Shown: positions 1-64,000 of the stretch, in pieces | Layout: each line of letters begins with the position of its first letter | Position numbering within the stretch: position 1 is the stretch's first letter | Assembly: GCF_051105105.1 (NCBI RefSeq) | Contig: NZ_CP185339.1 | Source of the DNA: Nannocystis pusilla | GTDB lineage: Bacteria; Myxococcota_A; Polyangia; Nannocystales; Nannocystaceae | Strand: one strand, 5' to 3' | DNA length: 64,000 nt | Translations under genes and position numbers: made by a program | Notes under the pieces: model-generated | Database searches by the model: none | What the model was told of the DNA's origin: nothing | What the model saw: only the letters and a program-made list of their open reading frames with translations

Positions 1-1085
1 GAGGTGTAGAGGCTCACGATCGCCAGGGCCGCCAGGATCAGCAAGAAGGCCGTCACCGGGTTGGTGGTGCGCTGCAAGGCGGTCAGGATCGGCACCGTGG
101 CCACCGCGCCGAGGCTGCCGAACAGCAACATGCAGGTGCGCCGGCCGATCCGGTCCGACAGCGCGCCGAAAGCCGGCTGCAGGCACATGTAGACGAACAG
201 CGCGCCGGTCATCACGTAGCTGGCGGTCCGGATCGGCAGGTGGACCGTGTTGACCAGGTACTTCTGCATGTACGTGGTGAACGTGTAGAAGAACAGCGAG
301 CCGCCGGCGGTGTAGCCGAGCACGGTCAGGAACGCGGCGCGGTGGTGGCGGAGCAGGCCGGTCACGCTGCCGGCCTCGGCGTCGGCCTTGGCCGCGGCGC
401 TCTGGGTCTCGTGCAGGGTGCGGCGGAGCAGCAGGGCGACCACCGCCGCGACCGCGCCGAGGACGAAGGGGATCCGCCAGCCCCAGGCCTTGAGCTCGGC
501 CTCGCTCAGCAGGTGCTCGAGCACCACCAGCGTGAGCACCGCGAGCAGCTGGCCGCCGATCAGCGTGACGTACTGGAACGAGGAGAAGAAGCCGCGCCGG
601 CCCTGGAGCGCGACCTCGCTCATGTACGTGGCGGTGGTGCCGTACTCGCCGCCGACCGAGAGGCCCTGGAACAGCCGGCACACCAGCAGCAAGAACGGCG
701 CCCACATGCCGATCTGCGCGTACGTGGGCAGGCAGGCGATCACCAGCGAGCCGGCGCACATCATCATGACCGACAGCAGCATCGAGGTCTTGCGACCGAG
801 GCGGTCGGCGATCCGCCCGAACAGCCAGCCGCCGATCGGCCGCATCAAGAAGCCGGCCGCGAACACGCCGGCGGTGTTGAGGAGCTGGGCGGTCGGATCC
901 GACTGGGGAAAGAACGCCGGCGCGAAGTACAGCGCCGCGAAGGCGTACACGTAGAAGTCGAACCACTCGACCAGGTTGCCGGACGACGCCGCCATGATGG
1001 CGAAGATGCGGTGGCGTCGCTCCGCGGCGACGTCCTGCGGCGGCGGTGAGGCGGGGCCTCCGGAGGTCGACGTGACTGCGTTCAT
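1..1085 (-). CDS. MFS transporter, metabolite:H+ symporter (MHS) family, KgtP/ProP-like. The N-terminus is in the window and the C-terminus runs off the left edge.
   Basis: The reverse-strand translation starts [10 protein letters not shown]...[38 protein letters not shown]...[18 protein letters not shown], which are classic MHS-family motifs. It is not in the ORF track because it is truncated by the window edge. Confidence 0.8.
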
Positions 1086-1342
1086 GGTGCTCGGGGCGCG
1101 CGACGCTGCGGCCGCTCAGGGTGCCACAGACGACGGGCGCGCGAACCATAGACGGGTCACGTCACAATGCACGTCGCGGGCAGCGCCGCCTTCGGCGAGC
1201 TCGACCGAGGCGCTGCGAGTCGTCGCCCCATCACGCACAAGGGCCGGGCTCGCGGTTGGCGAGAGCTGTCGGCGCCGCGCACCCGCGTCCGCGCGCAAGG
1301 CCGTCCGCTCGTCACCGGGCGGCCCGCGCCGCGGCGACCGAC

Positions 1343-2350
1343 TCAGATCGACGCGTCGATCTTGGTCCAGAACAGGGTGTCCGGGTAGGTCGACATGCTC
1401 GTGGTGCTCGAGCAGAGCGGCAGGGCCTGGCCGCCGCACACGACCTGCGGCGCCGTGAAGGTGGCGTTGCGCGGCGTGTTGATGCAGCGGACCCCGGACT
1501 TGGACCACACCGCCTCGGTCGGATCTTCCGCGCGCAGGAAGGTGTTGATCTGGTACTTGTCCTTGACCTGCAGGTGCGTGCCGGTCTGCGTGTACGAGGT
1601 GCCGTCGAAGCAGTAGTCGGCGCGGACCATGCGGGTGGCCACCTCGAACTCGTCGATCGGCCGCTCCCACGGCTTGTAGCCCCACTGCACCGCCTTGCCG
1701 AGCGCGCCCGAGGTACACGCGAGGTAGAGCGTGTTGCTGCGCTTGCCCATCCGCCCGGTGACCTCGTTCACGGTGAGGTCCTTGATCGGCACCATCGTGT
1801 GGACGCCGTCGTTGTCGGCGTCGCACACCGGGACGACGTTGCCCAGCTCGTCGACGGTCTCGAAGGTGTAGTGGGCCTCCCGCGGCGAGATCTGCTGGAA
1901 CGAGGCGATCCGGAGCTCGACGTCCACCTCGGGCTCGTCGTCCGCGTCGTGGTCGCCGTCGCCGTCGGTGTCGGCGTTGAAGAGCGTGAGCTCCCATACC
2001 GAGCCGACCAGGTCGGCGCCCTTGTAGATCGTGGTGCCGACCTTGGCCTCGAGCGTCCCATCCTTGACCGCGCCGCTGGTGACGTTCACCCAGACGTTGC
2101 CCGGGCGCAGCAGCTTGGCGCCCGTGAATTGCGCCCCCTTGTGGACCACGCCCGAGAGGTCGAGCTCGGAGAAGGGGGTCGAGCCGATCGAGCTGGTGTT
2201 CAGCCACACGCCGCCCGCGGGCCCGCTGCCCGGGCGCAGCGCGACCTCGCCGAGGTCCTCATCGGCGGCGTCGTACTGGTCCATATCGTCACAGGCAGTG
2301 ACACAGGCGACGCTCAGGATCACGAAGGGAACAAGGTTGCGGATGTTCAT
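1343..2350 (-). CDS. Hypothetical secreted lipoprotein.
   Basis: A 335-aa ORF with high GC3. The N-terminal signal plus lipobox is MNIRNLVPFVILSVACVTAC. No recognisable catalytic motif. Confidence 0.65.
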   Translation of the reverse strand: MNIRNLVPFVILSVACVTACDDMDQYDAADEDLGEVALRPGSGPAGGVWLNTSSIGSTPFSELDLSGVVHKGAQFTGAKLLRPGNVWVNVTSGAVKDGTLEAKVGTTIYKGADLVGSVWELTLFNADTDGDGDHDADDEPEVDVELRIASFQQISPREAHYTFETVDELGNVVPVCDADNDGVHTMVPIKDLTVNEVTGRMGKRSNTLYLACTSGALGKAVQWGYKPWERPIDEFEVATRMVRADYCFDGTSYTQTGTHLQVKDKYQINTFLRAEDPTEAVWSKSGVRCINTPRNATFTAPQVVCGGQALPLCSSTTSMSTYPDTLFWTKIDASI

Positions 2351-2429
2351 GGCGGCTCTCGGCTCCGGCTCTTGGCCTGTGCATGTGGCGTCCCCGAAGC
2401 TCGGCCAGCGAAAATCGGTGGTCCGAAGA

Positions 2430-2580
2430 CTCTTTTTTTAAAGCTTCTCAAACTGACATTTTTTAGTCGGATTAACTCGAAGTGATACTTTATTTTCAAG
2501 ACTATTTTCGGTTTAGCTACTGAAAATTACGTTAACTAAAATAGCTTATAGCTAGCGCGAGAACGCGCTGAAAAATTACC
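2430..2580. other. AT-rich island of about 30% GC inside the divergent region between the lipoprotein and kinase-1 starts.
   Basis: Contains a T7 run, two copies of ctgaaaa(a)ttac, agcttatagct and gcgcgagaacgcgc dyads. The flanking DNA is over 70% GC. Confidence 0.5.
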
Positions 2581-2682
2581 GCATTGCCCGCCGCCCAATC
2601 GTGGAGGCGAACGACAAGACGTTCCTGGCGAACCTTCGCACGTCCTTTATCCTCGGGACGCGCCCCCCGGCGCCTGCCCTCC

Positions 2683-5600
2683 ATGGCGACGCCGAAGACT
2701 GCACTCGACCAGACCGTCATCGCGCTTCCGGCCACTCAGGTCGCGCCGCCTCAGCCGCCCGGGTCTTCCGACCTCGCCGACCTCGTCGTCACGCAGCGCG
2801 CCGAGCCGCCGGTCCGTGACCAGGCCGCGCGCCCGATCACCGGCCCGATCCCCTCGCTGCTGGCCCACATCGGTCGCTTCACCATCCTCGAGCGGCTCGG
2901 CGAGGGCGCGATGGGCATCGTCTACGCCGCGTACGACGATCGGCTCGATCGCAAGGTCGCCGTCAAGGTCCTGCGCAACGACTCGAACCAGCGCGAGCCG
3001 CAGGCGCGCGAACGCCTGCTGCGCGAGGCCCAGGCCATGGCTCGCGTCTCGCATCCCAACATCGTCGCGGTCCACGAGGTCGGCTACCACGACGGCGAGG
3101 TGTTCATCGCCATGGAGTTCGTGCGCGGGCAGAACCTCGCCACCTGGCTGAAGGCGGCCCGGCCCTGGCGCGCGCGCGCCGAGACGCTGCTGCAGGCCGG
3201 CCGCGGCCTCGCGGTGGCGCACGCCGCCGGCCTGGTCCACCGCGACTTCAAGCCGGCCAACGTGATCGTCGGCAGCGACGGCGTGGTCAAGGTCCTCGAC
3301 TTCGGCCTCGCCCGCGCGGTCGACCGCGAGGTCGAAGAGGAGCCGCCGCCGGCGCTGCACAGCACCCTGACCAGCTCGCTCGACAACCACCTCACGCACA
3401 CCGGGGCGGTCGTGGGAACCCCCGCGTACATGGCCCCCGAGCAGCTCCTCGGCCAGCCGGCGACCGAGAAGAGCGACCAGTTCAGCTTCTGCGTCAGCCT
3501 CTACGAGGCGCTCTACGACGTCTCGCCGTTCGACACCAGCAGCCTCCTGGCGCTCACCGACGCCGTGACGCGCGGGGCCATCCGCCAGCCCCCGGCGGGC
3601 AGCCACGTCCCCGCCGCGCTGCTGCAGATCGTCACCCGCGGCCTCGCGGTCGATCCGAGGCGCCGGTTCCCGTCGATGCCCGCCTTGCTGGCGGCGCTCG
3701 AGCGCGCGCTCGAGCGCCGCCGCATCCCCTGGATCGCGACCCTCGGCCTCGCCGGTCTGCTCACCGCCGTTGGCGTCGGCGCGGCCGCGTACTACCCCGC
3801 CGGAGACGCCTGCGAGGGCGCCGACGACGAGCTCGCCGGGCTGTGGGACGGGCCCGCGGCCGCGGCCGCGCGCGCGGGCCTGCTGGCCACCGGCGTGCCG
3901 TACGCCGAGGACACCTGGACGCGCGTGAAGGCCCGCCTCGACGCCTACGCCGGCGAGCTCGTCGGCATGCGCGTCGACGCCTGTCGCGCCCACCAGCAGG
4001 GCCGCGCCTCGACGCACCTGTTCGACCTGCGGACCGCGTGCCTCGACCAGCGGCACAAGAGCCTCGCGGCGTTCGTGGCGATCTTGCAGCGCGCCGACGC
4101 CGAGGTCGTCGGCAACGCCGGCGCCGCGGCGGCCAACCTGCCGGCGCTCGTCGGCTGCGACGACACTCGCGCCCTGACCGAGGCCGTCCCGCCGCCCGAC
4201 GATCCCGCCAGCGCCGCGCGCGTCGCCGGCTTGCGCGGCGTGCTGGCCGAGGCCCAGGCGCACGAGCTCGCGGGTCAGTTCAACCAGGGCCTCGCGCTGG
4301 TCGATGGCATCGAGCTCGGCGACCTCGCCTATCCGCCGCTGGTCGCCGAGATCGGCCTGCGCCGCGGCAGCCTGCTCAGCGAGGCCGGGCGCCACACCGA
4401 GGCCCTCGACCTGCTCACCGGGGCCCTGCAGACCGCGCTCGCCAGCGGCCACGACGTCGTCGCCGCCGCGCTCGCCACCCGCCGCGACTTCGTCCGCGCC
4501 GCCCGCCTGCAGCAGAGCCGCGAGGTCCTGAGCGACGCGCCGCTGATCGACGGCCTCGTCGCCCGCGTCGAGACGACCCGCGAGGGCCGCGAGCTGCGCG
4601 GCGACCACCTCAACAACATCGGCATCGCCTACGCGGTGCTCGGCCAGATCCAGCGCGCGAGCGAGTACTTCGTCGCCTCGATCGACGCGCGTCGGGCCGT
4701 CCTCGGCGAGGACCACCCCCAGGTCGTCTACGCGCTCGGCAACCTCGGCCTGGCGCTGGTCGGCAGCGACAACGCCCTCGAGGGCGTCCGCCAGCTGCGC
4801 GCGGCCTTCACCGCCGCCGAGTCGAGCCTCGGGCCCAAGCACCCGCACGTCGCCTTGCTGGCGATCAACCTCGGCATCGGCTTCACCGGGCTGCACCGCT
4901 TCCGCGAGGCCGCCGGCTACTTCCAGCGCGCCCTGACCCTGCAGAGCGAGCTGCTCGGGCCCGACGCCGCCGACCTGCACTGGGTGCTGTCGAACATCGG
5001 CGATCTGGCGGTGGACCAGCGCCGCTGCGACGACGCAGACGCCAGCTATCGGCGCGCCCTGCAGGTGCTGGGGGCGAGCGAGACCTCGCTCGACCCCGCG
5101 GCCTTCATGCCGGTGCTCGGCCTCGGCAAGGCCGCCACCTGCCGGGGCGACCTCGCCGCCGCCGAGCGCCACTTCCGGCAGGCGCATGTGCTCGCCGAGC
5201 AGAGCTTCGGCGCCGACGCGCTGCGCAGCGCCGACGTTGACGACCAGCACGGGGACATGCTGCTGCGCGCCGGCGACCCCGAGGCCGCGCTGGCGCGGTA
5301 CCAGCGCGCCCTCGAGATCCGCAAGGCCCGCATGCGGCCCGACATCCCGCTGCTGGGCGACTCGCTGCGCCGGATCGCCGAGGCCCACCGCGTCGCCGGG
5401 CGCCTCGAGGAGGCGGCGAGCTGGCTGCAACAGGCCCAGAGCCTGCGCGAGCGCGACCCGAAGGTCGAGAGCAGCGAGGCCGCGCTGATCCGCCTCCGCC
5501 TCGGCGACCTCGCCCTCGCGCGCAATGACCCCAGGACGGCCGTCGGCCACTACGAGCGCGCCATCGCCATCTACTCCGCGGTGAGCGACAGCGACATCCT

Positions 5601-5778
5601 CGAGCTCGCGCTGGCCCGCTTCGGCCTCGCCCGCGCCCGCGCCGCCGTGTCCGGCGTCCTCGCCCCGGAGGGCCGCGCCCTGGTCGACCAGGCCCTGCTC
5701 ACCCTGGAGAGCCTCGGCCCCGCCTACCTGCCCGAGCAGGCCACCGTGCGCGTCTGGCTGGCCGGGCACCCGAAGTAG
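2683..5778 (+). CDS. Ser/Thr protein kinase with a transmembrane segment and a C-terminal TPR-repeat domain.
   Basis: Hanks kinase motifs: GEGAMGIVY, VAVKVL, HRDFKPANV, DFGLAR, GTPAYMAPE. The C-terminal 600 aa are TPR-like. The start was chosen at MATPKTALD (ATG 2683) rather than the ORF-track start 2584. Confidence 0.9.
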   Translation: MATPKTALDQTVIALPATQVAPPQPPGSSDLADLVVTQRAEPPVRDQAARPITGPIPSLLAHIGRFTILERLGEGAMGIVYAAYDDRLDRKVAVKVLRNDSNQREPQARERLLREAQAMARVSHPNIVAVHEVGYHDGEVFIAMEFVRGQNLATWLKAARPWRARAETLLQAGRGLAVAHAAGLVHRDFKPANVIVGSDGVVKVLDFGLARAVDREVEEEPPPALHSTLTSSLDNHLTHTGAVVGTPAYMAPEQLLGQPATEKSDQFSFCVSLYEALYDVSPFDTSSLLALTDAVTRGAIRQPPAGSHVPAALLQIVTRGLAVDPRRRFPSMPALLAALERALERRRIPWIATLGLAGLLTAVGVGAAAYYPAGDACEGADDELAGLWDGPAAAAARAGLLATGVPYAEDTWTRVKARLDAYAGELVGMRVDACRAHQQGRASTHLFDLRTACLDQRHKSLAAFVAILQRADAEVVGNAGAAAANLPALVGCDDTRALTEAVPPPDDPASAARVAGLRGVLAEAQAHELAGQFNQGLALVDGIELGDLAYPPLVAEIGLRRGSLLSEAGRHTEALDLLTGALQTALASGHDVVAAALATRRDFVRAARLQQSREVLSDAPLIDGLVARVETTREGRELRGDHLNNIGIAYAVLGQIQRASEYFVASIDARRAVLGEDHPQVVYALGNLGLALVGSDNALEGVRQLRAAFTAAESSLGPKHPHVALLAINLGIGFTGLHRFREAAGYFQRALTLQSELLGPDAADLHWVLSNIGDLAVDQRRCDDADASYRRALQVLGASETSLDPAAFMPVLGLGKAATCRGDLAAAERHFRQAHVLAEQSFGADALRSADVDDQHGDMLLRAGDPEAALARYQRALEIRKARMRPDIPLLGDSLRRIAEAHRVAGRLEEAASWLQQAQSLRERDPKVESSEAALIRLRLGDLALARNDPRTAVGHYERAIAIYSAVSDSDILELALARFGLARARAAVSGVLAPEGRALVDQALLTLESLGPAYLPEQATVRVWLAGHPK

Positions 5779-8038
5779 CAAGCGAAGGGCATGTCGCTTC
5801 GGACATGCCCTTGGTCACATGTTTGAAGGGACATGCCCTCGAGAGCATGTCCCGAAGCGCCGGCGGACTCCGCGTGCGCCGCGTCCCCGGCGCGCCTCGC
5901 CCCGGCGCCGGGGACGTTGGCGAGCGCGGCCGGTCGCTCAGCCGGGCTGGATTCGAGCAGTAGCCGGCGATGCAGGTGCCTTCGCCCTCGCAGCAGGCCG
6001 CGTCGACCTCGCACGAGTCGCCGATGTGCGAGCAGGTGTCGGGCTTGTCGGAGCACACGGCAGGGTCGCCGTAGCAGAAGCCGTCGCAGCAGTCGAAGCC
6101 GGCGTTACAGCCCTCGCCGAGCTGCTTGCACGGCGACAGCGCCCACTCGCCGCGCATGTTCGAGTTGTTCAGCTCCTGGCCGGGCAGCCAGAAGGCCGGG
6201 TGGCTCGGGTCGGTGCCGGGGGTGATGTTGCCGTCGATGGCGGTCACCCACAGCTGCTTGCGCCGGGTGTTGGGGTTCATGTCGGTGAGCGTGTTGCCGT
6301 ACTTGCGCTCGGAGCCGATGATGAGCCACGAGTAGCCGCCGACCGACACGGGCAGGAAGGTCGGCTCGTAGGTGGTCTGGTCCTGGCCGGGCTCGACGAT
6401 GCCGAAGCCGTTGGCCTTGTCGAGGCGCACCACCGCGGAGCCGTCGAGGGAGGTCAGCCAGACCTCGGTGACCGCGGCACGGGTGCGGGCCTGGTTGAGG
6501 CGGTTGAACGCGATCCACTGCGAGTCGGGCGAGAAGGTCGGGAACGTCGTGGTCGTGAGCCCCGGGATCTTGTCGACGATCTGGTGGGCGTTGGCGAACG
6601 AGTTGGTCATCAGGTCGATGTCGACCAGCCACAGCTCGCTGTTGTTGAAGTCGAGCCAGTTGCCGTCGGTCTTGCGCGCGAACGCCACCTTGGTCCCGTC
6701 GCTCGACCACACCGGGTGCTGCGGCTTGCCGCCGGGCACGGTGAGCTGCGCGAGCACGGTGGAGCTGTCGAAGGTGGTCAGCTTGAGCGCGCCGCTCTCG
6801 TCGGACTGGCCCCACACCACGTGCGAGCCGTTGGGCGCGATCGCCTGGAAGCCGGAGGCGATGTCGGGGAAGTACAGGACGTTGCCGGAGGCGGCGTCGA
6901 TGGTGCTCCACGGGCTGTAGCCGCCGTGGAAGCTGGCGGCGATCCGCGAGCCGTCCTTCGACACGCTGTGACAGGCGACGCACGTGACGCCCGGCGGCTT
7001 CTGGATGAACTGCTCGGGCGCGGTGGCGCCGATGTTGAGGCGCACGACGTTGCCGTTGTTGACCTCCCAGTAATAGACGGTGCCGGTCAGGTTGGCCGGG
7101 GCGATCGTCCACGTCTGGGTCTTGGCGAGGTAGGCTTTCTGCCCGTCGAAGCGGGCGATGTCGACCTTGACGTTGCCCTCGGTCGAGGCGGTCAGCTTGA
7201 GCCAGATGTCGGTCGGCAGCTTCGGGAAGTCGAAGCGCGACGGCGGCGGCACGTTGTGCCAGCCCTTGTACTCGAAGAACTCGCTGTAGGCGTGGATGTA
7301 ATAGAGGTCGCTCGCGCCGCCGCCGTCCCACTGAATGGTGGGACCGATGAGGCCGCGCGGGAACACGGTCTTGTCGTACGGGTAGAGCAGGACCATCGAC
7401 GGGTCGGGGTCGACCGCCATCGGGAACAGGTCCTTGGTCTCCGGCGGGACCGGGTTCGGCTCGGCGTTGAACAGCAGCTTGACGGTGGCGGTGGTGGTGG
7501 CCGCGGGCAGCTCGCCGGCGCCCTCGAAGGTGACGGTGCCGACGCCGCCGGCGAAGCCGGTCGCGGTGAAGGTGCCCGAGAGGTCGCCGATGCCGGCGAG
7601 GTCGAGCTTGTCGTACGACCAGGTGCCGGTGACGGGGACCTTGATGCCCTTGTCGGTGACGCCGACGGCGCTGTACTGGGTGCTCGGCGGGATCACGCCG
7701 TCGACGACGGTGATGATCGCGTCGAGCGGATCGATCTCGATCGACACGACCATGCCCGGGTCGTCGCCCGTGGTCGCGGTGGTCGCCGGATCGACCGTGG
7801 TGCCGTTCGTGGTGCCCGTGACCGGTCCATCGGTCGGGTCGCCCATCGTGCCGCTGCCGCTCGGATCGGTGCTCGTCGGCGTCGCGGTGTCGGTGGAGTC
7901 GCTGCCGCTGCCGGTGTTTCCGGTGCTGAGCGAGGTGGAGGCGGAGATGACGGAGCTGTCGCTTTCGGCCGGACGATCGGGGTTGCCGCAGGCGAGCAGG
8001 CCGGCGGCCGAGAGGAGCGCCACAAAGTTCCAACGCAT
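5699..8038 (-). CDS. Secreted lipoprotein with a Ser/Thr/Gly-rich linker, a TolB/WD40-like beta-propeller region and a C-terminal Cys-rich module.
   Basis: Signal plus lipobox MRWNFVALLSAAGLLAC. The propeller-like segment includes VWSSDGTKVAFARKTDGNW...ELWLVDIDL. The C-terminal module is CKQLGEGCNAGFDCCDGFCYGDPAVCS...CIAGYCSNP. The last approximately 80 aa are Arg-rich, run through the hairpins and overlap the kinase 3' end by 80 bp. This is likely read-through past the true stop. Confidence 0.75.
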   Translation of the reverse strand: MRWNFVALLSAAGLLACGNPDRPAESDSSVISASTSLSTGNTGSGSDSTDTATPTSTDPSGSGTMGDPTDGPVTGTTNGTTVDPATTATTGDDPGMVVSIEIDPLDAIITVVDGVIPPSTQYSAVGVTDKGIKVPVTGTWSYDKLDLAGIGDLSGTFTATGFAGGVGTVTFEGAGELPAATTTATVKLLFNAEPNPVPPETKDLFPMAVDPDPSMVLLYPYDKTVFPRGLIGPTIQWDGGGASDLYYIHAYSEFFEYKGWHNVPPPSRFDFPKLPTDIWLKLTASTEGNVKVDIARFDGQKAYLAKTQTWTIAPANLTGTVYYWEVNNGNVVRLNIGATAPEQFIQKPPGVTCVACHSVSKDGSRIAASFHGGYSPWSTIDAASGNVLYFPDIASGFQAIAPNGSHVVWGQSDESGALKLTTFDSSTVLAQLTVPGGKPQHPVWSSDGTKVAFARKTDGNWLDFNNSELWLVDIDLMTNSFANAHQIVDKIPGLTTTTFPTFSPDSQWIAFNRLNQARTRAAVTEVWLTSLDGSAVVRLDKANGFGIVEPGQDQTTYEPTFLPVSVGGYSWLIIGSERKYGNTLTDMNPNTRRKQLWVTAIDGNITPGTDPSHPAFWLPGQELNNSNMRGEWALSPCKQLGEGCNAGFDCCDGFCYGDPAVCSDKPDTCSHIGDSCEVDAACCEGEGTCIAGYCSNPARLSDRPRSPTSPAPGRGAPGTRRTRSPPALRDMLSRACPFKHVTKGMSEATCPSLATSGARPARRARWPARAGRRGRGSPG
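5787..5853. repeat. Pair of GC-clamped CATG-core hairpins between convergent genes: GGGCATGTC-n6-GACATGCCC (5787-5810) and GGGACATG-n10-CATGTCCC (5828-5853).
   Basis: Perfect inverted repeats read directly from the sequence. A member of the dispersed palindrome family described in the findings. Confidence 0.7.
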
Positions 8039-8125
8039 GCCGCGATTACAGCGAAGATCGCCGGCCGCGGCTACACGGAGATCCCCGGTGCGACGCGAGC
8101 CCACGCAAGGCCCCGGGGCCGGCGC

Positions 8126-8145
8126 CGTCTGCAGGCGCGCAGACG
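8126..8145 (-). terminator. GC hairpin CGTCTGC-aggcgc-GCAGACG immediately 3' of the desaturase stop.
   Basis: A 7-bp perfect stem 5 nt downstream of the stop on the minus strand. No U-tract, as is usual in high-GC genomes. Confidence 0.35.
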
Positions 8146-8150
8146 GCTGC

Positions 8151-9023
8151 TCAGGACTTCAGCGGCTCGCGCGGGGCGACGATGTCGCGCGCGAGGCCGA
8201 CGAGCGCGAGGCCGCGGATCATGAGGTAGGTGACATCGAGCTCGAACCACCGCCGGCCGTGGGCCGCGGCGCGCTGGTGGGCGTGGTGGTTGTTGTGCCA
8301 GCCCTCGCCGAAGGTCAAGAGGGCCACCCACCAATTGTTGCGCGAGTCGTCGCGGGTCTCGTAGTTGCGGTAGCCCCACCGGTGCGCGGCGGAGTTGACG
8401 AGCCAGGTCGCGTGATACGTGAAGACCAGGCGCACCGGGATGCCCCACACGACCCAGCTCCAGCCCTGGCCGAGCCACGCCTCGCCGACGACGTAGAGCA
8501 GGACGGCCAGGACGAACTGCGGGACGTAGTGCCAGCGGTCGAACCACCGCATCACCGGGTCGCGCAGGAGGTCGCGGGCGAACGCGCGCTCGGCGTCCTC
8601 GTCGGCGCGCATGAAGACCCACAACATGTGGGCCCACAACAGGCCGTGCCGCGGCGAGTGCGGGTCGTGCTCCTGGTCGGACCAGCGGTGGTGCAGGCGA
8701 TGCTTGCCGACCCACAGCACCGGGCTGCCCTGCCAGCTCAAGGTGCCGAGCAGGACGATGACGTACGTCAAAAACCGCGGGACCGCGAAGCTGCGGTGAC
8801 ACAGCAGGCGGTGATACCCGAGGCAGATGCCGACGCCGCCGGCGAGCCACCAGAGCGCGGCGGCGACGCCGAGGCCGCTCCACGAGAAGGTGAACGGGGC
8901 CGCGATGCAGACCAGGTGCATCAGCCCGGCGCCGATCACGTGACTCCACATGAGTCCGCCGACTGCGGGCGAGCTGGTGGCCGGCGGAGGGACGAGTTCT
9001 TCGACTTCGACTGCCGTGGACAA
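8151..9023 (-). CDS. Acyl-CoA delta-9 desaturase family fatty-acid desaturase (integral membrane).
   Basis: Three histidine boxes: HRLLCHRSF, HRLHHRWSD and HNNHHA. The alternative start MWSHVIG is at 8951. Confidence 0.9.
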   Translation of the reverse strand: MSTAVEVEELVPPPATSSPAVGGLMWSHVIGAGLMHLVCIAAPFTFSWSGLGVAAALWWLAGGVGICLGYHRLLCHRSFAVPRFLTYVIVLLGTLSWQGSPVLWVGKHRLHHRWSDQEHDPHSPRHGLLWAHMLWVFMRADEDAERAFARDLLRDPVMRWFDRWHYVPQFVLAVLLYVVGEAWLGQGWSWVVWGIPVRLVFTYHATWLVNSAAHRWGYRNYETRDDSRNNWWVALLTFGEGWHNNHHAHQRAAAHGRRWFELDVTYLMIRGLALVGLARDIVAPREPLKS

Positions 9024-9210
9024 AGCCTCCGCAAGCTACCAGCGGCGAGCGCACGTCCAGAGCGGGGGCCCCCGCCGGTCGCGCGCGCCGACGCACGTCG
9101 GGTCCCCCGCCCGGGCCCCGAGGTCCGGGCTCGCCGGCGATGAGAGACCTCCGCCGGGTCCGCCGCCGCTCGGGCCAGGTGGGCCGCGCCGGCGGGTTAT
9201 TCTGCCGTCC

Positions 9211-10413
<1,203 letters not shown>

Positions 10414-10420
10414 GCGGGCG

Positions 10421-11062
10421 ATGGACGAAGCGAAGCAGCGGGCGGCCCGGGCGGCGCTGGAGCACGTAGCCGAAGCGACGGTGATCGGCGTGGGCACCGG
10501 CTCGACCGTGGCCCACTTCATCGACGCGCTCGACCCGGGGCGCATCGCCGGCGCGGTGGCCAGCTCGGAGCAGACGGCGGCGCGCCTGCGGGCCCGCGGG
10601 ATCGCGGTGCTCGACCTCAACACCACCGGGCCGCTGCCGCTCTACGTCGACGGCGCCGACGCCTGCGACCCGCAGCGCCGCCTGGTCAAGGGGGGCGGGG
10701 CGGCGCTGACGCGCGAGAAGATCGTGGCGGCGGCGGCGGAGAAGTTCGTGTGCATCATCGACCCGGGCAAGCGGGTGCCGCGGCTCGGCGGCTCGCCGCT
10801 GCCGGTCGAGGTCATCCCGATGGCGCGCGAGCTGGTGAGCCGCACGATCGCGGCGATGACCGGCGGCACGCCCGTGTGGCGCGAGGGGGTGGTCACCGAC
10901 AACGGCGGCTGGATCGTCGACGTCCACGGCCTCGTGATCGACGAGCCCGAGGCGCTCGAGGCGGCGCTGAACCAGATCGCCGGGGTCGTCAGCGTCGGCC
11001 TGTTCGCCCGCCGCCCGGCCGACCTCGTGATCGTCGGCGACGACCCGCCGTGGTCGTGGTGA
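10421..11062 (+). CDS. rpiA: Ribose-5-phosphate isomerase A.
   Basis: Motifs GVGTGST, YVDGADA and [13 protein letters not shown] over a 213-aa length. Starts 8 nt after the upstream stop. Confidence 0.9.
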
Positions 11063-11071
11063 TGCCCGAAC

Positions 11072-11109
11072 GGACATGCTCCCGAGGACATGACCGATGC
11101 GGCATGTCC
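11072..11109. repeat. GGACATG x2 plus the hairpin GGACATG-n10-CATGTCC between convergent rpiA and lipoprotein stops.
   Basis: Read directly from the sequence. Same palindrome family. Confidence 0.65.
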
Positions 11110-11120
11110 CGAGGGGCGCG

Positions 11121-12053
11121 TCACTCGGGGTTGTCCTTGAGCCAGCGCTCGTAGGCCTTGAGGTCGACGTTGCAGACCTTGGCGTACTCGGCGGCGACGG
11201 TCTTGCGCTCGTAGGCGCGGTCGCTGGCGGCGCGGTTCTGCTGCTCGCGCAGGGCGTCGAGGGCCTCGAGCACGTTGCGGAAGTAGACCCACCGCTTGGG
11301 CTGGTCGGCGGTCGGCGGCGGGGTGCCGCCGCAGTAGCGGGCCAGCCAGCCGTGGGCCTCGGCGACCTTGCCCTGCTCGCGCAGGGCCGTGGGCATCGCC
11401 GGCAGGCAGCTCTGCAGCATCAGCGACACGCGGTCGGGGCCGCGGGCCTGCTCGGCGAGGCAGCGCTCGCTGAAGCGGGCGTGGTCGCCGACGAGGAAGG
11501 CGTCGCGCACGTAGGTGTCGCGCTCGAACTCCGAGCGCGACGGCTGGGCGCGGTCGCAGGCGTACATGTCGACGAAGATCTTCTGCGGGCCTTCGGGACA
11601 TGGCACTTCGTACAGGTCGATGACGTGGCCGTCCTTGTTGGCGCCGACGTTGCCGCGGCGGGCCTTCATGCCGCTGGGGATGTCGCCGTCGAACGGGCGG
11701 GTGCCGTCCTCGCACTCGGCGTCGGCGACCGCGACGTAGGAGCCGGTGGTGCCGCAGGCGAGCAGCGGGCGGTCCTTGGAGGAGCCGGGCGGCCCGAGCG
11801 GCGCGGCGTTCTCGGGGGCGCGCGCGTCGCCGATCCGCTCGCGCTCGTCGGTGCGACCGGGCCGCGGGCCCCCCGGGTTGGCGAAGGCGCCCGACGAGGT
11901 GGTGGCCGGATCGAGCGGCGAGGCGTCCGCCCCGGCGATGGGGGTGCCGAAGGCGCCCGACTCGGTCGCCGCGGGGGCCTTGGCCCGGCCCGACGTGGAG
12001 GTCTTGCAGGCGAGCAGGCAGGCGAGGGCGAGGAGCAGGGGCGGACGACGCAT
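11121..12053 (-). CDS. Hypothetical secreted lipoprotein.
   Basis: Signal plus lipobox MRRPPLLLALACLLAC. The upstream 56 codons of the track ORF are low-complexity and were rejected. Confidence 0.65.
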   Translation of the reverse strand: MRRPPLLLALACLLACKTSTSGRAKAPAATESGAFGTPIAGADASPLDPATTSSGAFANPGGPRPGRTDERERIGDARAPENAAPLGPPGSSKDRPLLACGTTGSYVAVADAECEDGTRPFDGDIPSGMKARRGNVGANKDGHVIDLYEVPCPEGPQKIFVDMYACDRAQPSRSEFERDTYVRDAFLVGDHARFSERCLAEQARGPDRVSLMLQSCLPAMPTALREQGKVAEAHGWLARYCGGTPPPTADQPKRWVYFRNVLEALDALREQQNRAASDRAYERKTVAAEYAKVCNVDLKAYERWLKDNPE

Positions 12054-12123
12054 GCGCGAGTCAACGTTAGCACGGGGCTCGCAGCCCGCGCTCGTGGCGT
12101 CGATCGACGTTGCCCCGGCGGCG

Positions 12124-12504
12124 TCAATGCGGGTGCTGCGGCAGGTCGTCGGCGATGTCGTAGTAGTCGCCCTTGTCGGCCACGTGGATGTGCATGGCCA
12201 GGCGGGCGTGCGTCGGCGCATCGAAGGCGCCCATGGCGACGGCGATCTTCGCGGCGAAGATCGGGTCCCAGAACAGCCACGAGCCGCAGGTCGAGCAGAA
12301 GCCGCGGCGCACTTTCTCCGACGAGCGGAACCAGGTCAGGCGGTCCTCGCCGCGGATCGTCAAGGCTTCGCGCGGGACGTTGGTCGAGGCCCAGTAATGG
12401 CCCGATTGTTTGCGGCACTGCGAGCAATGGCAGGCGTTCGGCGGGGGCAACGGGCCGGCGACCTCGAAGGTCACGGCGCCGCAGAGGCAAGATCCCTTGG
12501 GCAT
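12124..12504 (-). CDS. GFA family protein (glutathione-dependent formaldehyde-activating / CENP-V-like zinc protein).
   Basis: Cys ligand pattern CLCGAV...CHCSQCRKQSG...CSTCGSW over 126 aa. The start MPKGS was found by arithmetic from the stop. Confidence 0.8.
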   Translation of the reverse strand: MPKGSCLCGAVTFEVAGPLPPPNACHCSQCRKQSGHYWASTNVPREALTIRGEDRLTWFRSSEKVRRGFCSTCGSWLFWDPIFAAKIAVAMGAFDAPTHARLAMHIHVADKGDYYDIADDLPQHPH

Positions 12505-12536
12505 GGCGCTCCTGTTCGCGGCGATGGTACCAGCGG

Positions 12537-14624
<2,088 letters not shown>

Positions 14625-14828
14625 GGCCCAGGATACGCCGGGCTCGCGCGCGGGCCCAGGGGCGGCCGCGAGGGGGCGGGCGCGGCGAGGCAGCGCGAGC
14701 CTCGATCCACGTTGCAGGGGGTGTCGATGCGTCACCGGCCGTATCGGCGGACCTGTGTCCGCGTCGCGGACATCGAGGTGTCGATGCAGGTGGGAGTGAC
14801 GGTCGTCGCGTCGATTGCGCGGCTGGTC

Positions 14829-15485
14829 ATGCGGGCCTCGTTTTCCTATGTTCCGCGCCGCGTGACCCTCCGCGATTTCATCCCCCCATGCATCGCTCTG
14901 GCGGCGTGCCTGAGCCTGGCCTGCTCCGACGACAAGGACCCGCTCGACTCGGTGACCAGCCCGACGGCGACGACGACGAACCCGAGCAACGGTTCGAACG
15001 CGAGCAACGCCTCCAACGCGTCCAACCCCGGCAACAGCACCGACGGCACCGACAGCACCGATCCCGTCGACAGCACCGACGGCACGACGGCGACCGACAC
15101 TGGCGTCGACGAGACGACCGGGCCGACCACGGGCGAGCCGACCGCCGGCACGACCGTGGCCGAGACGACCGCGGCCGAGACGACGAGCACGAGCGAGCCG
15201 CCGCCGACCGACGGGCCCGGAGTGCTGCCCGGCGAGGACGGCATGCAGGCGTTCTGTCGCCGCTACAAGGAGTGCGGCGGGACCTACTACGGCGACCAGC
15301 AGGAGTGCCTCGACGCGACCTACGACTACTGGGGCAGCTGCCCGTCGCGCAAGGCGGCGCTCGACGAGTTCGGCGCCTGCATGTCGGAGCTCGACTGCGG
15401 CGAGTGGAACCCCGACGCCTACAACCCGGGCAGCACCCCGTGCGCCGAGCAGTGGGGCGGGGTCCAGTCGGCCGAGCCGTGCTGA
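14829..15485 (+). CDS. Small secreted lipoprotein with an Asn/Ser/Thr-rich linker and a Cys-rich C-terminal domain.
   Basis: Lipobox IALAACLSLAC. Contains NASNASNAS repeats. The C-terminus has 8 Cys. 218 aa. Confidence 0.6.
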   Translation: MRASFSYVPRRVTLRDFIPPCIALAACLSLACSDDKDPLDSVTSPTATTTNPSNGSNASNASNASNPGNSTDGTDSTDPVDSTDGTTATDTGVDETTGPTTGEPTAGTTVAETTAAETTSTSEPPPTDGPGVLPGEDGMQAFCRRYKECGGTYYGDQQECLDATYDYWGSCPSRKAALDEFGACMSELDCGEWNPDAYNPGSTPCAEQWGGVQSAEPC

Positions 15486-15494
15486 AGGACTGAA

Positions 15495-15548
15495 GGGACA
15501 TGTCCCCTGAGACCGGTGCTCAGGGGCATGGCTCCGGGGACATGTCCG
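15495..15548. repeat. GGGACATGTCCC (a perfect 12-bp palindrome at 15495-15506), the hairpin CCCTGAG-n7-CTCAGGG, and GGGGACATGTCC at 15537-15548.
   Basis: Read directly from the sequence. Lies between the convergent lipoprotein and methyltransferase genes. Confidence 0.7.
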
Positions 15549-16795
15549 ATGCGTCAGCCTCGATCCGGAAGTAGCGGAAGCCGCCGCCGCCGGTCCAGCC
15601 GGCCGCCGCGGTGACGCCGCTGGGATCGCGCCCGTCGACGACCGCGCGCAGGCGCGGGGCCACGAGGGTGTCGCAGTGCTCGCCGCGCTCGACGAGGATC
15701 CAGCGCCGCCGCAGCTTGTGGGCGACGGCGCCGGTGGTGCCCGAGCCGGCGTAGACGTTGAGGACCCAGTCGCCCGGGCGCGTCGAGAGGCTCGAGCACG
15801 CGGCGCAGCAGGGCCTCGGGCTTCTTGCCCTTGGGGAAGGCGACGCCGCCCTCGTTGTGCAGGTTGTTGGACAGCAGGTCGTCCCAGATGGTGGTGAGCG
15901 GCTCGCCGGCGACCCGCTGGCCGTCGATGAGCTTGAGCTTGGCGGCGTAGAAGAGGATCCGCTCGCCGCGGACGAAGTAGAAGTCGTCGTGGTCGTCGCG
16001 CCCTAACCGGAGGACGACGTCGGGCTCGGCCTTGGAGCGGTCGATCATGGCCCGCGCGGCCGCGCTGACGCCGTTGTAGTCGGGCCGCGCGAGGCGGACG
16101 ACGGCGTCGGCGTGGGCGAGCACGAATTCGTCGAGGCGCTCCGGCTCGGCCCGCGCCAGCCGCTGGGCCGCCCGCTCGCCCAGGCCGCAGGCGTCGGCGA
16201 AGGCGCGCATGAGCGTGACGAGCCGCCATTCGGCGTGCGGCGCGGGCCGATTGACGATGAACTGGGCGTACCGCGGGTCGCGCTCGCGGGCGGTGTACAG
16301 CCGCTGCGGGGCCCAGCGCGCGCGGTCCTTGCAGTACACGAGGACGAAGTTGGAGGTCGAGACGCAGCCGGGGTTTATCGCCTTGTGGCCGGTCGGCGCG
16401 CCCTGCTTGAAGGTGACGACCGAGGCGCGGTTGGCCCGGCCGAAGATGTCGTCGAGCAGGACGATCAGGTAGCCGAGCTCGTTGTCGTCGATGTGGACGA
16501 ACAGGGTGCCGTCGGCGGCCAGCAGGTCGCGCAGGACGGTGAGCCGGGCGCGCATGTCGGCCAGCCAGCGCGCGTGCTCGATGCCGTCGTCGTAGTGGGC
16601 GAAGGCGCGGCCGGTGTTGTACGGCGGGTCGATGTAGACGCAGCGGATCTTGCCGGCGAACTCGGGCTCCAGCGCGCGCAGGGCCGCGAGGTTGTCGCCG
16701 CGGATCAGGCGGTTGTCGTAATGGTCGCCCGCCACCTCGGGGCCGGCCGCGCGGTGGGACAGCGCGAGGGCCTCGACGAGGGGGCGCGGATCCAC
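15520..16795 (-). CDS. Site-specific DNA methyltransferase, beta-class (N6-adenine/N4-cytosine), orphan, carrying an apparent +1-nt frameshift near its C-terminus.
   Basis: N-terminal NRLIRGDNLAALRAL and motif IV IRCVYIDPPYNTG. After LLRRVLE the frame changes at plus coordinates 15786-15790 into PGDWVLNVYAGSGTTGAVAHKLRRRWI (motif I). No restriction enzyme gene lies next to it. Confidence 0.7.
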
Positions 16796-16848
16796 GACCC
16801 GACGCTAGCGCAGGCCGGCGGCGCCGACAAGCTGGCCTTCAGGCCAGG

Positions 16849-17364
16849 TCACGGGAACGTGAGCGCCACCTGGGCGCTGGCGCCGCGGCAGACCGGCTCA
16901 CACCCGGGGCCGTTGGGCCGCGACTCGACGTAGGTGGGGGCGATGTTGCCGCTGTAGATCGTCTCCTCGCCGCGCTGGATCTTCAGCTCGACGGCCGCGG
17001 GGCTGCTCGGGATCTGGATGTCCGCAAAGCCGTGCTGCTCGGGCGGCAGGGCGCAGCCGGACTCGCCGATCTGCACGCGGTCGGCGACGTTGCAGGTGAG
17101 CGAGGGGCCGGCGTCGCAGGCCTTGAGCGGCAGGGCGCCCTTGCAGGTGACGGGGACGCCGTCGAGCGCGAAGGCGAACGTGTAGTCGCCCGCCGGCCAG
17201 CCGGCGTTCGGCTGCAGCTCGATCCGCAGGCCGCCGATGCAGCCGATCTCGGTGCACACCTTGCCGCCGCCGCCGCCGGGGTCGCTGGGCTCCACCTGGC
17301 CTTTGGAACATGCGCTGAGGAGCAGGCCGACGAGGAGGGGGACAGGGGCGCGGAGCCAGGGCAT
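16849..17364 (-). CDS. Hypothetical small lipoprotein.
   Basis: Signal plus lipobox MPWLRAPVPLLVGLLLSAC. 172 aa. Confidence 0.65.
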   Translation of the reverse strand: MPWLRAPVPLLVGLLLSACSKGQVEPSDPGGGGGKVCTEIGCIGGLRIELQPNAGWPAGDYTFAFALDGVPVTCKGALPLKACDAGPSLTCNVADRVQIGESGCALPPEQHGFADIQIPSSPAAVELKIQRGEETIYSGNIAPTYVESRPNGPGCEPVCRGASAQVALTFP

Positions 17365-17444
17365 GCCGGAGCTTGGCACGAGTCGCGGCGACACGCACGC
17401 GCGCGAGCCTTTACAGCCGCCGGCCCGGCCCGTAGCCTGCGGGC

Positions 17445-18515
17445 GTGTCGCCCGTGTTCGCGCTGATCGCCCTCTACGGGCTGGTGTTCGTGCTCCACCT
17501 GATCGTGCCGGCCCGCCGCGTGAGCGGCTACGTGCGCGACGAGGCCAGCGGCGCGCCGCTCCGCTACCGCCTCAACGGGGTGCGGGTGATGGCGCTGACG
17601 GTGGCGCTGTACTTCGTGGCGGGGGCGACCGGCCTCGTGCCGTGGGACTGGCTGTACGTCCACCGGGCAGAGACTCTGGCGACCGCGTGCGGGCTGGGGC
17701 TCCTGTTCACCCTGGCGATCGTGCTGCCGGCGGCGCCGCGGCGCGGGCTCCTGGCCGACCTGTACCTCGGGCGGCTGGCCAACCCGCAATGGCTGGAGGG
17801 CCACATCGACGCCAAGATGTTCTTGTATTTGATCGGGGCGGTGATGCTGCAGCTGAACCTGCTGTCGTTCGCCGCCCACCACCTGCTGCTGTACCCGAAC
17901 GATCCGTCGCCGGGGGTGCTCCTGCACGTGGCGCTGTTCTCGTTCTTCCTGTGGGAGTACCTCAACTTCGAAGAGGTCCACCTCTACACCTACGACTTCG
18001 TGGCCGAGCGCGTCGGCTTCAAGCTCGGGTGGGGCTGTCTGACGTTCTACCCGTTCTTCTACGCGGTCGGGCTGTGGACGACGGCCGCGCTGCCGAACCC
18101 GCACACGCCGGCGCCGCTGCTGGGCCTGTGCGCGCTGCTGTTCTTCACCGGCTGGATGCTGGCCCGCGGGGCCAATATGCAGAAGTTCTGGTTCAAGACG
18201 CAGCCCGAGAAATTGGCGTTCGGCACCATCAAGCCGGAGGTGCTGAGCGACGGCGAGAAGCAGATCCTGGTGAACGGCTTCTGGGGGCTGTCGCGGCACA
18301 TCAACTATCTGGGCGAGATCACGATGGCGACGGCGCTGGCGCTGTCGCTCGGTCACCCGGGCGAGCTGGGGCCGTGGCTGTACCCGCTGTATTACCTGGT
18401 GCTGCTGGTGCCGCGGCAGATCGACGACGACCGCCGCTGCCGCGCGAAGTACGGGGCGCTGTGGCAGCAATACGAGCGACGGGTGCGCTGGCGAATCGTG
18501 CCCGGGATCTATTGA
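17445..18515 (+). CDS. ERG4/ERG24-family sterol reductase (C14 / C24(28) / 7-DHC reductase homologue).
   Basis: A multi-TM protein with the family signature GFWGLSRHINYLGE and the C-terminal DDDRRCRAKYGALWQQYERRVRWRIVPGIY. Compare DHCR7 with RCASKYG...W..Y...VPYRLLPGIF. Confidence 0.8.
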   Translation: MSPVFALIALYGLVFVLHLIVPARRVSGYVRDEASGAPLRYRLNGVRVMALTVALYFVAGATGLVPWDWLYVHRAETLATACGLGLLFTLAIVLPAAPRRGLLADLYLGRLANPQWLEGHIDAKMFLYLIGAVMLQLNLLSFAAHHLLLYPNDPSPGVLLHVALFSFFLWEYLNFEEVHLYTYDFVAERVGFKLGWGCLTFYPFFYAVGLWTTAALPNPHTPAPLLGLCALLFFTGWMLARGANMQKFWFKTQPEKLAFGTIKPEVLSDGEKQILVNGFWGLSRHINYLGEITMATALALSLGHPGELGPWLYPLYYLVLLVPRQIDDDRRCRAKYGALWQQYERRVRWRIVPGIY

Positions 18516-18691
18516 GTAGACCGCGGCGCGGCGCGGCCTGAGCGCTGTGGCGATCAGCGGATGGGCAGACAGGTGCCGGCTGGCAGCCAGCGAGCGCGGT
18601 GGCCCGCGATCGACCGCTCGGCGCGCGCTCGTCGTGTGATTCGCAGCGCCGACATCGACGGCTCCTCGGAGTCGCTGTTTCTCAGGCGCGC

Positions 18692-19225
18692 TCAGGGGGT
18701 CTGCAGCTGGCCCATGAGCCAGTAAGGGCCGACGCAGGCGGCGTCGAGCGGCGCCTTCAGCTGCTTGCGCAACGCGTCGGTCAGCCGGACCTGGCCGCCG
18801 CCGGTGCGCAGTGGCTCGCCGACGCGGGCGACGACCTTGCCGGTGCTGTCGACGATCTCGAGGCGGTCGCCGGTGCGACGCGCGCCGTAACCCGGCTGCC
18901 AGATCAGCAGGTGGCCTGGCTGCTTGCCGTCGGGGCTGACGCGCAGGCAACCGGACTGCTCGATCAAGGTGCCCGAGAGCAGGGCGTCCATGAACGCGTT
19001 GCTGGTCTCGCGCAGCTCCGGCAGGGCGGGGATCGGTCCGGCCGATTCGAGGGGCTGCGCGGCGGGCTCGGGCGCGGCTGCGGGCGCGGGGGCGGACGGG
19101 GGTGCGGGAGCCGGCGCGGACGTGGGCGCGGGCGCGGGCGCGGGCGCGGCGGGCGTGGCGGGCGTCGGCGCTGCTGTATCGGGGTGGCAAGCGAAGAGGG
19201 ACAAGCAAAGAGCGAACAGGCGCAT
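18692..19225 (-). CDS. Hypothetical lipoprotein with a Pro/Ala-rich linker.
   Basis: Signal plus lipobox MRLFALCLSLFAC followed by (PA)n. The upstream His/Cys-rich track extension was not accepted. Confidence 0.6.
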   Translation of the reverse strand: MRLFALCLSLFACHPDTAAPTPATPAAPAPAPAPTSAPAPAPPSAPAPAAAPEPAAQPLESAGPIPALPELRETSNAFMDALLSGTLIEQSGCLRVSPDGKQPGHLLIWQPGYGARRTGDRLEIVDSTGKVVARVGEPLRTGGGQVRLTDALRKQLKAPLDAACVGPYWLMGQLQTP

Positions 19226-19758
19226 CGCCGACCGCACGCCGGCGATGCGCCCGGGCTTACACCCGTCGGTGCAGCAGCACTCGATCGCAGGCTCGTCAGG
19301 GGCCCACGGATGTTCCACCTCGGGCTTCGCCACGTGACGGGCGAGGTCGCGGTGGTGGTCCCAATGTTCGCAGGGAAGATTGGCATGAGGGTGGAATGGG
19401 CAATTTTTCGAGGAGCTCTTTCGGCGGTGTGAAGGCATCGATTGCGGCGCGGCGAGCGGCCGGTGATCTTGCGCTGGCCGGTGACGGAGGCGCGACGGTT
19501 GACGCGCGAGCGACGAGCACCGCTGTGGAGCGGGGCCGAGCCCTGAAGGGCTTCGCGCGGGGCTCGGGCCGGGGAACCCCGCGCGTGGGCCCGGGTGCTC
19601 GGGTGGAGAGCGTGTGTCGTGACGAGGTTCGGCGGCCTCGTCACGGGGCGATGCGCAGGTCGCCGTCGGGGCGCAGGCAGGTCGTCAGGCGGAGCTGACG
19701 ATCGCGGCGGCGCGGCGCGAATACGTCGGCTTGACGCCCGCGATCGGGCCTGGATAGC

Positions 19759-21303
19759 GTGACCGACGGGATGGAAAATTCCGTGAAAAGCCTCGTATTT
19801 GGCCGCTTCGCGCGGCTCTGTCTGCTCCTGCCGGTGAGCGCTTGCGTATGGACGCCGAACAGCCGCACGTCGCACGAATCGAGCGCCGCGATCTCGATGC
19901 AGGGCTATTCGGGCGGGCCGGGATCGACGGTGCGGATCCTGGCGAGGAATTGGGACACCGGGGCCTTCGACGAGGTGGCGACGACGATCGGGAGCACCAC
20001 CGCCTCGTTCACCGACCCGGCGCTCTACTCGTGGGCGAAGTCGTTGACGCCGGCGGCCCAGTACTGGCGGCCGACGCAGGCCGGTTGCTCGGCGGGGCGC
20101 GCCGAGCTGCGCGCGATGATCGATGACGACCCACTGAAGACGTTCACGACCCCGGCCGGCCAGTGCGCGTTCGATCGCGTCCTCGGCGGCGAGCACCCGG
20201 CTTCGGCCGGCGACGCGTGCTCGGACGGCGACGAGGTGATCCTGTTCGACAACAACGGCACCTGCGGGACGGCCGAGACGGGCGGGCTGACGACGGTGGA
20301 GGGACCGTTCACGGGGCCATACAACGGCGTGTCGGTGACGTGGGAGGTCGTCAGCTATCCGGTGCAGGGCAACACGATCTACGGGCTTGTCTGTCGCCCG
20401 AGCGCGGCCGGGGCGCATCCGGTCCAGATCTTCAACCACGGCGGGTGGTTCGGCCTCGGCTGGGGCGGCGAGCCGGAGGGCTGCCTGAAGTCGGCGGCGA
20501 AGGGATGGGTCGTGGCGATGTCGACCTATCGCGGCGAGCGGCTGTACCTCGGGCCAGGTTACGAGTGGGTCTCGGGCGGCAGCGTCGAGCTGTGCAACGG
20601 CGAGGTGACCAACGTCCTGCGGCTGACCGATCTGGTGCTGGCCAAGTCGTACGCGGATACTTCGAAGGTGCTGATGCACGGGCTGTCGCACGGCGGCTGC
20701 ATCACGACGCGGGCGGTGCAGCGCGGGGCGCCGGTGCAGGCGGCGATCGACGTCGCCGGGCCGAGCGAGTGGGCGTCGCTGCACGCGCTGCTCGGCGGCT
20801 GGCTGGTCGGCGAGCTGCCGACCGATCCGCCGACGACGCCGTTCCCCGACTTGATGGAGGATTGGGTCGGCGACCCGGCGTCGGTGCCCCACGCGTACGA
20901 GTGGCGCTCGAGCAAGTTCGTCGCCGAGGACCTGGCGGTGCGCGCCGACGTCAAGTACCTGCGCATGCAAGGAACGGCCGACACGATCGTGCCGCCGGGC
21001 CACGCGTGCAAGCTCATGAAGACGGCGTTCGGCGCCTACGGCAGCCAGAACTGGCACTTTACCAGCACCGCTGCGGTCACCACGACTGCGCCGGTCGGCT
21101 GCACGGCCACCGACGCGAGCCTGTGGTGGCAGAGCGCCGCCAAGCCGACGACGAGCTGGCCGGGCAACCATTACGTGTTCGTCTACGACGCGCTGCCCCA
21201 CGCGGTGGTGCCGGGCGACGGCACGCCGGTCGCGGTGGTGAACGCGTTCGTGGCCGACTACAACAACTTCGTCAACGCGCTCGGCTGGGGCGTGGTGTAC
21301 TGA
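19759..21303 (+). CDS. Secreted alpha/beta-hydrolase (S9 peptidase / dienelactone-hydrolase-like).
   Basis: Signal LCLLLPVSAC. The nucleophile elbow is GLSHGG. 514 aa. Confidence 0.7.
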   Translation: MTDGMENSVKSLVFGRFARLCLLLPVSACVWTPNSRTSHESSAAISMQGYSGGPGSTVRILARNWDTGAFDEVATTIGSTTASFTDPALYSWAKSLTPAAQYWRPTQAGCSAGRAELRAMIDDDPLKTFTTPAGQCAFDRVLGGEHPASAGDACSDGDEVILFDNNGTCGTAETGGLTTVEGPFTGPYNGVSVTWEVVSYPVQGNTIYGLVCRPSAAGAHPVQIFNHGGWFGLGWGGEPEGCLKSAAKGWVVAMSTYRGERLYLGPGYEWVSGGSVELCNGEVTNVLRLTDLVLAKSYADTSKVLMHGLSHGGCITTRAVQRGAPVQAAIDVAGPSEWASLHALLGGWLVGELPTDPPTTPFPDLMEDWVGDPASVPHAYEWRSSKFVAEDLAVRADVKYLRMQGTADTIVPPGHACKLMKTAFGAYGSQNWHFTSTAAVTTTAPVGCTATDASLWWQSAAKPTTSWPGNHYVFVYDALPHAVVPGDGTPVAVVNAFVADYNNFVNALGWGVVY

Positions 21304-21309
21304 TTCGCG

Positions 21310-22113
21310 TCAGTCGCGGGCGTGGAGGCGGGCGGTCTGCGAGCCCATGAGGGCGACGGCTCGCCGGCGCGGGAACAGGCGCCCGAGGACGAACGCGGCC
21401 AGCTTGTTGAGGCCGCCGGGGACGGCGCTCGGCGGGCCGCCCAGGGCCTGCAGGGCCTCGGCGACGACGGCGTCGGGCGTCATGGCGCGCGGGCCGTCGG
21501 GGCCGCTCGAGCGCTCGAAGCCGGGGGTCCGCGTGGCGCCGGCGCAGCAGACCAGGACGTCGACGCCGCGCGGGCCGAGCTCGTACCACAGCGCCTCGCC
21601 GAGCGAGAGGTTGAACGCCTTGGTGGCGCCGTAGGCGGCGACCAGCGGCGAGCCCCAGAAGGCGGTGAGCGAGGACATGAGGAGCAGGCCGCCGCGGCCG
21701 CGCTGCACGAGGCGCTCGCCGAACACGTGGGCGGCGATCAGCGGGCCGCGGCAATTGACGTCGACGATCTTGAGCTTGTCGGCCAGCGGGACGTCGAGGA
21801 ACGGGCCGATCCGCGAGAGCGCGGCGTTGTAGACGCAGAGGCCAACGTCGAGGCCGTCGCTGACGCGCGCGAGCTGCTCGGCGAGGTCGGGGGCCGCGAG
21901 GTCGAGGGCGGCGGTGCGGACGTCGACGCGCGCCCGCAGCGGGGCGGCGACGGCCTCGAGGGCGTCAGCCCGGCGCGCGAGCAGGAGGAGGTTGAGGCCG
22001 CGGTCGGCGAGGCCGCGCGCGAAGGCGGCGCCGAGGCCCTCGGAGGCGCCGGCGACGACCGCCCAGGGGCCGTACTTGTGGACGAAGGCGGAGCGGTCGG
22101 AGGAGCTGGTCAC
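21310..22113 (-). CDS. SDR-family short-chain dehydrogenase/reductase.
   Basis: Glycine motif VAGASEGLG and the Y..K of YGATKAF. A GTG start at 22113 was chosen. The track M at 22287 is really GTG and lies in a palindrome-rich leader. Confidence 0.7.
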   Translation of the reverse strand: MTSSSDRSAFVHKYGPWAVVAGASEGLGAAFARGLADRGLNLLLLARRADALEAVAAPLRARVDVRTAALDLAAPDLAEQLARVSDGLDVGLCVYNAALSRIGPFLDVPLADKLKIVDVNCRGPLIAAHVFGERLVQRGRGGLLLMSSLTAFWGSPLVAAYGATKAFNLSLGEALWYELGPRGVDVLVCCAGATRTPGFERSSGPDGPRAMTPDAVVAEALQALGGPPSAVPGGLNKLAAFVLGRLFPRRRAVALMGSQTARLHARD

Positions 22114-22196
22114 GCGCGCCGAGGAGACCACGAGGGGCCGCCGCGGGCAAGAGGGGCGCTGCGCGAGTTCGTCGCGCGGCCGGGATATGCCTCTCG

Positions 22197-22218
22197 GGGC
22201 ATGTCTTGAAAGACATGT
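22197..22218. repeat. Hairpin GGCATGTCTT-ga-AAGACATGT in the SDR leader.
   Basis: Read directly from the sequence. Confidence 0.6.
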
Positions 22219-22423
22219 GAACGAACCACTCACGGCGCGAGGCGATCGCGCGATCGTGGCACCCGGCTGGTGAGTCTCGACGAGCACGTCGCTGCGACCA
22301 GCGCCGTGGTCATGCGTGGGCCGGGGGCGAGGTCGGCGGCCTTGATAGGCTCGGAGCGAGCGGCGCGGGCGCGGATGGGCAGGCGAACGAGGCCAGCGAG
22401 CGTCGCGTCAAGAATGACCGTCT

Positions 22424-22441
22424 CTCGGGACATGTCCCGAG
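22424..22441. repeat. Perfect 18-bp palindrome CTCGGGACATGTCCCGAG.
   Basis: Read directly from the sequence. The strongest member of the family. Confidence 0.8.
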
Positions 22442-22482
22442 ATGCATGGCCCGTGGAGTACAGCGCTCTCGCGGCGTCCCGC

Positions 22483-23901
22483 TCACGCGGAGACGACGAC
22501 GAGGGTGAACATCTGCTCGGTGACGCCACCCTGGCCGTCGTCGACGCTGAGGACGACGGGGTGCTCGCCGATGTCCTCGCTGGTGACCGACCACGACAGC
22601 ACGTTGCTGACCGGGTCGAGGAGCATGTCGGGCGGGCCGGAGACGATGGCGTAGGTGAGCGCGTCGCCGTCGGGGTCGGTGGCGACGAGCTGGTAGAACC
22701 ACGCGACGGGCGGGTCGCCGGCGAGGACGGTGCCGGAGATGGCGAGGCCGAACGGGCCGAACAGGCCGGGGTCGTTGGCCGAGGTCAGGGGCTGGCCGTC
22801 GGGCGCGAACTTGAAGATGTCGGCGGGCAGGGTGCCCCCGCCGTTCTCGTAGTCGGCGGTGTAGATGTTGCCCTCGTTGTCGACGCGCAGCGGCACGGGG
22901 AAGGCGTCGCCCGGTTGATCGAAGGTGCCGAGCTTCATGCCGGTGCCGACGTCGTAGCGCACGAGGTCGCCGGCGGCGGCGACGAGCTCGCCGTTGGCGT
23001 TGAACTGCAGGCCCTCGAAATTGCCGGGGTTGCCGGCGCCGCTGAGAGTGGATAACCACGGGAACTGGGCGAAGTCGTCGAAGTCGGCGACGTGGATGGT
23101 GTTGTCGGTCTGGCTGGCGAGGTAGAGCCGACCCTTGCCGTCGAAGGTGATGCCGGTCAGCTGGCCCGCGCCGGCCGGCAGCGGGATCTGCTGCGTGAAC
23201 GCGTAGTCCATCGCGTCGTACTGATTGAGCTTGTCGGTGCCGCCGGTGGCGGTGGTGGTGTAGAGATTGCCGCGCGGGTCGAAGATGACGTTCTCGGTCG
23301 CCTCGCTGGCGACCTTGGGGTACACCGCGTATTCGACGCCGTAGTCGCTGAACTCGACGAAGCTGCTGTAACCGGCGACGACCAGGTTGCCGCGCGAATT
23401 GAAGGAGGCGCCGTTGGGGCCGTAGGTGTAGAGCGGGGAGTCGACCTCGCTGAACACCGGGTGCGTGAAGGCCTGGATGAACGCGAGGCTGTTGCCGTCG
23501 TAGACGCGGATCTCGTCGGTGCGCGAGGAGGCGAGGAAGATCTGGCCGGGGGCGAAGTTGCTCTTGAAGAGCTCCTCGATGACGATCTCGGTGCCCGGCT
23601 CGGACTCCCAGGTCGGCGGTTGATTGACGCCAGGGCCGGTGGTGGTGCTGGTGTCGGTGGCGACGTCGGTGGTGGACGTCGCGTCGCTGGTGCCGGTCAT
23701 CGTCTCGCCGGCGGTGCCGGTCGGGGCGGTGGTGGTCGGCTCGTCGGTGGCGCTGCCGGTGGTGGTCGTCGTCGTGGGGCTGGTGGTCGTGGTCGTCGCC
23801 TGCGTCGCCGAGCCGCCGTCGCTGGTGCGCCCGCCGTCGTCGCCGCAGCCGCCGAGCACCACGCCGAACCACACGAACATGCCGACTCTTCGCGTCACCA
23901 T
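22483..23901 (-). CDS. Secreted lipoprotein with a Thr-rich linker, a beta-propeller-like body and a C-terminal putative Ig/cadherin-like domain.
   Basis: Lipobox MFVWFGVVLGGC. The C-terminal segment is ATDPDGDALTYAIVSGPPDMLLDP. Confidence 0.75.
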   Translation of the reverse strand: MVTRRVGMFVWFGVVLGGCGDDGGRTSDGGSATQATTTTTSPTTTTTTGSATDEPTTTAPTGTAGETMTGTSDATSTTDVATDTSTTTGPGVNQPPTWESEPGTEIVIEELFKSNFAPGQIFLASSRTDEIRVYDGNSLAFIQAFTHPVFSEVDSPLYTYGPNGASFNSRGNLVVAGYSSFVEFSDYGVEYAVYPKVASEATENVIFDPRGNLYTTTATGGTDKLNQYDAMDYAFTQQIPLPAGAGQLTGITFDGKGRLYLASQTDNTIHVADFDDFAQFPWLSTLSGAGNPGNFEGLQFNANGELVAAAGDLVRYDVGTGMKLGTFDQPGDAFPVPLRVDNEGNIYTADYENGGGTLPADIFKFAPDGQPLTSANDPGLFGPFGLAISGTVLAGDPPVAWFYQLVATDPDGDALTYAIVSGPPDMLLDPVSNVLSWSVTSEDIGEHPVVLSVDDGQGGVTEQMFTLVVVSA

Positions 23902-23997
23902 CCCGAGCTCCTCCGCGGTCGCGCAGGGTACCGCATCGCGGCGGGCAGCGTCTGCGCAGCGGCTTGCGCGTCTGCAGGCGAGCGCCCGGGGAAGCGA

Positions 23998-24381
23998 CTA
24001 GGAGGTGGGCGGCGAGAGGTCGCCGAGCGGGGCGTTCATGAGCCACTTCTCGATGCAGGCGAGCAGCTCGACGAAGCTCTCGGTGGTGAAGCTGGCGAGC
24101 ACGTGATCCCAGTCGGGGTCGAGCAGTTTGACGCGGAAGGCGGTGCGGTAAAAGCCGGCGTCGAGGTGGAGCTCGCGCCACGGGCTGTCCGGCCCCGGGC
24201 GGTACTCGCCGCCGGGCGGGGGCAGCTTGACGAGCCACAGCAGGTCCTCGCTGTCGTTGAAGTCGAGGCTTCCGTCGGGCAGGCGACGGGCATCCAGGCC
24301 GTTCTGGCGCACGGCCCATCCGCCGGGGATCCGCAAGGGGACGAGCTGCCAGTCGGGGCCGACGAGGTCGAGGACGTGCAT
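23998..24381 (-). CDS. Hypothetical protein.
   Basis: The start MHVLDLVGPD was chosen. The upstream 39 codons are low-complexity. Confidence 0.45.
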   Translation of the reverse strand: MHVLDLVGPDWQLVPLRIPGGWAVRQNGLDARRLPDGSLDFNDSEDLLWLVKLPPPGGEYRPGPDSPWRELHLDAGFYRTAFRVKLLDPDWDHVLASFTTESFVELLACIEKWLMNAPLGDLSPPTS

Positions 24382-24484
24382 GCGCCGAGGGTAGAGCAGC
24401 GAGCGCGGCAATGCGAGCCGCGCCGGCCGGTCGGCGCGGGGATGCGCGCTGCGGGCGAATGCGCGACACTGCGTCGGAGCTCCG

Positions 24485-24835
24485 ATGACGCTCATCACGC
24501 ACGCCTATGTGCGCACGGCCGACGGCGAGCTGCGGACGCTGGACGCGGCGCCGCCGCGCAACGACCTCGCGGGGCCGGAGAGCTGGCGGGTGAAGGTGTA
24601 CGGCTCGGCCGCCGCGCGGGCGCTGGGGCTGACGCTGCTGCCGACGCTGGCGACGTACGACATCCACGCGGAGGACGAGGAGCTCGATGTGCTCGAGCGC
24701 GAGGTGCAGGCGCTGCTCGGCAACACGGCCCGCTGGCCGGAGATCGGGCTCGACCAGCTGCGCTTCCGCCTGCTCAACATCCTCGAGGCGGTCCGCCTGG
24801 CGCGAGCCGAGGGCGGCGGGGTGTACCTCGGATGA
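24485..24835 (+). CDS. Hypothetical protein of 116 aa.
   Basis: Divergent from the previous gene. Good GC3 bias. Confidence 0.5.
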   Translation: MTLITHAYVRTADGELRTLDAAPPRNDLAGPESWRVKVYGSAAARALGLTLLPTLATYDIHAEDEELDVLEREVQALLGNTARWPEIGLDQLRFRLLNILEAVRLARAEGGGVYLG

Positions 24836-24846
24836 TGTGGCCTCCG

Positions 24847-24939
24847 AGACATGTCTTAATGGACATTTTCTTAAGGGCAGCACGCCGAGCAGGCGGCCGC
24901 GGTGTTCATGGCGCTTCCGAACGGAAGGTGTCCGTTCGG
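24847..24939. repeat. AGACATGTCT palindrome (24847-24856), GGACAT, and the hairpin CCGAACGGA-aggtg-TCCGTTCGG with TGTCCG-tt-CGGACA (24917-24939).
   Basis: Read directly from the sequence. Lies between convergent genes. Confidence 0.6.
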
Positions 24940-24949
24940 ACAGGTGACG

Positions 24950-26650
24950 TCATTGCGCGAGGAACCACGGGGTGGCGACGGCGGAGCGGCACTGCCAGTT
25001 GAAGCTGCGCATGTGCGGGACCTCGCCGAGGTCGGCGAAGCCGGCGGCCAGGTCCTCGGCGGTTTGGCGCAGCTCGGGGTCGGCGGCGCCGTCGTGGTAG
25101 TAGGCCATGGCGACGACGTAGGCGCTCTCGCCCCAGTGCTCGTCGTAGTCGTCGACGGCGCCGTTGCCGTCGCCGACGCCCATCCAGTAGAAGGGCTTGC
25201 CGTCGGGGTCGAGGCCGTCGCGGGCGATGACGCGGCCGAGCTTGACGATCGAGGCGCGCGCGGCGTCGGCCTGGGCGCCGGGCGACTCGGTGGCGTACTG
25301 ATCGAGGCCGTCGGCCAGGATGGCGCTGAGCCACGGCGAGCAGCCCCAGAAGCCGAACTCCTCGCCGGCGGCGACGTCGGTGTGGGCGAAGCAGCGGGCG
25401 TCGGGATCGTCGTAGCCGGGCGGGTAGCTGGCCTGCACGTCGAGGTAAGCGGTGATCGCCGCGTCGGCGAGGTCGCGGAATTGCTGGGCCTGGTCGTCGG
25501 AGACGTTCATCGCCCACACGTAGGCGAGCAGGCCGAAGCCGGCGTGGCGCTCGGTCCAGAAGCTGGCGCCGCCCTCGTAGACGGGGTCCCACAGATCGGC
25601 GTAGGCCTCGGCGACGTCCTCGGCGCTCTCGCGGAAGCGGTCGTCGCCGGTCATGAGGTAATGCAGGGCCATGTTCTGTGTATAATAGTACTTGGCGTCG
25701 CCGGTCTTGCCGGGCACGCCGATGGCGGTGTCGGGGCCCTGGCCGCTGAGGCCGTCGCGGTAGATGGTGGTCTCGAGATAGGCGGAGCGCAGGGTCGAGA
25801 GGTCGCCGCGGCGGGCGTGGCCGCGCCAGTGGGTGGTGCCGCGATCGTACAGCCAGACGTTGGCGGAGTCGTTGGCGCCGAGGAAGGCCTCGACGTTCCA
25901 TGCGTCGTAGTCACACTTGTCGGCCCAGGCCTGCCCGGGGGTGCCCTCGGCGGCGGCGGCGGTGCCGAGCGGGCCGGCGAATTTGCTGGTCGTGAGCCAC
26001 TCGGCCGGCAGCAAGGCCCACACGTTGGGGCCGGTGTCGACGAGGGTGTCGGCGACCGGGACGAGATTGACGGGTCCGGCCGTGGGCGCGGCGTTGAGGG
26101 CGACGTTGAGGTCGGTCTCGCCGTCGATCGCGAGGTCGAGCTGGATCTGCACGGAGCGCCAGCTGCCGTCGGGGTGACGCGCGAGGCCGCGGAGCGCGGT
26201 GGCCAGCTCAGTGCCGGCGTGATGGACCTGGACCTGGGTGTCGTCGACGAGGACGCCGGGCGCCAGGGGGACCGCGAAGTTGATCCGCTGCTCGCCGGTG
26301 ACGCCCTCTTGCGGGACGAGGTGAACGACGACGCTGACGGTCTGGCCGCCGGTGGTGGGGTCGCCGGTCTCGGTCTCGTCGGTGGTGGTCGTCGTGGTGA
26401 CGGGGCCGTCGGTGGGGTCCGAGGTCGGGCCGTCGGTGGTGTCCGGCGGCTCGCTCGTGGTCGAGGAGGTCGGCGCGGGATTGTCGGTGGCGACTCCCGT
26501 CGGGGCGCCGGTGGTCGGACCCGAATCGGTGGTCGGGTCGGTGCCGGCGGCCGTGTCGGTGGCGTCGCCGGAATCGCCGGGACAGGCCGCACAGAGGCAC
26601 GCGGCGGCGGCGAGGAGCCCCATTGCGGGCAGTCGAGTCACTGGCATCAT
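24950..26650 (-). CDS. Secreted lipoprotein with a Thr/Pro-rich linker and a large uncharacterised catalytic-looking domain.
   Basis: Signal plus lipobox MMPVTRLPAMGLLAAAACLCAAC. About 566 aa. Confidence 0.7.
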   Translation of the reverse strand: MMPVTRLPAMGLLAAAACLCAACPGDSGDATDTAAGTDPTTDSGPTTGAPTGVATDNPAPTSSTTSEPPDTTDGPTSDPTDGPVTTTTTTDETETGDPTTGGQTVSVVVHLVPQEGVTGEQRINFAVPLAPGVLVDDTQVQVHHAGTELATALRGLARHPDGSWRSVQIQLDLAIDGETDLNVALNAAPTAGPVNLVPVADTLVDTGPNVWALLPAEWLTTSKFAGPLGTAAAAEGTPGQAWADKCDYDAWNVEAFLGANDSANVWLYDRGTTHWRGHARRGDLSTLRSAYLETTIYRDGLSGQGPDTAIGVPGKTGDAKYYYTQNMALHYLMTGDDRFRESAEDVAEAYADLWDPVYEGGASFWTERHAGFGLLAYVWAMNVSDDQAQQFRDLADAAITAYLDVQASYPPGYDDPDARCFAHTDVAAGEEFGFWGCSPWLSAILADGLDQYATESPGAQADAARASIVKLGRVIARDGLDPDGKPFYWMGVGDGNGAVDDYDEHWGESAYVVAMAYYHDGAADPELRQTAEDLAAGFADLGEVPHMRSFNWQCRSAVATPWFLAQ

Positions 26651-26975
26651 TGAACAAAAATCTCCGCGCGGCACCGTAGCCGATCACGCGGCGAGGCGCG
26701 CGGGGCCATGGGCCCCCGGCGCGGATGTGCGCGGCGCGTGCGAGCGCGGACCATCGCCGCGATGAATCTCGGCTGGGCCGGGCCGACGGCCAGCGTGGAC
26801 CACGAGGTCGAAGAGCCGGCGTGGGGCCGAGGCGCGCTGGCGAAGGCGGGCGACGTCGTCGCTCGCACGCGGTCCGGCGTCGGGATCGCCGAGGTCGTCC
26901 TCGACGGGGCGAGCGAGCGGCTGCGTCGGTTCCGGATGCCGCGAAACCCGGGGCGAGCCGACTGTGAGGCGCGCG

Positions 26976-27464
26976 CTAATCGATCGTGTACGCGGTGCAA
27001 TACGAGGAGTACAGCGCGCTCTCGCCCGCCAGCGGCACGAAGGTGACCGTATTCGGCGCCATCCAGGCCGACAAGCCATTGCGCGGCGCATACCCGCCGG
27101 TGTGATACACCGTCCACGCCACGCGCGCCGTGACCGACGGGGGCCAATTGTACACGCTGCAGCCCTCCGCGCTCATCGTCGACAGGCGAACGCGCGGCTG
27201 GAACAGGATCTGCCAGTCGATCGAGCAGCACACCGACTCCGGCGGAGAGAGCGACGGTTCGTCGGCCGCGGCGAGCGCGAGCTCGTCGTGGATCGCCCCG
27301 GCGGGCGCGTCCTCGGCGTCGTCGGCGAGCTCGGCGTCCTCGGCCGCGAGCTCGGCCTCCAGCGCGGGGTCGTCACAGCCGGCGAGCGCCACGGCGAACA
27401 GGCCGGCGAGCGTCGAAGCCCGGGCGCGCCGAGCCGATTCGATGGGAAGTACATGTCGCTGCAT
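26976..27464 (-). CDS. Small acidic lipoprotein.
   Basis: Signal plus lipobox MQRHVLPIESARRARASTLAGLFAVALAGC. 162 aa. The start was placed by arithmetic. Confidence 0.55.
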   Translation of the reverse strand: MQRHVLPIESARRARASTLAGLFAVALAGCDDPALEAELAAEDAELADDAEDAPAGAIHDELALAAADEPSLSPPESVCCSIDWQILFQPRVRLSTMSAEGCSVYNWPPSVTARVAWTVYHTGGYAPRNGLSAWMAPNTVTFVPLAGESALYSSYCTAYTID

Positions 27465-27767
27465 GGGTAAACTCCTGAGATCGATGAGTTCAGGGCGCCT
27501 GGACCAGCGACACGCGCCGACCCCATGATGACGAGCGCCTTTGTTCGGTAGGTGCTCGGCCGGCGCCGAACAATTGCCGGTGACGCACCTTTTTGTCGTC
27601 GCGCCGCAGCACGAGCGGACTTGCGGCCCCCGTGCTGGCGATTCAAAGCCCCAGCCTCGACGTCCGCGCCGACGGCCTCGTTCCCCTCGCGGGCGCGCGC
27701 CAGCAGCTTCGACAGCACGCGCGCGAGTGAGTGGCCGGGTCCGCGGAGCCGGTCTATCGTGACGGCC

Positions 27768-28400
27768 ATGAAGCTCCACGGATTTTGGCGCAGCACGGCG
27801 ACCTGGCGGGTGCGGATCGCTCTGGCGTACAAGGGCCTGACCTACGAATACGTGGCGGTCGACCTGCTGACCGGCGCGGGGGCGCAGCGCTCGCCCGAGC
27901 ACCGCCGGATCAATCCGATGGCGCAGGTGCCGGTGCTCGAGGTCGAGGCGGGGCTGTACCTGACGCAGTCGATTGCAATTTTAGAATACCTCGAGGAGCG
28001 CTGGCCGACGCCGCCGCTGTTGCCGCGCGATCCGCTGGCGCGCGCGCGGGTGCGGCAATTGACGGAGGTGATCAACGCGGGGATCCAGCCGCTGCAGAAC
28101 ACGGGGGTGCAGCGGCACGTGGAGTCGCTCGGGGCCGACTCGCGGGCGTGGATCCACCGGTTCGTCGGCCCGGGGCTGGCGGCGCTCGAGGCGATGACGC
28201 GGCCCCTGGCCGGGCGGTTCAGCGTCGGTGACGCGCTGTCGTTCGCCGATCTGGCGCTGGTGCCCCAGCTGGCGTTCGCCCGCCGGTTCGGCGTCGACGT
28301 GACGGGCCTGCCGACGCTGCTGCGCGTCGAGGCCAACTGCGTCGAGCTCGAATTTTTCAGAGTGAGCCACGCGGACTTGCAGCCGGACGCGCCGCGGTAA
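27768..28400 (+). CDS. maiA: Maleylacetoacetate isomerase / zeta-class glutathione S-transferase.
   Basis: N-terminal MKLHGFWRSTATWRVRIALAYKGLTYEYVAVDL...QVPVLEV...LTQSIAILEYLEERWP. The start was reassigned from the track GTG at 27552. Confidence 0.8.
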   Translation: MKLHGFWRSTATWRVRIALAYKGLTYEYVAVDLLTGAGAQRSPEHRRINPMAQVPVLEVEAGLYLTQSIAILEYLEERWPTPPLLPRDPLARARVRQLTEVINAGIQPLQNTGVQRHVESLGADSRAWIHRFVGPGLAALEAMTRPLAGRFSVGDALSFADLALVPQLAFARRFGVDVTGLPTLLRVEANCVELEFFRVSHADLQPDAPR

Positions 28401-28470
28401 CTCGGGGCATGTTCGATGGGGCATGTCCGCGGGGGCATGCCTCTTCGGACATGGTTCGAGGGTCATGCCT
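28401..28470. repeat. Five tandem copies of a 14-bp unit (consensus approximately TCGGGGCATGTYCG) between the convergent maiA and TetR stops.
   Basis: Units tcggggcatgttcga, tggggcatgtccgc, gggggcatgcctct, tcggacatggttcga and gggtcatgcctgg, read directly from the sequence. Confidence 0.7.
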
Positions 28471-29242
28471 GGGCGCGGCGGGCGACGAGGGCGGCGATGC
28501 CGTCGAGGACGACGCCGAGGCCGAACTCGAGGCCGTCGCCGTCGCCGGGGCCGGGGCCGGTGCCGGCGCTCAGGACCTCCTGCAGGGCCGGGAAGCGGGC
28601 CGGGTCGCGGGCGACCAGGGCTCCGGTGGCGGCGGCCCACTGCGGGCCGGACAAGCTGCGGGCGCGGTTGCTGCGGACGCTGAACTGGGCGGCGCTGCGG
28701 ACGTGGCCGAGGACGACGAGGAAGGCGCGGTGGCGCTCGCGCGGGTGCAGGCCGGTGTCGGCGAGGGCGGACAGGGCGGCGTCGGCCCACGCGAGCTCGA
28801 GCGGGCCCATGACGCGCAGGCGGTTGGTGGCGGCGAGCGACCAGGGGTGGCGATGAAACACGGCCCACAGCGCGCGGGCCCAGGCGGCCAGGCGCTCGCG
28901 CCAGCCGGGCAGGGCGGCGAGGTCCGGCGGCGGGCCGAGGCCGGTGTCGACCATGAGGTCGACGAGCTCGTCCTTGCCGGGCACGTGGCGGTACAGCGCC
29001 ATGGTGGTGAAGCCGAGCTCGCTGGCGACGCGCTGCATCGACACGGCGTCGAGGCCCTCGGCGTCGGCGAGGGCGATGGCGGCGCTGGCGATGCTCTCGG
29101 CGCTGAGGCCCGGCCGCGGGCCCCGGGTCGGGCGCAGCCGCTCGCCCCACAGGAGGTCGACGCTGCGCGCCTGCTCGCCGAACGGGTCGGGCGGGCGGCG
29201 CGGGCGAGAGGCGGACTTGCGGGCGGGCTTGTTGACGGACAC
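28463..29242 (-). CDS. TetR-family transcriptional regulator.
   Basis: HTH segment ESIASAAIALADAEGLDAVSMQRVASELGFTTMALYRHVPGKDELV. A GTG start at 29242 was chosen. The track start 29287 (GTG) lies inside the operator palindromes. Confidence 0.75.
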   Translation of the reverse strand: MSVNKPARKSASRPRRPPDPFGEQARSVDLLWGERLRPTRGPRPGLSAESIASAAIALADAEGLDAVSMQRVASELGFTTMALYRHVPGKDELVDLMVDTGLGPPPDLAALPGWRERLAAWARALWAVFHRHPWSLAATNRLRVMGPLELAWADAALSALADTGLHPRERHRAFLVVLGHVRSAAQFSVRSNRARSLSGPQWAAATGALVARDPARFPALQEVLSAGTGPGPGDGDGLEFGLGVVLDGIAALVARRAQA

Positions 29243-29250
29243 GGTCGGAC

Positions 29251-29288
29251 TGTGTATAGCATACACAAAATTGTGTACGTGATACACA
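29251..29288. promoter_or_regulatory. Two 17-bp operator-like dyads TGTGTA-n5-TACACA: TGTGTATAGCATACACA and TGTGTACGTGATACACA.
   Basis: Perfect inverted repeats in the 60-bp divergent region between the TetR gene and the alpha/beta-hydrolase gene. The hydrolase gene has an AGGAGAGG Shine-Dalgarno sequence. Confidence 0.6.
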
Positions 29289-29304
29289 TTGAAGGAGAGG
29301 CGAG

Positions 29305-30387
29305 ATGATCGGGGGCATTCTGGCGGGCGCGGCGGGCGTGACGGCGACGGCGCTGGCTGCAGGGCTGGGCTGGCGACGACAGGCGCAGCGGCGGGCGGCG
29401 GAGGGGCTGGCGATCGCCGGGCCCGGGGGGATCGTCGAGGAGGGGTTCGTGCGGATCGGGTCGATCGAGCAGTGGATCGGGATCCGCGGCGAGGACCGCA
29501 CGAACCCGGCGCTGCTGGTGCTGCACGGCGGGCCGGGGGCGCCGTTCTCGATGTTCACGCCGGTGATGCGGGCGTGGGAGCGCGAGTTCACGATCGTGCA
29601 GTGGGACCAGCCGGGGGCCGGCAAGACGTTCGGGCGCAACGGGGCGGGCGGTTGCGCTCCGCTGAGCTTCGCCCGGCTGATCGACGACGCGACGCGGGTG
29701 GCGGAGTGGGTGCGCGCGCGCCTGCAGGTGCCGCTGGTGCTGCTGGCGGGCTCGATGGGCAACATGATCGGGGCGCCGCTGGCCCGGCGCCGGCCCGACC
29801 TGTTCGCGGCCTACGTGGCGACTGATTTCGGCGTCGGGCGGGACAACGAGGTCCGCTCGTACGCGCTGACGCTGGCGCGCCTGCGCGAGGCGGGGAACCG
29901 TCGCGGGGTGGCGGAGCTGGAGGCGATCGGGGTTGATCCTTGGCGCTGGGATCTGCGGGCGTGGCAGCGCAAGCAGCGATGGATCTTGAAGACGGACCCG
30001 CGCATGCGCGAGGTGGGGCGGACGCTGCTGATGCCGTCGATCCTGACCGCGCCGGGCTACACGCTGCGCGACGTGGTCGACCTGCAGCGCGGGATGGCAC
30101 TCTCGGCGGCGCAGCTGTACGCCGAGTTCATCCGCTACGACGTGCGGCGCGAGGGGACGCGCTTCGAGCTGCCGTTCTTCCTGCTGCAGGGCGACGACGA
30201 CATCTTCACGCAGATCGAGCCGGCGCAGCAGTTCTTCGCCGAGGTGGAGGCGCCGCACAAGGAGTTCGCCGCCATCCGCGACGCGGGGCATTTCGCGGCG
30301 TTCACCCGGCCGCGGGAATTTTTAATGGAGCTGCGCGCGCGGGTGCTGCCGCGGGTGGTGCCGGCGGCGAATCAGCGGCGCGCCTGA
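29305..30387 (+). CDS. Alpha/beta-hydrolase (epoxide hydrolase / proline iminopeptidase-like), the likely TetR target.
   Basis: Oxyanion hole HGGPG and nucleophile elbow GSMGN. 360 aa. Confidence 0.8.
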   Translation: MIGGILAGAAGVTATALAAGLGWRRQAQRRAAEGLAIAGPGGIVEEGFVRIGSIEQWIGIRGEDRTNPALLVLHGGPGAPFSMFTPVMRAWEREFTIVQWDQPGAGKTFGRNGAGGCAPLSFARLIDDATRVAEWVRARLQVPLVLLAGSMGNMIGAPLARRRPDLFAAYVATDFGVGRDNEVRSYALTLARLREAGNRRGVAELEAIGVDPWRWDLRAWQRKQRWILKTDPRMREVGRTLLMPSILTAPGYTLRDVVDLQRGMALSAAQLYAEFIRYDVRREGTRFELPFFLLQGDDDIFTQIEPAQQFFAEVEAPHKEFAAIRDAGHFAAFTRPREFLMELRARVLPRVVPAANQRRA

Positions 30388-30464
30388 ATGGTGTCAGGGG
30401 GCACGAGGATGCGGCCGCGCGGCTGCTCGGCGCCGAGCTGTCGGTGACGCGGGGAAGAATGACG

Positions 30465-31304
30465 TCAGCGGGCCGGGCCGCGCACGAGGACGCGGCCGCG
30501 CGGGGGCTCGGCGGCGGCGCCGACTTGCTGGCAGCGGGGGCAATAATAGGTGGTGCGGCCGAGGGTGCCCTGGCGACGCATGGCGATCGGGGTGTTGCAG
30601 CGCGGGCACAGCTCGCCGGAGCGGTTGTAGACCCAGGTGTTGGCGCGGCCGACGTCCCACCGAGTCTTGCGCGGGCCGGCGCCGACGAGGTTGCGGCGCA
30701 GCCACTTGCGGCCGGCCTCGAGCAATCGCAAAAGCGTCGGATCGTCGTAGTCGCCGACCGGCTTGAACGGGTCGAGCCGCTCCATGAATAGCAGCTCGCT
30801 CTTGTAGACGTTGCCGAGGCCGGCGACGAGGCGCTGATCGAGGATGGCCTCGCCGAGCGGGCGCCGCGGGTCGGCGCGCAGGCGCTGCAGGGCCTCGGCG
30901 ATGGGCTGGTCCGACTCGTCGGGGCCGAGCAGGTCGGGGCCGAGGGCGGAGAGGACCGGGTGGTGCTCGATCTCCCAGGCGCTGAGCCACTCGACCGTGG
31001 GGGCGTAGAAGCAGACCGCGAGCCACGATTCGGTGGCGATCACCGCGCGCGCGGCGGTGGCGGGTTTGCGCCACGGGCTGTTCGGCGGATAGAGGTGCCA
31101 GCTGCCCTCCATGCGCAAATGGGTGTAGAGCGCGTGGGTGCCGTCGAACCAGATCAAAAGGTTCTTGCCGCGGGCCTCGACCGCGGTGATCGTGCGGCCG
31201 ACGAGGGCGAGCTCGGGGATCACCGATTCGAACCGGGTGACGGCCTGGCCGACCATCACCTGCAGGCGGGCGGCGACTTTGTGGAGGGTGTCGCCCTCGG
31301 GCAT
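30465..31304 (-). CDS. nei: Fpg/Nei-family DNA glycosylase, Nei2-type (endonuclease VIII-like).
   Basis: N-terminal MPEGDTLH (compare M. tuberculosis Nei2 MPEGDTVWH) and a C-terminal zinc finger CPRC...CPRC. The start lies 3 nt after the lhr stop. Confidence 0.85.
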   Translation of the reverse strand: MPEGDTLHKVAARLQVMVGQAVTRFESVIPELALVGRTITAVEARGKNLLIWFDGTHALYTHLRMEGSWHLYPPNSPWRKPATAARAVIATESWLAVCFYAPTVEWLSAWEIEHHPVLSALGPDLLGPDESDQPIAEALQRLRADPRRPLGEAILDQRLVAGLGNVYKSELLFMERLDPFKPVGDYDDPTLLRLLEAGRKWLRRNLVGAGPRKTRWDVGRANTWVYNRSGELCPRCNTPIAMRRQGTLGRTTYYCPRCQQVGAAAEPPRGRVLVRGPAR

Positions 31305-31307
31305 GGA

Positions 31308-34300
31308 TCAGCGCCTCCTCGCGCCGAGGCGCGGCTCGTCGCGGCGCAGGATCAGGCCGTCGTGGGTGGGGCGGAAGCCGGCGGCGGTCAATGCTGCGAC
31401 CTGCGGCCAGGAGGGGGCCGGTTGATTGTCGATCTGCTCGAGCAGGACGTAGCGCTGGCCGGTGACCTCGGGCAGCAGCGCGAGGGCCTCGGCGAGCGCC
31501 GCGGTGGCGCGCCCGCGCTCCGGCTCGGCGTCGGGGAGGTGGGTGACGAGAGTGCGGGCGCCGCGGCTCAGGAAGGCGATGAGCCGGCCGTCGCGCAGGA
31601 CGACGCGGGCGCCGGCGGCCCGTTCGAACCTGGCCTCGGGGACATCCGGCCAAGGCAGCGCGGCGCCGTAGGGGTTGGCGGGATCGGTGGCGGCGAGCAG
31701 GACGGTGAAGGGCGCGTCCTCGTCGATGTCCCGGACGTCGCGCAGGCGATCCTCCGCGCCGGGCAGGGCGAACTGGGTCGCGCCGAGGCCGGCGACGAAG
31801 TAGCCGCGGCGCACCCGGCCGGCCTCCTCCATGGCCTTGAGGACAGGATAGACGGCCGCGAAGCCGCCCTCGTGATCCTCGGCGGCGACGGCCTCGCGGG
31901 TGAGGACGCCGTGGCGGGCGAGCAGCTGGCGGGCGCGGGCGGCCCGGCGCTCGGTCTCGTCGACGGGGCGCGGGGTGACGAGCGACCAGCGACCTTCGCT
32001 GCCCGGCGGGCCGCTGCGTCGGCCGCGACCGTCGACGCCGAAGCGCAGCTGCGGACGCGGGCCCCGATCGCCGCCGGCGAGGCGACTGCGCAGACAGGTG
32101 AGGGTGTCGTTGGTGACCTCGCCGGCCCACACGAGGTCCCACAGGGCCTCGAGCAGCTCGTCGACCGGGGCGCGCACCTGGGTGACGAGCTCGGCGAAGA
32201 AGGAGGCGCCGCGGGCCTGCAAGGCCTCGCGCACGCGCGCCGCGAGCTCGCCGGCCGCCGGGGTGGGGTCGGGCGCGAGCCAGGCGGCGTCGTCGGCGAG
32301 GTAGAGCGCGACGTAGCCGTCGGCCTGGCCGAGCGGCCTGACGCCGCGCCAGACGACGTCGCCGGCGCCGCACAAGACGTTGAGATCGGTGGCGCGATAG
32401 TTGGCGACCCGCGCCGGCAGGACCTCGCCCTCGAGCACGGAGGCCGGGATCGCGACTCCTTGCAATTGCTCGATCGCCTGCAGCACCGCCTCGGGGCCCT
32501 CGCGCTCGCCGCCGATGCCCTGCCACGCGAGCGAGAAGCGGCCGAGCACCGCCTGCTCGACCGGCTCGACCTCCTCGCGCAGGCGCGCCAGCGACATGCG
32601 CTTGAGCCGGCGCAGGACCTCGTCGTCGCACCACTCGAGGCCGGCGCCGCGGGGGATGAACTCGCCCTCGACGACCTTGCCGCGGGCGGCGAGCCGGCGC
32701 AGGGCGCCGATGACGAGCGCGGTGCCGACGGCGAAGCGCTGGGCCAGCCACTCGGCGCGGAAGGGGCCGTGCGTGCGCGCGTGGCGGGCGACGAGGTCGG
32801 CCAGCGGATCTTCCACGGACTCGAGGAACACCGCCGGCAGGCCCGGCGGCGAGACGACGCCGAGGGCGTCGCGGTAGCGGCCGGCGTCCTCGGCGGCGAT
32901 GTAGCGCCAGCGACCGCCGAGCTTGACCTTGACGATCCGGCGGGTGTGCGTGAGCTCGGCCAGCCAGCGATCGATGTCGTCTTCGGGGACGCCGGCGCGG
33001 GCGACGAGGTCGTCGCGGTCCTGATCGCCGAGCGCGAGCAGCAGGTCGTGGACCTCGTCGGGATGGTTCAGCTTGCGAGCGCGCCGCTGCAGGGTCGCCT
33101 CGAGCTCGGCGATCGCGTCGGCGTCGAGGAGGTCGCGCAGGGCGGCCTCGCCGAGCAGCGCCTTGAGGCGCGCGTGGTCGATGGTCAGCGCCTGGGCGCG
33201 TCGCTCGGCCAGCGGGGCGTCGCCCTCGTACATGAAGTTGCCGACGTAGGAGAACAGCAGGGCCGCGGCGAACGGGCTCGGGCTGCGCGTCTCGACGTCG
33301 ACGACCTTGATCGCGCGCTGCTCGACGCGGCGCAGCAGGTCGACGCAGCCGGGCAGGTCGAACACGTCCTTCAGGCACTCGCGGTAGGTCTCGAGCACGA
33401 CCGGGAAGTCGCGGAAGCGCGAGGCGGCGGCCAGCAGGTCGGCCGACTTGCGCCGCATGGCCCACAGCGGGGTGCGCTGGCCGGGCCTTCGCTTGACCAG
33501 CAGCAGCGCCCGCCCGGCGTTCTCGCGGAAGCGGGTGGCGAACAGCGAGGTCTCGGCCAGGCGCGCGACCACGCGATCCTCGAGCTCGTCGGCGCGCGGG
33601 AAGAATTGCGTCGGGTCGGGCGCGCGCTCGGCCTCGGGCAGGCGGAACACGATGCCGTCGTCGGACCAGACGACGTCGAGCTCGGCGGCGTAGCGCTCGA
33701 GCAGGGCGCTGCGCACGGCCATGGCCCACGGGGCGTGCACCGCGGCGCCGAACGGCGAGAGGATGCAGACGCGCCAGTCGCCGATCTCGTCGCGGAAGCG
33801 CTCGACGACGATCGTGCGATCGGTGGGCAAGGTCTTGGCCGCCTCCTGCTCCTCGCGCACGTACTGCAGGAGGCTGCGGGCCGCGGCCGGATCGAGGCAG
33901 TGCTGCTGGACGAGGCGGGCCTCGGCGTCGGCGTCGGACAGCGCCCCGAGCTCGCGGATCAGCGCGCCGATCGCCTGGCCGAACTCGAGCGGGCGCCCGG
34001 GGCCGTCGCCGCGCCAGAACGGCAGCTTGCCCGGCTCGCCCGGGGCCGGCGAGACGAGCACGCGGTCGTGGGTGATCTCTTCGATGCGCCACGACGAGGC
34101 GCCGAGCACGAACACGTCGCCGATCCGCGACTCGAACACCATCTCCTCGTCGAGCTCGCCGACGCGGCGGCCGCCCTCGCCGCTGCCGGCGAGGAAGACG
34201 CCGAACAGGCCGCGGTCGGGGATGCTGCCGGCGTTGCCGATCGCCACCCGACGGGCGCCGTGGCGCGCCGACAGCTGGCCGGTGACGCGGTCGTAGTTGA

Positions 34301-35783
34301 CGCGCGGGCGCAGGTCGGCGAAGTCCTCGCTCGGGTAGCGGCCGCTGAGCATGTCGAGCACGCCCTCGAAGGCGTCGCGCGGCAGCTCGGCGTACGGGGC
34401 GGCGGCGCGCAGCTTGTCGTACAGCGCCTCGGCGGCCCAGTCGTCCATCGCCACCGCGGCGACGACCTGCTGGGCGAGGATGTCGAGCGGGTTGCGAGGG
34501 TAACGCGACGACTCGACCTCGCCGGCGAGCATGGCCCGCGCCGCGGCGGCGCACGGCAGCAGGTCGCCGCGGAACTTGGGGATGATGACGCCGCGCGAGC
34601 GCCCGCCGACGTGGTGGTTGGCCCGGCCGACGCGCTGCATGCCGGCGGCGATCGAGGGCGGCGAGGCCAGCTGGATCACGAGGTCGACCGCGCCCATGTC
34701 GATGCCGAGGTCGAGCGAGGAGGTGGCGACGATCGCCGGCAAGGTGCCGCGCTTGAGCTGCTCCTCGACCCCGGCGCGCACGTCCTTGGCCATCGAGCCG
34801 TGGTGCGCGAGCGCCAGCGGCTCGCCGGCGGCCTCGTTGAGCGCCGCGGCGAGCCGCTCGGCGAGGCGGCGGCTGTTGACGAACAGCATCGTCGAGCGAT
34901 GCGCGCGGATCAGCTCGACGAGGCGCGGGTGCAGGGCGGTGAGGTTGGAGCGCGGCAGGCCCGAGATCGCGGTGGGCCCCTCGTTCGCGGCCGGCGGGAC
35001 GTCCTCGATGCTCGCCCCGGGCTCCTCGACGGGCAGCTCGATCCGCAGGTCGAGCTGCTTGACCTGGCCGGCGTCGACGATCGTCACCGGCCGCGGCGCG
35101 ACCGCGTCGCCGTCGACCAGCGAGCCGCCGAGGAAGCGCGCGACCTCGGTGAGCGGGCGCTGGGTCGCGGACAGGCCGATCCGCTGCAGCGGCCGCGCGC
35201 CGGCGCGGAGCCACTCGAGGCGCTCGAGCGAGAGCGCGAGGTGGCTGCCGCGCTTGCTGGCGACGAGGCTGTGGATCTCGTCGACGATCACGGTGTCGAC
35301 CGATCGCAGCATCGCCCGCGATTCGCTGGTCAGCAGCATGTACAGCGATTCGGGCGTGGTGATGAGAATGTCGGGCGGGTGGCGCTGCATGTGCGCGCGC
35401 GCCTTTTGCGGGGTGTCGCCGCTGCGGATCGCCACCGTCGGGGTGTGGACGGTCATGCCGAGCCGGTCCGCGGTGGCGGCGATGCCGGCCAGCGGCGAGC
35501 GCAGGTTCTGCTCAACGTCGACCCCGAGCGCCTTGATCGGCGAGACGTAGACGACGCGGCAGCGCTCCGCCGGCGGCGGCACCGGCGCGAACATGACGCG
35601 GTTGATGGCGCCGAGGAACGCCGCCAGCGTCTTGCCCGAGCCCGTGGGCGCCAGGAGCAGCGTCGATTCGCCGGCCTCGATCGCCGGCCAGCCCGCGACC
35701 TGCGCCGACGTTGGCGCATCGAAGCAGGCCTCGAACCACGCGCGGGCGGCCGGGTGGAGGAACGCGAGCGGATCGCCGATCAC
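31308..35783 (-). CDS. lhr: Lhr-type large ATP-dependent DNA helicase.
   Basis: Walker A APTGSGKT, DEIH box and an approximately 1490-aa Lhr architecture. A GTG start at 35783 (VIGDPLAF) is preferred over the track ATG at 35909. Confidence 0.9.
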   Translation of the reverse strand: MIGDPLAFLHPAARAWFEACFDAPTSAQVAGWPAIEAGESTLLLAPTGSGKTLAAFLGAINRVMFAPVPPPAERCRVVYVSPIKALGVDVEQNLRSPLAGIAATADRLGMTVHTPTVAIRSGDTPQKARAHMQRHPPDILITTPESLYMLLTSESRAMLRSVDTVIVDEIHSLVASKRGSHLALSLERLEWLRAGARPLQRIGLSATQRPLTEVARFLGGSLVDGDAVAPRPVTIVDAGQVKQLDLRIELPVEEPGASIEDVPPAANEGPTAISGLPRSNLTALHPRLVELIRAHRSTMLFVNSRRLAERLAAALNEAAGEPLALAHHGSMAKDVRAGVEEQLKRGTLPAIVATSSLDLGIDMGAVDLVIQLASPPSIAAGMQRVGRANHHVGGRSRGVIIPKFRGDLLPCAAAARAMLAGEVESSRYPRNPLDILAQQVVAAVAMDDWAAEALYDKLRAAAPYAELPRDAFEGVLDMLSGRYPSEDFADLRPRVNYDRVTGQLSARHGARRVAIGNAGSIPDRGLFGVFLAGSGEGGRRVGELDEEMVFESRIGDVFVLGASSWRIEEITHDRVLVSPAPGEPGKLPFWRGDGPGRPLEFGQAIGALIRELGALSDADAEARLVQQHCLDPAAARSLLQYVREEQEAAKTLPTDRTIVVERFRDEIGDWRVCILSPFGAAVHAPWAMAVRSALLERYAAELDVVWSDDGIVFRLPEAERAPDPTQFFPRADELEDRVVARLAETSLFATRFRENAGRALLLVKRRPGQRTPLWAMRRKSADLLAAASRFRDFPVVLETYRECLKDVFDLPGCVDLLRRVEQRAIKVVDVETRSPSPFAAALLFSYVGNFMYEGDAPLAERRAQALTIDHARLKALLGEAALRDLLDADAIAELEATLQRRARKLNHPDEVHDLLLALGDQDRDDLVARAGVPEDDIDRWLAELTHTRRIVKVKLGGRWRYIAAEDAGRYRDALGVVSPPGLPAVFLESVEDPLADLVARHARTHGPFRAEWLAQRFAVGTALVIGALRRLAARGKVVEGEFIPRGAGLEWCDDEVLRRLKRMSLARLREEVEPVEQAVLGRFSLAWQGIGGEREGPEAVLQAIEQLQGVAIPASVLEGEVLPARVANYRATDLNVLCGAGDVVWRGVRPLGQADGYVALYLADDAAWLAPDPTPAAGELAARVREALQARGASFFAELVTQVRAPVDELLEALWDLVWAGEVTNDTLTCLRSRLAGGDRGPRPQLRFGVDGRGRRSGPPGSEGRWSLVTPRPVDETERRAARARQLLARHGVLTREAVAAEDHEGGFAAVYPVLKAMEEAGRVRRGYFVAGLGATQFALPGAEDRLRDVRDIDEDAPFTVLLAATDPANPYGAALPWPDVPEARFERAAGARVVLRDGRLIAFLSRGARTLVTHLPDAEPERGRATAALAEALALLPEVTGQRYVLLEQIDNQPAPSWPQVAALTAAGFRPTHDGLILRRDEPRLGARRR

Positions 35784-35946
35784 GCCTGAAGATGGCCGAG
35801 ATGGCTGCACATGCAAGCAGCGCCGCCAGCGAGCCCAGCCGTGAATCTTGCGATCGACGGCGCGCCGCGGAGCCCGAGCACGCGCGGGTGGGGCGTCGTC
35901 TTTCCTCACTCGCGCGACGCGGCGATTCAGCGCACGCGCGGCGGCC

Positions 35947-37095
35947 TCACGGCTTGCGGCCGGTCTTGTAGCGCGGGTTGCTGTCGTGCCACTCGAACGC
36001 GCCGCCCATCCACGCCCGCAGGGCGCGCAGGAACCGCTGCAGCTCGACGCTGGGGACGGCCTGCAGCTCGCGGTGGCTGGCCTCGAAGTCGCGGACGAGG
36101 TCGTTGTGCAGCTGGACGGTGACCTCGGTCGCCTCGTCGATCGAGCAGCCGCGATCGGCCTTGACCTGCAGCACCATGTTGCACGGCGGCTTCGCGTCCT
36201 CGAGGTCCTTGGCCACCGAATAGAGGTCGTTGACGAGGACGACCGTCGTGCCGGCCAGGAACGCGGCGCGGCGGATCCGCGCGTCGTAGAAGAGCTCGGC
36301 GGGCAGGCGGTAGCCGCCGATGACGTCGCACAGCGTCATCGAGGTGTAAAAGCTGTCGTGCTGGCGCGCGGCCAGGTACTTCCACGCCGGCGGGTACTCG
36401 CCGGTGTGGCGCCACGCCGCGTAGGCGCTCCACGACACGAACATGGCGAAGGTCGCGTAGCAGGTGCGCTGGACCTGCTCGTGCGTGGCGTAGCGGCCCA
36501 TGTGCTCGAGGCCCGAGCGCAGGGCGACGAGCACGCGCTCGGCGTCGATCGCCTGCTCGAGCGGGACGCTGAACTCGCCGGCGCGCGGCAGCGGATCCAT
36601 CGCGGACATCGCCAGGACGAGGCGCGGCGGCAGCTGCTCCGGGACCGCCCCGAGCGCGCTGTCGTCGGCGTAGTAGTCGTCGGCGGCCCACCACGCGGCG
36701 TTCATCTTGGCGCCGATGAGCAGCCGATCCGGATCGTCGCAGTCGGCGTGGGTGAGCATCACCAGCCGGCCGAACCGGGTCTTGCGGATCTTGACGATCT
36801 CGTCGTCGTCGAAGCCGCAGTCCTTGGCCCAGGCGGCGAGCCGCTCGTCGACCTCGTCGGCCAGCGGCTCGTTGATGCGCTCGGTGATCGGGCAGTACAG
36901 CGGCGACGCGCTGCCGTCGCCCCAGCGCCGCCAGGCGTACGCGGGATCGAGGGCCGGCTGCGGCGGGTCGAGGTCGCCGGCGCGGGCCCGATTCAGGAGC
37001 TGCGCGAGGCGAGCGGCGTGCGTCCCCAGGCCGGTCGGTCCGGCGAGGAGGGCGGATACATCGTGCGGGTCCGTCGTGCGCTTGGCCTCAGTCAT
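35947..37095 (-). CDS. Class I terpene cyclase, 2-methylisoborneol-synthase type.
   Basis: Mg-binding motifs AADDYYADD (compare DDCYCED) and VNDLYSVAKDLE (compare NDLYSYTKE). The N-terminal approximately 70 aa are Pro/Ala-rich and low-complexity. It is the last gene of the encapsulin operon. Confidence 0.8.
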   Translation of the reverse strand: MTEAKRTTDPHDVSALLAGPTGLGTHAARLAQLLNRARAGDLDPPQPALDPAYAWRRWGDGSASPLYCPITERINEPLADEVDERLAAWAKDCGFDDDEIVKIRKTRFGRLVMLTHADCDDPDRLLIGAKMNAAWWAADDYYADDSALGAVPEQLPPRLVLAMSAMDPLPRAGEFSVPLEQAIDAERVLVALRSGLEHMGRYATHEQVQRTCYATFAMFVSWSAYAAWRHTGEYPPAWKYLAARQHDSFYTSMTLCDVIGGYRLPAELFYDARIRRAAFLAGTTVVLVNDLYSVAKDLEDAKPPCNMVLQVKADRGCSIDEATEVTVQLHNDLVRDFEASHRELQAVPSVELQRFLRALRAWMGGAFEWHDSNPRYKTGRKP

Positions 37096-37186
37096 CGCTC
37101 GCCTCTGTTGCAGCGGCCGCCTGAATCCGGCGGAAAATTGCGCGGTGCGGGAGGTATGGTCATACCCCCCGCCGGTGCCGTCATTC

Positions 37187-38053
37187 TCAGCGGACGATGC
37201 GGTCCGCGACGATCAGGAGGTAGTGGAAGCTGCCCTCCTTGTAGGCCCGCAGGAACGGATCCTCGACGCCGGTGGCGACCGAGCAGCGGGTCCGGAGCTC
37301 CCAGTACGGGATCGTGTCGGGGGTCAGGTCGGTGACCTCGATCGGCACCAGGTTGTTGGCCGCCATCGCCTTGAAGTACTCGCTGCGCGGGTGGATGTTG
37401 CAGATGTACTTGGCGTCGATCTCGCTGACGGCGCGCGAGCGGCCGCCGGTGATGTCGTTGTAGCAGCCGGTGATGCAGACGTAGCGCCCGCCGTCCTTCA
37501 GCAGCCGCGAGAACTCGCCGTACAGCTTGAACAGGTCGACGTACATCGTGGTCTCGTTGGTCCAGATGGCGTCGATCGAGCCGGTCTCGAAGCCGGTGTC
37601 GAGCATGTTGCGGAAGTGGTACTTCAGCTTGTCAGTGTACCCGCGCTTGGCGGCCTGCTCGTTGGCGAAGCCGACCTGGTACTCCGAGATCGACACGCCG
37701 TCGACCTGGCACTTGAACTTCTCGTAGGCCATGAGGCTGGTGCCGCCGCGGCCGGAGCCGGCGTCGAGCAGGCGGCTCTCGGGCTTGATCGGGCCGAGCT
37801 TCCCCAGCAGGTGCACCGCCTGCGCGTGCTCGAGGCGGTGCAGCTCGCGGATGATGGCGTCGTCGCGCGTGGCCTCGGGCTGCTCCAGCACCGACCAATT
37901 GACGGCGCCGATCCCGTAGTGGTGGTGGTAGTAGCCGTCGACGTGGCCGAGCAGCAGATTGACGGGGTCGTTCTGGTTGGTGTTCCAGTAGTTGGCGACC
38001 GACTTCTGGTATTCGCTGCGCAGGACGCTATTGGCCGTGGTGGGCGTGTTCAT
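37187..38053 (-). CDS. Geranyl diphosphate 2-C-methyltransferase (SAM-dependent; 2-MIB pathway).
   Basis: Near-collinear with Streptomyces GPPMT (SCO7701). Shared segments: YWN...PVNLLLGHVDGYYHHHYGIG, LDAGSGRGG, TNETTMYVDL, GGRYVCITGCYN, CNIHPRSEYFKAMAANNLVP, LTPDTIPYWELR, KEGSFHYLLIVADRI. Confidence 0.9.
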   Translation of the reverse strand: MNTPTTANSVLRSEYQKSVANYWNTNQNDPVNLLLGHVDGYYHHHYGIGAVNWSVLEQPEATRDDAIIRELHRLEHAQAVHLLGKLGPIKPESRLLDAGSGRGGTSLMAYEKFKCQVDGVSISEYQVGFANEQAAKRGYTDKLKYHFRNMLDTGFETGSIDAIWTNETTMYVDLFKLYGEFSRLLKDGGRYVCITGCYNDITGGRSRAVSEIDAKYICNIHPRSEYFKAMAANNLVPIEVTDLTPDTIPYWELRTRCSVATGVEDPFLRAYKEGSFHYLLIVADRIVR

Positions 38054-38122
38054 GATCGTTGGTTCTCTTTCGTTGCACTGTGACGAGGCGCCCCAAGGTG
38101 GCGCCTGCCTCGGCGAGGGCGC

Positions 38123-39526
38123 TCAGCGCCCGATCTCGATGTTTTCCAGGATCCCGAGCGCGTCCGGGATCAGGACCGCTGCGGAGTAGTAGGTGCTGAC
38201 GAGGTACGAGGCGACCGCCTTCTCGTTGGTGCCCATCCTGCGGACGGACAGGCCGGGTTCGCGCTCGTCGGGGAGGCCGCTGCGATACAGGCCGATGACG
38301 CCCTGGGCGTCCTGGCCGACGCGCATGGCGAGGATCGAGCTGGTCTGCGTCTCGGAGATCGGAATCTTGTCGCACGGGAGGATCGGCACGCCGCGCCAGC
38401 CGGCGACGATGGACCCCTCGTATTCGACGTTCGGCGGATCGAGCCGGCGGCGGGTGCACTCGCGGCGGAAGGCGGCGATCGTCCGCGGGTGGGCCAGGAA
38501 AAACCGGGTCTTGCGGCGCCGGCACAGCAGCTCGTCCATGTCGTCGGGCGTCGGCGGGCCGCTGCGAGTGTTGATCCGCTGCTTGTAATCGGCGTTGTGA
38601 AGCAGGCCGAAGTCGCGGTTGTTGACGAGCTCGTACTCCTGCCGCTCGCGCAGGGCGTCGATGGTCAGGCGCAGCTGCTCCTCGAGCTGGTCCATCGGAT
38701 CGTTGAACAGATCCGACACCCGCGAATGGACCTGCAGGATGGTCTGCGCGAGGCTCAATTCGTACTCGCGCGGCGAGGCCTCGTAATCGACGAAGGTGCC
38801 CGGCAAGGTGACCTCGCCGTGGTGGCCGGCGGTCAAGCGGATGGCGGCCTGGCCGTGCTTGTCCTGCGGGGTCTTCAGCAGCTCCTTGTAGCGCTCGACG
38901 TGGGCGCGCAGGGCGCCCGAGCGGCCGATCAGCTCCTCGAACACCGCCTGCGGCAGCGCGAGGACGATGCACGGCGTGACCGCCTTGACGCTGTAGTCCC
39001 AGGCGTCGTCGTCCTGCACGAGCGCCTGATCGCCGAAGTGGGCGCCGTCGGCGATCACCTCGAGCAGGGCCTCCTCGCCGTAAGGACCCTGGCCGAGCTT
39101 GTGGGCCTTGCCGTGGACCAGCAGGTACACATGATCGGCCGGCTTGCCGCGCTCGGCGATGAGCTGCCCCGGCTTGAACTCGGACTGCACGAAACGGCTG
39201 GCGAGGTGCGACAGCACCTCGTCGTCGGAAAATCCGCGCAGGAGCGGCAGCTCGGTGAGCTCGGCCGGGATCACCTGAGCCTTGGCGCCGATGTTGGTAA
39301 ACTCGATCCGTCCGTCCCCGACCGCGACGTTCATGCGGCGATTGACGCGGAACGTGCCACCGGTGACGTCGACCCAGGGCAGCGAGCGGAGCAGCCAGCG
39401 AGGCGTGCGCCCCTGGTTCTGCGGCGGGGTCTTGGTGGTCGTCGCCAGCTGCCGCGCGGCCCGGGTCCCGAGGCTCATCGGCTGCTGTCCGTCGCCGTCA
39501 CGGCCGGACTTCTCGAACATCGACAT
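38123..39526 (-). CDS. Family 2B encapsulin shell protein (an HK97-fold capsid-like C-terminal part with an inserted N-terminal CAP-type cNMP-binding domain), copy 2.
   Basis: 467 aa. cNMP-binding segment [38 protein letters not shown]. It is paralogous to the upstream gene. Such proteins were historically annotated as cnb in mib operons. A GGAGA Shine-Dalgarno sequence sits 8 nt upstream. Confidence 0.8.
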
Positions 39527-39607
39527 GTCATCGTCTCCAGGCAGGCATCACGGACGGTGGCGCCCCGGGCCGCGAGGACCGGAGCGCCGATGGGCGCGAC
39601 AGGGCCG

Positions 39608-41005
39608 TCAGTCGGCGCGGCCGATCTCGACGCTCTCGAGGATGCCGAGGGCGTCCGGGATCTGGACGGCGGCCGAGTAATAGAGGCTGACCAGGTACGA
39701 GATGATCGCCTTCTCGTTGATGCCCATGAAGCGCACCGACAGGCTCGGCTCGATCTCGTCGGGGATGCCCTTGTGGTGCAGGCCGATGACGCCCTGGTTC
39801 TTCTCGCCGACGCGCATCAGCAGGATCGAGGTGGTGCGCGTGTCGGAGATCGGGATCTTGTTGCACGGGAAGATCGGCACGCCGCGCCACGAGGGGACGT
39901 GATGGCCGCCCAGATCGATCGGCGTCGGGTAGATGCCCGCGCGGTTGCACTCGTGGCCGAACGCCGCGATGGTCCGCGGGTGGGCGAGGAAGAAAGCCGG
40001 CTCCTTCCACACCAGCGCCAGCAGGTTGTCCATGTCGTCCGGCGTCGGCGGGCCGCTGCGGGTGTGAATCCGCTGCTTGAGGTCGGCGTTGTGAAGCAGG
40101 CCGAACTCGTGGTCGTTGATGAGCTCGTGCTCCTGGCGCTCCTTCAGCGCCTCGACGGTCAGGCGCAGCTGCTCCTGCGTCTGATTCATCGGGTCGTTGA
40201 ACAGGTCGGCCACGCGCGTGTGGACCTGCAGGACGGTCTGGGCGACGCTGAGCTCGAACTCCCGCGGCGAGGTCTCGTAGTCGACGAAGGTGCCCGGCAG
40301 CACGGGCTCGCCCGAGTGGCCGGCGGCGACCTCGATCGCGGCCTGGCCGCTGTTGTCCTGCTTCTTCTGCGAGCGCGCCTTGAACTCCTCGACGTGCTTG
40401 CGCAGCGACGGGTGCTGGGCGACCAGCTCCTCGAAGGACGCCTGCGACAGGGTGAGGACGGTGCCGGCGGTCACTGCCTTGGCGGTGAACGTCCAGTAGT
40501 CCTGGGATTCGAGGATCGCCTGGTACGAGTAATGATCGCCGTCGGCCAGGGTCTCCAGGATGCTCTCGTCGCCGTACTTGCCGGTGCCGATCTTGTTGAC
40601 CTTGCCGTGGGCGATGAGGACCATCTCGTTGGCCTCGTTGCCCTTCTGCGTCAGGACGTCGCCCGCCTTGAACTCCTTCTGGACGAAGCGACCGGCGAGG
40701 ACACCCAGCACCTCGAGGTCTTCGTAGCCGCGGAACAGCGGCAGCTCGGTCAGCTCCAGCGGCACGACCTGGATCTTGGCGCCGGTGTTGTAGAAGGTGA
40801 CGCGGCCGTCGCCGACGGCGTAGCTCAGGCGACGATTGAGGCGGAAGACGCCGTTGACGTGCACCCAGGGCAACAATTTGAGCAGCCAGCGGGACGAGAT
40901 TCCCTGCATCTGCGGCGGGGACTTCGTCGTGGTGGCGAGCTGGCGCGCTGCAGCCGTCGAGAGGCTGGTCTGCTGATCATTTCCCGGCTTTCCTGCGATC
41001 GACAT
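39608..41005 (-). CDS. Family 2B encapsulin shell protein, copy 1.
   Basis: About 465 aa. The start was set at MSIAGKPG (AAGGA Shine-Dalgarno sequence 7 nt upstream), which aligns with MSMFEKSG of copy 2. cNMP-binding segment [40 protein letters not shown]. Confidence 0.8.
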
Positions 41006-41173
41006 GACTATCCTTTTCACGGGCAGCTCTGCTGCCGTTTCCAAAATTCTGCTCGACAGGGGGCCGTGTCGGCGAAATTCGGCCCTTCGCGGTTCGAGCT
41101 CGCGGGCGGAGGTTACGCTCCGTCATCGCGAGGCGTCAAGACAAATTCGGGGAACGAAGATTAATTAAACGAT

Positions 41174-41194
41174 GCATTCGCGACTGTCGAATGC
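41174..41194. promoter_or_regulatory. Inverted repeat GCATTCG-n7-CGAATGC next to the low-GC TTAATTAA element in the leader of the encapsulin/2-MIB operon.
   Basis: Read directly from the sequence, about 170 nt upstream of the first encapsulin start. Confidence 0.35.
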
Positions 41195-42003
41195 GCGACC
41201 CAGCGCGCGGAGGGCCAGGTAAACCGAGCTGCGCCGGGTCGCGCGATTCGAAGCGAGTCCCGCACTGCCATGCAGGAAATGATGCGTGTTCTATTCGTGA
41301 CCCGGTGCTGCGATGTAACCCGGGGTGTGCGGAGGGTCCGAACGAGCGGCGGAAGTGGCGATTCCGATCTGCGGCTGATTCGCGGCGCACGCGAAATGCA
41401 CATGGTCGGCGGCGCCCCGGGAGAGTTCGTAAAGGCGTGACCGCGGCGGTCGCTGATTCCCGCGCGGCGCGGGCCCGCACGCGGCCCGCGGGCAGGCAAT
41501 GGCCATTGTGATCGCGCGGCATTGCACCGCCCGCGCGACGCGAGGGCGCAGGCCCGCGCCGCCGCATCGACGCGCAGGGTCGCGCCAGGGCGCGTGAGCG
41601 CGGGCAATACGCTGTTCCCGCGACGGTCGCGATCTCCTTTATTAAGGTCGAGGTAAGGCCCGACGAAATGCGAGCGAGGGCGAGTCGCGCGCGGCGCCGC
41701 GACCGGGCCGGAGGGCCGGGCGCGTATACGCGAGGCGGACGCGACGCGCGCCCCGCCGATGGGCCCGCGGGCCGGTGCAGCGCGCGTGCGGTGCCGGGGC
41801 GCGTGAGCGACGGCCGGCTGCGGCGCCGCGAGTGCGGGCCGAACGACCCGGAGGGCGAGGGCGACAGGCTATCATTGGAATCGGGCGAGAACCACCGACC
41901 TCGACCGTGAGGCCCCATTCGCAATGGGCGTCGCGGCCGGCGGTGAATGCGTCGTCGATGCGATCGGAGGTGGGCCCGGCGCGAGCCCCATTGAAGGAAG
42001 CGG

Positions 42004-42030
42004 CCGAACGCCGTGTCTCACGGCGTTCGG
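42004..42030 (-). terminator. Perfect 12-bp-stem hairpin CCGAACGCCGTG-tct-CACGGCGTTCGG, 15 nt 3' of the fibrinogen-like lipoprotein stop.
   Basis: Read directly from the sequence. Confidence 0.5.
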
Positions 42031-42044
42031 CAGGGATCCGGCGC

Positions 42045-43703
42045 TCAGCGGACCATCAGCCAGCGGGCGGCGCCGGGCTTGTGACAGTCGTGGACCGGGC
42101 CTACTGCGTCGAGGGTGTTCGGGTCGGTGGCGAAGGTGTCGGCGGAGGGGCTGACGACCGCGGCGCCCTTCCACGGGTAGTTGACGAGGCCGCAGCCGTA
42201 CTGGTTCTGGGCCACCTCGTCGATGTGCCAGGCGCCGGCGCAGCCCTCGGAGGTTCCGACGTGCCAGGTGCAGATGGTCTTGTTCTGCACGAAGTTGCCC
42301 TTGAGGCGGGCCTCCTTGTAGAGCACCTGCGACCAATTGAAGCAGCTGTTCGGTCCGCCTTGACCGTTGAACAGGTTGCCGGCAGCGGTCAACAGGTAGT
42401 CGTCGCCGCGGCAGTCGATGCGCATGTCGGTCGAGAGGTCGCGCAGGACGGTCATCTGCGTCTTGGACAGGCGATGGCGGGCGTTGGCGGGGTCGGCGGC
42501 GTTGACGGGGAGGTCGTTGTAGAGCGCCTTGCCGATGGTCTGGGCGCCGAGCGGGCTGCGCTCGAGCACGGTCCAGCCGCCGCCGGCGGTGACCATGTCG
42601 CAGAAGACGGGGTAGCCGGCCTGGCCGCCGACGCCGTCGGGGTCGATGACGTAGACGCCGCTCGGGAGCATCGGCACGGCCGCTTGCAGGTCCTCGCAGG
42701 TCGTCGGGACGGTGCAGGCGCTGGTGCAGCCGTCGCCGTCGATGTCGTTGCCGTCGTCGCATTGCTCGACGCCGACGTGGATGACGCCGTCGCCGCAGGT
42801 GGCGGCCTTGCAATCGGCGAGGCAAGCGTCGCTGTCGTCGGCGTCGGCGTCGTCGCACTCCTCGACGCCGGACTGCACGTGGCCGTCGCCACAAATGGCG
42901 GTTTGGCAGGTGGCGAGGCAGGCGTCGCTGTCGTCGGCGTCGCCGTCGTCGCATTGCTCGACGCCGTCCTGGACGTGGCCGTCGCCGCAGGTGGCGGTCT
43001 GGCAGGTGGAGAGGCAGGCGTCGGCGTCGTCGGCGTTGCCGTCGTCGCATGGCTCGACGCCGGCCTGGACGTGGCCGTCGCCGCAGCTGGCCGCGAGACA
43101 GGTGGAGAGGCAGGCGTCGGTGTCGTCGGCGTTGGCGTCGTCGCAGGCCTCGCCGTTCTGGACCGCTCCGTCGCCGCAGGTGGCGAGGGCGCAGGTGTTG
43201 CTGCAGGCGTCGTCGTCGACGTCGTTGGCGTCGTCGCAGGCCTCGACGCCGGCGTGGACGAGGCCGTCGCCGCACACGGCCTCGGCGCAGGCGAGGGTGC
43301 AGTTGCCGTCGTCGGCGTTGTCGGGGCCGGCGTCGCAGGCCTCGCCGTCGTCGACCTCGCCGTCGCCGCAGAACGGGGCGGGGCCGGTGCTGGTGGAGTC
43401 GGTGGTGTCGACCGACGTGGTGGTGCCGTCGGTGGTGGTGGTCGAGGTCGTGGTGGTGTCGCCGGTGGTGTCGCCGGTGGTGGTGGTCGAATCGGTGGCG
43501 TCGCCGGTGCCGAGCGTGCTGTCGCCGGTCGTCGGCACGCCGGTGGTCGTGGTCGGCTCACTGCTGCTGTCGCCGCTGGTCGTCGCCTGCGTGTCCGTGC
43601 CGGTGGCCGTATCGGTGGTGACCGCGACGCCGCTGTCTCCGCACGCCGCCGCGACGAGCACCGTCGCAAATGCACCCCTGCTCCCCCATACAAACAGTTT
43701 CAT
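42045..43703 (-). CDS. Secreted lipoprotein with a Thr-rich linker, 7 tandem Myxococcales-type cysteine-rich repeats and a C-terminal fibrinogen-related (FReD) domain.
   Basis: Signal MKLFVWGSRGAFATVLVAAAC. Seven repeats of approximately CGDGxVQxGEECDDGNxxDxDxCxxxCxxAx. The FReD signature is AGYPVFCDMVTAGGGWTVLERS. Confidence 0.85.
   Translation of the reverse strand: MKLFVWGSRGAFATVLVAAACGDSGVAVTTDTATGTDTQATTSGDSSSEPTTTTGVPTTGDSTLGTGDATDSTTTTGDTTGDTTTTSTTTTDGTTTSVDTTDSTSTGPAPFCGDGEVDDGEACDAGPDNADDGNCTLACAEAVCGDGLVHAGVEACDDANDVDDDACSNTCALATCGDGAVQNGEACDDANADDTDACLSTCLAASCGDGHVQAGVEPCDDGNADDADACLSTCQTATCGDGHVQDGVEQCDDGDADDSDACLATCQTAICGDGHVQSGVEECDDADADDSDACLADCKAATCGDGVIHVGVEQCDDGNDIDGDGCTSACTVPTTCEDLQAAVPMLPSGVYVIDPDGVGGQAGYPVFCDMVTAGGGWTVLERSPLGAQTIGKALYNDLPVNAADPANARHRLSKTQMTVLRDLSTDMRIDCRGDDYLLTAAGNLFNGQGGPNSCFNWSQVLYKEARLKGNFVQNKTICTWHVGTSEGCAGAWHIDEVAQNQYGCGLVNYPWKGAAVVSPSADTFATDPNTLDAVGPVHDCHKPGAARWLMVR
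42714..43370 (-). repeat. Seven tandem approximately 90-bp coding repeats (Cys-rich 30-aa modules).
   Basis: Periodicity is visible at both the protein and nucleotide level. Confidence 0.8.
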
Positions 43704-44011
43704 GGGGGGATGGTACGCGAAGGGATCGCAGGCCGGGGAGCCGCCTCGCAGCGCAGAGACGGCGGCGCCGACGCCCTGTGCGTCGCGCAGGCTGATGCGC
43801 GCGAGACCACCCGGCCCGCGTGCGCAGAGCGGGCGGCGGACGAGGCGCTCGCGGCCTGCAGCGCAAGCGGACGCACGAGGGCGGAGCGGCCGGAACGCCA
43901 GGTGGCAAGACGCGAGGAGGTGCGCTCACTCGCGTGGCGTGCGAGGGCCGCTCGCGGGGCGAGCCCGTGCGGCTCGGCGTGACGACAGCTGTCGCGGCTG
44001 AAAGTGGGCGC

Positions 44012-44782
44012 TCACCAGGGAGTCTCACCGCTCGCTTCCACGAACCGGCCGGAGACGGCGTCAGCGCCGCGCAGCGCGTGCTCGACTGGCAACCTCGCGC
44101 CCTCCTCGGCAGTCAGGAAACCCTGGTGCCCGGTCAGGTCGGTCTTGACGTATCCCGGGCTCACGGAGGTGACGACGATCGGCGTGTCGCGCAGCTCTTC
44201 GCCGAGCTGGACGGTGAGCATGTTGAGGGCCGCCTTGGAGGCGTTGTAGCCGATCAACCGCGCCGAATAATAGGGCGAGGTCGGATCGCCGTTGAGCGTG
44301 AGCGAACCGAGGGAGCTGGACAGATTGACGATCCGCGCGCCCGGCGAGTTTCGCAGCAGCGGGAGCATCGCCTGCGTCACCGCCAGGGTGCCGACGAAGT
44401 TCGTGTTCATGATCTTGCGAACGGCCGCGATCGATGCGGCGCCGGGCGGACCGTCCTCGGCGTCGACGATGCCGGCGTTGTTGACGAGGATGTCGAGACG
44501 ACCGTGCTCGGCGGCGATCGATGCGGCGGCGGCGGCGATGCTCGCCTCGTCCTCGAGGTCGATCCGGAGCGCCCGTGCTGCCAGTCCCTGGCGCGCCAGA
44601 TCGTCGACGGCTGCGCTCGCGCGGCCGCGGTCGCGCGCGCCGATGAGGACGAAGACGCCGGCTCGTGCGAGCTGCCGGGCGATCTCCAGGCCGATGCCCT
44701 TGTTCGCGCCGGTGACGAGCGCGACGCGCGTCGTCACTCGATCCGCGGAGGTGTCGTCGTTTCCAGGAATCTTATCGTTCAT
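44012..44782 (-). CDS. SDR-family oxidoreductase (carbonyl-reductase-like).
   Basis: Glycine motif TGANKGIG, NNAG, S...YNASK. The start MNDKIPG is at 44782. Confidence 0.85.
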   Translation of the reverse strand: MNDKIPGNDDTSADRVTTRVALVTGANKGIGLEIARQLARAGVFVLIGARDRGRASAAVDDLARQGLAARALRIDLEDEASIAAAAASIAAEHGRLDILVNNAGIVDAEDGPPGAASIAAVRKIMNTNFVGTLAVTQAMLPLLRNSPGARIVNLSSSLGSLTLNGDPTSPYYSARLIGYNASKAALNMLTVQLGEELRDTPIVVTSVSPGYVKTDLTGHQGFLTAEEGARLPVEHALRGADAVSGRFVEASGETPW

Positions 44783-44870
44783 GCGTGGAGTTCTAGGCCG
44801 CAGCGACGTGACGACCAAGGCCGAGCGGCGCACGACTCTGTTGCTTGCCGGTCAACAATTGGGGGAGACT

Positions 44871-45812
44871 GGGGTGGTGGATCCGTTCAGCGAGATCGGC
44901 GTGTTCGTCCGCGTGGTGGAGAAGCGGAGCTTCACGCTCGCGGCCCGCACGATGGGCCTCACCGCGTCCGGCGTCAGCCGTGCGATCGCGCGGCTCGAGG
45001 GGCGCCTCGGCGTTCGCCTGCTGGAGCGGAGCACCCGCAGCGTCGGGCTCACCGCCGACGGGGCCGTCTACTACGAGCGCTGCACTCGCATCCTCCGCGA
45101 GCTCGAGGAGGCCGACAGGGCGGTCGCCAGCACCCGCAGCGCCCCCCGCGGGAGGCTCCGCGTCGACGCCCCCTCGATGTTCGGGAGCTACGTGCTCGGC
45201 CCGGCGATCGGGCGCTTCCTCGCGGCGTACCCCGAGCTGTCCGTCGATCTCAGCCTCCGCGATCATCTCGTCGACCCCATCGCCGAAGGGATCGACGTCG
45301 TGTTGCGAATGGCGAAGCTGCGCGAGAGCGAGCTCATGCAGAAGCACCTCGGCACGATGCCGCTGGTGATCGTCGGCACGCCGGATTACTTCGCGCGCCG
45401 CGGTCGGCCGGCCTCCGTCGAGGACCTCCGCCGGCACGACACTCTGGGCTTCCTCGTCGGGTCGATGCCCCTCCCGTGGAAGCTCCGGCACGAGGACGGC
45501 GAGCTCGCGCTCATGCCGACGGGACGGTTCTACTCGAACGGCATCGCGGCGATCCTCGAAGCGGCGCGCGCGAGCCAGGGCATCGTGCAAGTCTTCGAGC
45601 ACGTGGTGCGCGAGGACCTCGCGCGCGGCACGTTCGAGGTGGTCCTGCGACCCGAGCTCCAGCAAGAGGTGCCGGTCGCCGCCCTCTTCGCGAAGGAGAA
45701 GGCGCAGCTCCCGAAGGTGCGCGTGTTCCTCGAATTCATGGCCGAGCTGATGCGCGCGACCGCCAAGCGCGCCGTCCCGGCGAAGCGGCGCGAAGGGGTG
45801 CGGCGGTCGTAG
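44871..45812 (+). CDS. LysR-family transcriptional regulator, divergent from the SDR gene.
   Basis: HTH segment FVRVVEKRSFTLAARTMGLTASGVSRAIARLEGRLGVRLLERSTRS. A GTG start at 44871 was chosen. The track ORF starts far upstream, antisense to the SDR gene. Confidence 0.8.
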   Translation, partial: GVVDPFSEIGVFVRVVEKRSFTLAARTMGLTASGVSRAIARLEGRLGVRLLERSTRSVGLTADGAVYYERCTRILRELEEADRAVASTRSAPRGRLRVDAPSMFGSYVLGPAIGRFLAAYPELSVDLSLRDHLVDPIAEGIDVVLRMAKLRESELMQKHLGTMPLVIVGTPDYFARRGRPASVEDLRRHDTLGFLVGSMPLPWKLRHEDGELALMPTGRFYSNGIAAILEAARASQGIVQVFEHVVREDLARGTFEVVLRPELQQEVPVAALFAKEKAQLPKVRVFLEFMAELMRATAKRAVPAKRREGVRRS

Positions 45813-45823
45813 CGGGCTCGCGA

Positions 45824-45859
45824 CCGCCGGGCTTCAGGTCAGCCGAGGACGATGAAGCA
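45824..45859. repeat. 36-bp direct repeat, copy A: CCGCCGGGCTTCAGGTCAGCCGAGGACGATGAAGCA.
   Basis: Differs by one mismatch from the copy at 47809-47844. On the minus strand it reads CFIVLG-stop, a relic of the 3' end of the fibro-slime gene. Confidence 0.7.
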
Positions 45860-46039
45860 CCCGCTCCACGCGGCGGCGTGAGGCCAGCGGCGCTTCATGC
45901 TCCGCGATCCGTCGGGGATCGCCGTCGACGTGGTCGAGCAGATCGAGCCGCAGCCGGGGTTCTGGGGCGAGTACATGGCTTGAGATTCACCTGTCCCGAG
46001 GGACAGAGGCGGCGCGTGGGGCGCGCCGCCGTCTTCGCG

Positions 46040-47389
46040 TCAGTACTGTGTGCAGTATGGGGTGTTGCCGGCGGGGTCGCAGTAGTAGCTGTAGTGCTTG
46101 AGGAAGGCGTTGTCGGTGTCGATGTCGACGTTGATCATCAGGACGTGGAGGGAGCCCTCGGAGATCCCCGGCACCAGCGACGACGGGTAGATCTCGAGGA
46201 AGTCGATGCCCTCGGCCTCGTCGCCCAGGCTCGAGTCGGGGTCGGTGAGCTGGAAGTCGAAGGGGCCGAAGCCGCTGCCCGCGCGAGCCAGGAGCGTGCC
46301 GGTCTCGATGTCGAACGCGCGCAGGCCCGCGCCCGACCCGCCGGGCTGGGAGTTGGCGAGGAACAGCACGCCGTTGCTCAGCAGCTCGCCGCCTTGCGTG
46401 GTGTAGAGGGTGATCGGGTAGGTGTCGTGATCCTCGAGCACGATGTTCTGCTCGTAGACGAGGAAGTTGTCGATGCCGAGCTGCAAACCGCCCCAGTCGA
46501 TGCGGTGGCCGTGGACGCCCAGGCTGCCGTTGAGGGTGCCGCCGTGCTCGTAGAGGTGCGAGCCGTCGCGCGGGTCGACGGTCACCCAGGCGGAGTTGTA
46601 GATCCCCGGCGTGACGTACACCGTGGCGGACGCGACCGGCGTCATGTCCGGGGTGCTCAGCGCGACGATGAGGGGCGGCAGCCCGGCCGCGATGCCCTCG
46701 ACGGGGACGAACAAAAAGCCGTTGTGGTGGTCGGGGTCGCCGAAATGATTGTAGCCGGCGGGGAGGCCGAGCGCGTCGCGGACCTCGGCGATCGAGCGGG
46801 TCTGCTGAATGCAGGACGAGCTCGCCAGGTCGCAGGTGAGGGCGATCCGGGACAGCTTGCTCGCCTGCGCGACGTACCAGTGGACGCCGTCGTTGGCGAG
46901 GCCCTGGCCCTGGTTCGACCACTCGGTCTCGGCGTCGTAGGGGTAGTTGCCCTCGTAGAAGTACGGCAGCCGCGGCGCGGAGGCGACGATCTGGATCGAG
47001 GAGGTCTTGTCGTTGACCTCGTGGAGCGCGGCGTAGCCCTGCCCGCCCTCGTAGGTGGCCTCGCGCCCGCCGAAGCTGTGGTGCTCGAAGAGCACCGCGC
47101 GTACGCCCGGGCCGACCTTGAGCGAGGAGATGCTGTCGTTGCCCATGCGGAAGCTGGCGCTGTCGGCGTAGTCGCCGACGCCGAGCGTGCAGCACTGGCC
47201 GCCGAAGTTGGAGTTCTGCCAGACGGTGACCTGACCGCTGCCCGGGGTGGTGGTGCACGGGCACGCCGCGTCGGCGCGGCCCTCGACGGCGAGCAGGGTG
47301 GCGAAGAGCGCGAGCGGGAGCGGGACGACCCGCGAGCGGCGAATGGTGCGATAAGTGGGCCCGAGGGTGATACGATGAAGGAAAGACAT
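46040..47389 (-). CDS. Secreted protein with an N-terminal beta/gamma-crystallin-like domain.
   Basis: Signal MSFLHRITLGPTYRTIRRSRVVPLPLALFATLLAVEGRADA. Greek-key-like segment VTVWQNSNFGGQCC...SISSLKVGPG...VLFEHHSFGG. Confidence 0.7.
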   Translation of the reverse strand: MSFLHRITLGPTYRTIRRSRVVPLPLALFATLLAVEGRADAACPCTTTPGSGQVTVWQNSNFGGQCCTLGVGDYADSASFRMGNDSISSLKVGPGVRAVLFEHHSFGGREATYEGGQGYAALHEVNDKTSSIQIVASAPRLPYFYEGNYPYDAETEWSNQGQGLANDGVHWYVAQASKLSRIALTCDLASSSCIQQTRSIAEVRDALGLPAGYNHFGDPDHHNGFLFVPVEGIAAGLPPLIVALSTPDMTPVASATVYVTPGIYNSAWVTVDPRDGSHLYEHGGTLNGSLGVHGHRIDWGGLQLGIDNFLVYEQNIVLEDHDTYPITLYTTQGGELLSNGVLFLANSQPGGSGAGLRAFDIETGTLLARAGSGFGPFDFQLTDPDSSLGDEAEGIDFLEIYPSSLVPGISEGSLHVLMINVDIDTDNAFLKHYSYYCDPAGNTPYCTQY

Positions 47390-47808
47390 ACGAGGCTCCT
47401 GCGGCCGGGCGACAGGGCGCCGGGCCACGCGTGATCACAGGCGATAGAGGTGCGCGCGGGTGAGGAAAGGGTCGCTGCGCTCGCGCCTGGATGGTTCGCG
47501 GCGGGTAGAGTCGGGACGCCGGCGATCGATCACGAGAAATTGTGCGGGCGGCGAACGACCGCGCCGGAGCCCGGGCAGGTGCGCTGGTGTGGGGTCATGG
47601 CGCGAGCTCGCGGAGCGTGCCCGCGACCTCGGGCGCATCGCAGGCGGCGACGCCGGGGCGGCGGTGACGGCGAGAGCGAGGCGTTGCATGGGCGCGAGCC
47701 TGGACAGCCCGCCCGTGGCCCGTTTGTCCGTGGCGGTCAGCTTGTTGTTCGTCGCGGCCAGGCGTAGAGCTCGACAGAGCGTAGGCCCGATGTCCGGAAC
47801 AAGCCCGT

Positions 47809-47844
47809 CCGCCGGGCTTCAGGTCAGCCGGGGACGATGAAGCA
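47809..47844. repeat. 36-bp direct repeat, copy B: CCGCCGGGCTTCAGGTCAGCCGGGGACGATGAAGCA.
   Basis: Spans the last 6 codons plus the stop of the fibro-slime gene and 15 nt 3' of it. Confidence 0.7.
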
Positions 47845-48786
47845 ATTGATGCTGGTGTCGATGCGGAAGTTCGACTGGGTGGTGTGCCGCTCGGCGTGGA
47901 AGATGTCCATCGAATAGGTGCCGTTCAGCTGGATGCCGAAGAAGCCGGCGTTGCTGTCGAGGTCGATGGACTCGCTGAGGGCGCCGTGGACGCCGCCGAG
48001 GTCGATGGCGAGCTTGCCGTTGATGAACAGCCACAGATCGTCGTCGCCGGTGAAGGTGAACACCTCGCCGCCCGAATAGGTGAACTCGGTGTGGATCTCG
48101 GTGGTGAAGTGGAAGTTGTGGTTGTTGCCCTGGTTGCCCCAGCCCTGATCGTCGATCGGGAAGAAGTCGCTGTTCTGGTAGGTGTATTGCCCGGGCGACA
48201 CCTCGGTCAGCATGATCTCGATCTCGAACGATTGATTGACGTCGCCGACGTCGTTGTACCACTGGGCGAACTCCGCCGGGCCGGTGGTGACCGAGGTGCC
48301 GCCGGCGTGGGCGTAGACCGGCTTCTTGTCGGGCCCGAGGTCGGTCTGGACGATGCCGTCGACGGTGCCGCCGTAGCTCTCGAAGTCGGGGTGGCTCTCC
48401 TTGAAGTCGCGCACGGTGGCCTTGAGCACGGAGACGCACTCCGGCGGCCGCTCGCCGGTGGTGGTGGTGGTGCTGGTCTCGGTGGTGGTGGTCGTGGTGG
48501 TGGTGCCGGGCTCGGTGGTGGTGGTCGTCGTCGAGGGATCGACGGGGCCGGTGGTGGGCTCGACGGTGGTGGGCTCGGCGGTGGTGGCCGCGGTGCCCGG
48601 GTCGGTGGTGCCGGGGTCGGTGGTGCCGGGCTCGGTGGTGCCCGGCTCGGTGGTGCCGGCGCTCAGGCTGGTGATGGTGGTCGCGTCGGTGGCGCTGCTG
48701 CCTTGAACGGCCCCGGAGTCGCCGCAGGCGGAGGCGGCGAGGACGAGGGCGGAGAGGGTGAAGCTGTATTTGAAGACATGTCGCAT
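47824..48786 (-). CDS. Fibro-slime (PA14-like) domain lipoprotein with a Thr/Pro-rich linker.
   Basis: Lipobox LVLAASACGD. Fibro-slime segment GGEVFTFTGDDDLWLFINGKLAIDLGGVHG. Confidence 0.8.
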   Translation of the reverse strand: MRHVFKYSFTLSALVLAASACGDSGAVQGSSATDATTITSLSAGTTEPGTTEPGTTDPGTTDPGTAATTAEPTTVEPTTGPVDPSTTTTTTEPGTTTTTTTTETSTTTTTGERPPECVSVLKATVRDFKESHPDFESYGGTVDGIVQTDLGPDKKPVYAHAGGTSVTTGPAEFAQWYNDVGDVNQSFEIEIMLTEVSPGQYTYQNSDFFPIDDQGWGNQGNNHNFHFTTEIHTEFTYSGGEVFTFTGDDDLWLFINGKLAIDLGGVHGALSESIDLDSNAGFFGIQLNGTYSMDIFHAERHTTQSNFRIDTSINCFIVPG

Positions 48787-49030
48787 GAGACTCCCGCGCG
48801 GGCTGGGCCGGTCTACGATCTCATACCACGCGACGCTCCGCGGGGCGCCCGGGGATGCCCGGGCCGGGCTCGCCCCGGCCCGGCCGAGAGCCACGCGGCG
48901 CGCTGGTGTCGGGCGCCGTCGCCGGGCCGACCGACGAGCCGGGGACCCGGGCGTGACTGCGCCCGGTGCTGCGCTCGCCGACCCGAGAAAGGGCCCTGGG
49001 CGCGGCCGTGGGAGGGTTCGGCGCGCGCGG

Positions 49031-49046
49031 ATGTCCTTCGAGACAT
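49031..49046. repeat. Inverted repeat ATGTC-cttcga-GACAT in the divergent fibro-slime/MBL promoter region.
   Basis: Read directly from the sequence. Confidence 0.5.
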
Positions 49047-49096
49047 GCGCGCCGCCGGTGGACACGGCGCGGCGGGGGCACTAGCCTTCGCAGCCG

Positions 49097-50098
49097 ATGT
49101 TCGCTCGCGCGCTTCAGCTCGTCACCCTCGCGTCGCTCGTCACCTCGGGGCTCGCCTGCGTGAGCCACTCGTCGACGCCGATGACGGGCCGGGTGGAGGT
49201 GCCGCTGTCCGAGCGGCGGATCGGGCAGTACATCTCGTCGGGCTGGTCGTTCGACACGTCGAGCTTCTGGATCGAAGGGCCGGACGGGGTGGTGGTGATC
49301 GATGTGCAGTTCCTGCCGTCGGTCGCGGCCGAGGTCATCGCGGCGGCCGAGCGCGTGACCCGCAAGAAGGTGGTGGCGGCGATCGTGCTGCACGCGAACC
49401 CCGACAAGTTCAACGGCACCGCGACGTTCCAGGCCCGCGGGATCGAGGTGTGGACCGCCGAGCAGGTGCTGGCGCGGATCCCCGAGGTGTTTGCGAGGCG
49501 CACGGAGGCGTTCGCCGAGCGCTACGCGCCCGACTGGCCGACGGCGGTGCCGCAGCCGCGCAGCTTCGGGGCGGCGACGACGACGCTCAAGCTGGCCGGC
49601 CTCGAGCTGAAGGCGCACGTGCTCGGTCCGGGCTGCAGCCCGGCCCACGTGGTGATTCAATGGGAGGACCACGTGTTCGTCGGCGACCTGGTGGCCAACA
49701 AGGCCCACGCGTGGCTCGAGATCGGCGAGCCCGAGGCGTGGCTGCAGCGGCTGGCGGAGATCGAGGCGATGCAGCCCAAGCACGTGCATCCGGGCCGCGG
49801 CCGCTCGGGCGGGCCGGAGCTGGTGGAGAACCAGCGCGAGTACCTGCAGACGGTGCTGTCGCTGGTGGCGGCCGAGAAGCCGACGCTGCCGCCGGACCCC
49901 GCGGCGGTGCTGCGGGTCCGCGCGGCGCTCGAGCGCCGCTACGAGGGCTATCGCTTCCCAGTGTTCCTCGAGATCGGGCTGCCGGCGGTGTGGCGCCGGC
50001 TGGCGGCCGGGAACGCGACGGAGAGCGCGCCGGAAGGGCCGGCGGAGGGCGCGGGCGAGGTTCCACCGGCGGGGCCCCACCCGCCGTCGCAGCCGTAG
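49097..50098 (+). CDS. MBL-fold metallo-hydrolase, secreted lipoprotein.
   Basis: Signal MFARALQLVTLASLVTSGLAC. MBL His/Asp pattern HANPDKF...HVHPGRG. 333 aa. Confidence 0.7.
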   Translation: MFARALQLVTLASLVTSGLACVSHSSTPMTGRVEVPLSERRIGQYISSGWSFDTSSFWIEGPDGVVVIDVQFLPSVAAEVIAAAERVTRKKVVAAIVLHANPDKFNGTATFQARGIEVWTAEQVLARIPEVFARRTEAFAERYAPDWPTAVPQPRSFGAATTTLKLAGLELKAHVLGPGCSPAHVVIQWEDHVFVGDLVANKAHAWLEIGEPEAWLQRLAEIEAMQPKHVHPGRGRSGGPELVENQREYLQTVLSLVAAEKPTLPPDPAAVLRVRAALERRYEGYRFPVFLEIGLPAVWRRLAAGNATESAPEGPAEGAGEVPPAGPHPPSQP

Positions 50099-50119
50099 CG
50101 GAGGGCGAGCGCGGGCCGA

Positions 50120-51380
50120 TCAACCGGCGGGGTCGAAGCCGACGTCGCAGCCGTAACGGACGTTCGAGCTTGGCGGCCGGGTCGGCCTGCACCTGGGCGC
50201 AGGCGTCGGGGCAGAGGATGACCGTGGCGTTCTCGATGTAGAAGGCGTCGGCCTCGCAGGCGGCGAGGTCGACGACCTGATGAAACGCCTTGACCGGCGG
50301 GACGCCGCCGACCTGGTAGTCGATCTCGATGGTGTTCGGATCGATGGTGCCCATCGGCGGCTCGGGGATCGGGAAGGAGCAGGCGATCGGGGTGGTCATG
50401 ACGACGTCCTTGGCGATCTCCTGGAAGAGGACGTTGAAGGCGTCGGTCTGCGACAGCGGGAACCGCCGACCACCGCTGATGACGCTGACCCGCTGGATCG
50501 AGTCGCCCTCGCCCTGCAGCGGGTCGCCCGGCAACCACGGGGCGTCGGGCGGGTTGTTGGCGCCCATGGTGATGATGGTGTGGAAGACGTAGTCGCGCGC
50601 GCCGGGGGTGCCGAAGTGCGGCGGGTCGAGGGCGAGCAGGGCGGCGTCGAAGGCGTCGCCGTCGGCGTCGCTGCTCGAGGCGCTGGTGCCGTCGGTCATG
50701 GCGAGGATGACCTTGCGCGTGCCGTCGCGCAGGAGGTCGCGGTAGCCGTTCGGGGCGAGGCCGTGCGGATCGGGGGCGGTGTACCAGGCGAGGATGTTGG
50801 CGAGGAAGGCGCCCGAACCGGTGATGCCGTCGTAATGCTTGTAGCGCTCGGTGACCGCCGGGACGGCCGGCGGCGGGTTGCAGTCGGTGCCGGAGAGCGG
50901 GGCGCTGATACAGATGTCGAGCTGCTCGCCGGGCGGGTAGTCGCCCATGACGATGACGCGGTAGTCGACGTTGCTGGCGCCGAGGATGGCGGCAAAATCG
51001 TTGTTGATGCTGGCCTCGACGGCGGCGATCGCCGCCTGCATGGAGTTGGAGGTGTCGACGACGACGACGATGTCGACGCCGATCGACTGGACCTGCGGCT
51101 CCAACATCTGGGCGGCACACTCGCCGGTGGTGGCCATGTCGCCCTGGTCAGGCTGGGCGCCGAGGTCGAGCTTGGGCAGGCCCGAGGTGGAGGTGGTGGA
51201 GGTGGTCGGCTCGCCGGTGGTGGTGCCGTCGGTGGTGGTGCCGTCGGTGGGGCCGAGGGTCGAGGTCGGGCCGGGGCCGCTGGTGGTCAGGGTGGCGTTC
51301 GCGGTGTCCTGGGGCCGCCCGCTGTCGCCGCAGGCTGCCAGCAAGGGGGCGCACAGGAGGAGCGCTTCGAGGCGAGACAT
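50120..51380 (-). CDS. VWA-domain lipoprotein with a Thr-rich linker and a Cys-rich C-terminus, carrying an apparent 1-nt frameshift near its C-terminus.
   Basis: Signal MSRLEALLLCAPLLAAC. MIDAS motif VVVVDTSNSM. Frame 1 ends ...ADPAAKLE and then runs on as Arg-rich junk. The adjacent frame reads ...VRYGCDVGFDPAG-stop at 50120. An extra A at approximately 50165 is suspected. Confidence 0.65.
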
Positions 51381-51647
51381 CGCGCGATGGTACTGCATGA
51401 CAGGGACGGCGTCGGTGCGCGCGAGGCTGCGCGCCACGGCCGGCGATCGCGGAGGGTCGCGCTCCCGATGAGATGGCCGATGGGACAGGTGAGGGAGCGG
51501 CGATCGGGAGCGACGAGGGCGAGGACCGAGCGCGGTCCGATCGCGGCGCGGCGATCCGCAGGGACCGGGGTGAAGGCGCGAAACTGCCTGCGCGCGGCGG
51601 CCCGGATCGCTGCCGCGGGGTGGAGTATCTTGAGGTGAAGTCCCGCC

Positions 51648-54632
51648 GTGACCACGACCGACGACGCGCACGCATCCGACCGCAGCGCGACGACGCTGGC
51701 CACCAGCGCGGCGCCCCGTCATTCGCCCGCGACGGACTCCGGCGAGGAGGACGCGGCCCCACCCCAGCCGCCGCCGCTCGTGCAGGATGACGCGTACGCC
51801 AAGCAGCTGGCCAAGCAGCGGCTCTTCCCGCGCCGCGTCGGGCCGGTCAAGATCGGCCGGTTCGTGGTGCTGCAGCGGATCGGCAGCGGCGCGATGGGGA
51901 TCGTCTACGCGTGCTACGACGACCACCTGGATCGCAAGGTGGCGGTCAAGGTGCTGCGCACCGACAGCGGGCGCGAGGCGAGCGTCGCGCGGGCGCGCCT
52001 GCTGCGTGAGGCGCAGGCGATGGCCCGGCTCACCCACCCCAACATCGTCACTGTGCACGAGGTCGGCGCGGTGGACGACGAGGTGTTCGTGGCGATGGAG
52101 TTCGTGCGCGGGGTGAGCCTCGACGTATGGGTCGAGCAGGCGCCGCGATCGTGGCAGGAGGTCCGCGCGGCGTACCTGCAGACCGGGCGCGGGTTGGCGG
52201 CGGCGCACCGCGGGGGGATCGTGCACCGCGACTTCAAGCCGCACAACGCGATGATGAGCGAGGACGGGCTGGTCAAGGTGCTCGACTTCGGTCTCGCGCG
52301 CGCGAGCGACGGCGGGCCCGAAGACTCGCCGGCGAGCGCGCCCGAACGGGCCGCGCAGGCGAAGGCGACGCTGCTGCACGCGTTGACGCGGACGGGCGCG
52401 GTGATCGGGACGCCGGCGTACATGTCGCCGGAGCAGCACCGGGGCGAGGTCGCGACGGCCAAGAGCGATCAGTTCAGCTTCTGCGTGTCGCTGTACCAGG
52501 CGCTGTACGGGACGCTGCCGTTCTCGGTGGCGAGCTTCGAGGTGTTCCAGCGCGATGTGCTGGCGGGACGGGTCGCGCCCGCGCCGCCGCGCAGCCCGGT
52601 GCCGGCGCGCGTGTATCAGGCGCTGCGCCGCGGCATGGCGGCCGAGCCGGAGCAGCGCTTCGCGGCGATGGAGGAGCTCCTCGCGGCGCTCGAGCCCAAG
52701 GCGCCGCCGGGCCGCACCATCGCTCTGGTGGCCGCGGCGGGGCTGCTCGGCGGGGCGAGCTTCGTGTTCGCCGCGTCGCGCGGGGCGACCTCGCAGTGTC
52801 CGGACGCGCACGCCGAGCTGGCGGGGATCTGGGACACCGAACGCGCCCAGGCGGTGCGGACCGCGGTGCGCGCGGCCGTGCCGACGGCGGAGGAGGTGCT
52901 GCCTCGCATCGAGCGCGAGCTGACGGCCTACGCGGACGCGTGGGCGGCGACCCGCAACGACGCCTGCCGCGCGCACGCAGAGGGCCGTCAGTCGGCCACG
53001 CTGTTCGACCTGCGGACCGCTTGCCTCGATCGCCGGCGCGCGAGCCTCCGCGCGGTGACGGAGACGCTCGCGGCGCCGTCCCCGGAGAGCCGGGACCACC
53101 TGCTCGGGGCCGTGGTCGGCCTCCCGCCGCTCGAGGCGTGCGCGGACGCGACGGCGCTGACCGCCGCGGTCGCGCCGCCCGACGATCCGCTGCTGCGCGC
53201 TCGCGTCAATCATCACTTCGAGAGCCTGGCGCGGGCCAATGTCTATATGGATACGTCGCAGCTGCGCCGCGCGCGGGTCCTGGTTGAGGAGGTGCTCGCA
53301 GATCCGGAGGTCCGCACATACGAGCCCGTCCTGGCCCAGGCGTATCTGTACAGGGGATATCTGCAGGACTACGACGGCGAGCTGGCGCCGGTCGTCGATA
53401 CGTTCAATCAGGCGCTGGCCGCCGCGTTGAGCAGCGGCCACGACATCGTCGCGGCGCAGGCGAGCTCGGCGCGCATGGCCTTCAAGGCGGCGTTCATGGA
53501 TCGCGTGGCGGAGGCGAAGGCCGAGGCGTGGCTGGTGACCGCGCTGAACCGCCGGGCCCAGCGGGATGTCGACACGTACGCCCGCTATCTCCACTTCATG
53601 GGCGCGCTCCACGGCAACGACGGGGACGTCGAGGGCGGCCTTCGCCTGTGGAAGGAGGCGGTGGCGCTCCGCGAGGCGCACGGCCGCGATCGGACGCGAG
53701 AGTACTTCGGCACGTCGATGCAGCTCGGGACGTGGTCGGAGGCGCTCGGGCGGCACGCGGAGGCCGCGACACATCTGCGCCGCACCATCGACCGCGCCGA
53801 GGAGATCTTCGGGCCGTACTACGCGGATTGGAACCTGGTAGAGCGCTACCTGGCGTATGCCACCATTCGCCTGGGTCGGCCGCGCGAGGCGCTGGCGCGG
53901 CTGCAGCGGATCCTCGAGGCGCGCGGCGACAGGATGATGAGCGTCGTCGAGGGGGTGTATTTTCAGGCGACCATGGCCCATGCCGAGCTCGTCCTCGGTG
54001 AGCCCGCCGCGGCGCACCGTCGCCTGCGCGAGGCGCTGCGGGGGGCGCCGAAGGAGACGGATCGGTGGGTGTGGGCCCTCCTGGCGTGGAGCGCCGGCGC
54101 CGACGGGGACGCGGAGGGGTTGCAGCGCGCGGCCGCAGAGGCGCTGCGCGACCACGACGAGAGCGCCGAGCGACGCGGCCTCACGCACCAGGAGGTGCTG
54201 CTGCGCCACGGGCAAGCGCTCGCGGCGCTCGGCCGTCACGAGGAGGCGCTGGTGCCGTGGACGCGCGCGATGGCGGCGCTCGCGGGCTCGCAGAGGGCGC
54301 TCGACGTGTTTCGACGGGCGAACCTGTCGCTCGAGCTCGCCAAGGCGCGCCGCCATCTGGCGCAGTTCGACGCGGCCGAACGGGACCTCCAGGAGGCGCT
54401 GGCCGGCTTTCAGCAGGTCCTACCGCCGGAGAACCTCGAGATCGCCGAGACGATGCTGGCGCTCGCAGAGCTGGCGCTGGTGCGCGAGCGCCCGGCGGAG
54501 TCGGCCGAGTGGCTGGTGCAGGCCGAGTCGATCTTCTCGGGGAGCGCCGAGCACGACTACCTGCCGCTGGTGCGCACGCGCGAGCTGCTCGCGCAGGTCG
54601 GCGCGGCGGCGACGGAGACCGGAGAGCCGTGA
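51648..54632 (+). CDS. Ser/Thr protein kinase with a transmembrane segment and a TPR domain. A paralogue of the kinase at 2683-5778.
   Basis: GSGAMGIVY, VAVKVL, HRDFKPHNA, DFGLAR, GTPAYMSPE. About 65% identical to kinase-1 across the kinase domain and collinear beyond it. Confidence 0.9.
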   Translation: MTTTDDAHASDRSATTLATSAAPRHSPATDSGEEDAAPPQPPPLVQDDAYAKQLAKQRLFPRRVGPVKIGRFVVLQRIGSGAMGIVYACYDDHLDRKVAVKVLRTDSGREASVARARLLREAQAMARLTHPNIVTVHEVGAVDDEVFVAMEFVRGVSLDVWVEQAPRSWQEVRAAYLQTGRGLAAAHRGGIVHRDFKPHNAMMSEDGLVKVLDFGLARASDGGPEDSPASAPERAAQAKATLLHALTRTGAVIGTPAYMSPEQHRGEVATAKSDQFSFCVSLYQALYGTLPFSVASFEVFQRDVLAGRVAPAPPRSPVPARVYQALRRGMAAEPEQRFAAMEELLAALEPKAPPGRTIALVAAAGLLGGASFVFAASRGATSQCPDAHAELAGIWDTERAQAVRTAVRAAVPTAEEVLPRIERELTAYADAWAATRNDACRAHAEGRQSATLFDLRTACLDRRRASLRAVTETLAAPSPESRDHLLGAVVGLPPLEACADATALTAAVAPPDDPLLRARVNHHFESLARANVYMDTSQLRRARVLVEEVLADPEVRTYEPVLAQAYLYRGYLQDYDGELAPVVDTFNQALAAALSSGHDIVAAQASSARMAFKAAFMDRVAEAKAEAWLVTALNRRAQRDVDTYARYLHFMGALHGNDGDVEGGLRLWKEAVALREAHGRDRTREYFGTSMQLGTWSEALGRHAEAATHLRRTIDRAEEIFGPYYADWNLVERYLAYATIRLGRPREALARLQRILEARGDRMMSVVEGVYFQATMAHAELVLGEPAAAHRRLREALRGAPKETDRWVWALLAWSAGADGDAEGLQRAAAEALRDHDESAERRGLTHQEVLLRHGQALAALGRHEEALVPWTRAMAALAGSQRALDVFRRANLSLELAKARRHLAQFDAAERDLQEALAGFQQVLPPENLEIAETMLALAELALVRERPAESAEWLVQAESIFSGSAEHDYLPLVRTRELLAQVGAAATETGEP

Positions 54633-54830
54633 CCGCTCCGCCGCGCCGCGGCTTCGCCGCGGGTTCGTCGGCTTGCTCGTGCTGGCGGTGCTCGTCGCCG
54701 TCGCGGCTGCGGTGCAGACGCTCGACGTTCGCGCGGCCGGGGAGTTCGCGTGGGTCCGCGCCGCGGCCCGCATGGCGCTGGCGCTGCTGGCGATCGGGAC
54801 CGTGCGCGAGGCGTGAGCGCGCCCATCGAC

Positions 54831-54848
54831 TGTCCCGATGGACATGTC
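54831..54848. repeat. TGTCC-cgat-GGACA plus GGACATGTC abutting the start codon of the downstream gene.
   Basis: Read directly from the sequence. Confidence 0.55.
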
Positions 54849-55220
54849 ATGTCGACGCGAGCCGCGATGCAGCTCACGCCAAAGGCGGGGGTGAGGGCGG
54901 CCATTCCCTCCTACAAGTACAACTGGTTCATGTTCGACCTGACGCTCGCCGACGGCAGGGTCTTCCGCGACCAGATCGCCGGCACCAATAAGTGCAACGA
55001 CGAGTACGACACGGCCATGCGCGTGACCTTCGAGGGCGGCCGGGTCGTCGACGTGAAGACCGGCGGCTCCGAGCTCACGCGCCCGCTCGACAACACCCGC
55101 CGCGGCGTCGCGGCCACCGTGACCGGGGTGCTCCGCCTCGACATGACCGCGCGCCCCGACCGTTACTACTGGCCCACGGCCCCCGCGCCGACCCCCGCCG
55201 AGGAGTGGAGCAAGCTGTGA
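54849..55220 (+). CDS. Hypothetical protein of 123 aa.
   Basis: The start MSTRAAMQL was chosen. Good GC3. No signal peptide. Confidence 0.5.
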   Translation: MSTRAAMQLTPKAGVRAAIPSYKYNWFMFDLTLADGRVFRDQIAGTNKCNDEYDTAMRVTFEGGRVVDVKTGGSELTRPLDNTRRGVAATVTGVLRLDMTARPDRYYWPTAPAPTPAEEWSKL

Positions 55221-55345
55221 GCACGACCTCGCTCGCGCCGGTGCCCAGCGGCGGCGAGAGTGAGGTCGCGGGGAGGCGGAAGCTGTCCTTGAAGACGGCT
55301 TAGGATGCTGCCGTTGAGTCGGCGCAGGAGAATCGTATGCCCATG

Positions 55346-55371
55346 AGGACATGTTGAATAAGACATGTCCT
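55346..55371. repeat. Hairpin AGGACATGT-tgaataag-ACATGTCCT between convergent genes.
   Basis: Read directly from the sequence. Confidence 0.7.
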
Positions 55372-55381
55372 TGGAGACTCG

Positions 55382-56993
55382 TCACGGAGGGAGCTGGCTG
55401 CAGAGGAAGGCGTCCTCGGCGATCATCGTGCGGCCGAGCGCGTCGGTGAGGGTCGCGCGCACCCGCGCCTGCGTGCTCACGGTGCAGGTGCCGTGGGTGG
55501 TCGCGGGGTTGTTGGCGTGGGCCGGGTTGACCGCGGCGTTCAGCACGCCCTGCCAGGTGGCGGTCCACGGCCCGAGCCCGGTCGGCGACGAGGTGCACGT
55601 ATAGCCGCCGCCCCCGGTCGACTCGCACGTGATCGACAGGGTGAAGGTCGAGGCCTGGACGGCGCCGAAGGCATTGACCATACCGGCGCCGCAGTTCGTG
55701 CACGGGATGGGCTTGGCCGTCTTCACGAGGATCTGCTTGATCTGCGACGCCGTCAGCGCGGGGTTGCGGGCGCGCATCAGCCCGACCACGCCGCTCACGT
55801 GCGGGGCCGCCATCGACGTGCCGGCCCAGTGGCGGTGGCACTGCGGGCCGGTCTGCTCGTAGGGGATCCACGTCGACACGACGCCGTGGGTGCCGGTCTG
55901 GGTCGGATTGGTCGGGCAGCCGATGAGGGCGCCGTTGCCGGCCTGGCCGTTCACCGCCGAGCCGCCGGGCGCGGCGAGCGTGATGCCCGGGTACTTGGCG
56001 AGGGGGTTGGACTGCAGGGCGTAGGGCTCGGCGTTGCCGAACTCGTCGACGGCGGTGACCACGATCAGGTCGGGGTTCTGAGCGTGGCACCTCGGCCACA
56101 GATAATTGGAGGCGTTGAAGTCAGGGCTCGGCGGCCAGGTGGTCCCGGAGTCGCCGTTGCCCGCGGCGACCACCACCACGGTGCCGGCCTCGGAGGCCTT
56201 GTCGATGGCGTCCTTGAGGTCGGCCGGGCACGGCTGCGCGAGGTTGCCGATGCTGATGTTGATGACATCGGCGCGCGAGCTGGCCTGCACCGTCTCGCCT
56301 CGGCCGTTGTCGGTCGGCAGGCCGGCCGCGTAGCGGATCGCGCGGGCGAGCAGGGTAGTGGTCGGCTCGTTCATGCCGGGGTCGCCGACCTGGGCGCCGC
56401 CGCCGGATTGCGCGACGCGGAGCGGGCGGAGCTTGCAATTCCAGCAGATGCCCGCGCCGCCGCTGCCGTTGGTGGCGGCCGCGGCGAGGGTGCCGGCGAC
56501 GTGGATGCCGTGGTGAAAGTCCCCGGGGTCGGTCGGGTCGGGGTCGCCGACGAAGAAGTCATAGCCGCTCGACCAGGTGAGCTCCGAGTGGGGGAGGGTG
56601 CCGCTGTCGGCGATGGCGATGGTGACCGCAGGCGAGCCGGTGGTCAGCCACCAGGCCTCGGGCAAGGAGATGGCGCCGTAGTGCCACTTCTGTCCCGAGT
56701 GGTAGAGCGGATCGTTCGGCTCGAGGGTCAGCGAGCGGGGCTCGATCTCGTCGTCGGACGGATCTGCGAGCTCGTCGACGGCGGCCTCGGGCTCGAACGT
56801 CGCAGGCCGCGCCGCTCGCGAGCAGGAGCGGGAGCAGGAACGACCGCGCGCGCAGGGGCGAACCGAAGAACTCGTGGTCTCGAGGGCGACGCCGGAGGCG
56901 ATTCGAGGGGGAAGCCCGGATGTCGGGAGGGTCGCGGGTCTCGGGGACGGCGATACCGAGCAGGGTGCGAAGCGAAGGCGTGCGAAGGGGCAT
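55382..56993 (-). CDS. Subtilisin-like S8 serine protease, secreted lipoprotein, carrying an apparent frameshift just after the lipobox.
   Basis: Catalytic His HGIHVAGT and Ser GTSMAAPHVSG. The signal FFGSPLRARSFLLPLLLASGAAC is in a different frame (the 56559-57071 track ORF) from the mature protein ATFEPEAAVDEL. The junction is at approximately 56800. The start is uncertain. Confidence 0.7.
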
Positions 56994-57163
56994 GTCCGGG
57001 AGTTGCCCGGCGCGGCGGAAGGCTGACAAACGTCGATCGAAAGCGCGGACGCGGCGCGACGCGGGGGCCACCCTGCGGGACTCGCCGGGTTCACGCCTCC
57101 TCGGGTGGTCCTCGCCGGGAAGGACGCGCCGGGGCGGAGCGGTGCCCGGGTCCGACCGCGCGC

Positions 57164-57206
57164 TGTCTCATCATGCATGTCTTATAGGATATGTCCCATG
57201 AGACAT
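57164..57206. repeat. Nested inverted repeats TGTCTCATCATG...CATGAGACA around GCATGTC/ATGTCCC, abutting the stop of the permease gene.
   Basis: Read directly from the sequence. Confidence 0.55.
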
Positions 57207-57698
57207 TCACAGGCGCGTCAGACGGACGATGAGCTGGGCGGTGGCGCCGGCGGCGAACGGGAGGAGGCAGGAGGCGGCGATCCGCAGGAGGGCCAGGCGG
57301 CCGCCGTAGATGCCGAGCTCCATGGGCAGGCGCAGGAGCGGGAGGAGGGCCATGCTGGTGAGGTAGGTGACGAGGACGCCGACGCCGGCGCCGGCCTTGA
57401 GGAGGCCGGCCGCGAGGGGCATGCCGAGGAGGCCGCCGCCGGGGGTGAGGGCGCCGGCCACCCACGCGAGGAGGTGGCCGCGGACGCCGGCGCCGTCGGA
57501 GAGCCAGCGCTCGACGAAGCCGGTCGGGAGGAGGGCCTCGGCCATGCCGGCGAGCAGGAAGGCGACGGCGAGGATCGGCATCATCGCCAGGAAGGTCCGG
57601 CCGGACCGCTGGAGGCCGTCGACGAACACGCCCTGGACGGCCGCGAGGACGCCGAGGATGAGCAGCGCGGCGCCGAGCAGGAGCAGGGCGAGCTTCAC
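57207..57698 (-). CDS. Small multi-TM membrane protein (putative permease subunit), translationally coupled to the upstream gene.
   Basis: Its GTG start overlaps the TGA stop of the RPH-like gene (GTGA). 163 aa with 4-5 hydrophobic helices. Confidence 0.6.
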   Translation of the reverse strand: MKLALLLLGAALLILGVLAAVQGVFVDGLQRSGRTFLAMMPILAVAFLLAGMAEALLPTGFVERWLSDGAGVRGHLLAWVAGALTPGGGLLGMPLAAGLLKAGAGVGVLVTYLTSMALLPLLRLPMELGIYGGRLALLRIAASCLLPFAAGATAQLIVRLTRL

Positions 57699-60355
57699 GG
57701 GGCGGCCTCCGCGAGGACCTCGACGATGCCGCGGCTACCGTCGACGCGCAGGCGCTGGCCCGACTTGAGCCGCTTGGTGCCGTCGCCGACGCCGACGACC
57801 GCGGGGATGCCGTACTCGCGGGCGATGACGGAGCCGTGGGTCATCATGCCGCCAACGTCGCACACGAGGCCGGCGGCGTGGACGAACAGCGGGGTCCAGC
57901 CGGGATCGGTGTAAGGCGCGACGAGGATCTCGCCGGCGCGCAGGACCTGGGCGGCGGGATCGAGGACGACGTGGGCGATGCCCTCGACGACGCCGGCGCT
58001 GGCGCCGAGGCCGGCGATCGCACCTTCGGGCATGTCCTTCGGGACAGGTCGAGCGGGGACCTCGCCCTCGCTGGTGACGACGAGCGGCGGGCTCAGGTGG
58101 CGCGAATGATCATAGTCGGCGCGGCGAGCGAGGATTCGCGGGCGCGGATCGAAGGCGTCGGGGTTGGCGGCGAGCTCGAGCAATTCGTCGTAGGTCAGGA
58201 ACCACACGTCGCCGCGCGCGGCCAGGCGACCGGCGTGCACGAGCGCCTCGGCGGCGGCGAGGACGTTGCTGCGCACGAGCTCGAAGCACTGGATGAACAG
58301 GAACTTGGGGTGCTCGCGGACGCCGAGGCAGTAACGCACGCACTCGACCTGGCGGCGGACGATCCAGCGCGCCAGGGCGGGCGCGGCGGCGACGAGGCGC
58401 GCTGCGGCGGCCTCGGCCTCGGCTTGCAGGCCGGCGAAGTGCTTGCGGTGCTGGCCAGGGGCGTCGCCGTGGGCCGCCATGCCGCGGATGCTGGTGAGCA
58501 GCAGGCCGGGGTCGTCGGCCCAGCGCGGGCGGCCGATGTCGATCTCGGCCTGGCCGCGCATGCCGAAGCGCGCGAGGAAGGCGGCGAGGGCGTCGCCGAA
58601 GGCCGGGCCGCCGGGGAGGGCGCGCAAGGTGTGGAGCTCGCCGGGACGGACGTGCTCGAGGGCGGTGCGCAGCTCGGGGTATGGGCGCGCGAGGTCGGCG
58701 AGGTCGCCGACGCGCAGGTCCATCTCGGTGGTGACGTTGCCGACGAGGCCGCGCTGGAGGGCCTCGACGTCGGCGGCGTGCGGGGTGTCGGCGAAGCGGC
58801 GGCGCAGGCGGCCGAGGCTCAAGAGGCCCGAGACGAGGCGCGGGGCGATCTTTGGCATGACCTGGAAGACGCCGGTGAGCTGGTGCCGGGCGGCGCGCAG
58901 GCGGGCGACCCCGGGGGGCTGGGATTCGACGGCGGCGCGGAAGTCGGCGACGCGAGCGGCGACCAGGCGATCGGCCCAGGCGGTCTGGGTGTCGAGGCGG
59001 GCGCCGAGCAGCAGCCAGGCGAGGTCGAACGGGACGCGCCACATCATCCCGAGGACCAGGCGCAGGGCCGCGGGGCGGGGCTTGGCGGCGGCCTGGATCT
59101 CGGGGCGGTCGACCAGAGTCGCCAGGCGCTCCCCCACGTCGGGGTAGACCGCGCGCAAGATCCGGAACATCAGCCGGCGCGTCGGACCCAGGCGCAGCAT
59201 GGGCGTGATGTCGAGGTAGATCCGGCTACCGGCGTCGACCATCGTCGTCACGCCGCGCGGGAGCTCGTCCATGCGGGTCTTGCCGAACGGGAACACCGCG
59301 CGCCACAGGTCGCGGCTCATCGGCGTGATCGGGTCGATCATGTTCTGGGCGTGGCCGAAGCTGAGGTAGAGGTGGACCGCGCCGTCGTCGGGGCCGGGCG
59401 CGGGCAATGGATAGAGCGAGGTGATCGGGCGCGCCTGGACGAGCCACAGTTGCTGGCCGGAGAGGCACCATTCGAGGTCCTGGGGGACGCCGCCGTAGTG
59501 GGCCTCGACGCGAGCGCCGAGGTCGGCCAGCGCGGCGACGGCGGCGTCGTCGAGGACGCGGGCGCGCCGCCTGGCCTCGGGGACATCTTCGGTGACGGTG
59601 CCGCCGCCGGGCGCGGGGCGGATGGCGACCTGCTTGTCGCCGACGCGCAGCTCCTTGAGCGCGCCGCTGCGGCGATCGACGCGGTAGAGGTCGGCGGTGA
59701 CGAGGCCGCTGACGAGGGCCTCGCCGAGGCCGTAGCCGGCGTCGATGGTGAGGGTGCCGCGGTGGCCGGTGACGGGGTCGGCGGTGAAGAGGATCCCGCT
59801 GGCCTCGGGTACCACCATTCGCTGGACGACCACCGCGAGGGCGACGTGGCGGTGGCCGAAGCCGTTGCGGGCGCGGTAGAGGATCGCGCGGTCGGTGAAC
59901 AGGCTGGCGAAGCAGCGGCGGACCGCGGCCAGCAATTCGTCGTCGCCGCGGATATTGAGGTAGGTGTCCTGCTGGCCGGCGAACGAGGCGCCGGGGAGGT
60001 CCTCGGCGGTGGCGGAGGAGCGGACGGCGTAGGCGTGCTCGCGGCCGAGCTCGTGGTGCGCGGCGGTGATGGCGACGACCAGCTCCGGCGGCAGCGGGAC
60101 GGCGAGCAGGGCGTCGCGCACCGCGGCCCCGAGCTCGCGCGCGCCGGCGATGTCGTCGGGATCGAGGGCATCGAGCCGATCGAGCCACGCCGAGAAGGTG
60201 GGACAGCCGGCGACGAAATGGCGATAGGCGGCCGTGGTGACGCAAAAGCCGGGTGGGACGGGGAAGCCGGCGCGGGTCAAGGCGCCGAGGTTTTGCCCCT
60301 TGCCGCCGACGCGCGCGAGGTCGTCGGGTAAGGTGGCGGAAAATGGCACGAGCAT
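57695..60355 (-). CDS. PEP-utilising enzyme of the rifampicin-phosphotransferase (RPH) / PEP-synthase-like family.
   Basis: N-terminal ATP-grasp segment LARVGGKGQNLGAL...GFPVPPGF. C-terminal phospho-histidine swivel domain GGMMTHGSVIAREYGIPAVVGV at the extreme C-terminus, which is the RPH-type domain order. 886 aa. The ATG lies 2 nt after the TetR stop. Confidence 0.75.
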   Translation of the reverse strand: MLVPFSATLPDDLARVGGKGQNLGALTRAGFPVPPGFCVTTAAYRHFVAGCPTFSAWLDRLDALDPDDIAGARELGAAVRDALLAVPLPPELVVAITAAHHELGREHAYAVRSSATAEDLPGASFAGQQDTYLNIRGDDELLAAVRRCFASLFTDRAILYRARNGFGHRHVALAVVVQRMVVPEASGILFTADPVTGHRGTLTIDAGYGLGEALVSGLVTADLYRVDRRSGALKELRVGDKQVAIRPAPGGGTVTEDVPEARRRARVLDDAAVAALADLGARVEAHYGGVPQDLEWCLSGQQLWLVQARPITSLYPLPAPGPDDGAVHLYLSFGHAQNMIDPITPMSRDLWRAVFPFGKTRMDELPRGVTTMVDAGSRIYLDITPMLRLGPTRRLMFRILRAVYPDVGERLATLVDRPEIQAAAKPRPAALRLVLGMMWRVPFDLAWLLLGARLDTQTAWADRLVAARVADFRAAVESQPPGVARLRAARHQLTGVFQVMPKIAPRLVSGLLSLGRLRRRFADTPHAADVEALQRGLVGNVTTEMDLRVGDLADLARPYPELRTALEHVRPGELHTLRALPGGPAFGDALAAFLARFGMRGQAEIDIGRPRWADDPGLLLTSIRGMAAHGDAPGQHRKHFAGLQAEAEAAAARLVAAAPALARWIVRRQVECVRYCLGVREHPKFLFIQCFELVRSNVLAAAEALVHAGRLAARGDVWFLTYDELLELAANPDAFDPRPRILARRADYDHSRHLSPPLVVTSEGEVPARPVPKDMPEGAIAGLGASAGVVEGIAHVVLDPAAQVLRAGEILVAPYTDPGWTPLFVHAAGLVCDVGGMMTHGSVIAREYGIPAVVGVGDGTKRLKSGQRLRVDGSRGIVEVLAEAAP

Positions 60356-60357
60356 GG

Positions 60358-61156
60358 TCACGGAGCACCTCGTTTCACACCGCAGAGGAAGAAGGAGACG
60401 ATGGTCCTGGCGTCGCGCTCGGGATCGGGGTCGGCGGGCAATCCCCACAGGCCGCCGAGGACGCCGAAGCTGAGCAGCAGGCCCTGGAAGGCGCGCGCGA
60501 GCCGGTAGGGGTCGTCGTCGACGAGCTCGCCGGATTCGACGTAGCGGCGCATCACCGCGGCGAGGCCGTGGATCGAATCGATCGGCGGCGTCGGACAGCT
60601 CGCCGAGGACGCTGCTGCCGCGCAGGCGCTCGACCAGGATGATGCGCATGAGGTCGGCGTCGTCGCGCATCTGCGTCAGCGCGGCGACGGCGAGGCGCTC
60701 GAGATCGAGGGCGAGGTCGCCCGAGGGCTCGCGCGCGGTGCCCCAGACGACCTGGCGAATGTGCATACTCTGGGCGAAGGCGCGGAGGAGGCCCTTCTTG
60801 TCGCCGAATTGGCGGTAGACGGTGGCAGTGCCGACGCCGGCGGCCTCGGCGATGGCCTCGACCGTGGCGCCCTCGAGGCCCTGGCGCGAGAAGACGTCGC
60901 GCGCGGCGGCGAGCACCTTTTCGCGCGCGTCTCCGCGCATGGGGGCATCGACCCCCGCGGCCGCGAGCTGCTGTACGAGGGCCTCGCGGCTACCGGCGAG
61001 GCGGTAGGCCGAACTGCGTGAAATGCCGGCAGCCTCGGCCAAACGGTCCATGGTGAGCGCTTCAGGCCCAGCCTCGTCGAGCAGCCGCCGCGCGACTTCG
61101 AGCAGTTCGGGGAGGGTGACCGGTCCTTGGGATGGCACGAGAGATATGTGAATCAA
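60358..61156 (-). CDS. TetR-family regulator, carrying an apparent frameshift in the repeated gatcgattcgatc tract.
   Basis: HTH segment ATVEAIAEAAGVGTATVYRQFGDKKGLL. After ...LSDAADR the frame shifts at approximately 60580 into the 60358-60555 track ORF, which gives a sensible TetR C-terminus. Confidence 0.65.
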
Positions 61157-61435
61157 TCGTTCCGTCTCCTCAAGGGGACGCGCTGGGAGAGCGAGGAAAT
61201 TTGTTCGCGCGGCGCGAAGGCGCGCGGCGTCCGTGCTCGCCGGGCCCGCCCGTCAAGATGTCCGAAAAGACAAATCGCGGGCTCTACCGTTGGACGCGAG
61301 TGGCCCGGCAACTGTCATCATTTCGCCCGCGAATCGTCGACGCGGTGCGATGATTGCGAGCCGCGCGACGAGCGGGAGACTGGGACGATGTCTCGGCCGC
61401 CTGGCGGCTCGCGGAGCGCGAGCCGTCGGCGCGGT

Positions 61436-63344
61436 TCAGTCCGCCGCGGGCCCGAGGTCGAGGCCCGCGTGATACCAGTAGGTGGTGCAGAAGCCGGTGC
61501 CGTACACCGAGACGCCGACCGGCACGTCCGCGGCGACGGTGTGCTGGCCAGCGGCGCCTTCCCCGAGGTCGACGCGGGCGACGCCGTACGAGGTGCCGCC
61601 AATCGGTTCGAAGCCGGCGACGGCGAGCCCGTCGAGCGTGACCTCGGCGCCCGCCGGGGCGACGATGCTGACGAAGTTGCCCTCGTAGCCGCTCGGCATG
61701 TAAAACAAGTAGCTGTCGCGGAATTTCTCGGTGGGGACGGCCAGCAGCAGCGAGGGGTCGCCGAGGCCGCCGCCGTTGTTCTGGCTGCGCATGTACTGGG
61801 CGACGACGACCTTGGCGCTGGCAGTGACCCTGAAGTCCCGGTCGGTGGCCGCGATCTCGACGTAGCCGCCGGCCTCGGCGATCGTGGTCGGCGCGCCGGG
61901 CTGGGGCGGGTCGTAGCCGAGCTGGGTGTTCGCCTCGGTGGCGATGATGCGGACGAGCTGGTGCCGCGGCAGACCGGCGAGGGTGCTCTTCGGCGCGGCG
62001 ACGATGTACTGCTCGGCCAGGGTGTGGAACGGGAGCATCGACTCCTCGAGGTGATCGCAGGCCTTGATGCCATGCGGCACCTGCGTGCACAGGTGGCCGC
62101 CGATCACCTGAATCGGCTTGTCGGCGGTGATCCGGGTCCCGGTCACGTCGGCGGTGCTGGGGTTCTGTCCGGTGCGCCGCGAGAACACCTCGAGCACGTC
62201 CCCGCGATCGAGCACGACCTGGCCGGTGCCGTCGGGCTGCACGCCGGCGCCGGGGAGCACGTCGTCGCCGGTGGCCGACGGGCTCACGGTCACAGTGGTG
62301 CCGTCCTCGCTGGCGGTCACCGCGTAAAAGCCGGGCTTCTCGTCGTCGGCGTCGTAAAACAGGCTGTTGTAGGCCGCGACGACGTAGTCGTCGGACCAGG
62401 CGTGGGCCGGGAACAGCAGCGACGCGTCGTTCGAGGCGGCCATGTCGAGGGGCTCGACGCCGAAGTCGATCGAGCTGAACTGGGACACGGTCACGGGCGC
62501 GTCGGTGCGCAGGCGATACGCGCCGTCGACATCGTGGAGCGAGGTGGGAGGGGCCCCGTCGGTCTTGAGCTCCGGATCCCACGGCAACTCGAACACGGCG
62601 ACGCTGTGCGGCGCGACGGTGTCCATCAGGACGAGGGCGGCTCCCTTGTCGATCTCGACGTTAGCCGGTGCGTCGCCCGCGTTGGCGACGACGACCGCGA
62701 AGGCGAACTTGTCCTTGACGCCGTTGGCAGTGACTGTCGGGTAAAAGTCGCAGCCGAGCGAGCTGGCGCCGAGGACGTCCGGGGCGCAGGCGCCGACGCA
62801 CTTGCGGCTGTCGGCGTCGCACGAGAGGCCCTGCACGCCGTCGCACTCGACCTCGTGCTCCTCGCTGCCGTCGTCGTCGCAGAGCTTCAATGTCTCGCCG
62901 TCGCAGGTGGCGCGCCCGGGCTCGCAGTCGGCGCAGCCGATGCCCGCGATGCAGGCGCCAGGGCACGGGGTCTCCTCGCTGAAGCCGCCCAGGCCGTCGC
63001 AGACCTTGGCAACGTCGCCGTCGCAGACGACCTCGCCCCGGTCGCACGGCTCGCCGGTGGCGGTCACTGCGGTGGTGCCGGTGCCGGTGGTCGAACTCGT
63101 GGTCGAGCTCGTGGTCGAGCTCGAGCTCGAGCTCGTGGTCGAGCTCGTGCTGGTGATCGCGTCGGTCGTCGGGAATTCTGCGGTGGTCGTGACCGGGCCT
63201 GCGTCTGTCGTCGAGGTGCTCGAACGTCGACGGCGCGTCGGGGCCGCTGCCCGCCTCGGTGGCGGCGGCGAGCGGGTCGTCGCCGCACGCGGCGAGACAG
63301 CAATACAACAGGCAGGTGCGACCTATGCGAGGGGACAGCGGCAT
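61436..63344 (-). CDS. Secreted lipoprotein with a Thr/Ser-rich linker, a Cys-rich module and a large beta-rich C-terminal domain, carrying an apparent frameshift after the signal peptide.
   Basis: The signal MPLSPRIGRTCLLYCCLAAC (the 62661-63344 track frame) joins the body frame ...TTTAEFPTTDAITSTSSTT...VTATGEPCDRGEVVCDGD at approximately 63230. Confidence 0.65.
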
Positions 63345-63572
63345 GCGACTCTCCGGACGGCGGTGACGCGCCGGTAGAGTCGCGGCTCGGGTGATCGATC
63401 ACTGGAATTCGCGAGCCCGCGAACTTCGCCGTCGAGCGCCGTCGCCGGTCGGGCCTGAGCGGACGGCGCGAGCGCGGTCGCTCGCGCTCCGAACAATCTC
63501 TCGCGGACCGCGGCGCGACGATGTCCGCTGCGCTCGCGCACGCGCGGCTCGGTCCCGGTGCGCGCGGGAGGT

Positions 63573-64000
63573 CTACGCGCAGGTGCCCTTGGGCGCGCCG
63601 CACTCGCCGGCGTCGGCGCAGGTGCCGCTGACGCACTCGCCGTCGAAGCGGCACGGCTCGCCGGCCTGCAGCGAGGCCTCGCAGTAGGAGTCGCCGCATT
63701 CGGCGGGGAACTCGGCCTCGCGCTGGCCGTGCGGCGGCAGGACCACGACGCCGCCGGCGTCGAGGTCGTCGGCCGGATCGGCGGGGCCGCTGCGCTCGGC
63801 CTCGGCGCGCTCCCACATGCGCACGAAGGCGTCGGCCGAGTCGCGCAGCGGGGTGGTGTCGGTGCCGAGCTGGTCGAGGTCGGCGAGGAGGTCGGGGAGG
63901 AGGCCGATGTGGCCGAGGCCGGCCTCGTCGAAGCCGGTGCCGAGCGGGGCGGGGCCGCCGGCCAGCTCGTCGCGGGCCTGGCAGCGGCCCTCGGTCGGGA
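63573..64000 (-). CDS. C-terminal part of a Cys-rich secreted protein. The N-terminus runs off the right edge.
   Basis: The ORF is open to the window edge. The C-terminus is CGDSYCEASLQAGEPCRFDGECVSGTCADAGECGAPKGTCA. Confidence 0.45.
   Translation of the reverse strand, partial: PTEGRCQARDELAGGPAPLGTGFDEAGLGHIGLLPDLLADLDQLGTDTTPLRDSADAFVRMWERAEAERSGPADPADDLDAGGVVVLPPHGQREAEFPAECGDSYCEASLQAGEPCRFDGECVSGTCADAGECGAPKGTCA

Follow-up and report, generated by a model that had tools for sequence, protein, structure and literature searches.

The window, by which we mean the whole stretch of 64,000 nucleotides of DNA from the myxobacterium Nannocystis pusilla that was analysed, carries a dispersed family of GC-rich palindromes with a CATG core. 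The sequences listed in the initial annotation were found where it had placed them, including the 12-mer GGGACATGTCCC (15495 and 22427), an 18-bp palindrome at 22424-22441 and five 14-mers at 28401-28470. What it had missed is a regularity: all sites in the window are phased arrays with a strict 14-bp phase. The module of these arrays is 14 bp long and comprises the decamer GGRCATGYCC and 4 variable bases, and two to five modules make up an array. The arrays and related sites are as follows; none is assigned a strand.

5785-5854: 5-unit array; convergent gap between a Ser/Thr kinase gene (stop 5778) and a PD40/Cys-rich gene (true stop about 5937)
11056-11111: 4-unit array; fills a convergent gap of 58 bp, flanked by rpiA (stop 11062) and a minus-strand lipoprotein gene (stop 11121)
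13403-13444: weak 3-unit array, doubtful member; within the GSDH coding sequence; cores CCTG, CATG and CAGG
15494-15549: 4-unit array; fills a convergent gap of 68 bp, with a lipoprotein gene (stop 15485) on one side and a Mod-like methylase gene (stop 15554) on the other
22181-22222: 3-unit array; co-directional (minus strand) gap, about 50 nt upstream of an SDR gene start
22426-22453: 2-unit array; 30 nt past the stop (22483) of the upstream minus-strand gene
24845-24872: 2-unit array; 114-bp convergent gap, beginning 10 nt past the stop at 24835
24929-24942: single spacer-centred inverted repeat TGTCC-GTTC-GGACA; same convergent gap as 24845-24872
28403-28472: 5-unit array; fills the 62-bp convergent gap between a GST gene (stop 28400) and a TetR gene (stop 28463)
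45992-46005: single inverted repeat TGTCC-CGAG-GGACA; convergent gap; CCTG and CAGA replace the CATG cores
49025-49052: weak 2-unit array; divergent gap, 45 nt upstream of the start at 49097
54831-54848: single inverted repeat TGTCC-CGAT-GGACA, then TGTC; co-directional gap
55331-55386: 4-unit array; convergent gap, at the stop (55382) of a subtilase gene
57171-57212: 3-unit array; runs over the stop (57207) of the minus-strand gene upstream; lies ahead of the subtilase gene
58026-58053: weak 2-unit array, doubtful member; within a PEP-utilising enzyme coding sequence; inner TGTCC-TTCG-GGACA
61252-61279: weak 2-unit array; gap upstream of a TetR gene; inner TGTCC-GAAA-AGACA

The outer units of the array at 15494-15549 are perfect or near-perfect copies of GGGACATGTCC, and the 12-mer at 15495 is perfect, as is the one at 22427; the array at 22426-22453 contains the perfect 18-bp palindrome, CTCGGGACATGTCCCGAG. 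The array at 28403-28472 overlaps the last three TetR codons and is seen by TRF with a period of 14, while the weak array at 49025-49052 has good inner halves only (ATGTCC-TTCG-AGACAT). The DNA methylase adjoining one of the arrays is a Type III Mod-like adenine methylase; no link between it and the arrays was made.

Strong arrays occupy 7 of about 44 intergenic gaps in the window (8 arrays), or 8 gaps with 9 arrays if the frameshift-masked gap at 5785-5854 is added, and a few further gaps hold single inverted repeats. The enrichment in gaps is real, but the earlier statement that the palindromes lie at most gene boundaries was too strong, and the arrays are specific to gene 3' ends. Copies thought to abut start codons proved to be an artefact of shadow ORFs, since 11097-15485(+) and 5819-8224(+) are not genes. 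Small overlaps with the 3' ends of genes, also remarked on earlier, do occur and are conserved; the array at 5785-5854, however, lies only apparently inside a gene tail, because of a one-base frameshift that is absent from the orthologues. Two sites had been called weaker variants: that at 27455-27465 is not a member, having been recovered by neither the PWM chain scan nor the half-site scan, and that at 58030-58045 corresponds to the doubtful array within coding sequence at 58026-58053. The array at 13403-13444 is conserved in locus L002, probably as coding sequence.

Architecture of the arrays

In the window, distances of 14, 28 and 42 bp between CATG tetramers occurred 14, 8 and 5 times, respectively, compared to about 0.5 at other spacings, and 11 other tetramers treated in the same way gave no peak. 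The 14-bp signal was found in four other Nannocystis loci as well and was absent from 1.29 Mb of high-GC control DNA (38 versus 29.7). CATG shows no avoidance in the window, with an observed/expected ratio of 1.27. The sequence GACATGTC occurs 8 times in the window against 0.80 expected, a count that none of 100 shuffles reached, and the 12-mer GGGACATGTCCC occurs 9 times with up to 2 mismatches against 3.07. Chains of at least two phased units in the PWM scan numbered 16 versus 2.8 in shuffles (shuffle maximum 8), and strong units are 40 times denser outside genes than within them (binomial p = 3e-11). The shuffles, the PWM chains and the extragenic density all bear out the original impression that the motif is far above chance.

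The palindromic decamer amounts to about 13 bits, and the 4 spacer bases of each module are unconstrained and rather A/T-rich. Because the modules follow one another head to tail in exact phase, an array is a lattice of alternating half-sites, GGRCA/TGYCC-N4-GGRCA/TGYCC, with one dyad per 7 bp. Unit-centred and spacer-centred half-site partners are equally frequent (29+4 and 30+4), and terminal units taper, with 6.75 bits in the inner half versus 4.36 bits in the outer half (p = 1e-4). Spacer-centred inverted repeats of the form TGYCC-N4-GGRCA number 61, many with an A before and a T after. On the sense strand of co-directional gaps the strand-specific half-site TGYCC carried 5.61 versus 4.34 bits, a difference that was not significant (p = 0.16).

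In 179 kb of Nannocystis DNA we counted 43 arrays, 17 of two units, 10 of three, 12 of four and 4 of five, which leans towards even numbers. Their outward flanks contain at most 0.22 bit per position and no asymmetric conserved foot such as GTAG, and the residual signal is only that of a decaying next unit. At L210 17764 the same variant core is present in four of four units, making a phased repeat of a non-palindromic variant, and L107 has phased repeats of this kind too. L209 21892 is a 28-bp duplication, and together with the array at L210 17764 it provides evidence of growth by local duplication. TRF reports only two arrays in the window (28404-28439 and 15518-15544), missing the others because their units have diverged; on this ground an ordinary tandem repeat was rejected. 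A CRISPR array was likewise rejected: such an array has identical repeats of 23-50 bp with unique spacers of comparable length between them, whereas here diverged units recur every 14 bp with 4-bp spacers.

Position and conservation

Of 24 convergent gaps 16 held an array, compared to 12 of 57 co-directional and 2 of 27 divergent ones (Fisher odds ratio 10, p = 6e-6). In co-directional gaps, 11 of 14 arrays lie no more than 50 nt from the upstream stop, arrays begin within about 10 nt of stop codons, and arrays in convergent gaps are longer (3.6 versus 2.7 units, p = 0.01). The arrays thus fill promoter-free gaps behind gene 3' ends. Tolerance of insertions could by itself explain this pattern, so that it is no proof of an effect on transcription.

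Both the position and the register of the arrays are common to the window species and up to five other Nannocystis species, with orthologous arrays in four of these at the RpiA locus and in N. punicea at the gap between GST and TetR. The array at 5785-5854 has orthologues at L001 5366-5435 and L002 5266-5335, and that at 22181-22222 at L001 20550 and L002 20057. The register of the array at 15494-15549 is identical in five species. Counterparts of the array in the rpiA gap (11056-11111) occur in L001, L002 and L004, and it is absent from L003, where the neighbouring genes are rearranged. The N. punicea orthologue of the array at 28403-28472 consists of 4 units in identical register (L205 18913-18968). 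This shared placement contradicts the earlier proposal of recent insertion or spread and indicates that the arrays were in place before the sampled Nannocystis species diverged. Later changes were confined to substitution and to the gain or loss of whole modules of 14 or 28 bp; one polymorphism was examined, and there the window species has lost 18 bp. The comparisons made contained no pair of filled and empty sites with clean boundaries, and no copying mechanism was seen in them.

Across 18 orthologous units, the minimum number of changes was 4 in 72 columns for the core versus 40 in 72 for the spacer (p = 3e-11), and in pairwise comparisons the C and A of the core had an identity of 1.0, against 0.56-0.72 for spacer positions. 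The CATG core is thus under strong purifying selection, and the spacers drift. The core contains A and T and is invariant despite a genome of 71% GC. As had been asked of a genuine family, then, the palindrome is conserved beyond its GC-rich stems, with a CATG core that is almost invariant across orthologues.

Seven close relatives outside Nannocystis (Lhr 60-79% identical) have no arrays in the related high-GC loci, and the median convergent gap is 6 bp in these relatives versus 62-95 bp in Nannocystis (p = 7e-4). Most matches in a metagenome scan were satellites of 7 or 14 bp in low-GC DNA, and the few contigs resembling true arrays have 69-75% GC (L106, L132, L107 and L136); a metagenome contig of 75% GC with four arrays is Nannocystis-like by protein similarity. 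The viral contigs scanned contained only satellites and chance matches and no such arrays, and a phage origin was rejected for this reason. In the literature, no paper was found that ties the motif to bacteria, and the decamer appears only as a p53 half-site. The family is genus-specific to Nannocystis and resembles REP/BIME elements, with an unusual lattice architecture.

Interpretation of the arrays

REP/BIME elements, which are associated with a RAYT (TnpA_REP) gene, are imperfect palindromes of 35-40 nt with a GTAG foot that are clustered in alternating orientation with fixed linkers (PMC3479197), and titles in the reference list of that paper describe their binding by gyrase, IHF and Pol I. 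The Nannocystis arrays share with those of E. coli a high copy number, lineage specificity, and imperfect palindromes that are extragenic and clustered with a fixed linker; the linker is constant, here 4 bp, with exact phase. Stable stem-loops may be a further common feature, with pairing in the Nannocystis arrays no better than the motif predicts. Both kinds of element are found in 3' transcribed regions and convergent gaps and not in divergent promoter gaps. Unlike REP/BIME, the Nannocystis module is only 14 bp, lacks a GTAG-like foot and has a 4-bp A/T-containing centre where REP has a bulged stem, and there is no REP versus iREP orientation, because each module is its own reverse complement. 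Of the readings given at first, the label REP/MITE-like is the best supported, operationally and in its REP part (high copy number, lineage specificity, palindromes, fixed linker, 3' ends), whereas the MITE part and an asymmetric foot of the GTAG type fail. Pseudomonas REPINs are described as paired inverted REPs that a single-copy RAYT replicates and that are vertically inherited over long times. Lineage specificity and long persistence at orthologous positions are common to both families, and two modules likewise make one hairpin, but where REPINs are recognised as clouds of near-identical 16-mers around a master sequence, Nannocystis copies share only the decamer consensus, their flanks and spacers being unrelated.

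In the explanation that we favour, to which we give about an even chance of being correct, the arrays are old, genus-specific, REP/BIME-like extragenic palindromes kept by sequence-specific recognition of the decamer, putatively by a dimeric protein. The modules would first have been seeded into 3' gaps by some copy-and-paste process, since chance would account for only about 100 decamers in a genome, most of them inside genes. They would then have persisted because a putative factor recognises the sequence of the decamer. For this factor, a homodimeric protein on duplex DNA would be the most economical candidate, and an alternative would be a RAYT-like enzyme acting on the hairpin form. The 14-bp module falls far short of the length of a REP and its arms are palindromes in their own right, which favours recognition of duplex DNA by a dimer over hairpin recognition of the RAYT type. 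A Y1-transposase (RAYT) or other transposase gene was seen neither in the window nor among the genes tabulated for L205, L209 and L210 (about 180 kb of a genome of 12-13 Mb). For the cell, the outcome could be a spacer of about 60 bp, bulky, prone to hairpins and able to load protein, that separates convergent transcription units, and a gene 3' end from the next promoter. Such a spacer could act by impeding read-through, by protecting 3' ends, or both.

A protein-binding lattice on its own is possible, though clearly less probable. The arrays would then be operators of an abundant Nannocystis-specific protein that binds duplex DNA by its sequence and that could be nucleoid-associated, could block or insulate transcription, or could make them topoisomerase loading sites; the elements would never have been mobile, and one dimer would bind per decamer or per TGTCC-N4-GGACA, every 14 bp. 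The initial suggestion that the motif is the operator of an abundant DNA-binding protein is, on the alignments, compatible with the conservation pattern. The informative palindromic decamer, with its core conserved and the pairing between units not, would fit such a lattice, as would an exact phase even among units that do not pair, equally frequent half-site partners, tapering terminal units and the phased non-palindromic variants of L210 and L107. MetJ met-boxes are tandem operator arrays of a ribbon-helix-helix repressor. A precedent within the Myxococcota is CdbA, a sequence-specific nucleoid protein of Myxococcus with a GC-rich direct-repeat site of 4-bp spacing (PMC7156744), set beside the arrays here by its description, as the text gives no sequence for the site. 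The arrays resemble sites of the MetJ and CdbA type in their short modules, strict phase and 2-5 repeats, and in those systems a dimer binds each module with cooperative tiling, but those sites lie in promoters or over genes rather than at 3' ends and have periods of 8-11 bp. The spacer-centred ATGTCC-N4-GGACAT is literally ATGT-N8-ACAT and so matches the PadR-family operator, an ATGT-N8-10-ACAT inverted repeat (PMC3506622), a resemblance that we treat as a lead only, because PadR operators are single promoter sites beside the regulator gene and the arrays are estimated in thousands at 3' ends. Against a lattice without mobility, thousands of phased multi-site arrays are implausible by single point mutations, and a seeding mechanism is therefore still needed; local duplication of 14 or 28 bp would alone also yield the phase. 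Furthermore, operators at gene 3' ends are atypical, and the window proteins scanned included no candidate: there was no PadR-family match and no unusual DNA-binding gene, and the TetR, LysR and Mod genes beside the arrays are ordinary.

Returning to recognition of the decamer by a dimeric protein, a more specific form of it, which we regard as doubtful, would make the lattice the loading platform of a Nannocystis-specific protein, with a dimer on each decamer tiling every 14 bp (a 120-degree screw). At the ends of convergent genes, such a platform could block or insulate transcription in both directions through the bound protein, or could organise supercoils or the chromosome.

Somewhat less probable again is that the arrays are RNA elements, either factor-independent bidirectional terminators, as first proposed, or hairpins that protect 3' ends, with a stem shared by descent. 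Like intrinsic terminators, they place a GC-rich hairpin directly behind stops, often between convergent genes, and the hairpins are very stable relative to dinucleotide shuffles, with z between -4 and -7 and, at 28398-28480 for instance, a fold of -51.2 kcal/mol. Two modules yield a hairpin of 24-28 nt whose stem has 9-11 bp and whose loop has 4-6 nt, although the repeating module itself is 14 bp, and a long nested hairpin is possible with four. The array at 5785-5854 folds at -41.9 kcal/mol on both strands (z about -5.8), that at 28403-28472 at -51.2 kcal/mol on the plus strand versus -30.3 on the minus strand, and the inverted repeat at 24929-24942 is part of a hairpin with a 10-bp stem. 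The proximity of arrays to stops and their lean towards even unit numbers would also suit an RNA element, as would one clear compensatory CCTG/CAGG pair in N. exedens, a variant that recurs at 45992. However, arrays fold only 0.2-0.7 SD better than random concatenations of units, and the motif alone explains the stability. Adjacent and next-adjacent units are no more complementary than random unit pairs; units three apart pair at 0.68 versus 0.45 at position 4, in a sample (n = 44) from orthologue-redundant arrays. RNAalifold found one compensatory pair among five orthologues of the array at 15494-15549, with a covariation term of +0.84 and thus no covariation support. These comparisons indicate that the motif is conserved rather than the pairing, and a hairpin would require neither an invariant CATG nor a single 14-nt phase.

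The surroundings of the arrays do not support canonical factor-independent termination either. No T-tract follows them, their flanks being GC-rich, and in contrast to intrinsic terminators they lack T- or A-tracts, share the stem sequence and do not favour the sense strand. Of 14 arrays in co-directional gaps, 12 have a sense RNA that is less stable than the antisense RNA. This difference follows the C-rich skew of sense strands and therefore does not reflect selection for pairing; the G-U asymmetry at 28403 was considered as RNA-level selection and rejected as general strand skew, with the wrong sign in co-directional gaps. A terminator scan of positions 5001-25000 gave 7 sites versus 5.2 expected, none at any array, and at the gathering threshold of Rfam 15 there was no match at the arrays, the sole matches being two to RF02735 inside encapsulin genes. 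Lastly, the convergent gaps of the relatives, for which lengths alone were measured, are too short for an element of about 60 bp.

A functionless, selfish MITE-like element that spread recently and is tolerated in promoter-free gaps is very improbable. Tolerance alone would give the observed distribution among gap types, and the arrays are an addition to gaps that measure about 6 bp in the relatives, but positions and register common to up to six species largely refute it. In addition, the copies are not near-identical and share only the decamer, so that TRF detects two arrays; neither terminal inverted repeats nor target-site duplications came to light in the flanks and alignments inspected, which were not searched for them specifically; the core keeps its A and T unchanged although the genome has 71% GC and the spacers drift; and the viral contigs hold no such arrays. 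Finally, chance or a compositional artefact, whereby the arrays would be nothing more than the GC-rich palindromes common in high-GC genomes, is refuted by the shuffles, the distance spectrum, the high-GC controls and the seven related loci.

Significance of the array family

Extrapolation from the 43 arrays in 179 kb gives about 3,000 arrays and 9,000 copies of the decamer per Nannocystis genome of 12-13 Mb, and a family so abundant, regular and old implies a dedicated recognition factor. Binding, termination and stability would be straightforward to assay on synthetic arrays, given so short, symmetric and phased a module, and the array-free sister lineages are natural controls. The arrays mislead gene callers, through shadow ORFs that start at the ATG of CATG and through ORF tails that enter arrays. 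They can be used as genus-specific markers and are worth considering when expression is engineered in Nannocystis producers of natural products. The family could help to answer why REP-like families persist, and if the arrays are indeed loading platforms for a dedicated protein, they would constitute a DNA-encoded termination or insulation system of a kind undescribed in bacteria.

Architecture of the arrays and the surrounding gene map

The sequences that the initial annotation had listed were confirmed at their coordinates, and palindromes are indeed present there; they are not isolated sites, however, since their centres lie exactly 14 bp apart, a spacing that had been missed. The repeating unit is (n)GGRCATGYCC(nnn), and the CATG centres of four arrays are as follows.

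Centres of the CATG cores in four arrays of the window
5785-5854 (kinase): 5786, 5800, (5814), 5828, 5842
11056-11111 (rpiA): 11071, (11085), 11099
15494-15549 (lipoprotein/methylase): 15495, (15509), 15523, 15537
28403-28472 (GST/TetR): 28404, 28418, 28432, 28446, 28460

Perfect copies of GGGACATGTCCC occur at 15495 and 22427, and with up to two mismatches it was observed 9 times in the window against 3.07 expected. The octamer GACATGTC was found 8 times against 0.80 expected, a number reached in 0 of 100 shuffles. Among CATG-CATG distances in the window, 14 pairs are spaced by 14 bp, 8 by 28 bp and 5 by 42 bp, compared with a mean of 0.5 for other distances, and none of eleven other tetramers tested gave a peak of this type. 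A symmetrised weight matrix of 14 bp recovered 16 chains with two or more units in phase, versus a mean of 2.8 and a maximum of 8 in dinucleotide shuffles. The claim that the motif exceeds its background frequency is thus borne out, and an origin of the arrays by chance is next to inconceivable. Outside genes, the density of strong units (12 bits or more) is 40-fold that within them (16 versus 2; p = 3e-11).

Across 179 kb there are 43 arrays, of which 17 have two units, 10 have three, 12 have four and 4 have five; extrapolation gives an estimated ~3,000 arrays per genome. Among good half-sites, an abutting partner (GGRCA|TGYCC) is as frequent as one across the spacer (TGYCC-N4-GGRCA), and the terminal units taper, their inner halves scoring 6.75 bits versus 4.36 bits for the outer halves (p = 1e-4). 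An array is best described as an alternating half-site lattice with one dyad per 7 bp. The four bases of the spacer follow no consensus and are higher in A/T than the genome, and comparison of the array flanks revealed no asymmetric conserved flank. Lone spacer-centred inverted repeats lie outside the arrays at 24929, 45992 and 54831.

Because this DNA is 70-75% GC, long shadow ORFs are plentiful, and the gene map was made with a codon-usage caller trained on Pfam-supported genes. Two long ORFs take the ATG within a CATG unit as their start codon and have no Pfam match.

11097-15485, plus strand: ORF of 1462 codons
5819-8224, plus strand: ORF of 801 codons

Their GC peaks at codon position 1, which identifies both as antisense shadows, with the real genes on the opposite strand. 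The real minus-strand genes at 11.1-15.5 kb encode a lipoprotein, a GFA-family protein and a GSDH-family protein, and a plus-strand lipoprotein gene has its stop at 15485. Sites had been described as abutting start codons; those start codons belonged to the shadow ORFs, and this association therefore disappears. Similarly, array 5785-5854 seems to lie within a gene tail because an additional T near 5945 frameshifts a PD40/Cys-rich secreted-protein gene relative to two orthologues; this T is either an error of sequencing or a genuine lesion. The resulting ORF is 86 codons longer and runs across the array into the kinase gene tail; the orthologues lack the T and stop ~100 bp beyond the array. 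The same convergent gap holds, at 5880-5925, a GC-rich inverted repeat, CGTCCCCGGCGC...GCGCCGGGGACG, which is outside the CATG family and is conserved, with equivalents in two other Nannocystis loci (L001 and L002). These two loci carry an additional TGTCCC-GA-GGGACA repeat in this gap, which an 18-bp deletion has removed from the window species.

Other features of the window were recorded as follows.

15554-16795, minus strand: Type III Mod-like adenine DNA methyltransferase
35947-40909, minus strand: operon of a terpene synthase, a SAM-methyltransferase and two SrpI-like (family 2) encapsulin shell genes
42714-43344: 96-bp tandem repeat, ~6 copies, ~80% identical, within a DUF4215 cysteine-rich repeat protein gene
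57695-61252, minus strand: TetR regulator and PPDK_N/PEP-utilising (rifampicin-phosphotransferase-like) enzyme in one stop-free frame

The adjoining gene map shows no restriction partner beside the methyltransferase, and no link between this enzyme and CATG was found; the ORF of the enzyme extends 26 nt into the adjacent array in four other Nannocystis species. Both encapsulin genes have cNMP-binding domains, and the operon, which is conserved in N. punicea and N. bainbridge, looks like a predicted encapsulated pathway for a methylated terpene of the 2-methylisoborneol type. The sole Rfam matches in the window, to RF02735 ('Saccharopolyspora sRNA 350') at 38985-39492 and 40479-40967 on the plus strand (90 and 122 bits), are both antisense within encapsulin coding sequences; what this family represents is probably conserved encapsulin coding sequence, read from the other strand, and not an sRNA in its own right. 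The TetR regulator and the PEP-utilising enzyme are possibly a fusion; alternatively, the second gene may have an internal start.

Position relative to genes and distribution of the family

Gaps between genes were counted in six Nannocystis loci, with database gene calls for three of them.

Gaps containing an array, by gene orientation
Convergent: 16 of 24
Co-directional: 12 of 57
Divergent: 2 of 27

This bias has a Fisher odds ratio of 10 (p = 6e-6), and arrays are longer in convergent gaps (3.6 versus 2.7 units; p = 0.01), which they typically fill up to ~10 nt from either stop codon, three such gaps measuring 58, 62 and 68 bp. Of 14 arrays in co-directional gaps, 11 are at most 50 nt from the upstream stop, even in gaps of 300-900 bp. 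Convergent gaps have a median length of 6 bp in seven array-free relatives versus 62-95 bp in Nannocystis (p = 7e-4), so that an array represents ~60 bp added to an otherwise near-empty junction. In these relatives (L201-L204 and L206-L208) convergent genes nearly abut and several overlap, an arrangement in which transcripts would enter the neighbouring gene. In the window, N. bainbridge and N. radixulma, GC skew tracks gene orientation and not one replication arm; C is in excess on sense strands by ~10-14%, and arrays at 3' ends show the same skew, suggesting that they are transcribed together with the upstream gene.

The RpiA of the window is 86-93% identical to that of four Nannocystis species, and the 14-bp signal is present in all four loci. 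The other 76 loci retrieved with RpiA were from Xanthomonadales and served as a 1.29 Mb high-GC control, in which the signal is absent (38 pairs at d = 14 versus a mean of 29.7). Homologues of the Lhr helicase provided three further Nannocystis loci (N. punicea, N. bainbridge and N. radixulma), as well as loci from the seven relatives at 60-79% Lhr identity (Myxococcales MAGs, Minicystis and others). Arrays are present in N. punicea; the seven relatives, at 24 kb each, contain no CATG pairs 14 bp apart. A metagenome scan with a three-unit pattern returned simple satellites for most matches and a few contigs of 69-75% GC with diverged arrays in intergenic gaps, one of which (L106) encodes proteins whose best named relatives are from Nannocystis (70-78% identity). 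No comparable arrays were found in viral contigs. The family is therefore specific to Nannocystis and close uncultured relatives. The rpiA gene itself (10421-11062) has its nearest relatives outside the genus in Xanthomonadales (63-72% identity) and not in other Myxococcota, which suggests that Nannocystis may have acquired it horizontally.

Conservation and folding

Five arrays (kinase, rpiA, lipoprotein/methylase, SDR upstream and GST/TetR) occupy equivalent places in two to five other species, with an unchanged register relative to the flanking coding sequence and no internal indels. Behind rpiA in N. radixulma the neighbourhood is rearranged, and the new junction has no array. For 18 orthologous units, at least 4 changes are required in the 72 columns of the core versus at least 40 in the 72 of the spacer (p = 3e-11); pairwise identity is 1.00 for C, 1.00 for A, 0.98 for G and 0.83 for T in the core, compared with 0.86-0.89 for the GG positions and 0.56-0.72 for the spacer. 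Since an A/T-containing core is invariant in a 71% GC genome, the alignments argue for purifying selection on the core. The initial annotation had proposed recent insertion or spread, citing copies inside gene tails, but the few-codon overlaps are themselves conserved (TetR here; methylase in four other species), and shared positions, register and core constraint leave the proposal unsupported. A functionless recent MITE is accordingly very improbable. Changes of whole modules do occur: 21892-21947 in N. bainbridge is a 28-bp duplication, and the number of units in the rpiA array, 4 or 5, differs between species. In N. radixulma, array 17764-17819 carries a CCTG variant core in all 4 units; it lies within an operon, in the gcvT-gcvH intercistronic gap, its sense strand folds poorly, and it could be decayed or functionally different.

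It is also possible to regard the arrays as RNA hairpins that terminate or stabilise transcripts, as they fold better than dinucleotide shuffles (z = -4 to -7; -51.2 kcal/mol for 28398-28480). Such folding is expected from any concatenation of palindromic units, however, and the arrays exceed random concatenations of real units by only 0.67 SD (plus strand) and 0.19 SD (minus strand). Adjacent units show no extra complementarity at variable positions relative to random unit pairs, and five orthologues of array 15494-15549 yield one compensatory pair and a positive, that is unfavourable, covariation term. In co-directional gaps the sense transcript is less well folded than the antisense in 12 of 14 arrays, a difference that follows the general C-richness of sense strands and not selection for pairing. 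No T-tract was found after an array, no array has an Rfam match, and the TGYCC half shows no significant bias towards the sense strand (p = 0.16). The missing T-tracts and the poorer sense-strand folding leave a canonical terminator unsupported, and hairpins acting in RNA are, more generally, unlikely. The conserved feature is therefore the decamer sequence and its phase, not base pairing itself, although the argument from phase is partly weakened because local duplication yields phase automatically.

Possible origin and role of the arrays

REP/BIME elements are abundant, lineage-specific, palindromic and long-lived, form fixed-linker clusters and are restricted to transcribed, promoter-free 3' regions (PMC3479197 and abstracts on REPINs). 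Operationally the CATG arrays resemble them in all these respects, but they lack one defining feature, the asymmetric GTAG-type foot, and their module is 14 bp long and self-complementary. Judged from its symmetry, such a module would be the signature of a homodimer on duplex DNA and not of RAYT-type recognition of a bulged hairpin. A pure protein lattice that was never mobile is a possible but doubtful account. The spacer-centred reading ATGTCC-N4-GGACAT matches the PadR-family operator ATGT-N8-ACAT (PMC3506622), and the decamer is the same as a p53 half-site; both are resemblances, not evidence. A full-text literature search gave no account of this motif, nor of any extragenic repeats in Nannocystis or in myxobacteria.

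We give about an even chance to the reading that the arrays are an old family of REP/BIME type, retained because the decamer is recognised by its sequence. We infer that some copy mechanism seeded the family, that arrays would grow and shrink through slippage of 14- or 28-bp modules, and that a putative protein reading the decamer would cause them to be kept. The arrays may then separate convergent transcription units as spacers that are prone to form hairpins and can be loaded with protein, with a presumed effect on transcription or chromosome structure. The arrays would be of great interest should the lattice prove to insulate or terminate transcription in both directions with the help of a protein.

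What the first reader, a model, noticed from the sequence alone, without database searches (positions are those of the whole stretch)
17445..18515. ERG4/ERG24-type sterol reductase in a bacterium
The protein carries the diagnostic C-terminal signature of the eukaryotic sterol C14 / C24(28) / 7-dehydrocholesterol reductases (GFWGLSRHINYLGE ... DDDRRCRAKYGALWQQYERRVRWRIVPGIY). It also has the expected polytopic membrane topology. Bacterial sterol synthesis is rare and concentrated in a few myxobacteria, methanotrophs and planctomycetes. This gene suggests that the organism modifies sterols. No oxidosqualene cyclase is seen in this window.
Basis: partly seen in the sequence, partly recalled or inferred. 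Interest (0 to 1): 0.55.

Follow-up and report, generated by a model that had tools for sequence, protein, structure and literature searches.

The report
Atypical sterol-reductase paralog with SDR partner
This is a real membrane reductase gene of the sterol-reductase (ERG4/ERG24) family in Nannocystis, a myxobacterium long known to make sterols, but it belongs to an uncharacterised side branch that lacks the proposed catalytic tyrosine and is usually found next to a gene resembling a steroid dehydrogenase.

Summary
The ORF (17445-18515, +, 356 aa) is real and is an exact RefSeq protein of Nannocystis pusilla. It is a clear ERG4/ERG24 member: Pfam 158 bits against a cut-off of 27, and an AlphaFold model that matches the methanotroph sterol reductase MaSR1 at TM-score 0.87.

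The host genus is a classic sterol producer, so a sterol-family reductase here is not surprising.

The gene is not the canonical sterol reductase, however. The Nannocystis gene that best matches human LBR, human DHCR7 and yeast ERG4 lies on a different contig. The window protein falls in a separate clade (100% bootstrap) from C14-reductases, DHCR7 and ERG4. All 120 close relatives have Phe for the proposed catalytic Tyr241 and Glu for Asp363, and lack the H-R-x-x-R-D motif. The NADPH-pocket residues are kept.

In 56 of 80 loci across several phyla this short clade sits beside an orthologous SDR. That SDR's best solved homolog is Collinsella 7beta-hydroxysteroid dehydrogenase. Canonical MaSR1-type genes instead sit beside an ERG2-like sterol isomerase gene.

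Most likely it is one half of a two-gene SDR-plus-reductase module that saturates a double bond in a sterol-like lipid. The substrate is unknown.

The parts
17445..18515 (+). Short-clade ERG4/ERG24-fold membrane reductase (356 aa, nine predicted TM helices, starts at MaSR1 residue 71). NADPH-pocket residues: N244, K247, R284, H285, N287, Y288, R324, D328, Y336, Y343, R350. Clade-specific residues: F168, K193, E291, P323.
21310..22113 (-). Partner classical SDR (adh_short; GASEGLG cofactor motif, YxxxK). The start is uncertain: the longest ORF reaches 22287, but alignment to the 270-aa gene called in N. pusilla Na p20 points to a start near 22113. Its orthologs lie next to the reductase gene in 56 of 80 loci. 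Its best solved homolog is the 7beta-hydroxysteroid dehydrogenase 5FYD/5GT9.

Best explanation
The gene encodes an NADPH-dependent, membrane-embedded C=C reductase with the ERG4/ERG24 (MaSR1) fold. It belongs to an uncharacterised clade that is distinct from the sterol C14-, C7- and C24(28)-reductases.

Shown here: family and fold membership; conservation of the NADPH pocket; separation from all characterised orthogroups; invariant replacement of the proposed proton-donor Tyr by Phe and of Asp363 by Glu; and a conserved, co-inherited pairing with one specific SDR.

Inferred: the SDR and the reductase act on the same lipid. The SDR would interconvert a hydroxyl and a ketone. The reductase would deliver hydride from NADPH to a double bond conjugated to that carbonyl (enone-type chemistry). 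This is how 3beta-HSD plus steroid 5alpha-reductase work, and how DHRSX plus SRD5A3 work (the second pair is my own knowledge). It would make a tyrosine proton donor unnecessary.

Further inferred, and weaker: the substrate is a sterol or steroid-like lipid. In Nannocystis the module would then be a tailoring step rather than core sterol synthesis, for example on the way to the saturated 7-oxo-cholestanol core of the nannosterols. The canonical paralog elsewhere in the genome would do the C14 reduction.
For: Family and fold: Pfam ERG4_ERG24 158 bits; PDB 4quv E = 1.8e-34; AF2 pLDDT 96.3 with Foldseek TMq 0.87-0.88 to 4QUV.

Cofactor site: MaSR1 N316, K319, R356, H357, N359, Y360, R395, D399, Y407, Y414 and R421 are invariant in 120/120 short-clade proteins. 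N359 and R395 are experimentally tied to NADPH binding through their LBR equivalents N547 and R583.

Separate clade: the split from C14R/FK/MaSR1, DHCR7 and ERG4 has 100% NJ bootstrap. F241/K266/E363/P394 contrast with Y241/D363/[H,W,N]394-R-x-x-R398 in every characterised group. NYxGE occurs in 120/120 short-clade and 0/240 canonical proteins.

A different, canonical paralog exists in Nannocystis.

SDR partner: present in 56/80 loci, and in 44/62 loci with at least 1.5 kb on both flanks. In 20 loci it is directly upstream on the same strand, commonly with a gap under 100 nt. It is the only enriched function among 150 pooled neighbours. SDR and reductase distances correlate at r = 0.85, with 0/2000 Mantel permutations reaching that value.

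Steroid flavour of the SDR: its best PDB hit is 5fyd/5gt9 at E = 5.6e-32, about seven orders better than the next SDR. That entry is Collinsella 7beta-HSDH. The top NCBIfam resemblance is also 7betaHSDH.

Contrast with the canonical clade: MaSR1 and a Myxococcales long-clade gene lie directly downstream of an ERG2_Sigma1R gene.

Open slot in Nannocystis: Akone et al. leave the nannosterol tailoring enzymes unidentified and invoke an unknown C-7 hydroxysteroid dehydrogenase.

Weak support: the Salpingoeca relative is fused to an Epimerase/3Beta_HSD-like domain.
Against: There is no biochemical evidence for any member of the clade.

The 'catalytic' roles of Tyr241 and Asp363 rest on modelling and docking, not on mutagenesis that I could read (the MaSR1 paper itself is not held).

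The SDR is far below the equivalog cut-off for 7betaHSDH (114.7 against 300 bits). SDR substrate specificity cannot be read from about 35% identity.

In Nannocystis the two genes are convergent, not co-transcribed. In this window they are separated by two inserted genes.

About 29% of loci with adequate flanks lack the SDR, including a whole Myxococcaceae/Archangiaceae subgroup.

The mirror-tree correlation partly reflects shared species phylogeny.

The module never lies beside sterol genes. It also occurs in MAGs of lineages not known to make sterols, which fits a non-sterol substrate equally well.

The wider F/K/E/P relatives have no SDR neighbour.
Confidence: 0.5

Rival explanations
1. It is the ordinary sterol C-14 reductase (ERG24/FK/MaSR1-type) of de novo sterol synthesis in Nannocystis, reducing the Delta14 bond left by CYP51.
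For: Nannocystis makes C14-demethylated, C14-saturated sterols and so needs this activity. Sources name the N. exedens ortholog 'delta14-sterol reductase'. MaSR1 is the best solved match by sequence and by fold. Plant FK is also a short C14 reductase (369 aa), so a short N-terminus is not disqualifying.
Against: Another Nannocystis gene on a different contig is the best match to LBR, DHCR7 and ERG4. The clade is separated from all C14 reductases with 100% bootstrap. Tyr241 is Phe, Asp363 is Glu and H-R-x-x-R is lost in 120/120 members, whereas all C14R, DHCR7 and ERG4 sequences examined keep them. The conserved partner is an SDR, not the ERG2-like gene found next to MaSR1-type genes.
Confidence: 0.12
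2. It is a second biosynthetic sterol-nucleus or side-chain reductase (DHCR7-like or ERG4-like in function) that acts alone in the Nannocystis pathway; the neighbouring SDR is incidental.
For: Akone et al. propose a route through cholesterol that needs both C14 and C7 reductions, yet found only one gene for both. This gene is a second family member in the genome. Coxiella Stmp1 shows that bacterial family members can act on sterols outside a complete pathway.
Against: It does not group with DHCR7 or ERG4 (each 100% monophyletic elsewhere in the tree) and lacks their shared residues. The SDR adjacency is too widespread and too co-inherited to be incidental.
Confidence: 0.1
3. The SDR + reductase pair acts on a non-sterol lipid. 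One option is saturation of an allylic isoprenoid alcohol through an aldehyde (dolichol-type, like DHRSX + SRD5A3). Another is the keto-reduction and enoyl-reduction steps of a fatty-acyl or polyketide-like chain (like KAR + TECR). Its presence in a sterol producer would then be coincidental.
For: None of roughly 75 loci has a sterol gene beside the module. It occurs in Pseudomonadales, Alphaproteobacteria, Bacteroidota and Gemmatimonadales MAGs that are not known sterol producers. The second-best NCBIfam resemblance of the SDR is mycolate reductase, which acts on a lipid keto group. SDR + polytopic reductase pairs on non-sterol lipids exist in eukaryotes (my own knowledge).
Against: Every characterised ERG4/ERG24-fold enzyme acts on sterols. 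The SDR's clearest characterised relative is a steroid dehydrogenase. Most hosts are Myxococcota, described as a phylum of sterol producers (abstract listed). Whether the other hosts carry OSC could not be checked.
Confidence: 0.25
4. It is a catalytically dead or non-enzymatic relic, for example a sterol-binding membrane protein.
For: The proposed proton-donor Tyr is lost.
Against: The protein is strongly conserved across phyla (about 55-94% identity among relatives outside the Nannocystis cluster), and every NADPH-pocket residue is invariant in 120/120 members. The replacing residues (F168, K193, E291, P323) are themselves essentially invariant. That pattern indicates a changed active site, not a decayed one.
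Confidence: 0.03

Closest known systems
MaSR1 (Methylotuvimicrobium alcaliphilum Delta14-sterol reductase, PDB 4QUV) and the ERG24/TM7SF2/LBR/FK C14-reductases
   Same: Same Pfam family and same fold (TMq 0.87-0.88, rmsd 2.6 A). Same NADPH-pocket residues. 31% identity over residues 35-356. Polytopic membrane enzyme.
   Different: Lacks MaSR1's N-terminal ~70 residues, which include its first hydrophobic segment. F168 replaces Tyr241, E291 replaces Asp363, P323 replaces His394, there is no Arg398, and K193 replaces Met266; all are invariant within the clade. It forms a separate clade (100% bootstrap). Its conserved partner gene is an SDR, not an ERG2-like isomerase.
DHCR7 (including the bacterial Waddlia/Coxiella-type) and fungal ERG4
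   Same: Same superfamily and the same C-terminal cofactor-binding region.
   Different: DHCR7 and ERG4 each form their own 100%-supported clades on the canonical side of the tree. Both keep Tyr241, Asp363 and H/N-R-x-x-R-D.
Steroid 5alpha-reductases (SRD5A1-3, DET2) working with a 3beta-HSD or DHRSX-type SDR
   Same: A polytopic NADPH-dependent lipid C=C reductase working alongside an SDR. The 'N-Y/F-x-G-E' form of the cofactor motif, with Glu, is the SRD5A/DUF1295 form (the SRD5A motif is from my own knowledge). SRD5A2 is the next-best fold match after MaSR1. These enzymes reduce a carbonyl-conjugated double bond without a Tyr proton donor at the MaSR1 position.
   Different: There is no Pfam Steroid_dh hit, and only a distant structural match (TMq 0.36). 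SRD5A2 has 7 TM helices and MaSR1 has 10; this protein has 9 predicted. The resemblance is in proposed mechanism, not in family membership.
Coxiella burnetii Stmp1 (CBU1206) and CBU1158
   Same: Bacterial ERG4/ERG24-family proteins that sit outside any sterol gene cluster. Stmp1 is active on sterols when expressed in yeast.
   Different: The literature describes them as ERG4-like and DHCR7-like acquisitions from eukaryotes, that is, the canonical side of the family. I did not have their sequences to place in the tree.
Collinsella aerofaciens 7beta-hydroxysteroid dehydrogenase (5FYD/5GT9), for the partner SDR
   Same: It is the best solved homolog over nearly the full length (E = 5.6e-32) and also the top NCBIfam model.
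   Different: The SDR scores 114.7 bits against an equivalog cut-off of 300, so it is not a member of that family. The substrate and the position it oxidises are unknown.

Membership tests
ERG4/ERG24 superfamily (Pfam PF01222) | Profile match above the curated gathering score over most of the protein | tested here: met
   158.2 bits against a cut-off of 27; residues 9-356 match profile positions 76-432 of 432.
ERG4/ERG24 superfamily (Pfam PF01222) | MaSR1-type polytopic fold | tested here: met
   AF2 model with pLDDT 96.3 and pTM 0.93. Foldseek to 4QUV: TMq 0.87-0.88, rmsd 2.6 A, probability 1.00.
ERG4/ERG24 superfamily (Pfam PF01222) | Conserved NADPH-pocket residues (MaSR1 N316, K319, R356, N359, Y360, R395, D399, Y407, Y414) | tested here: met
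   All are present in the window protein and invariant in 120/120 close relatives. N359 and R395 are linked to NADPH binding through LBR mutants.
Sterol C-14 reductase orthogroup (ERG24/TM7SF2/LBR, FK, MaSR1) | Groups phylogenetically with characterised C14 reductases | tested here: not met
   NJ tree on 358 columns with 200 bootstraps: the window clade is separated from MaSR1, plant FK, Naegleria C14R, DHCR7 and ERG4 with 100% support.
Sterol C-14 reductase orthogroup (ERG24/TM7SF2/LBR, FK, MaSR1) | Proposed catalytic pair Tyr241 / Asp363 (MaSR1 numbering) | tested here: not met
   F168 and E291 in the window protein. Phe and Glu in 120/120 short-clade proteins; Tyr and Asp in 113/113 MaSR1-like proteins and in all FK, Naegleria, DHCR7 and ERG4 sequences examined.
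Sterol C-14 reductase orthogroup (ERG24/TM7SF2/LBR, FK, MaSR1) | C-terminal sterol-reductase signature [LIVM](2)-[HQ]-R-x(2)-R-D-x(3)-C-x(2)-K-Y-G-x(2)-W-x(2)-Y (PROSITE pattern quoted from memory) | tested here: not met
   The window protein reads LV-P-R-QI-D-D-DRR-C-RA-KYG. The pattern matches 0/120 short-clade proteins, against 92/120 MaSR1-like and 93/120 ERG4/DHCR7 proteins.
Sterol C-14 reductase orthogroup (ERG24/TM7SF2/LBR, FK, MaSR1) | It is the genome's best reciprocal match to eukaryotic sterol reductases | tested here: not met
   In N. pusilla Na p20 that gene is K7C98_12900 on JAIRAU010000012. This gene's ortholog is on JAIRAU010000047. I could not retrieve the K7C98_12900 sequence itself.
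Sterol C-14 reductase orthogroup (ERG24/TM7SF2/LBR, FK, MaSR1) | Delta14-reductase activity on a Delta8,14-sterol | not testable with these tools
   Needs heterologous expression with lipid GC-MS.
DHCR7 / ERG4 orthogroups | Groups with named DHCR7 or ERG4 proteins and shares their signature residues | tested here: not met
   DHCR7 and ERG4 each form 100%-supported clades on the other side of the tree. Both keep Y241, D363 and H/N-R-x-x-R-D.
DUF1295 (PF06966) | Best-scoring family over the length of the protein | tested here: not met
   20.4 bits, exactly at the cut-off, over residues 228-298 only. That is far below ERG4_ERG24.
Isoprenylcysteine carboxyl methyltransferase (ICMT/Ste14) | Profile or fold match | tested here: not met
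   No Pfam ICMT hit at E <= 1. ICMT structures match only distantly (TMq 0.42-0.43, E about 0.2-0.3). The JGI 'Ste14' labels on relatives appear to be mis-annotations.
Steroid 5alpha-reductase family (SRD5A/DET2/TECR) | Profile match or close fold match | tested here: not met
   No Pfam hit. 7BW1 matches at TMq 0.36 with rmsd 9.4 A. I propose only a mechanistic analogy.
7beta-hydroxysteroid dehydrogenase (NCBIfam NF050024), for the partner SDR | Score above the equivalog cut-off | tested here: not met
   114.7 bits against a cut-off of 300. It is the closest characterised relative, not a family assignment.

The most novel reading that the evidence does not exclude
The short ERG4/ERG24 clade and its 7beta-HSDH-like SDR form a previously unrecognised two-enzyme sterol 'enone saturation' module. 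The SDR would oxidise a ring hydroxyl (for example at C-7 or C-3) to a ketone. The reductase would then saturate the conjugated ring double bond. In Nannocystis this would produce the saturated 7-oxo-cholestanol core of the nannosterols. In other bacteria it would act on oxysterols. This would be a new reaction type for the ERG4/ERG24 fold, with eukaryotic relatives in chytrids, Corallochytrium and choanoflagellates.
Probability: 0.15. Interest if true: 0.7.

Novelty: new variant of a known kind. Interest (0 to 1): 0.42.

Why it matters
The host is Nannocystis, sterol genes in this genus are published, and the protein is already in RefSeq.

The useful results are narrower:

1. Automatic names such as 'delta14-sterol reductase', 'ergosterol biosynthesis protein' and 'Ste14' are being applied to a large clade: at least 120 clusters at 64% identity or more, with relatives in several phyla and in some eukaryotes. 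This clade is not an ortholog of any characterised sterol reductase, and both proposed catalytic residues are changed. Surveys that count 'ERG24 homologs' to infer bacterial sterol pathways or to interpret sterane biomarkers could be misled.

2. The clade has a conserved SDR partner that resembles a steroid dehydrogenase. That gives a concrete two-gene candidate to test in the E. coli sterol-expression systems already used for bacterial sterol enzymes. It could fill one of the unassigned tailoring steps in nannosterol biosynthesis, or reveal a new lipid-saturation reaction.

Tried and rejected
1. My first orthology clustering of neighbours across the 80 loci found only housekeeping synteny: TrmD-, RimM- and Prs-like genes and a GH1-like gene in one Myxococcaceae/Archangiaceae subgroup. 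It missed the SDR, probably because chained overlapping ORFs merged it into one giant cluster. A direct BLAST of the window's neighbours recovered it.

2. The 2026 J Bacteriol '8,14-sterol reductase' paper turned out to describe an NTF2-family enzyme, so it is unrelated.

3. The MaSR1 structure paper could not be read. The residue roles come from secondary sources.

4. The canonical Nannocystis paralog (K7C98_12900) could not be retrieved.

5. The supplement of Hoshino & Gaucher is not held. I therefore could not confirm which homologs they called 'ERG24' and 'ERG27 analog'. I judged from their text and from the absence of sterol synteny around the short clade that they mean the canonical clade.

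6. I checked whether the SDR pairing extends to the wider F/K/E/P relatives. It does not, for P0269, P0278 and P0294.

7. NCBIfam gives no model for the reductase.

8. Two literature searches for prior characterisation of the clade or the pairing found nothing relevant in the held library (one search failed on syntax).

The bait sequences themselves were not analysed.
Full report
OBSERVATION. The translation contains both quoted motifs. The frame is clearly coding, with codon-position GC of 0.67/0.42/0.95 in a window of about 70-75% GC. The entire sequence is an exact match to RefSeq WP_434427299.1 / XWX14872.1, 'ergosterol biosynthesis protein [Nannocystis pusilla]'. Pfam ERG4_ERG24 matches at 158.2 bits (cut-off 27, E = 3.9e-46) over residues 9-356. 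DUF1295 reaches only 20.4 bits over residues 228-298, and there is no ICMT hit. NCBIfam has no model for it. The best solved homolog is the Methylotuvimicrobium Delta14-sterol reductase MaSR1 (4quv, E = 1.8e-34).

HOST AND SURROUNDINGS. A scan of one genome per species found the protein at 93-98% identity in six Nannocystis species, with extended DNA synteny to the window. Nannocystis is the classic sterol-producing myxobacterium, making lathosterol, cholest-8-enol and the nannosterols. The literature lists SQMO, OSC, CYP51, SdmA-C, EBP and more for N. exedens and N. pusilla. I scanned the main ORFs across the window with Pfam and found no sterol gene. The immediate neighbours are a DNA methylase, a small Nannocystis-specific lipoprotein-like ORF, an unannotated ORF, an S9 peptidase and an SDR.

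IT IS NOT THE CANONICAL PARALOG. Akone et al. searched N. pusilla Na p20 with human LBR, human DHCR7 and yeast ERG4. All three returned one gene, K7C98_12900, on contig JAIRAU010000012. The Na p20 ortholog of the window gene (P0128, MBZ5714107.1) is on contig JAIRAU010000047. So Nannocystis has at least two family members, and this one is not the closest to the eukaryotic enzymes. The window protein is only 31% identical to MaSR1. MaSR1 in turn heads its own large family of about 400-430 aa, with more than 60% identity among the listed members, which also occurs in Myxococcales.

A SEPARATE CLADE WITH A CHANGED ACTIVE SITE. The top 120 homologs are all about 340-382 aa and 64-94% identical. 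I aligned them with 113 MaSR1-like proteins. The NADPH-pocket residues are invariant in both sets: MaSR1 N316, K319, R356, H357, N359, Y360, R395, D399, Y407, Y414, R421. There are also absolute family switches:
- Tyr241 becomes Phe (120/120).
- Asp363 becomes Glu (120/120).
- Met266 becomes Lys (120/120).
- His394 becomes Pro (119/120).
- Arg398 is lost.

Tyr241 and Asp363 are the residues proposed as catalytic in MaSR1/ERG24 modelling. N359 and R395 are linked to NADPH binding through LBR disease mutants.

An exhaustive search of 1.84 billion representatives found 1682 relatives. These include a layer of 380-785 aa proteins that are 41-50% identical to the window protein. Some of them are eukaryotic: the chytrids Podochytrium and Borealophlyctis, Corallochytrium, and Salpingoeca. 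Where named at all, they are called only 'ERG4/ERG24 family protein'.

I anchored the canonical side with plant FK-type and Naegleria Delta14-reductases. I added genuine S. cerevisiae and K. lactis Erg4 and animal and Waddlia DHCR7, retrieved using memory-typed bait. Every characterised group keeps Y241, D363 and [H/W/N]394-R-x-x-R398-D. The window clade has F/K/E/P instead. A neighbour-joining tree (358 columns, 200 bootstraps) separates the window clade from all characterised reductases with 100% support. DHCR7 and ERG4 are each 100% monophyletic on the other side. Simple motif counts agree. NYxGE occurs in 120/120 short-clade and 0/240 canonical proteins. The classical C-terminal sterol-reductase signature, as I recall the PROSITE pattern, matches 0/120 short-clade proteins against 92/120 and 93/120 canonical ones.

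FOLD. An AlphaFold2 model built on 88 sequences is very confident (pLDDT 96.3, pTM 0.93) and shows nine long helices. Foldseek places it on 4QUV with TMq 0.87-0.88 and rmsd 2.6 A. SRD5A2 and ICMT follow as distant matches. Residue 1 aligns with MaSR1 residue 71, so MaSR1's N-terminal ~70 residues, including its first hydrophobic segment, are absent. Plant FK is also short at 369 aa, so shortness alone does not argue against reductase activity.

A CONSERVED SDR PARTNER. My first clustering of neighbours missed it. A direct search then showed that the SDR encoded at about 21310-22113 (-) has orthologs (40-69% identity outside Nannocystis) beside the reductase gene in 56 of 80 loci. Among loci with at least 1.5 kb on both flanks the figure is 44 of 62, and in 29 of those the SDR is within 300 nt. 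The commonest arrangement is SDR directly upstream on the same strand, commonly with a gap under 100 nt. It occurs in Myxococcota, Gamma- and Alphaproteobacteria and Bacteroidota MAGs. In Nannocystis the two genes are convergent. In this window two extra genes lie between them, but in N. radixulma (L006) and a Myxococcales MAG (L008) they are 45-70 nt apart.

Among 150 pooled neighbour ORFs the only enriched Pfam function is adh_short (21 members). No OSC, P450, Rieske, ERG2 or other sterol gene appears. SDR and reductase pairwise distances correlate at r = 0.85, and none of 2000 Mantel permutations reaches that value. This shows co-inheritance, although shared species phylogeny contributes to it. 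The pairing is specific to the short family: three wider relatives have no SDR neighbour.

By contrast, MaSR1 in M. alcaliphilum and a long-clade gene in a Myxococcales MAG each lie directly downstream of an ERG2_Sigma1R-family gene. The two clades therefore keep different company.

WHAT THE SDR RESEMBLES. Its best solved homolog, over nearly the full length, is 5fyd/5gt9 (E = 5.6e-32, about seven orders better than the next SDR). That entry is Collinsella aerofaciens 7beta-hydroxysteroid dehydrogenase. The top NCBIfam model is also 7betaHSDH, but at 114.7 bits against a cut-off of 300, followed by mycolate reductase. This is the closest characterised relative, not a family assignment. The Salpingoeca relative of the reductase is fused to an Epimerase/3Beta_HSD-like domain. 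That is weak support and could be a gene-model artefact.

MECHANISM, AND WHAT IS INFERRED. Shown here: an ERG4/ERG24 fold with an intact NADPH site, a remodelled substrate side, and a co-inherited SDR. Inferred: the two enzymes act on one lipid. The SDR provides or removes a carbonyl next to a double bond, and the reductase adds hydride to the conjugated C=C. That chemistry does not need the tyrosine proton donor that canonical sterol reductases are thought to use on unactivated or diene double bonds. It is how SRD5A-type enzymes work with 3beta-HSD or DHRSX-type SDRs (my own knowledge). The NYxGE motif is also the SRD5A/DUF1295 form (my own knowledge).

A sterol-like substrate is plausible for four reasons. 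All characterised family members act on sterols. The SDR resembles a steroid dehydrogenase. Most hosts are Myxococcota. And Nannocystis makes nannosterols, which have a saturated cholestanol core with a C-7 ketone. Akone et al. leave the tailoring enzymes for that core unassigned and explicitly invoke an unknown C-7 hydroxysteroid dehydrogenase.

The sterol link is not shown, however. The module is never next to sterol genes, and it occurs in lineages not known to make sterols. A non-sterol lipid therefore remains a serious rival, which I put at about 0.25.

COMPARISON WITH KNOWN SYSTEMS AND NOVELTY. The protein is a member of the ERG4/ERG24 superfamily. It fails every test I could run for membership of the C14-reductase, DHCR7 or ERG4 orthogroups. 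The labels attached to relatives ('delta14-sterol reductase', 'ergosterol biosynthesis protein', 'DUF1295', 'Ste14') are automatic and mutually inconsistent. In the held literature I found no description of this clade or of the SDR pairing. The supplement of Hoshino & Gaucher, which might list these genes, is not held.

I rate the finding as a new variant of a known kind. The sub-structure beneath it is a moderately interesting, directly testable lead.

Noticed in passing
window 35947-41044 (- strand): This stretch holds a terpene synthase (Terpene_syn_C_2; 35947-37095), a SAM methyltransferase (37187-38053) and two tandem SrpI-like Family-2 encapsulin shell genes with cNMP-binding domains (38123-39526, 39608-41044). 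It looks like the encapsulin-associated methylated-monoterpene (2-methylisoborneol-type) clusters I know from actinomycetes and myxobacteria.
   Followed up: no
L082 4301-6284; L084 4392-6284; L085 2636-4612: The structurally solved sterol reductase MaSR1 and a Myxococcales member of its clade each lie 20-46 nt downstream of an ERG2_Sigma1R-family gene (sterol C-8 isomerase-like). This looks like a conserved two-gene sterol unit for the canonical clade.
   Followed up: partly
P0315 (Salpingoeca rosetta XP_004994740.1, 785 aa); P0310 (Borealophlyctis, 580 aa): Eukaryotic relatives of the window clade carry extra domains. The Salpingoeca protein has an Epimerase/3Beta_HSD-like domain C-terminal to a truncated ERG4_ERG24 domain. 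The chytrid protein has an N-terminal FUN14 domain. These may be real fusions or gene-model artefacts.
   Followed up: no
L087/L088 (P0278, 436 aa; JGI contig of 718 kb): A 'mid-length' relative of the clade sits among many ORFs with no Pfam hit, a DDB_G0273449-like gene and a CDP-alcohol phosphatidyltransferase gene. The context does not look bacterial; it could be a eukaryote or a giant virus.
   Followed up: no
window 11100-15500: This stretch has strong three-base GC periodicity (0.91-0.96 in one codon position), so it is coding. But the long ORFs listed there (11097-15485 +, 12537-16229 -) are not in that frame, and the + ORF (the only one scanned) has no Pfam hit. The true gene or genes here are unresolved. 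The region is 90-95% conserved in other Nannocystis genomes.
   Followed up: partly
window 15554-16795 (- strand): The N6_N4 DNA-methylase ORF ends in an Arg/Pro-rich tail of about 70 aa that does not look like protein. Only about 341 of its 413 aa align to the Nannocystis orthologs. This suggests a frameshift or read-through at the 3' end.
   Followed up: no
window 18692-21303: Two genes, an unannotated 248-aa ORF (-) and an S9-family peptidase (+), lie between the reductase and its SDR partner here. The peptidase is also present in L002 and L005, and the 248-aa ORF in L001 and L002. Both are absent in L006 and L008, where the pair is 45-70 nt apart. This indicates a lineage-specific insertion into the module.
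   Followed up: partly
window 8151-9023 (- strand): A membrane fatty-acid desaturase-family gene lies 8.4 kb upstream of the reductase (Pfam FA_desaturase 80 bits; DesA-family 90 bits against a cut-off of 400). Within the ±8 kb flank searched it recurred only in L005; in most Nannocystis loci its position falls outside that flank.
   Followed up: no

Follow-up and report, generated by a model that had tools for sequence, protein, structure and literature searches.

The window, i.e., the whole 64,000-nucleotide stretch of Nannocystis pusilla DNA that was analysed, carries on its minus strand, between 35947 and 41005, four co-directional genes coding, in this order, for two Family 2B encapsulin shell proteins (Enc1 and Enc2), a geranyl diphosphate (GPP) 2-C-methyltransferase (MT), and a 2-methylisoborneol (2-MIB) synthase-type terpene cyclase (TC); 2-MIB is a musty odorant. 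All four ORFs lie where the first-pass annotation had placed them, their GC3 of 0.93-0.98 is in the range expected for real genes of this genome, and their products score 748, 746, 491, and 462 bits, far beyond chance, against curated NCBIfam models with a cut-off of 400 bits; each of the four also shows the Pfam domains expected of it. The genes are separated by 81, 69, and 91 bp, so that the earlier figure of at most 90 bp holds for the first two gaps and is exceeded by 1 bp in the last. A scan called no terminators between the four genes; from this and the gaps of 69-91 bp only, we infer that they are co-transcribed.

A candidate sigma-70-like promoter of the operon is located at 41110..41139 on the minus strand, about 105 nt before the start codon of Enc1, and consists of a -35 element (TTGACG, 41139-41134), an 18-nt spacer, and a -10 element (TAACCT, 41115-41110). 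In a comparison of six Nannocystis loci, the hexamers are invariant and the spacer is variable; a consensus promoter scan did not call this element because its -10 hexamer fits the consensus at only 3 of 6 positions. The Enc1-Enc2-MT-TC order is kept in N. pusilla, N. punicea, N. bainbridge, and RBIL2, as well as in two Nannocystaceae MAGs and one Polyangia MAG, and the window is 97-98% identical to N. pusilla and RBIL2.

The first gene (39608..41005, minus strand) codes for Enc1, which matches the NCBIfam model encap_f2b with 748 bits (cut-off 400). Its longest ORF (39608-41044) would give 478 aa from a TTG, while the start is probably the ATG at 41005, which results in a protein of 465 aa; six species share the AAAGGA ribosome-binding site and this ATG, whereas a GTG further upstream falls out of frame in one of the loci compared (L002). 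The second gene (38123..39526, minus strand) codes for Enc2, a protein of 467 aa that scores 746 bits with the same model and is 62% identical to Enc1, which bears out the two paralogues of about 465 aa proposed previously. Both contain a CAP-fold domain (approximately 40412-40678 in Enc1, 38921-39181 in Enc2) followed by an HK97/SrpI-like domain (approximately 39617-40378 and 38126-38875, respectively), and the peptides MVLIAHGK...YSYQAILES and YLLVHGK...FGDQALV, quoted before as the CAP-type part, are found at aa 128-167 of Enc1 and aa 134-170 of Enc2. The CAP-type domain is thus present, but it does not sit at the very N-terminus as had been stated, being preceded by an N-arm and a metal-binding subdomain of about 100 residues.

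The remainder of both proteins is a family 2 encapsulin, as had been read. Specifically, Enc1 matches PF19307 with 450 bits, its best structural matches are 9bix and 9bje (E 7.7e-189) and 9bhu (1.5e-185), and Enc2 aligns with Sl-Enc2 (9bix; E 3.6e-183) and, gaplessly over residues 16-466, with the S. griseus shell protein Sg Enc (9bhu; E 2.7e-175); taken together, the E values of the two shells against the solved cryo-EM structures of Family 2B lie between 1e-170 and 1e-189. The AlphaFold2 (AF2) monomer model of Enc2 is poor (pLDDT 56), so the shell fold is supported here by sequence identity to proteins of known structure. The diagnostic motifs of two-component 2B shells defined in PMC11071501 are present in both proteins, LVWK plus [10 protein letters not shown] in Enc1 and RRRK in Enc2, and together with the upstream/downstream order of the genes they fit that two-component type.

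The pocket that receives the cargo-loading domain (CLD) distinguishes the two proteins. In Enc1, all four pocket residues (L, L, F, Y) are conserved; in Enc2, the position of F430 is occupied by Arg (codon 38237-38239), and Enc2 may therefore not bind cargo as Enc1 does. This Arg is one small new lead from the locus. Among the 120 closest Enc2 homologues, 112 have a residue other than Phe at this position (R/K/H/N/Q/A). The named homologues of this kind are almost all Myxococcota.

The first-pass annotation had also proposed that the CAP-type domains may bind cAMP or cGMP and thereby gate the compartment, opening or closing it, or control it in some other way. PF00027 is indeed above its threshold of 27.5 bits in both shells (53.6 bits in Enc1; 64.4 bits at aa 116-202 of Enc2), the corresponding part of the model superposes on the cNMP-binding domains of PKG and CRP (TMt 0.72-0.79), and mixed Myxococcus xanthus shells show a closed two-fold pore state, which makes some regulation of the pores plausible. 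However, the phosphate-binding-cassette (PBC) Arg (CAP R82; Sg Enc W176) is replaced by Trp in both window shells, in each of the 28 other Family 2B shell sequences of the alignment (29 in total), and in 120 of 120 Enc2 homologues, and the Enc1 cassette reads Y-S-Y in place of F-G-E, with loss of the Gly-Glu pair. Moreover, four orthogonal assays of the S. griseus homologue revealed neither binding of nor response to cAMP: no binding was detected by DSF, on cAMP-agarose, or by cryo-EM at 20 mM cAMP, and cAMP affected neither the kinetics nor the product of 2-MIB synthase (2-MIBS); folds of this type that lack the cassette Arg bind other ligands (PMC11550324). Gating by cyclic nucleotides is accordingly very improbable, and this part of the earlier reading is not retained.

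The third gene (37187..38053, minus strand; 288 aa) codes for a SAM-dependent GPP 2-C-methyltransferase, in agreement with the earlier assignment: it scores 490.7 bits with the NCBIfam equivalog GPPMT_Stmyces (cut-off 400), matches 4f84 (E 1.2e-92) and 3vc1 (1.8e-90), and is 78% identical over its full length to mtf of Pseudanabaena (locus L014). It carries no cargo-loading motif and presumably resides outside the shell.

The fourth gene (35947..37095, minus strand; 382 aa) codes for a class I terpene cyclase and predicted encapsulin cargo (f2_encap_cargo2, 461.6 bits, cut-off 400). Both Mg-binding motifs on which its assignment had been based are found, DDYYADD at aa 139-145 (36661-36681) and NDLYSVAKD at aa 289-297 (36205-36231), the PDB match to S. 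coelicolor 2-MIBS (3v1v) has an E of 2.4e-41, and Foldseek of the AF2 model (pLDDT 84.8) likewise returns the 2-MIBS structures 4la6 and 3v1v as best matches (TMt 0.87-0.89). A main product other than 2-MIB, such as the C11 homomonoterpenes 2-methylenebornane or 2-methyl-2-bornene, formed from 2-methyl-GPP by the same operon, is unlikely. By the account given in PMC5908152, 2-methylenebornane synthases are 2-MIBS homologues that also use 2-methyl-GPP, and both enzymes yield a broad range of C11 by-products, so that homology does not prove the product; in addition, the cargo model of NCBIfam is of the broad "exception" type rather than a product-level equivalog, and the Foldseek structural alignments show no more than 28-30% identity to the S. 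coelicolor enzyme of known structure. Conversely, the cyclase is 71% identical over its full length to mtc of Pseudanabaena L014, with an identical DDYYADD and a near-identical NSE motif; the published NIES-512 primers match this locus exactly in 7 of 8 cases, and the NIES-512 mtf-mtc pair yields 2-MIB in Escherichia coli (PMC10580876). Many cyclase homologues of 65-80% identity are called 2-methylisoborneol synthase by JGI, and Nannocystis exedens is a documented 2-MIB producer that makes the compound by GPP methylation (Dickschat 2007, as cited in PMC11550324). The clade of the cyclase is shared with cyanobacteria and Pseudonocardiaceae and is distant from Streptomyces 2-MIBS.

The N-terminus of the cyclase is predicted to be a disordered cargo-loading domain (aa 1-50; 36946..37095, minus strand), as AF2 assigns pLDDT values of 36-58 to residues 1-50 and values above 90 to the chain from about residue 51 onward. 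The extension noted previously is therefore real, but it measures about 50 rather than 70 aa and is not really low-complexity, since it holds the conserved peptide GPTGLGTHAAR (aa 19-29; 37009-37041), whose presence argues for the loading role suggested for it. Across 38 homologues, G22, G24, and T25 never vary and conservation reaches 90% or more at P20, L23, A27, A28, and R29, and GPxGxGT is matched in 49 of 60 related loci. The peptide fits the CLD consensus sequences GPxGLGT and GPxGxGTxxL (PMC11550324) and the cargo-loading peptide (CLP) GPN/TGLGTSAAR of M. xanthus (10.64898/2026.07.21.739788), and peptides of this type mediate loading experimentally in both systems.

A role without any compartment, in which the Cnb/EshA-like proteins are soluble regulators, according to the older transcription-factor/EshA view, or form two separate shells of which one is tied to 2-MIB, with the cyclase free in the cytosol, has a very small probability. 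An encapsulin is missing from about 20% of the 2-MIB clusters of actinobacteria (PMC11550324), many related cyclase loci keep the motif with no shell gene within 8 kb, mtf-mtc alone is enough for 2-MIB in E. coli, encapsulation leaves 2-MIBS kinetics unchanged in vitro, and no shells form when MxEnc2, or one member of the S. lydicus shell pair, is on its own. Against this stand the lack of a DNA-binding domain in the shell proteins, the entire C-terminal half of which forms an HK97/SrpI capsid domain with 60-65% identity to shell proteins seen by cryo-EM, and the retention of both the CLP in the cyclase and the complete CLD pocket in Enc1. Furthermore, mixed shells were obtained in both two-component systems studied (PMC11071501; 10.64898/2026.07.21.739788), and in cyanobacteria the Cnb proteins localise to compartments within the cell and lead to retention of 2-MIB (PMC12159092).

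The locus is thus very probably a Nannocystis 2-MIB biosynthetic operon whose cyclase is housed inside a two-protein Family 2B encapsulin shell, and the core of the first-pass annotation (two shells, methyltransferase, cyclase cargo, loading extension) is right on every component, with no observation speaking against the identity of the operon. Gene identities, domain architecture, the diagnostic, cargo-loading, and catalytic motifs, and the conservation of the operon across Nannocystaceae are read here from sequence, while the 2-MIB product and the lack of cAMP binding are inferred from characterised homologues, and the Streptomyces and Myxococcus systems are the basis for expecting shell assembly, mixed shells, and cargo loading. 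By this analogy, a free cytosolic methyltransferase would use SAM to convert GPP to 2-methyl-GPP, which would enter through large two-fold pores a T=1 shell of 60 HK97-fold subunits, while 2-MIB would leave by the same route. The cyclase would be tethered inside, its disordered N-terminus docking via GPTGLGTHAAR into hydrophobic pockets located inside the shell at its three-fold axes; Enc1 would be the self-assembling, cargo-binding protomer and Enc2 would join the shell stochastically, with the CAP-fold domains placed on the exterior and not acting as cyclic-nucleotide sensors.

The system is a known one: its type has been catalogued and is annotated automatically, and it has been characterised by experiment in close relatives. 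There is little new in the operon, because RefSeq names Nannocystis orthologues of Enc2 and the cyclase (89-98% identical) as Family 2B shell and cargo and conservation of the 2-MIB cluster within the genus is already reported (PMC12224551, PMC10435759). Nor is experimental work on 2B systems sparse, as had been asserted: cryo-EM and biochemistry are published for a 2-MIBS-loaded shell (PMC11550324), a two-component shell (PMC11071501), and a myxobacterial two-component shell loaded with geosmin synthase (bioRxiv 10.64898/2026.07.21.739788), alongside in vivo work on the cyanobacterial Cnb proteins (PMC12159092).

The S. griseus Sg Enc (EshA)/2-MIBS/MT system (PMC11550324; 9bhu) shares with the window a 2B shell with an external CAP-fold domain and Trp for the PBC Arg, the gapless alignment with Enc2, 2-MIBS cargo with a disordered N-terminal CLD bearing GPxGLGT, and a separate GPP methyltransferase in the operon. 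It differs in having one shell gene instead of two, another gene order, and a CLD of about 120 aa rather than about 50, and Streptomyces 2-MIBS is distant from the window cyclase (E 2e-41). The S. lydicus pair Sl-Enc1/Sl-Enc2 (PMC11071501; 9bje, 9bix) provides the best PDB matches, with TVWK in Enc1 in place of LVWK, RRRK in both Enc2 proteins, and Enc1 upstream of Enc2; however, both Sl proteins have Phe where the window Enc2 has Arg, the host is an actinomycete, and the constructs studied are shells and not the 2-MIB pathway. The M. xanthus GeoA system is likewise myxobacterial; its two 2B shell genes are neighbours that share about 63% identity, its cargo is a terpene cyclase, and its CLP is nearly identical. 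That cargo, however, is a two-domain geosmin synthase whose CLPs are internal and C-terminal, instead of a single-domain 2-MIBS with one N-terminal CLP, the shell genes lie downstream of geoA rather than upstream of the enzymes, and the methyltransferase is an addition of the window. Lastly, Pseudanabaena cnbA-mtf-mtc-cnbB (PMC10580876, PMC12159092, PMC3072421) contains the nearest enzymes of proven function (cyclase 71%, MT 78% identical), two 2B shell genes, and MT followed by TC with similar gaps. In contrast to the upstream tandem of the window, its shell genes flank the enzymes (Enc-MT-TC-Enc) and are transcribed independently of mtf-mtc (PMC10580876), and both Cnb proteins keep F430 and carry the RR-type motif 1, so that a VWK-type Enc1 is missing there.

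The locus codes for a Family 2B encapsulin with two shell paralogues and for a 2-methylisoborneol (2-MIB) pathway, and both the observation and the core interpretation of the first-pass annotation are correct. Specifically, four co-directional ORFs lie on the minus strand where that annotation had placed them, namely the upstream and downstream shell paralogues Enc1 (39608-41044, 478 aa counted from a TTG) and Enc2 (38123-39526, 467 aa), the GPP 2-C-methyltransferase MT (37187-38053, 288 aa), and the 2-MIB-synthase-type cyclase TC (35947-37095, 382 aa); the peptides and motifs that it had quoted were each located at the expected place. The GC3 of the four genes is 0.93-0.98, which is typical for real genes in a genome of about 70% GC. 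Enc1 most likely starts at the ATG at 41005, giving a protein of 465 aa: this codon and its ribosome-binding site AAAGGA, 6 nt upstream, are kept in six Nannocystis loci, and the alternative GTG at 41020, in frame in the window, is out of frame in N. punicea. The Enc1/Enc2, Enc2/MT, and MT/TC distances are 81, 69, and 91 bp, so that the earlier description of gaps of 90 bp or less holds for the first two but not for the third. Inspection of the neighbouring genes found neither isoprenoid precursor genes nor a regulator next to the operon. None of the neighbours is tied to terpene metabolism; they include an Lhr-type helicase of 1533 aa, whose ORF starts 37 bp past the TC stop, followed by an Fpg/Nei DNA glycosylase (both minus strand, within 30465-35909), and, upstream of the operon, a protein that looks secreted and combines DUF4215 Cys-rich repeats with a fibrinogen-like domain (42045-43703, minus strand) and, at about 3 kb, a regulator of the LysR family whose ORF, as called, has a long N-terminal extension (44292-45812, plus strand).

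The intergenic region 5' of Enc1 spans about 1 kb (41006-42044, minus strand; GC locally lower, at 0.64), and its conservation across Nannocystis species is limited to the proximal 250 bp or so. The most conserved part holds a TTGACG-18 nt-TAACCT element (41139-41110, minus strand), preceded on its 5' side by an AT-rich TTTAATTAAT box (41170-41161, minus strand), and a GGGCCG...CGGCCC inverted repeat lies in the predicted leader, within the same proximal stretch. The TTGACG-18 nt-TAACCT element is a candidate promoter that was picked by cross-species conservation and not by a consensus scan; a sigma-70 consensus scan of the operon called zero sites. A terminator scan returned two sites, on the plus strand only and fewer than the shuffle expectation, and is neutral on the operon boundaries. 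Moreover, the Rfam model RF02735 (Sernc350, Saccharopolyspora antisense sRNA 350) matches the plus strand at 40479-40967 and 38985-39492 with 90-122 bits, that is, antisense to the 5' 500 nt or so of both shell genes. The same was found in seven further loci spanning Myxococcota, Cyanobacteria, and Actinomycetota (L002, L008, L011, L014, L016, L029, and L032), where, with the shell genes mapped by tblastn, all 13 matches, one per gene, are antisense over the corresponding 5' part. Because every match takes this position, the model in effect detects conserved coding sequence, and it was rejected as independent RNA evidence: a nucleotide profile derived from conserved coding DNA would be expected to give this pattern.

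The assignment of both paralogues to the Family 2B shells, made in the first-pass annotation, is borne out by the agreement of NCBIfam, Pfam, and solved-structure matches. Enc1 and Enc2, which are 62% identical to each other, score 748 and 746 bits with the NCBIfam model encap_f2b (cut-off 400), and both carry the HK97-like, SrpI-type capsid domain (PF19307, 450 and 444 bits) and the inserted CAP/cNMP-binding-fold domain that separates 2B from 2A shells (PF00027, 53.6 and 64.4 bits; cut-off 27.5). In the PDB search, the solved 2B shells 9bix and 9bje (Enc2 and Enc1 of Streptomyces lydicus) and 9bhu (Sg Enc of S. griseus) were matched with E-values of 1e-170 to 1e-189, and Family 2A shells with 1e-80 to 1e-95. 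The AlphaFold2 monomer of Enc2 is poor (pLDDT 56, pTM 0.36, from a shallow alignment of 38 sequences), and a Foldseek search with it put 9bhu, 9bix, 9bje, 8t6r, and 6x8m on top, all 2B or 2A shells, with TM-scores of 0.3-0.5 that are unusable as a fold test; the shell assignment therefore rests on identity to solved structures. A two-component 2B system is defined by two shell genes less than 10 kb apart, Enc1 upstream and Enc2 downstream, with the diagnostic motifs TVWK in Enc1 versus RRRK in Enc2 (motif 1) and AVDFHGHSLP versus GAELHGTDVR (motif 2) (Dutcher et al., PMC11071501). Here, the two genes are adjacent and co-directional in this order, and both motifs are found: motif 1 reads LVWK in the upstream protein and RRRK in the downstream one, a close match to the published forms, and motif 2 agrees in position in both proteins and in type for Enc1 (xxDxxGHxxP), more loosely for Enc2. 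From proteins with solved shells that are 60-65% identical, we infer that Enc1 and Enc2 would self-assemble into a T=1 icosahedral shell and encapsulate cargo.

The CAP-fold part of the shell model matches PKG and CRP domains in Foldseek (TMt 0.72-0.79). As Enc2 aligns gap-free to Sg Enc over residues 16-466, the Sg Enc numbering transfers directly, and it was through this alignment that the position of the phosphate-binding Arg was assigned according to PMC11550324. In Sg Enc, W176 stands in place of CAP R82, as is said of essentially every 2B shell (PMC11550324), and the equivalent residue is Trp in Enc1, in Enc2, in all 28 other shells aligned (29 in all), and in 120 of 120 Enc2 homologues. 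Neither shell thus combines the Arg (R82) and the Gly-Glu pair (G71-E72) of a canonical cNMP-binding phosphate-binding cassette. Enc1 has Y-S-Y (40540-40550, aa ~160-162) where the cassette normally has F-G-E, a triplet common to the Enc1-type shells of five Nannocystis genomes and two Nannocystaceae MAGs, and Enc2 has F-G-D; the paralogues therefore differ in how far the CAP-fold pocket has diverged. Sg Enc showed no cAMP binding by DSF, cAMP-agarose, or cryo-EM, and cAMP left the activity of its 2-MIB synthase (2-MIBS) unaffected (PMC11550324). Gating of the compartment by cyclic nucleotides, which the first-pass annotation had put forward, is not supported because of the Trp at the R82 position in both shells, the Y-S-Y of Enc1, and the lack of cAMP binding by Sg Enc; the reading of the shell as cNMP-gated was rejected on the Arg-to-Trp substitution and the published binding results. 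The domain has a CAP-like fold, yet it should not be classed as a cNMP sensor, and for annotators, a "cNMP-binding" label on 2B shells does not amount to evidence of cyclic-nucleotide sensing.

As had been proposed, the third gene is of the GPP 2-C-methyltransferase type. MT matches the NCBIfam equivalog NF041943 (GPPMT_Stmyces) with 490.7 bits (cut-off 400) over model positions 1-272 of 272, a match at the level of the characterised enzymes, and the GPPMT structures 4f84 and 3vc1 with E-values of 1.2e-92 and 1.8e-90. TC scores 461.6 bits with f2_encap_cargo2 (NCBIfam; cut-off 400) and 103.7 bits with PF19086 (Terpene_syn_C_2), and its best PDB match is the S. coelicolor 2-MIB synthase (E 2.4e-41). 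It has the fold of a class I terpene cyclase, the best Foldseek matches of its folded part being the 2-MIBS crystal structures 4la6 and 3v1v (TMt 0.87-0.89), together with the Asp-rich and NSE Mg-binding motifs DDYYADD (aa 139-145) and NDLYSVAKD (aa 289-297), whose D139, D140, D144, D145, N289, D290, S293, K296, and D297 do not vary among 38 homologues. For both enzymes, the nearest relatives with a functional anchor are cyanobacterial: the Pseudanabaena cinerea locus (L014) codes for a cyclase 71% and a methyltransferase 78% identical over the full length, with an identical DDYYADD, and of the eight primers published for the cnbA-mtf-mtc-cnbB genes of P. foetida NIES-512, seven match it exactly, at gene ends. 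The mtf-mtc (methyltransferase-cyclase) pair of Pseudanabaena NIES-512 is enough for 2-MIB formation in Escherichia coli (PMC10580876), and N. exedens has long been known to produce 2-MIB (Dickschat 2007, as cited in PMC11550324). Judging from the identity of TC and MT to a validated pair, the adjacent GPPMT, and the chemistry of the genus, the main product is most likely 2-MIB; that the two enzymes chiefly yield another C11 terpene instead is unlikely on the sequence evidence.

The N-terminal extension of TC, described in the first-pass annotation as a possible cargo-loading domain of approximately 70 aa, keeps this role at a shorter length. In the AlphaFold2 model (mean pLDDT 84.8), aa 1-50 have values of 36-58 and the chain exceeds 90 from about residue 51, so the disordered domain comprises about 50 aa; within it, GPTGLGTHAAR (aa 19-29), conserved in homologues, corresponds to the published loading peptides GPxGLGT and GPxGxGTxxL of 2-MIBS (PMC11550324) and GPN/TGLGTSAAR of the geosmin synthase GeoA of Myxococcus xanthus (10.64898/2026.07.21.739788). 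Across loci, the motif does not track the shell gene, as 18 of the 23 loci that have a shell gene carry it and so do 31 of the 37 that lack one within 8 kb, with several of the misses being start-codon or frameshift artefacts of sequence extraction. Among Actinomadura and Spirillospora (L039-L057), TC-MT loci with no 2B shell gene within 8 kb have cyclases that keep GPxGLGTSAA; there, a shell gene may lie in another part of the genome, or the peptide may serve another role.

By analogy with the characterised systems, MT, which has no loading peptide, would act in the cytosol, and its product 2-methyl-GPP would enter a T=1 shell, presumably a stochastic mixture of Enc1 and Enc2, through the large two-fold pores. 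TC would be tethered inside by its N-terminal peptide to pockets at the three-fold axes, and 2-MIB would leave through the same pores. The purpose of encapsulation is debated: it left the kinetics of 2-MIBS unaffected in S. griseus (PMC11550324), raised the stability and product titre of GeoA in M. xanthus (10.64898/2026.07.21.739788), and kept 2-MIB inside the cell in cyanobacteria with the Family 2B shell Cnb (PMC12159092).

The residues that line the docking pocket differ between the paralogues. In Sg Enc, the hydrophobic L264, L285, F430, and Y441 lie beneath the cargo density at the three-fold axis (PMC11550324); Enc1 has all four (L, L, F, Y), and Enc2 has L, L, R, Y, with Arg for F430 at codon 430 (38237-38239, minus strand, from the alignment to Sg Enc). 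The equivalents of L264, L285, and Y441 are invariant here, and only F430 varies. Residue 430 is Phe in every Enc1, every recovered cyanobacterial Cnb, Sg Enc, both S. lydicus shells, and one Pseudonocardiaceae Enc2, and Arg, Lys, or Gln in every Enc2 of the Nannocystaceae/Polyangia loci (L001-L004 and L007-L009). It is other than Phe (R, K, H, N, Q, or A) in 112 of the 120 closest Enc2 homologues, with a tally of R 63, K 34, H 8, N 5, Q 2, A 1, and F 7; all of them but one variant (SLRKKSR) have the RR-type motif 1 of Enc2, and those with a named source are almost all from Myxococcota, including Myxococcus, Archangium, Sorangium, Polyangium, and Chondromyces. The F430 substitution is mentioned neither in the M. 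xanthus preprint (10.64898/2026.07.21.739788), in which a term search gave no match for "arginine" or "phenylalanine", nor in the other cited 2B work. The substitution suggests that the myxobacterial Enc2 may have a weakened cargo pocket. It is possible, albeit doubtful, that Enc2 in the myxobacterial two-component 2B shells is a "cargo-blind" modulator protomer that has lost the docking-pocket Phe. In M. xanthus, the closed pore state was seen in mixed shells only (10.64898/2026.07.21.739788). If Enc2 can neither bind GPTGLGT nor, like the M. xanthus Enc2, assemble alone, the Enc1:Enc2 ratio would determine how many cargo sites of a shell can be used as well as the state of the pores, and the duplication of the shell gene would then have a concrete function.

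The operon has close relatives. TC is 98% identical to a protein of N. pusilla, Enc2 has 92% identity to a protein of N. bainbridge and 89% to one of N. punicea, and the best loci of a genome-collection scan were those of N. pusilla Na p29 and Nannocystis sp. RBIL2 (97% each). Mapping the four proteins onto 60 related loci by tblastn gave the order Enc1-Enc2-MT-TC in seven loci (four Nannocystis species, two Nannocystaceae MAGs, and one Polyangia MAG), Enc-MT-TC-Enc in Cyanobacteria, and MT-TC(-Enc) or TC-MT in actinomycetes, so that the tandem upstream shells are the arrangement that a known operon type takes in the Nannocystaceae. TC and MT are far nearer to the cyanobacterial enzymes (71-78% identity) than to the Streptomyces 2-MIBS (E 2e-41, about 29% in structural alignment), while the shells are only about 64% identical to the cyanobacterial Cnb and the gene order differs as well; these disparities hint that the two enzymes passed horizontally between Myxococcota and Cyanobacteria. 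In N. radixulma NCELM (L005:7400-8100), for which a "differing organization" has been described (PMC10435759), the operon is decayed: Enc2 is reduced to its first ~11 and last ~121 codons, and a second deletion fuses the first ~15 MT codons to TC at about residue 27, with loss of the MT body and of GPTGLGT. Either the strain has naturally lost the capacity to make 2-MIB, or the deletions are an artefact of the assembly.

In drinking water and in aquaculture, 2-MIB causes major problems of taste and odour, and recirculating aquaculture systems are a setting in which Nannocystis has been flagged as a producer. The placement of the pathway in a two-component encapsulin is useful context for the odour problem and is not new. 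What the analysis adds is modest and lies solely in the testable detail of the Enc2 pocket, which bears on why there are two shell proteins. The system itself was catalogued in the 2021 encapsulin census, which put the number of terpene-cyclase operons of Family 2B at 904, including 114 in "Proteobacteria", and noted the C-methyltransferase/2-MIBS-like pairing, the GPTGLGT consensus, and double shells about 60% identical (PMC8346489). It has dedicated NCBIfam models and is annotated automatically, the RefSeq names of the orthologues being [quoted passage not shown] and "family 2B encapsulin nanocompartment shell protein". The genus is likewise already known for 2-MIB production and for this cluster, which antiSMASH-based work found in Nannocystis strains and listed as genus-conserved (PMC10435759, PMC12224551), and homologous shells, their cargo loading, and their two-component assembly have already been characterised in Streptomyces and Myxococcus.
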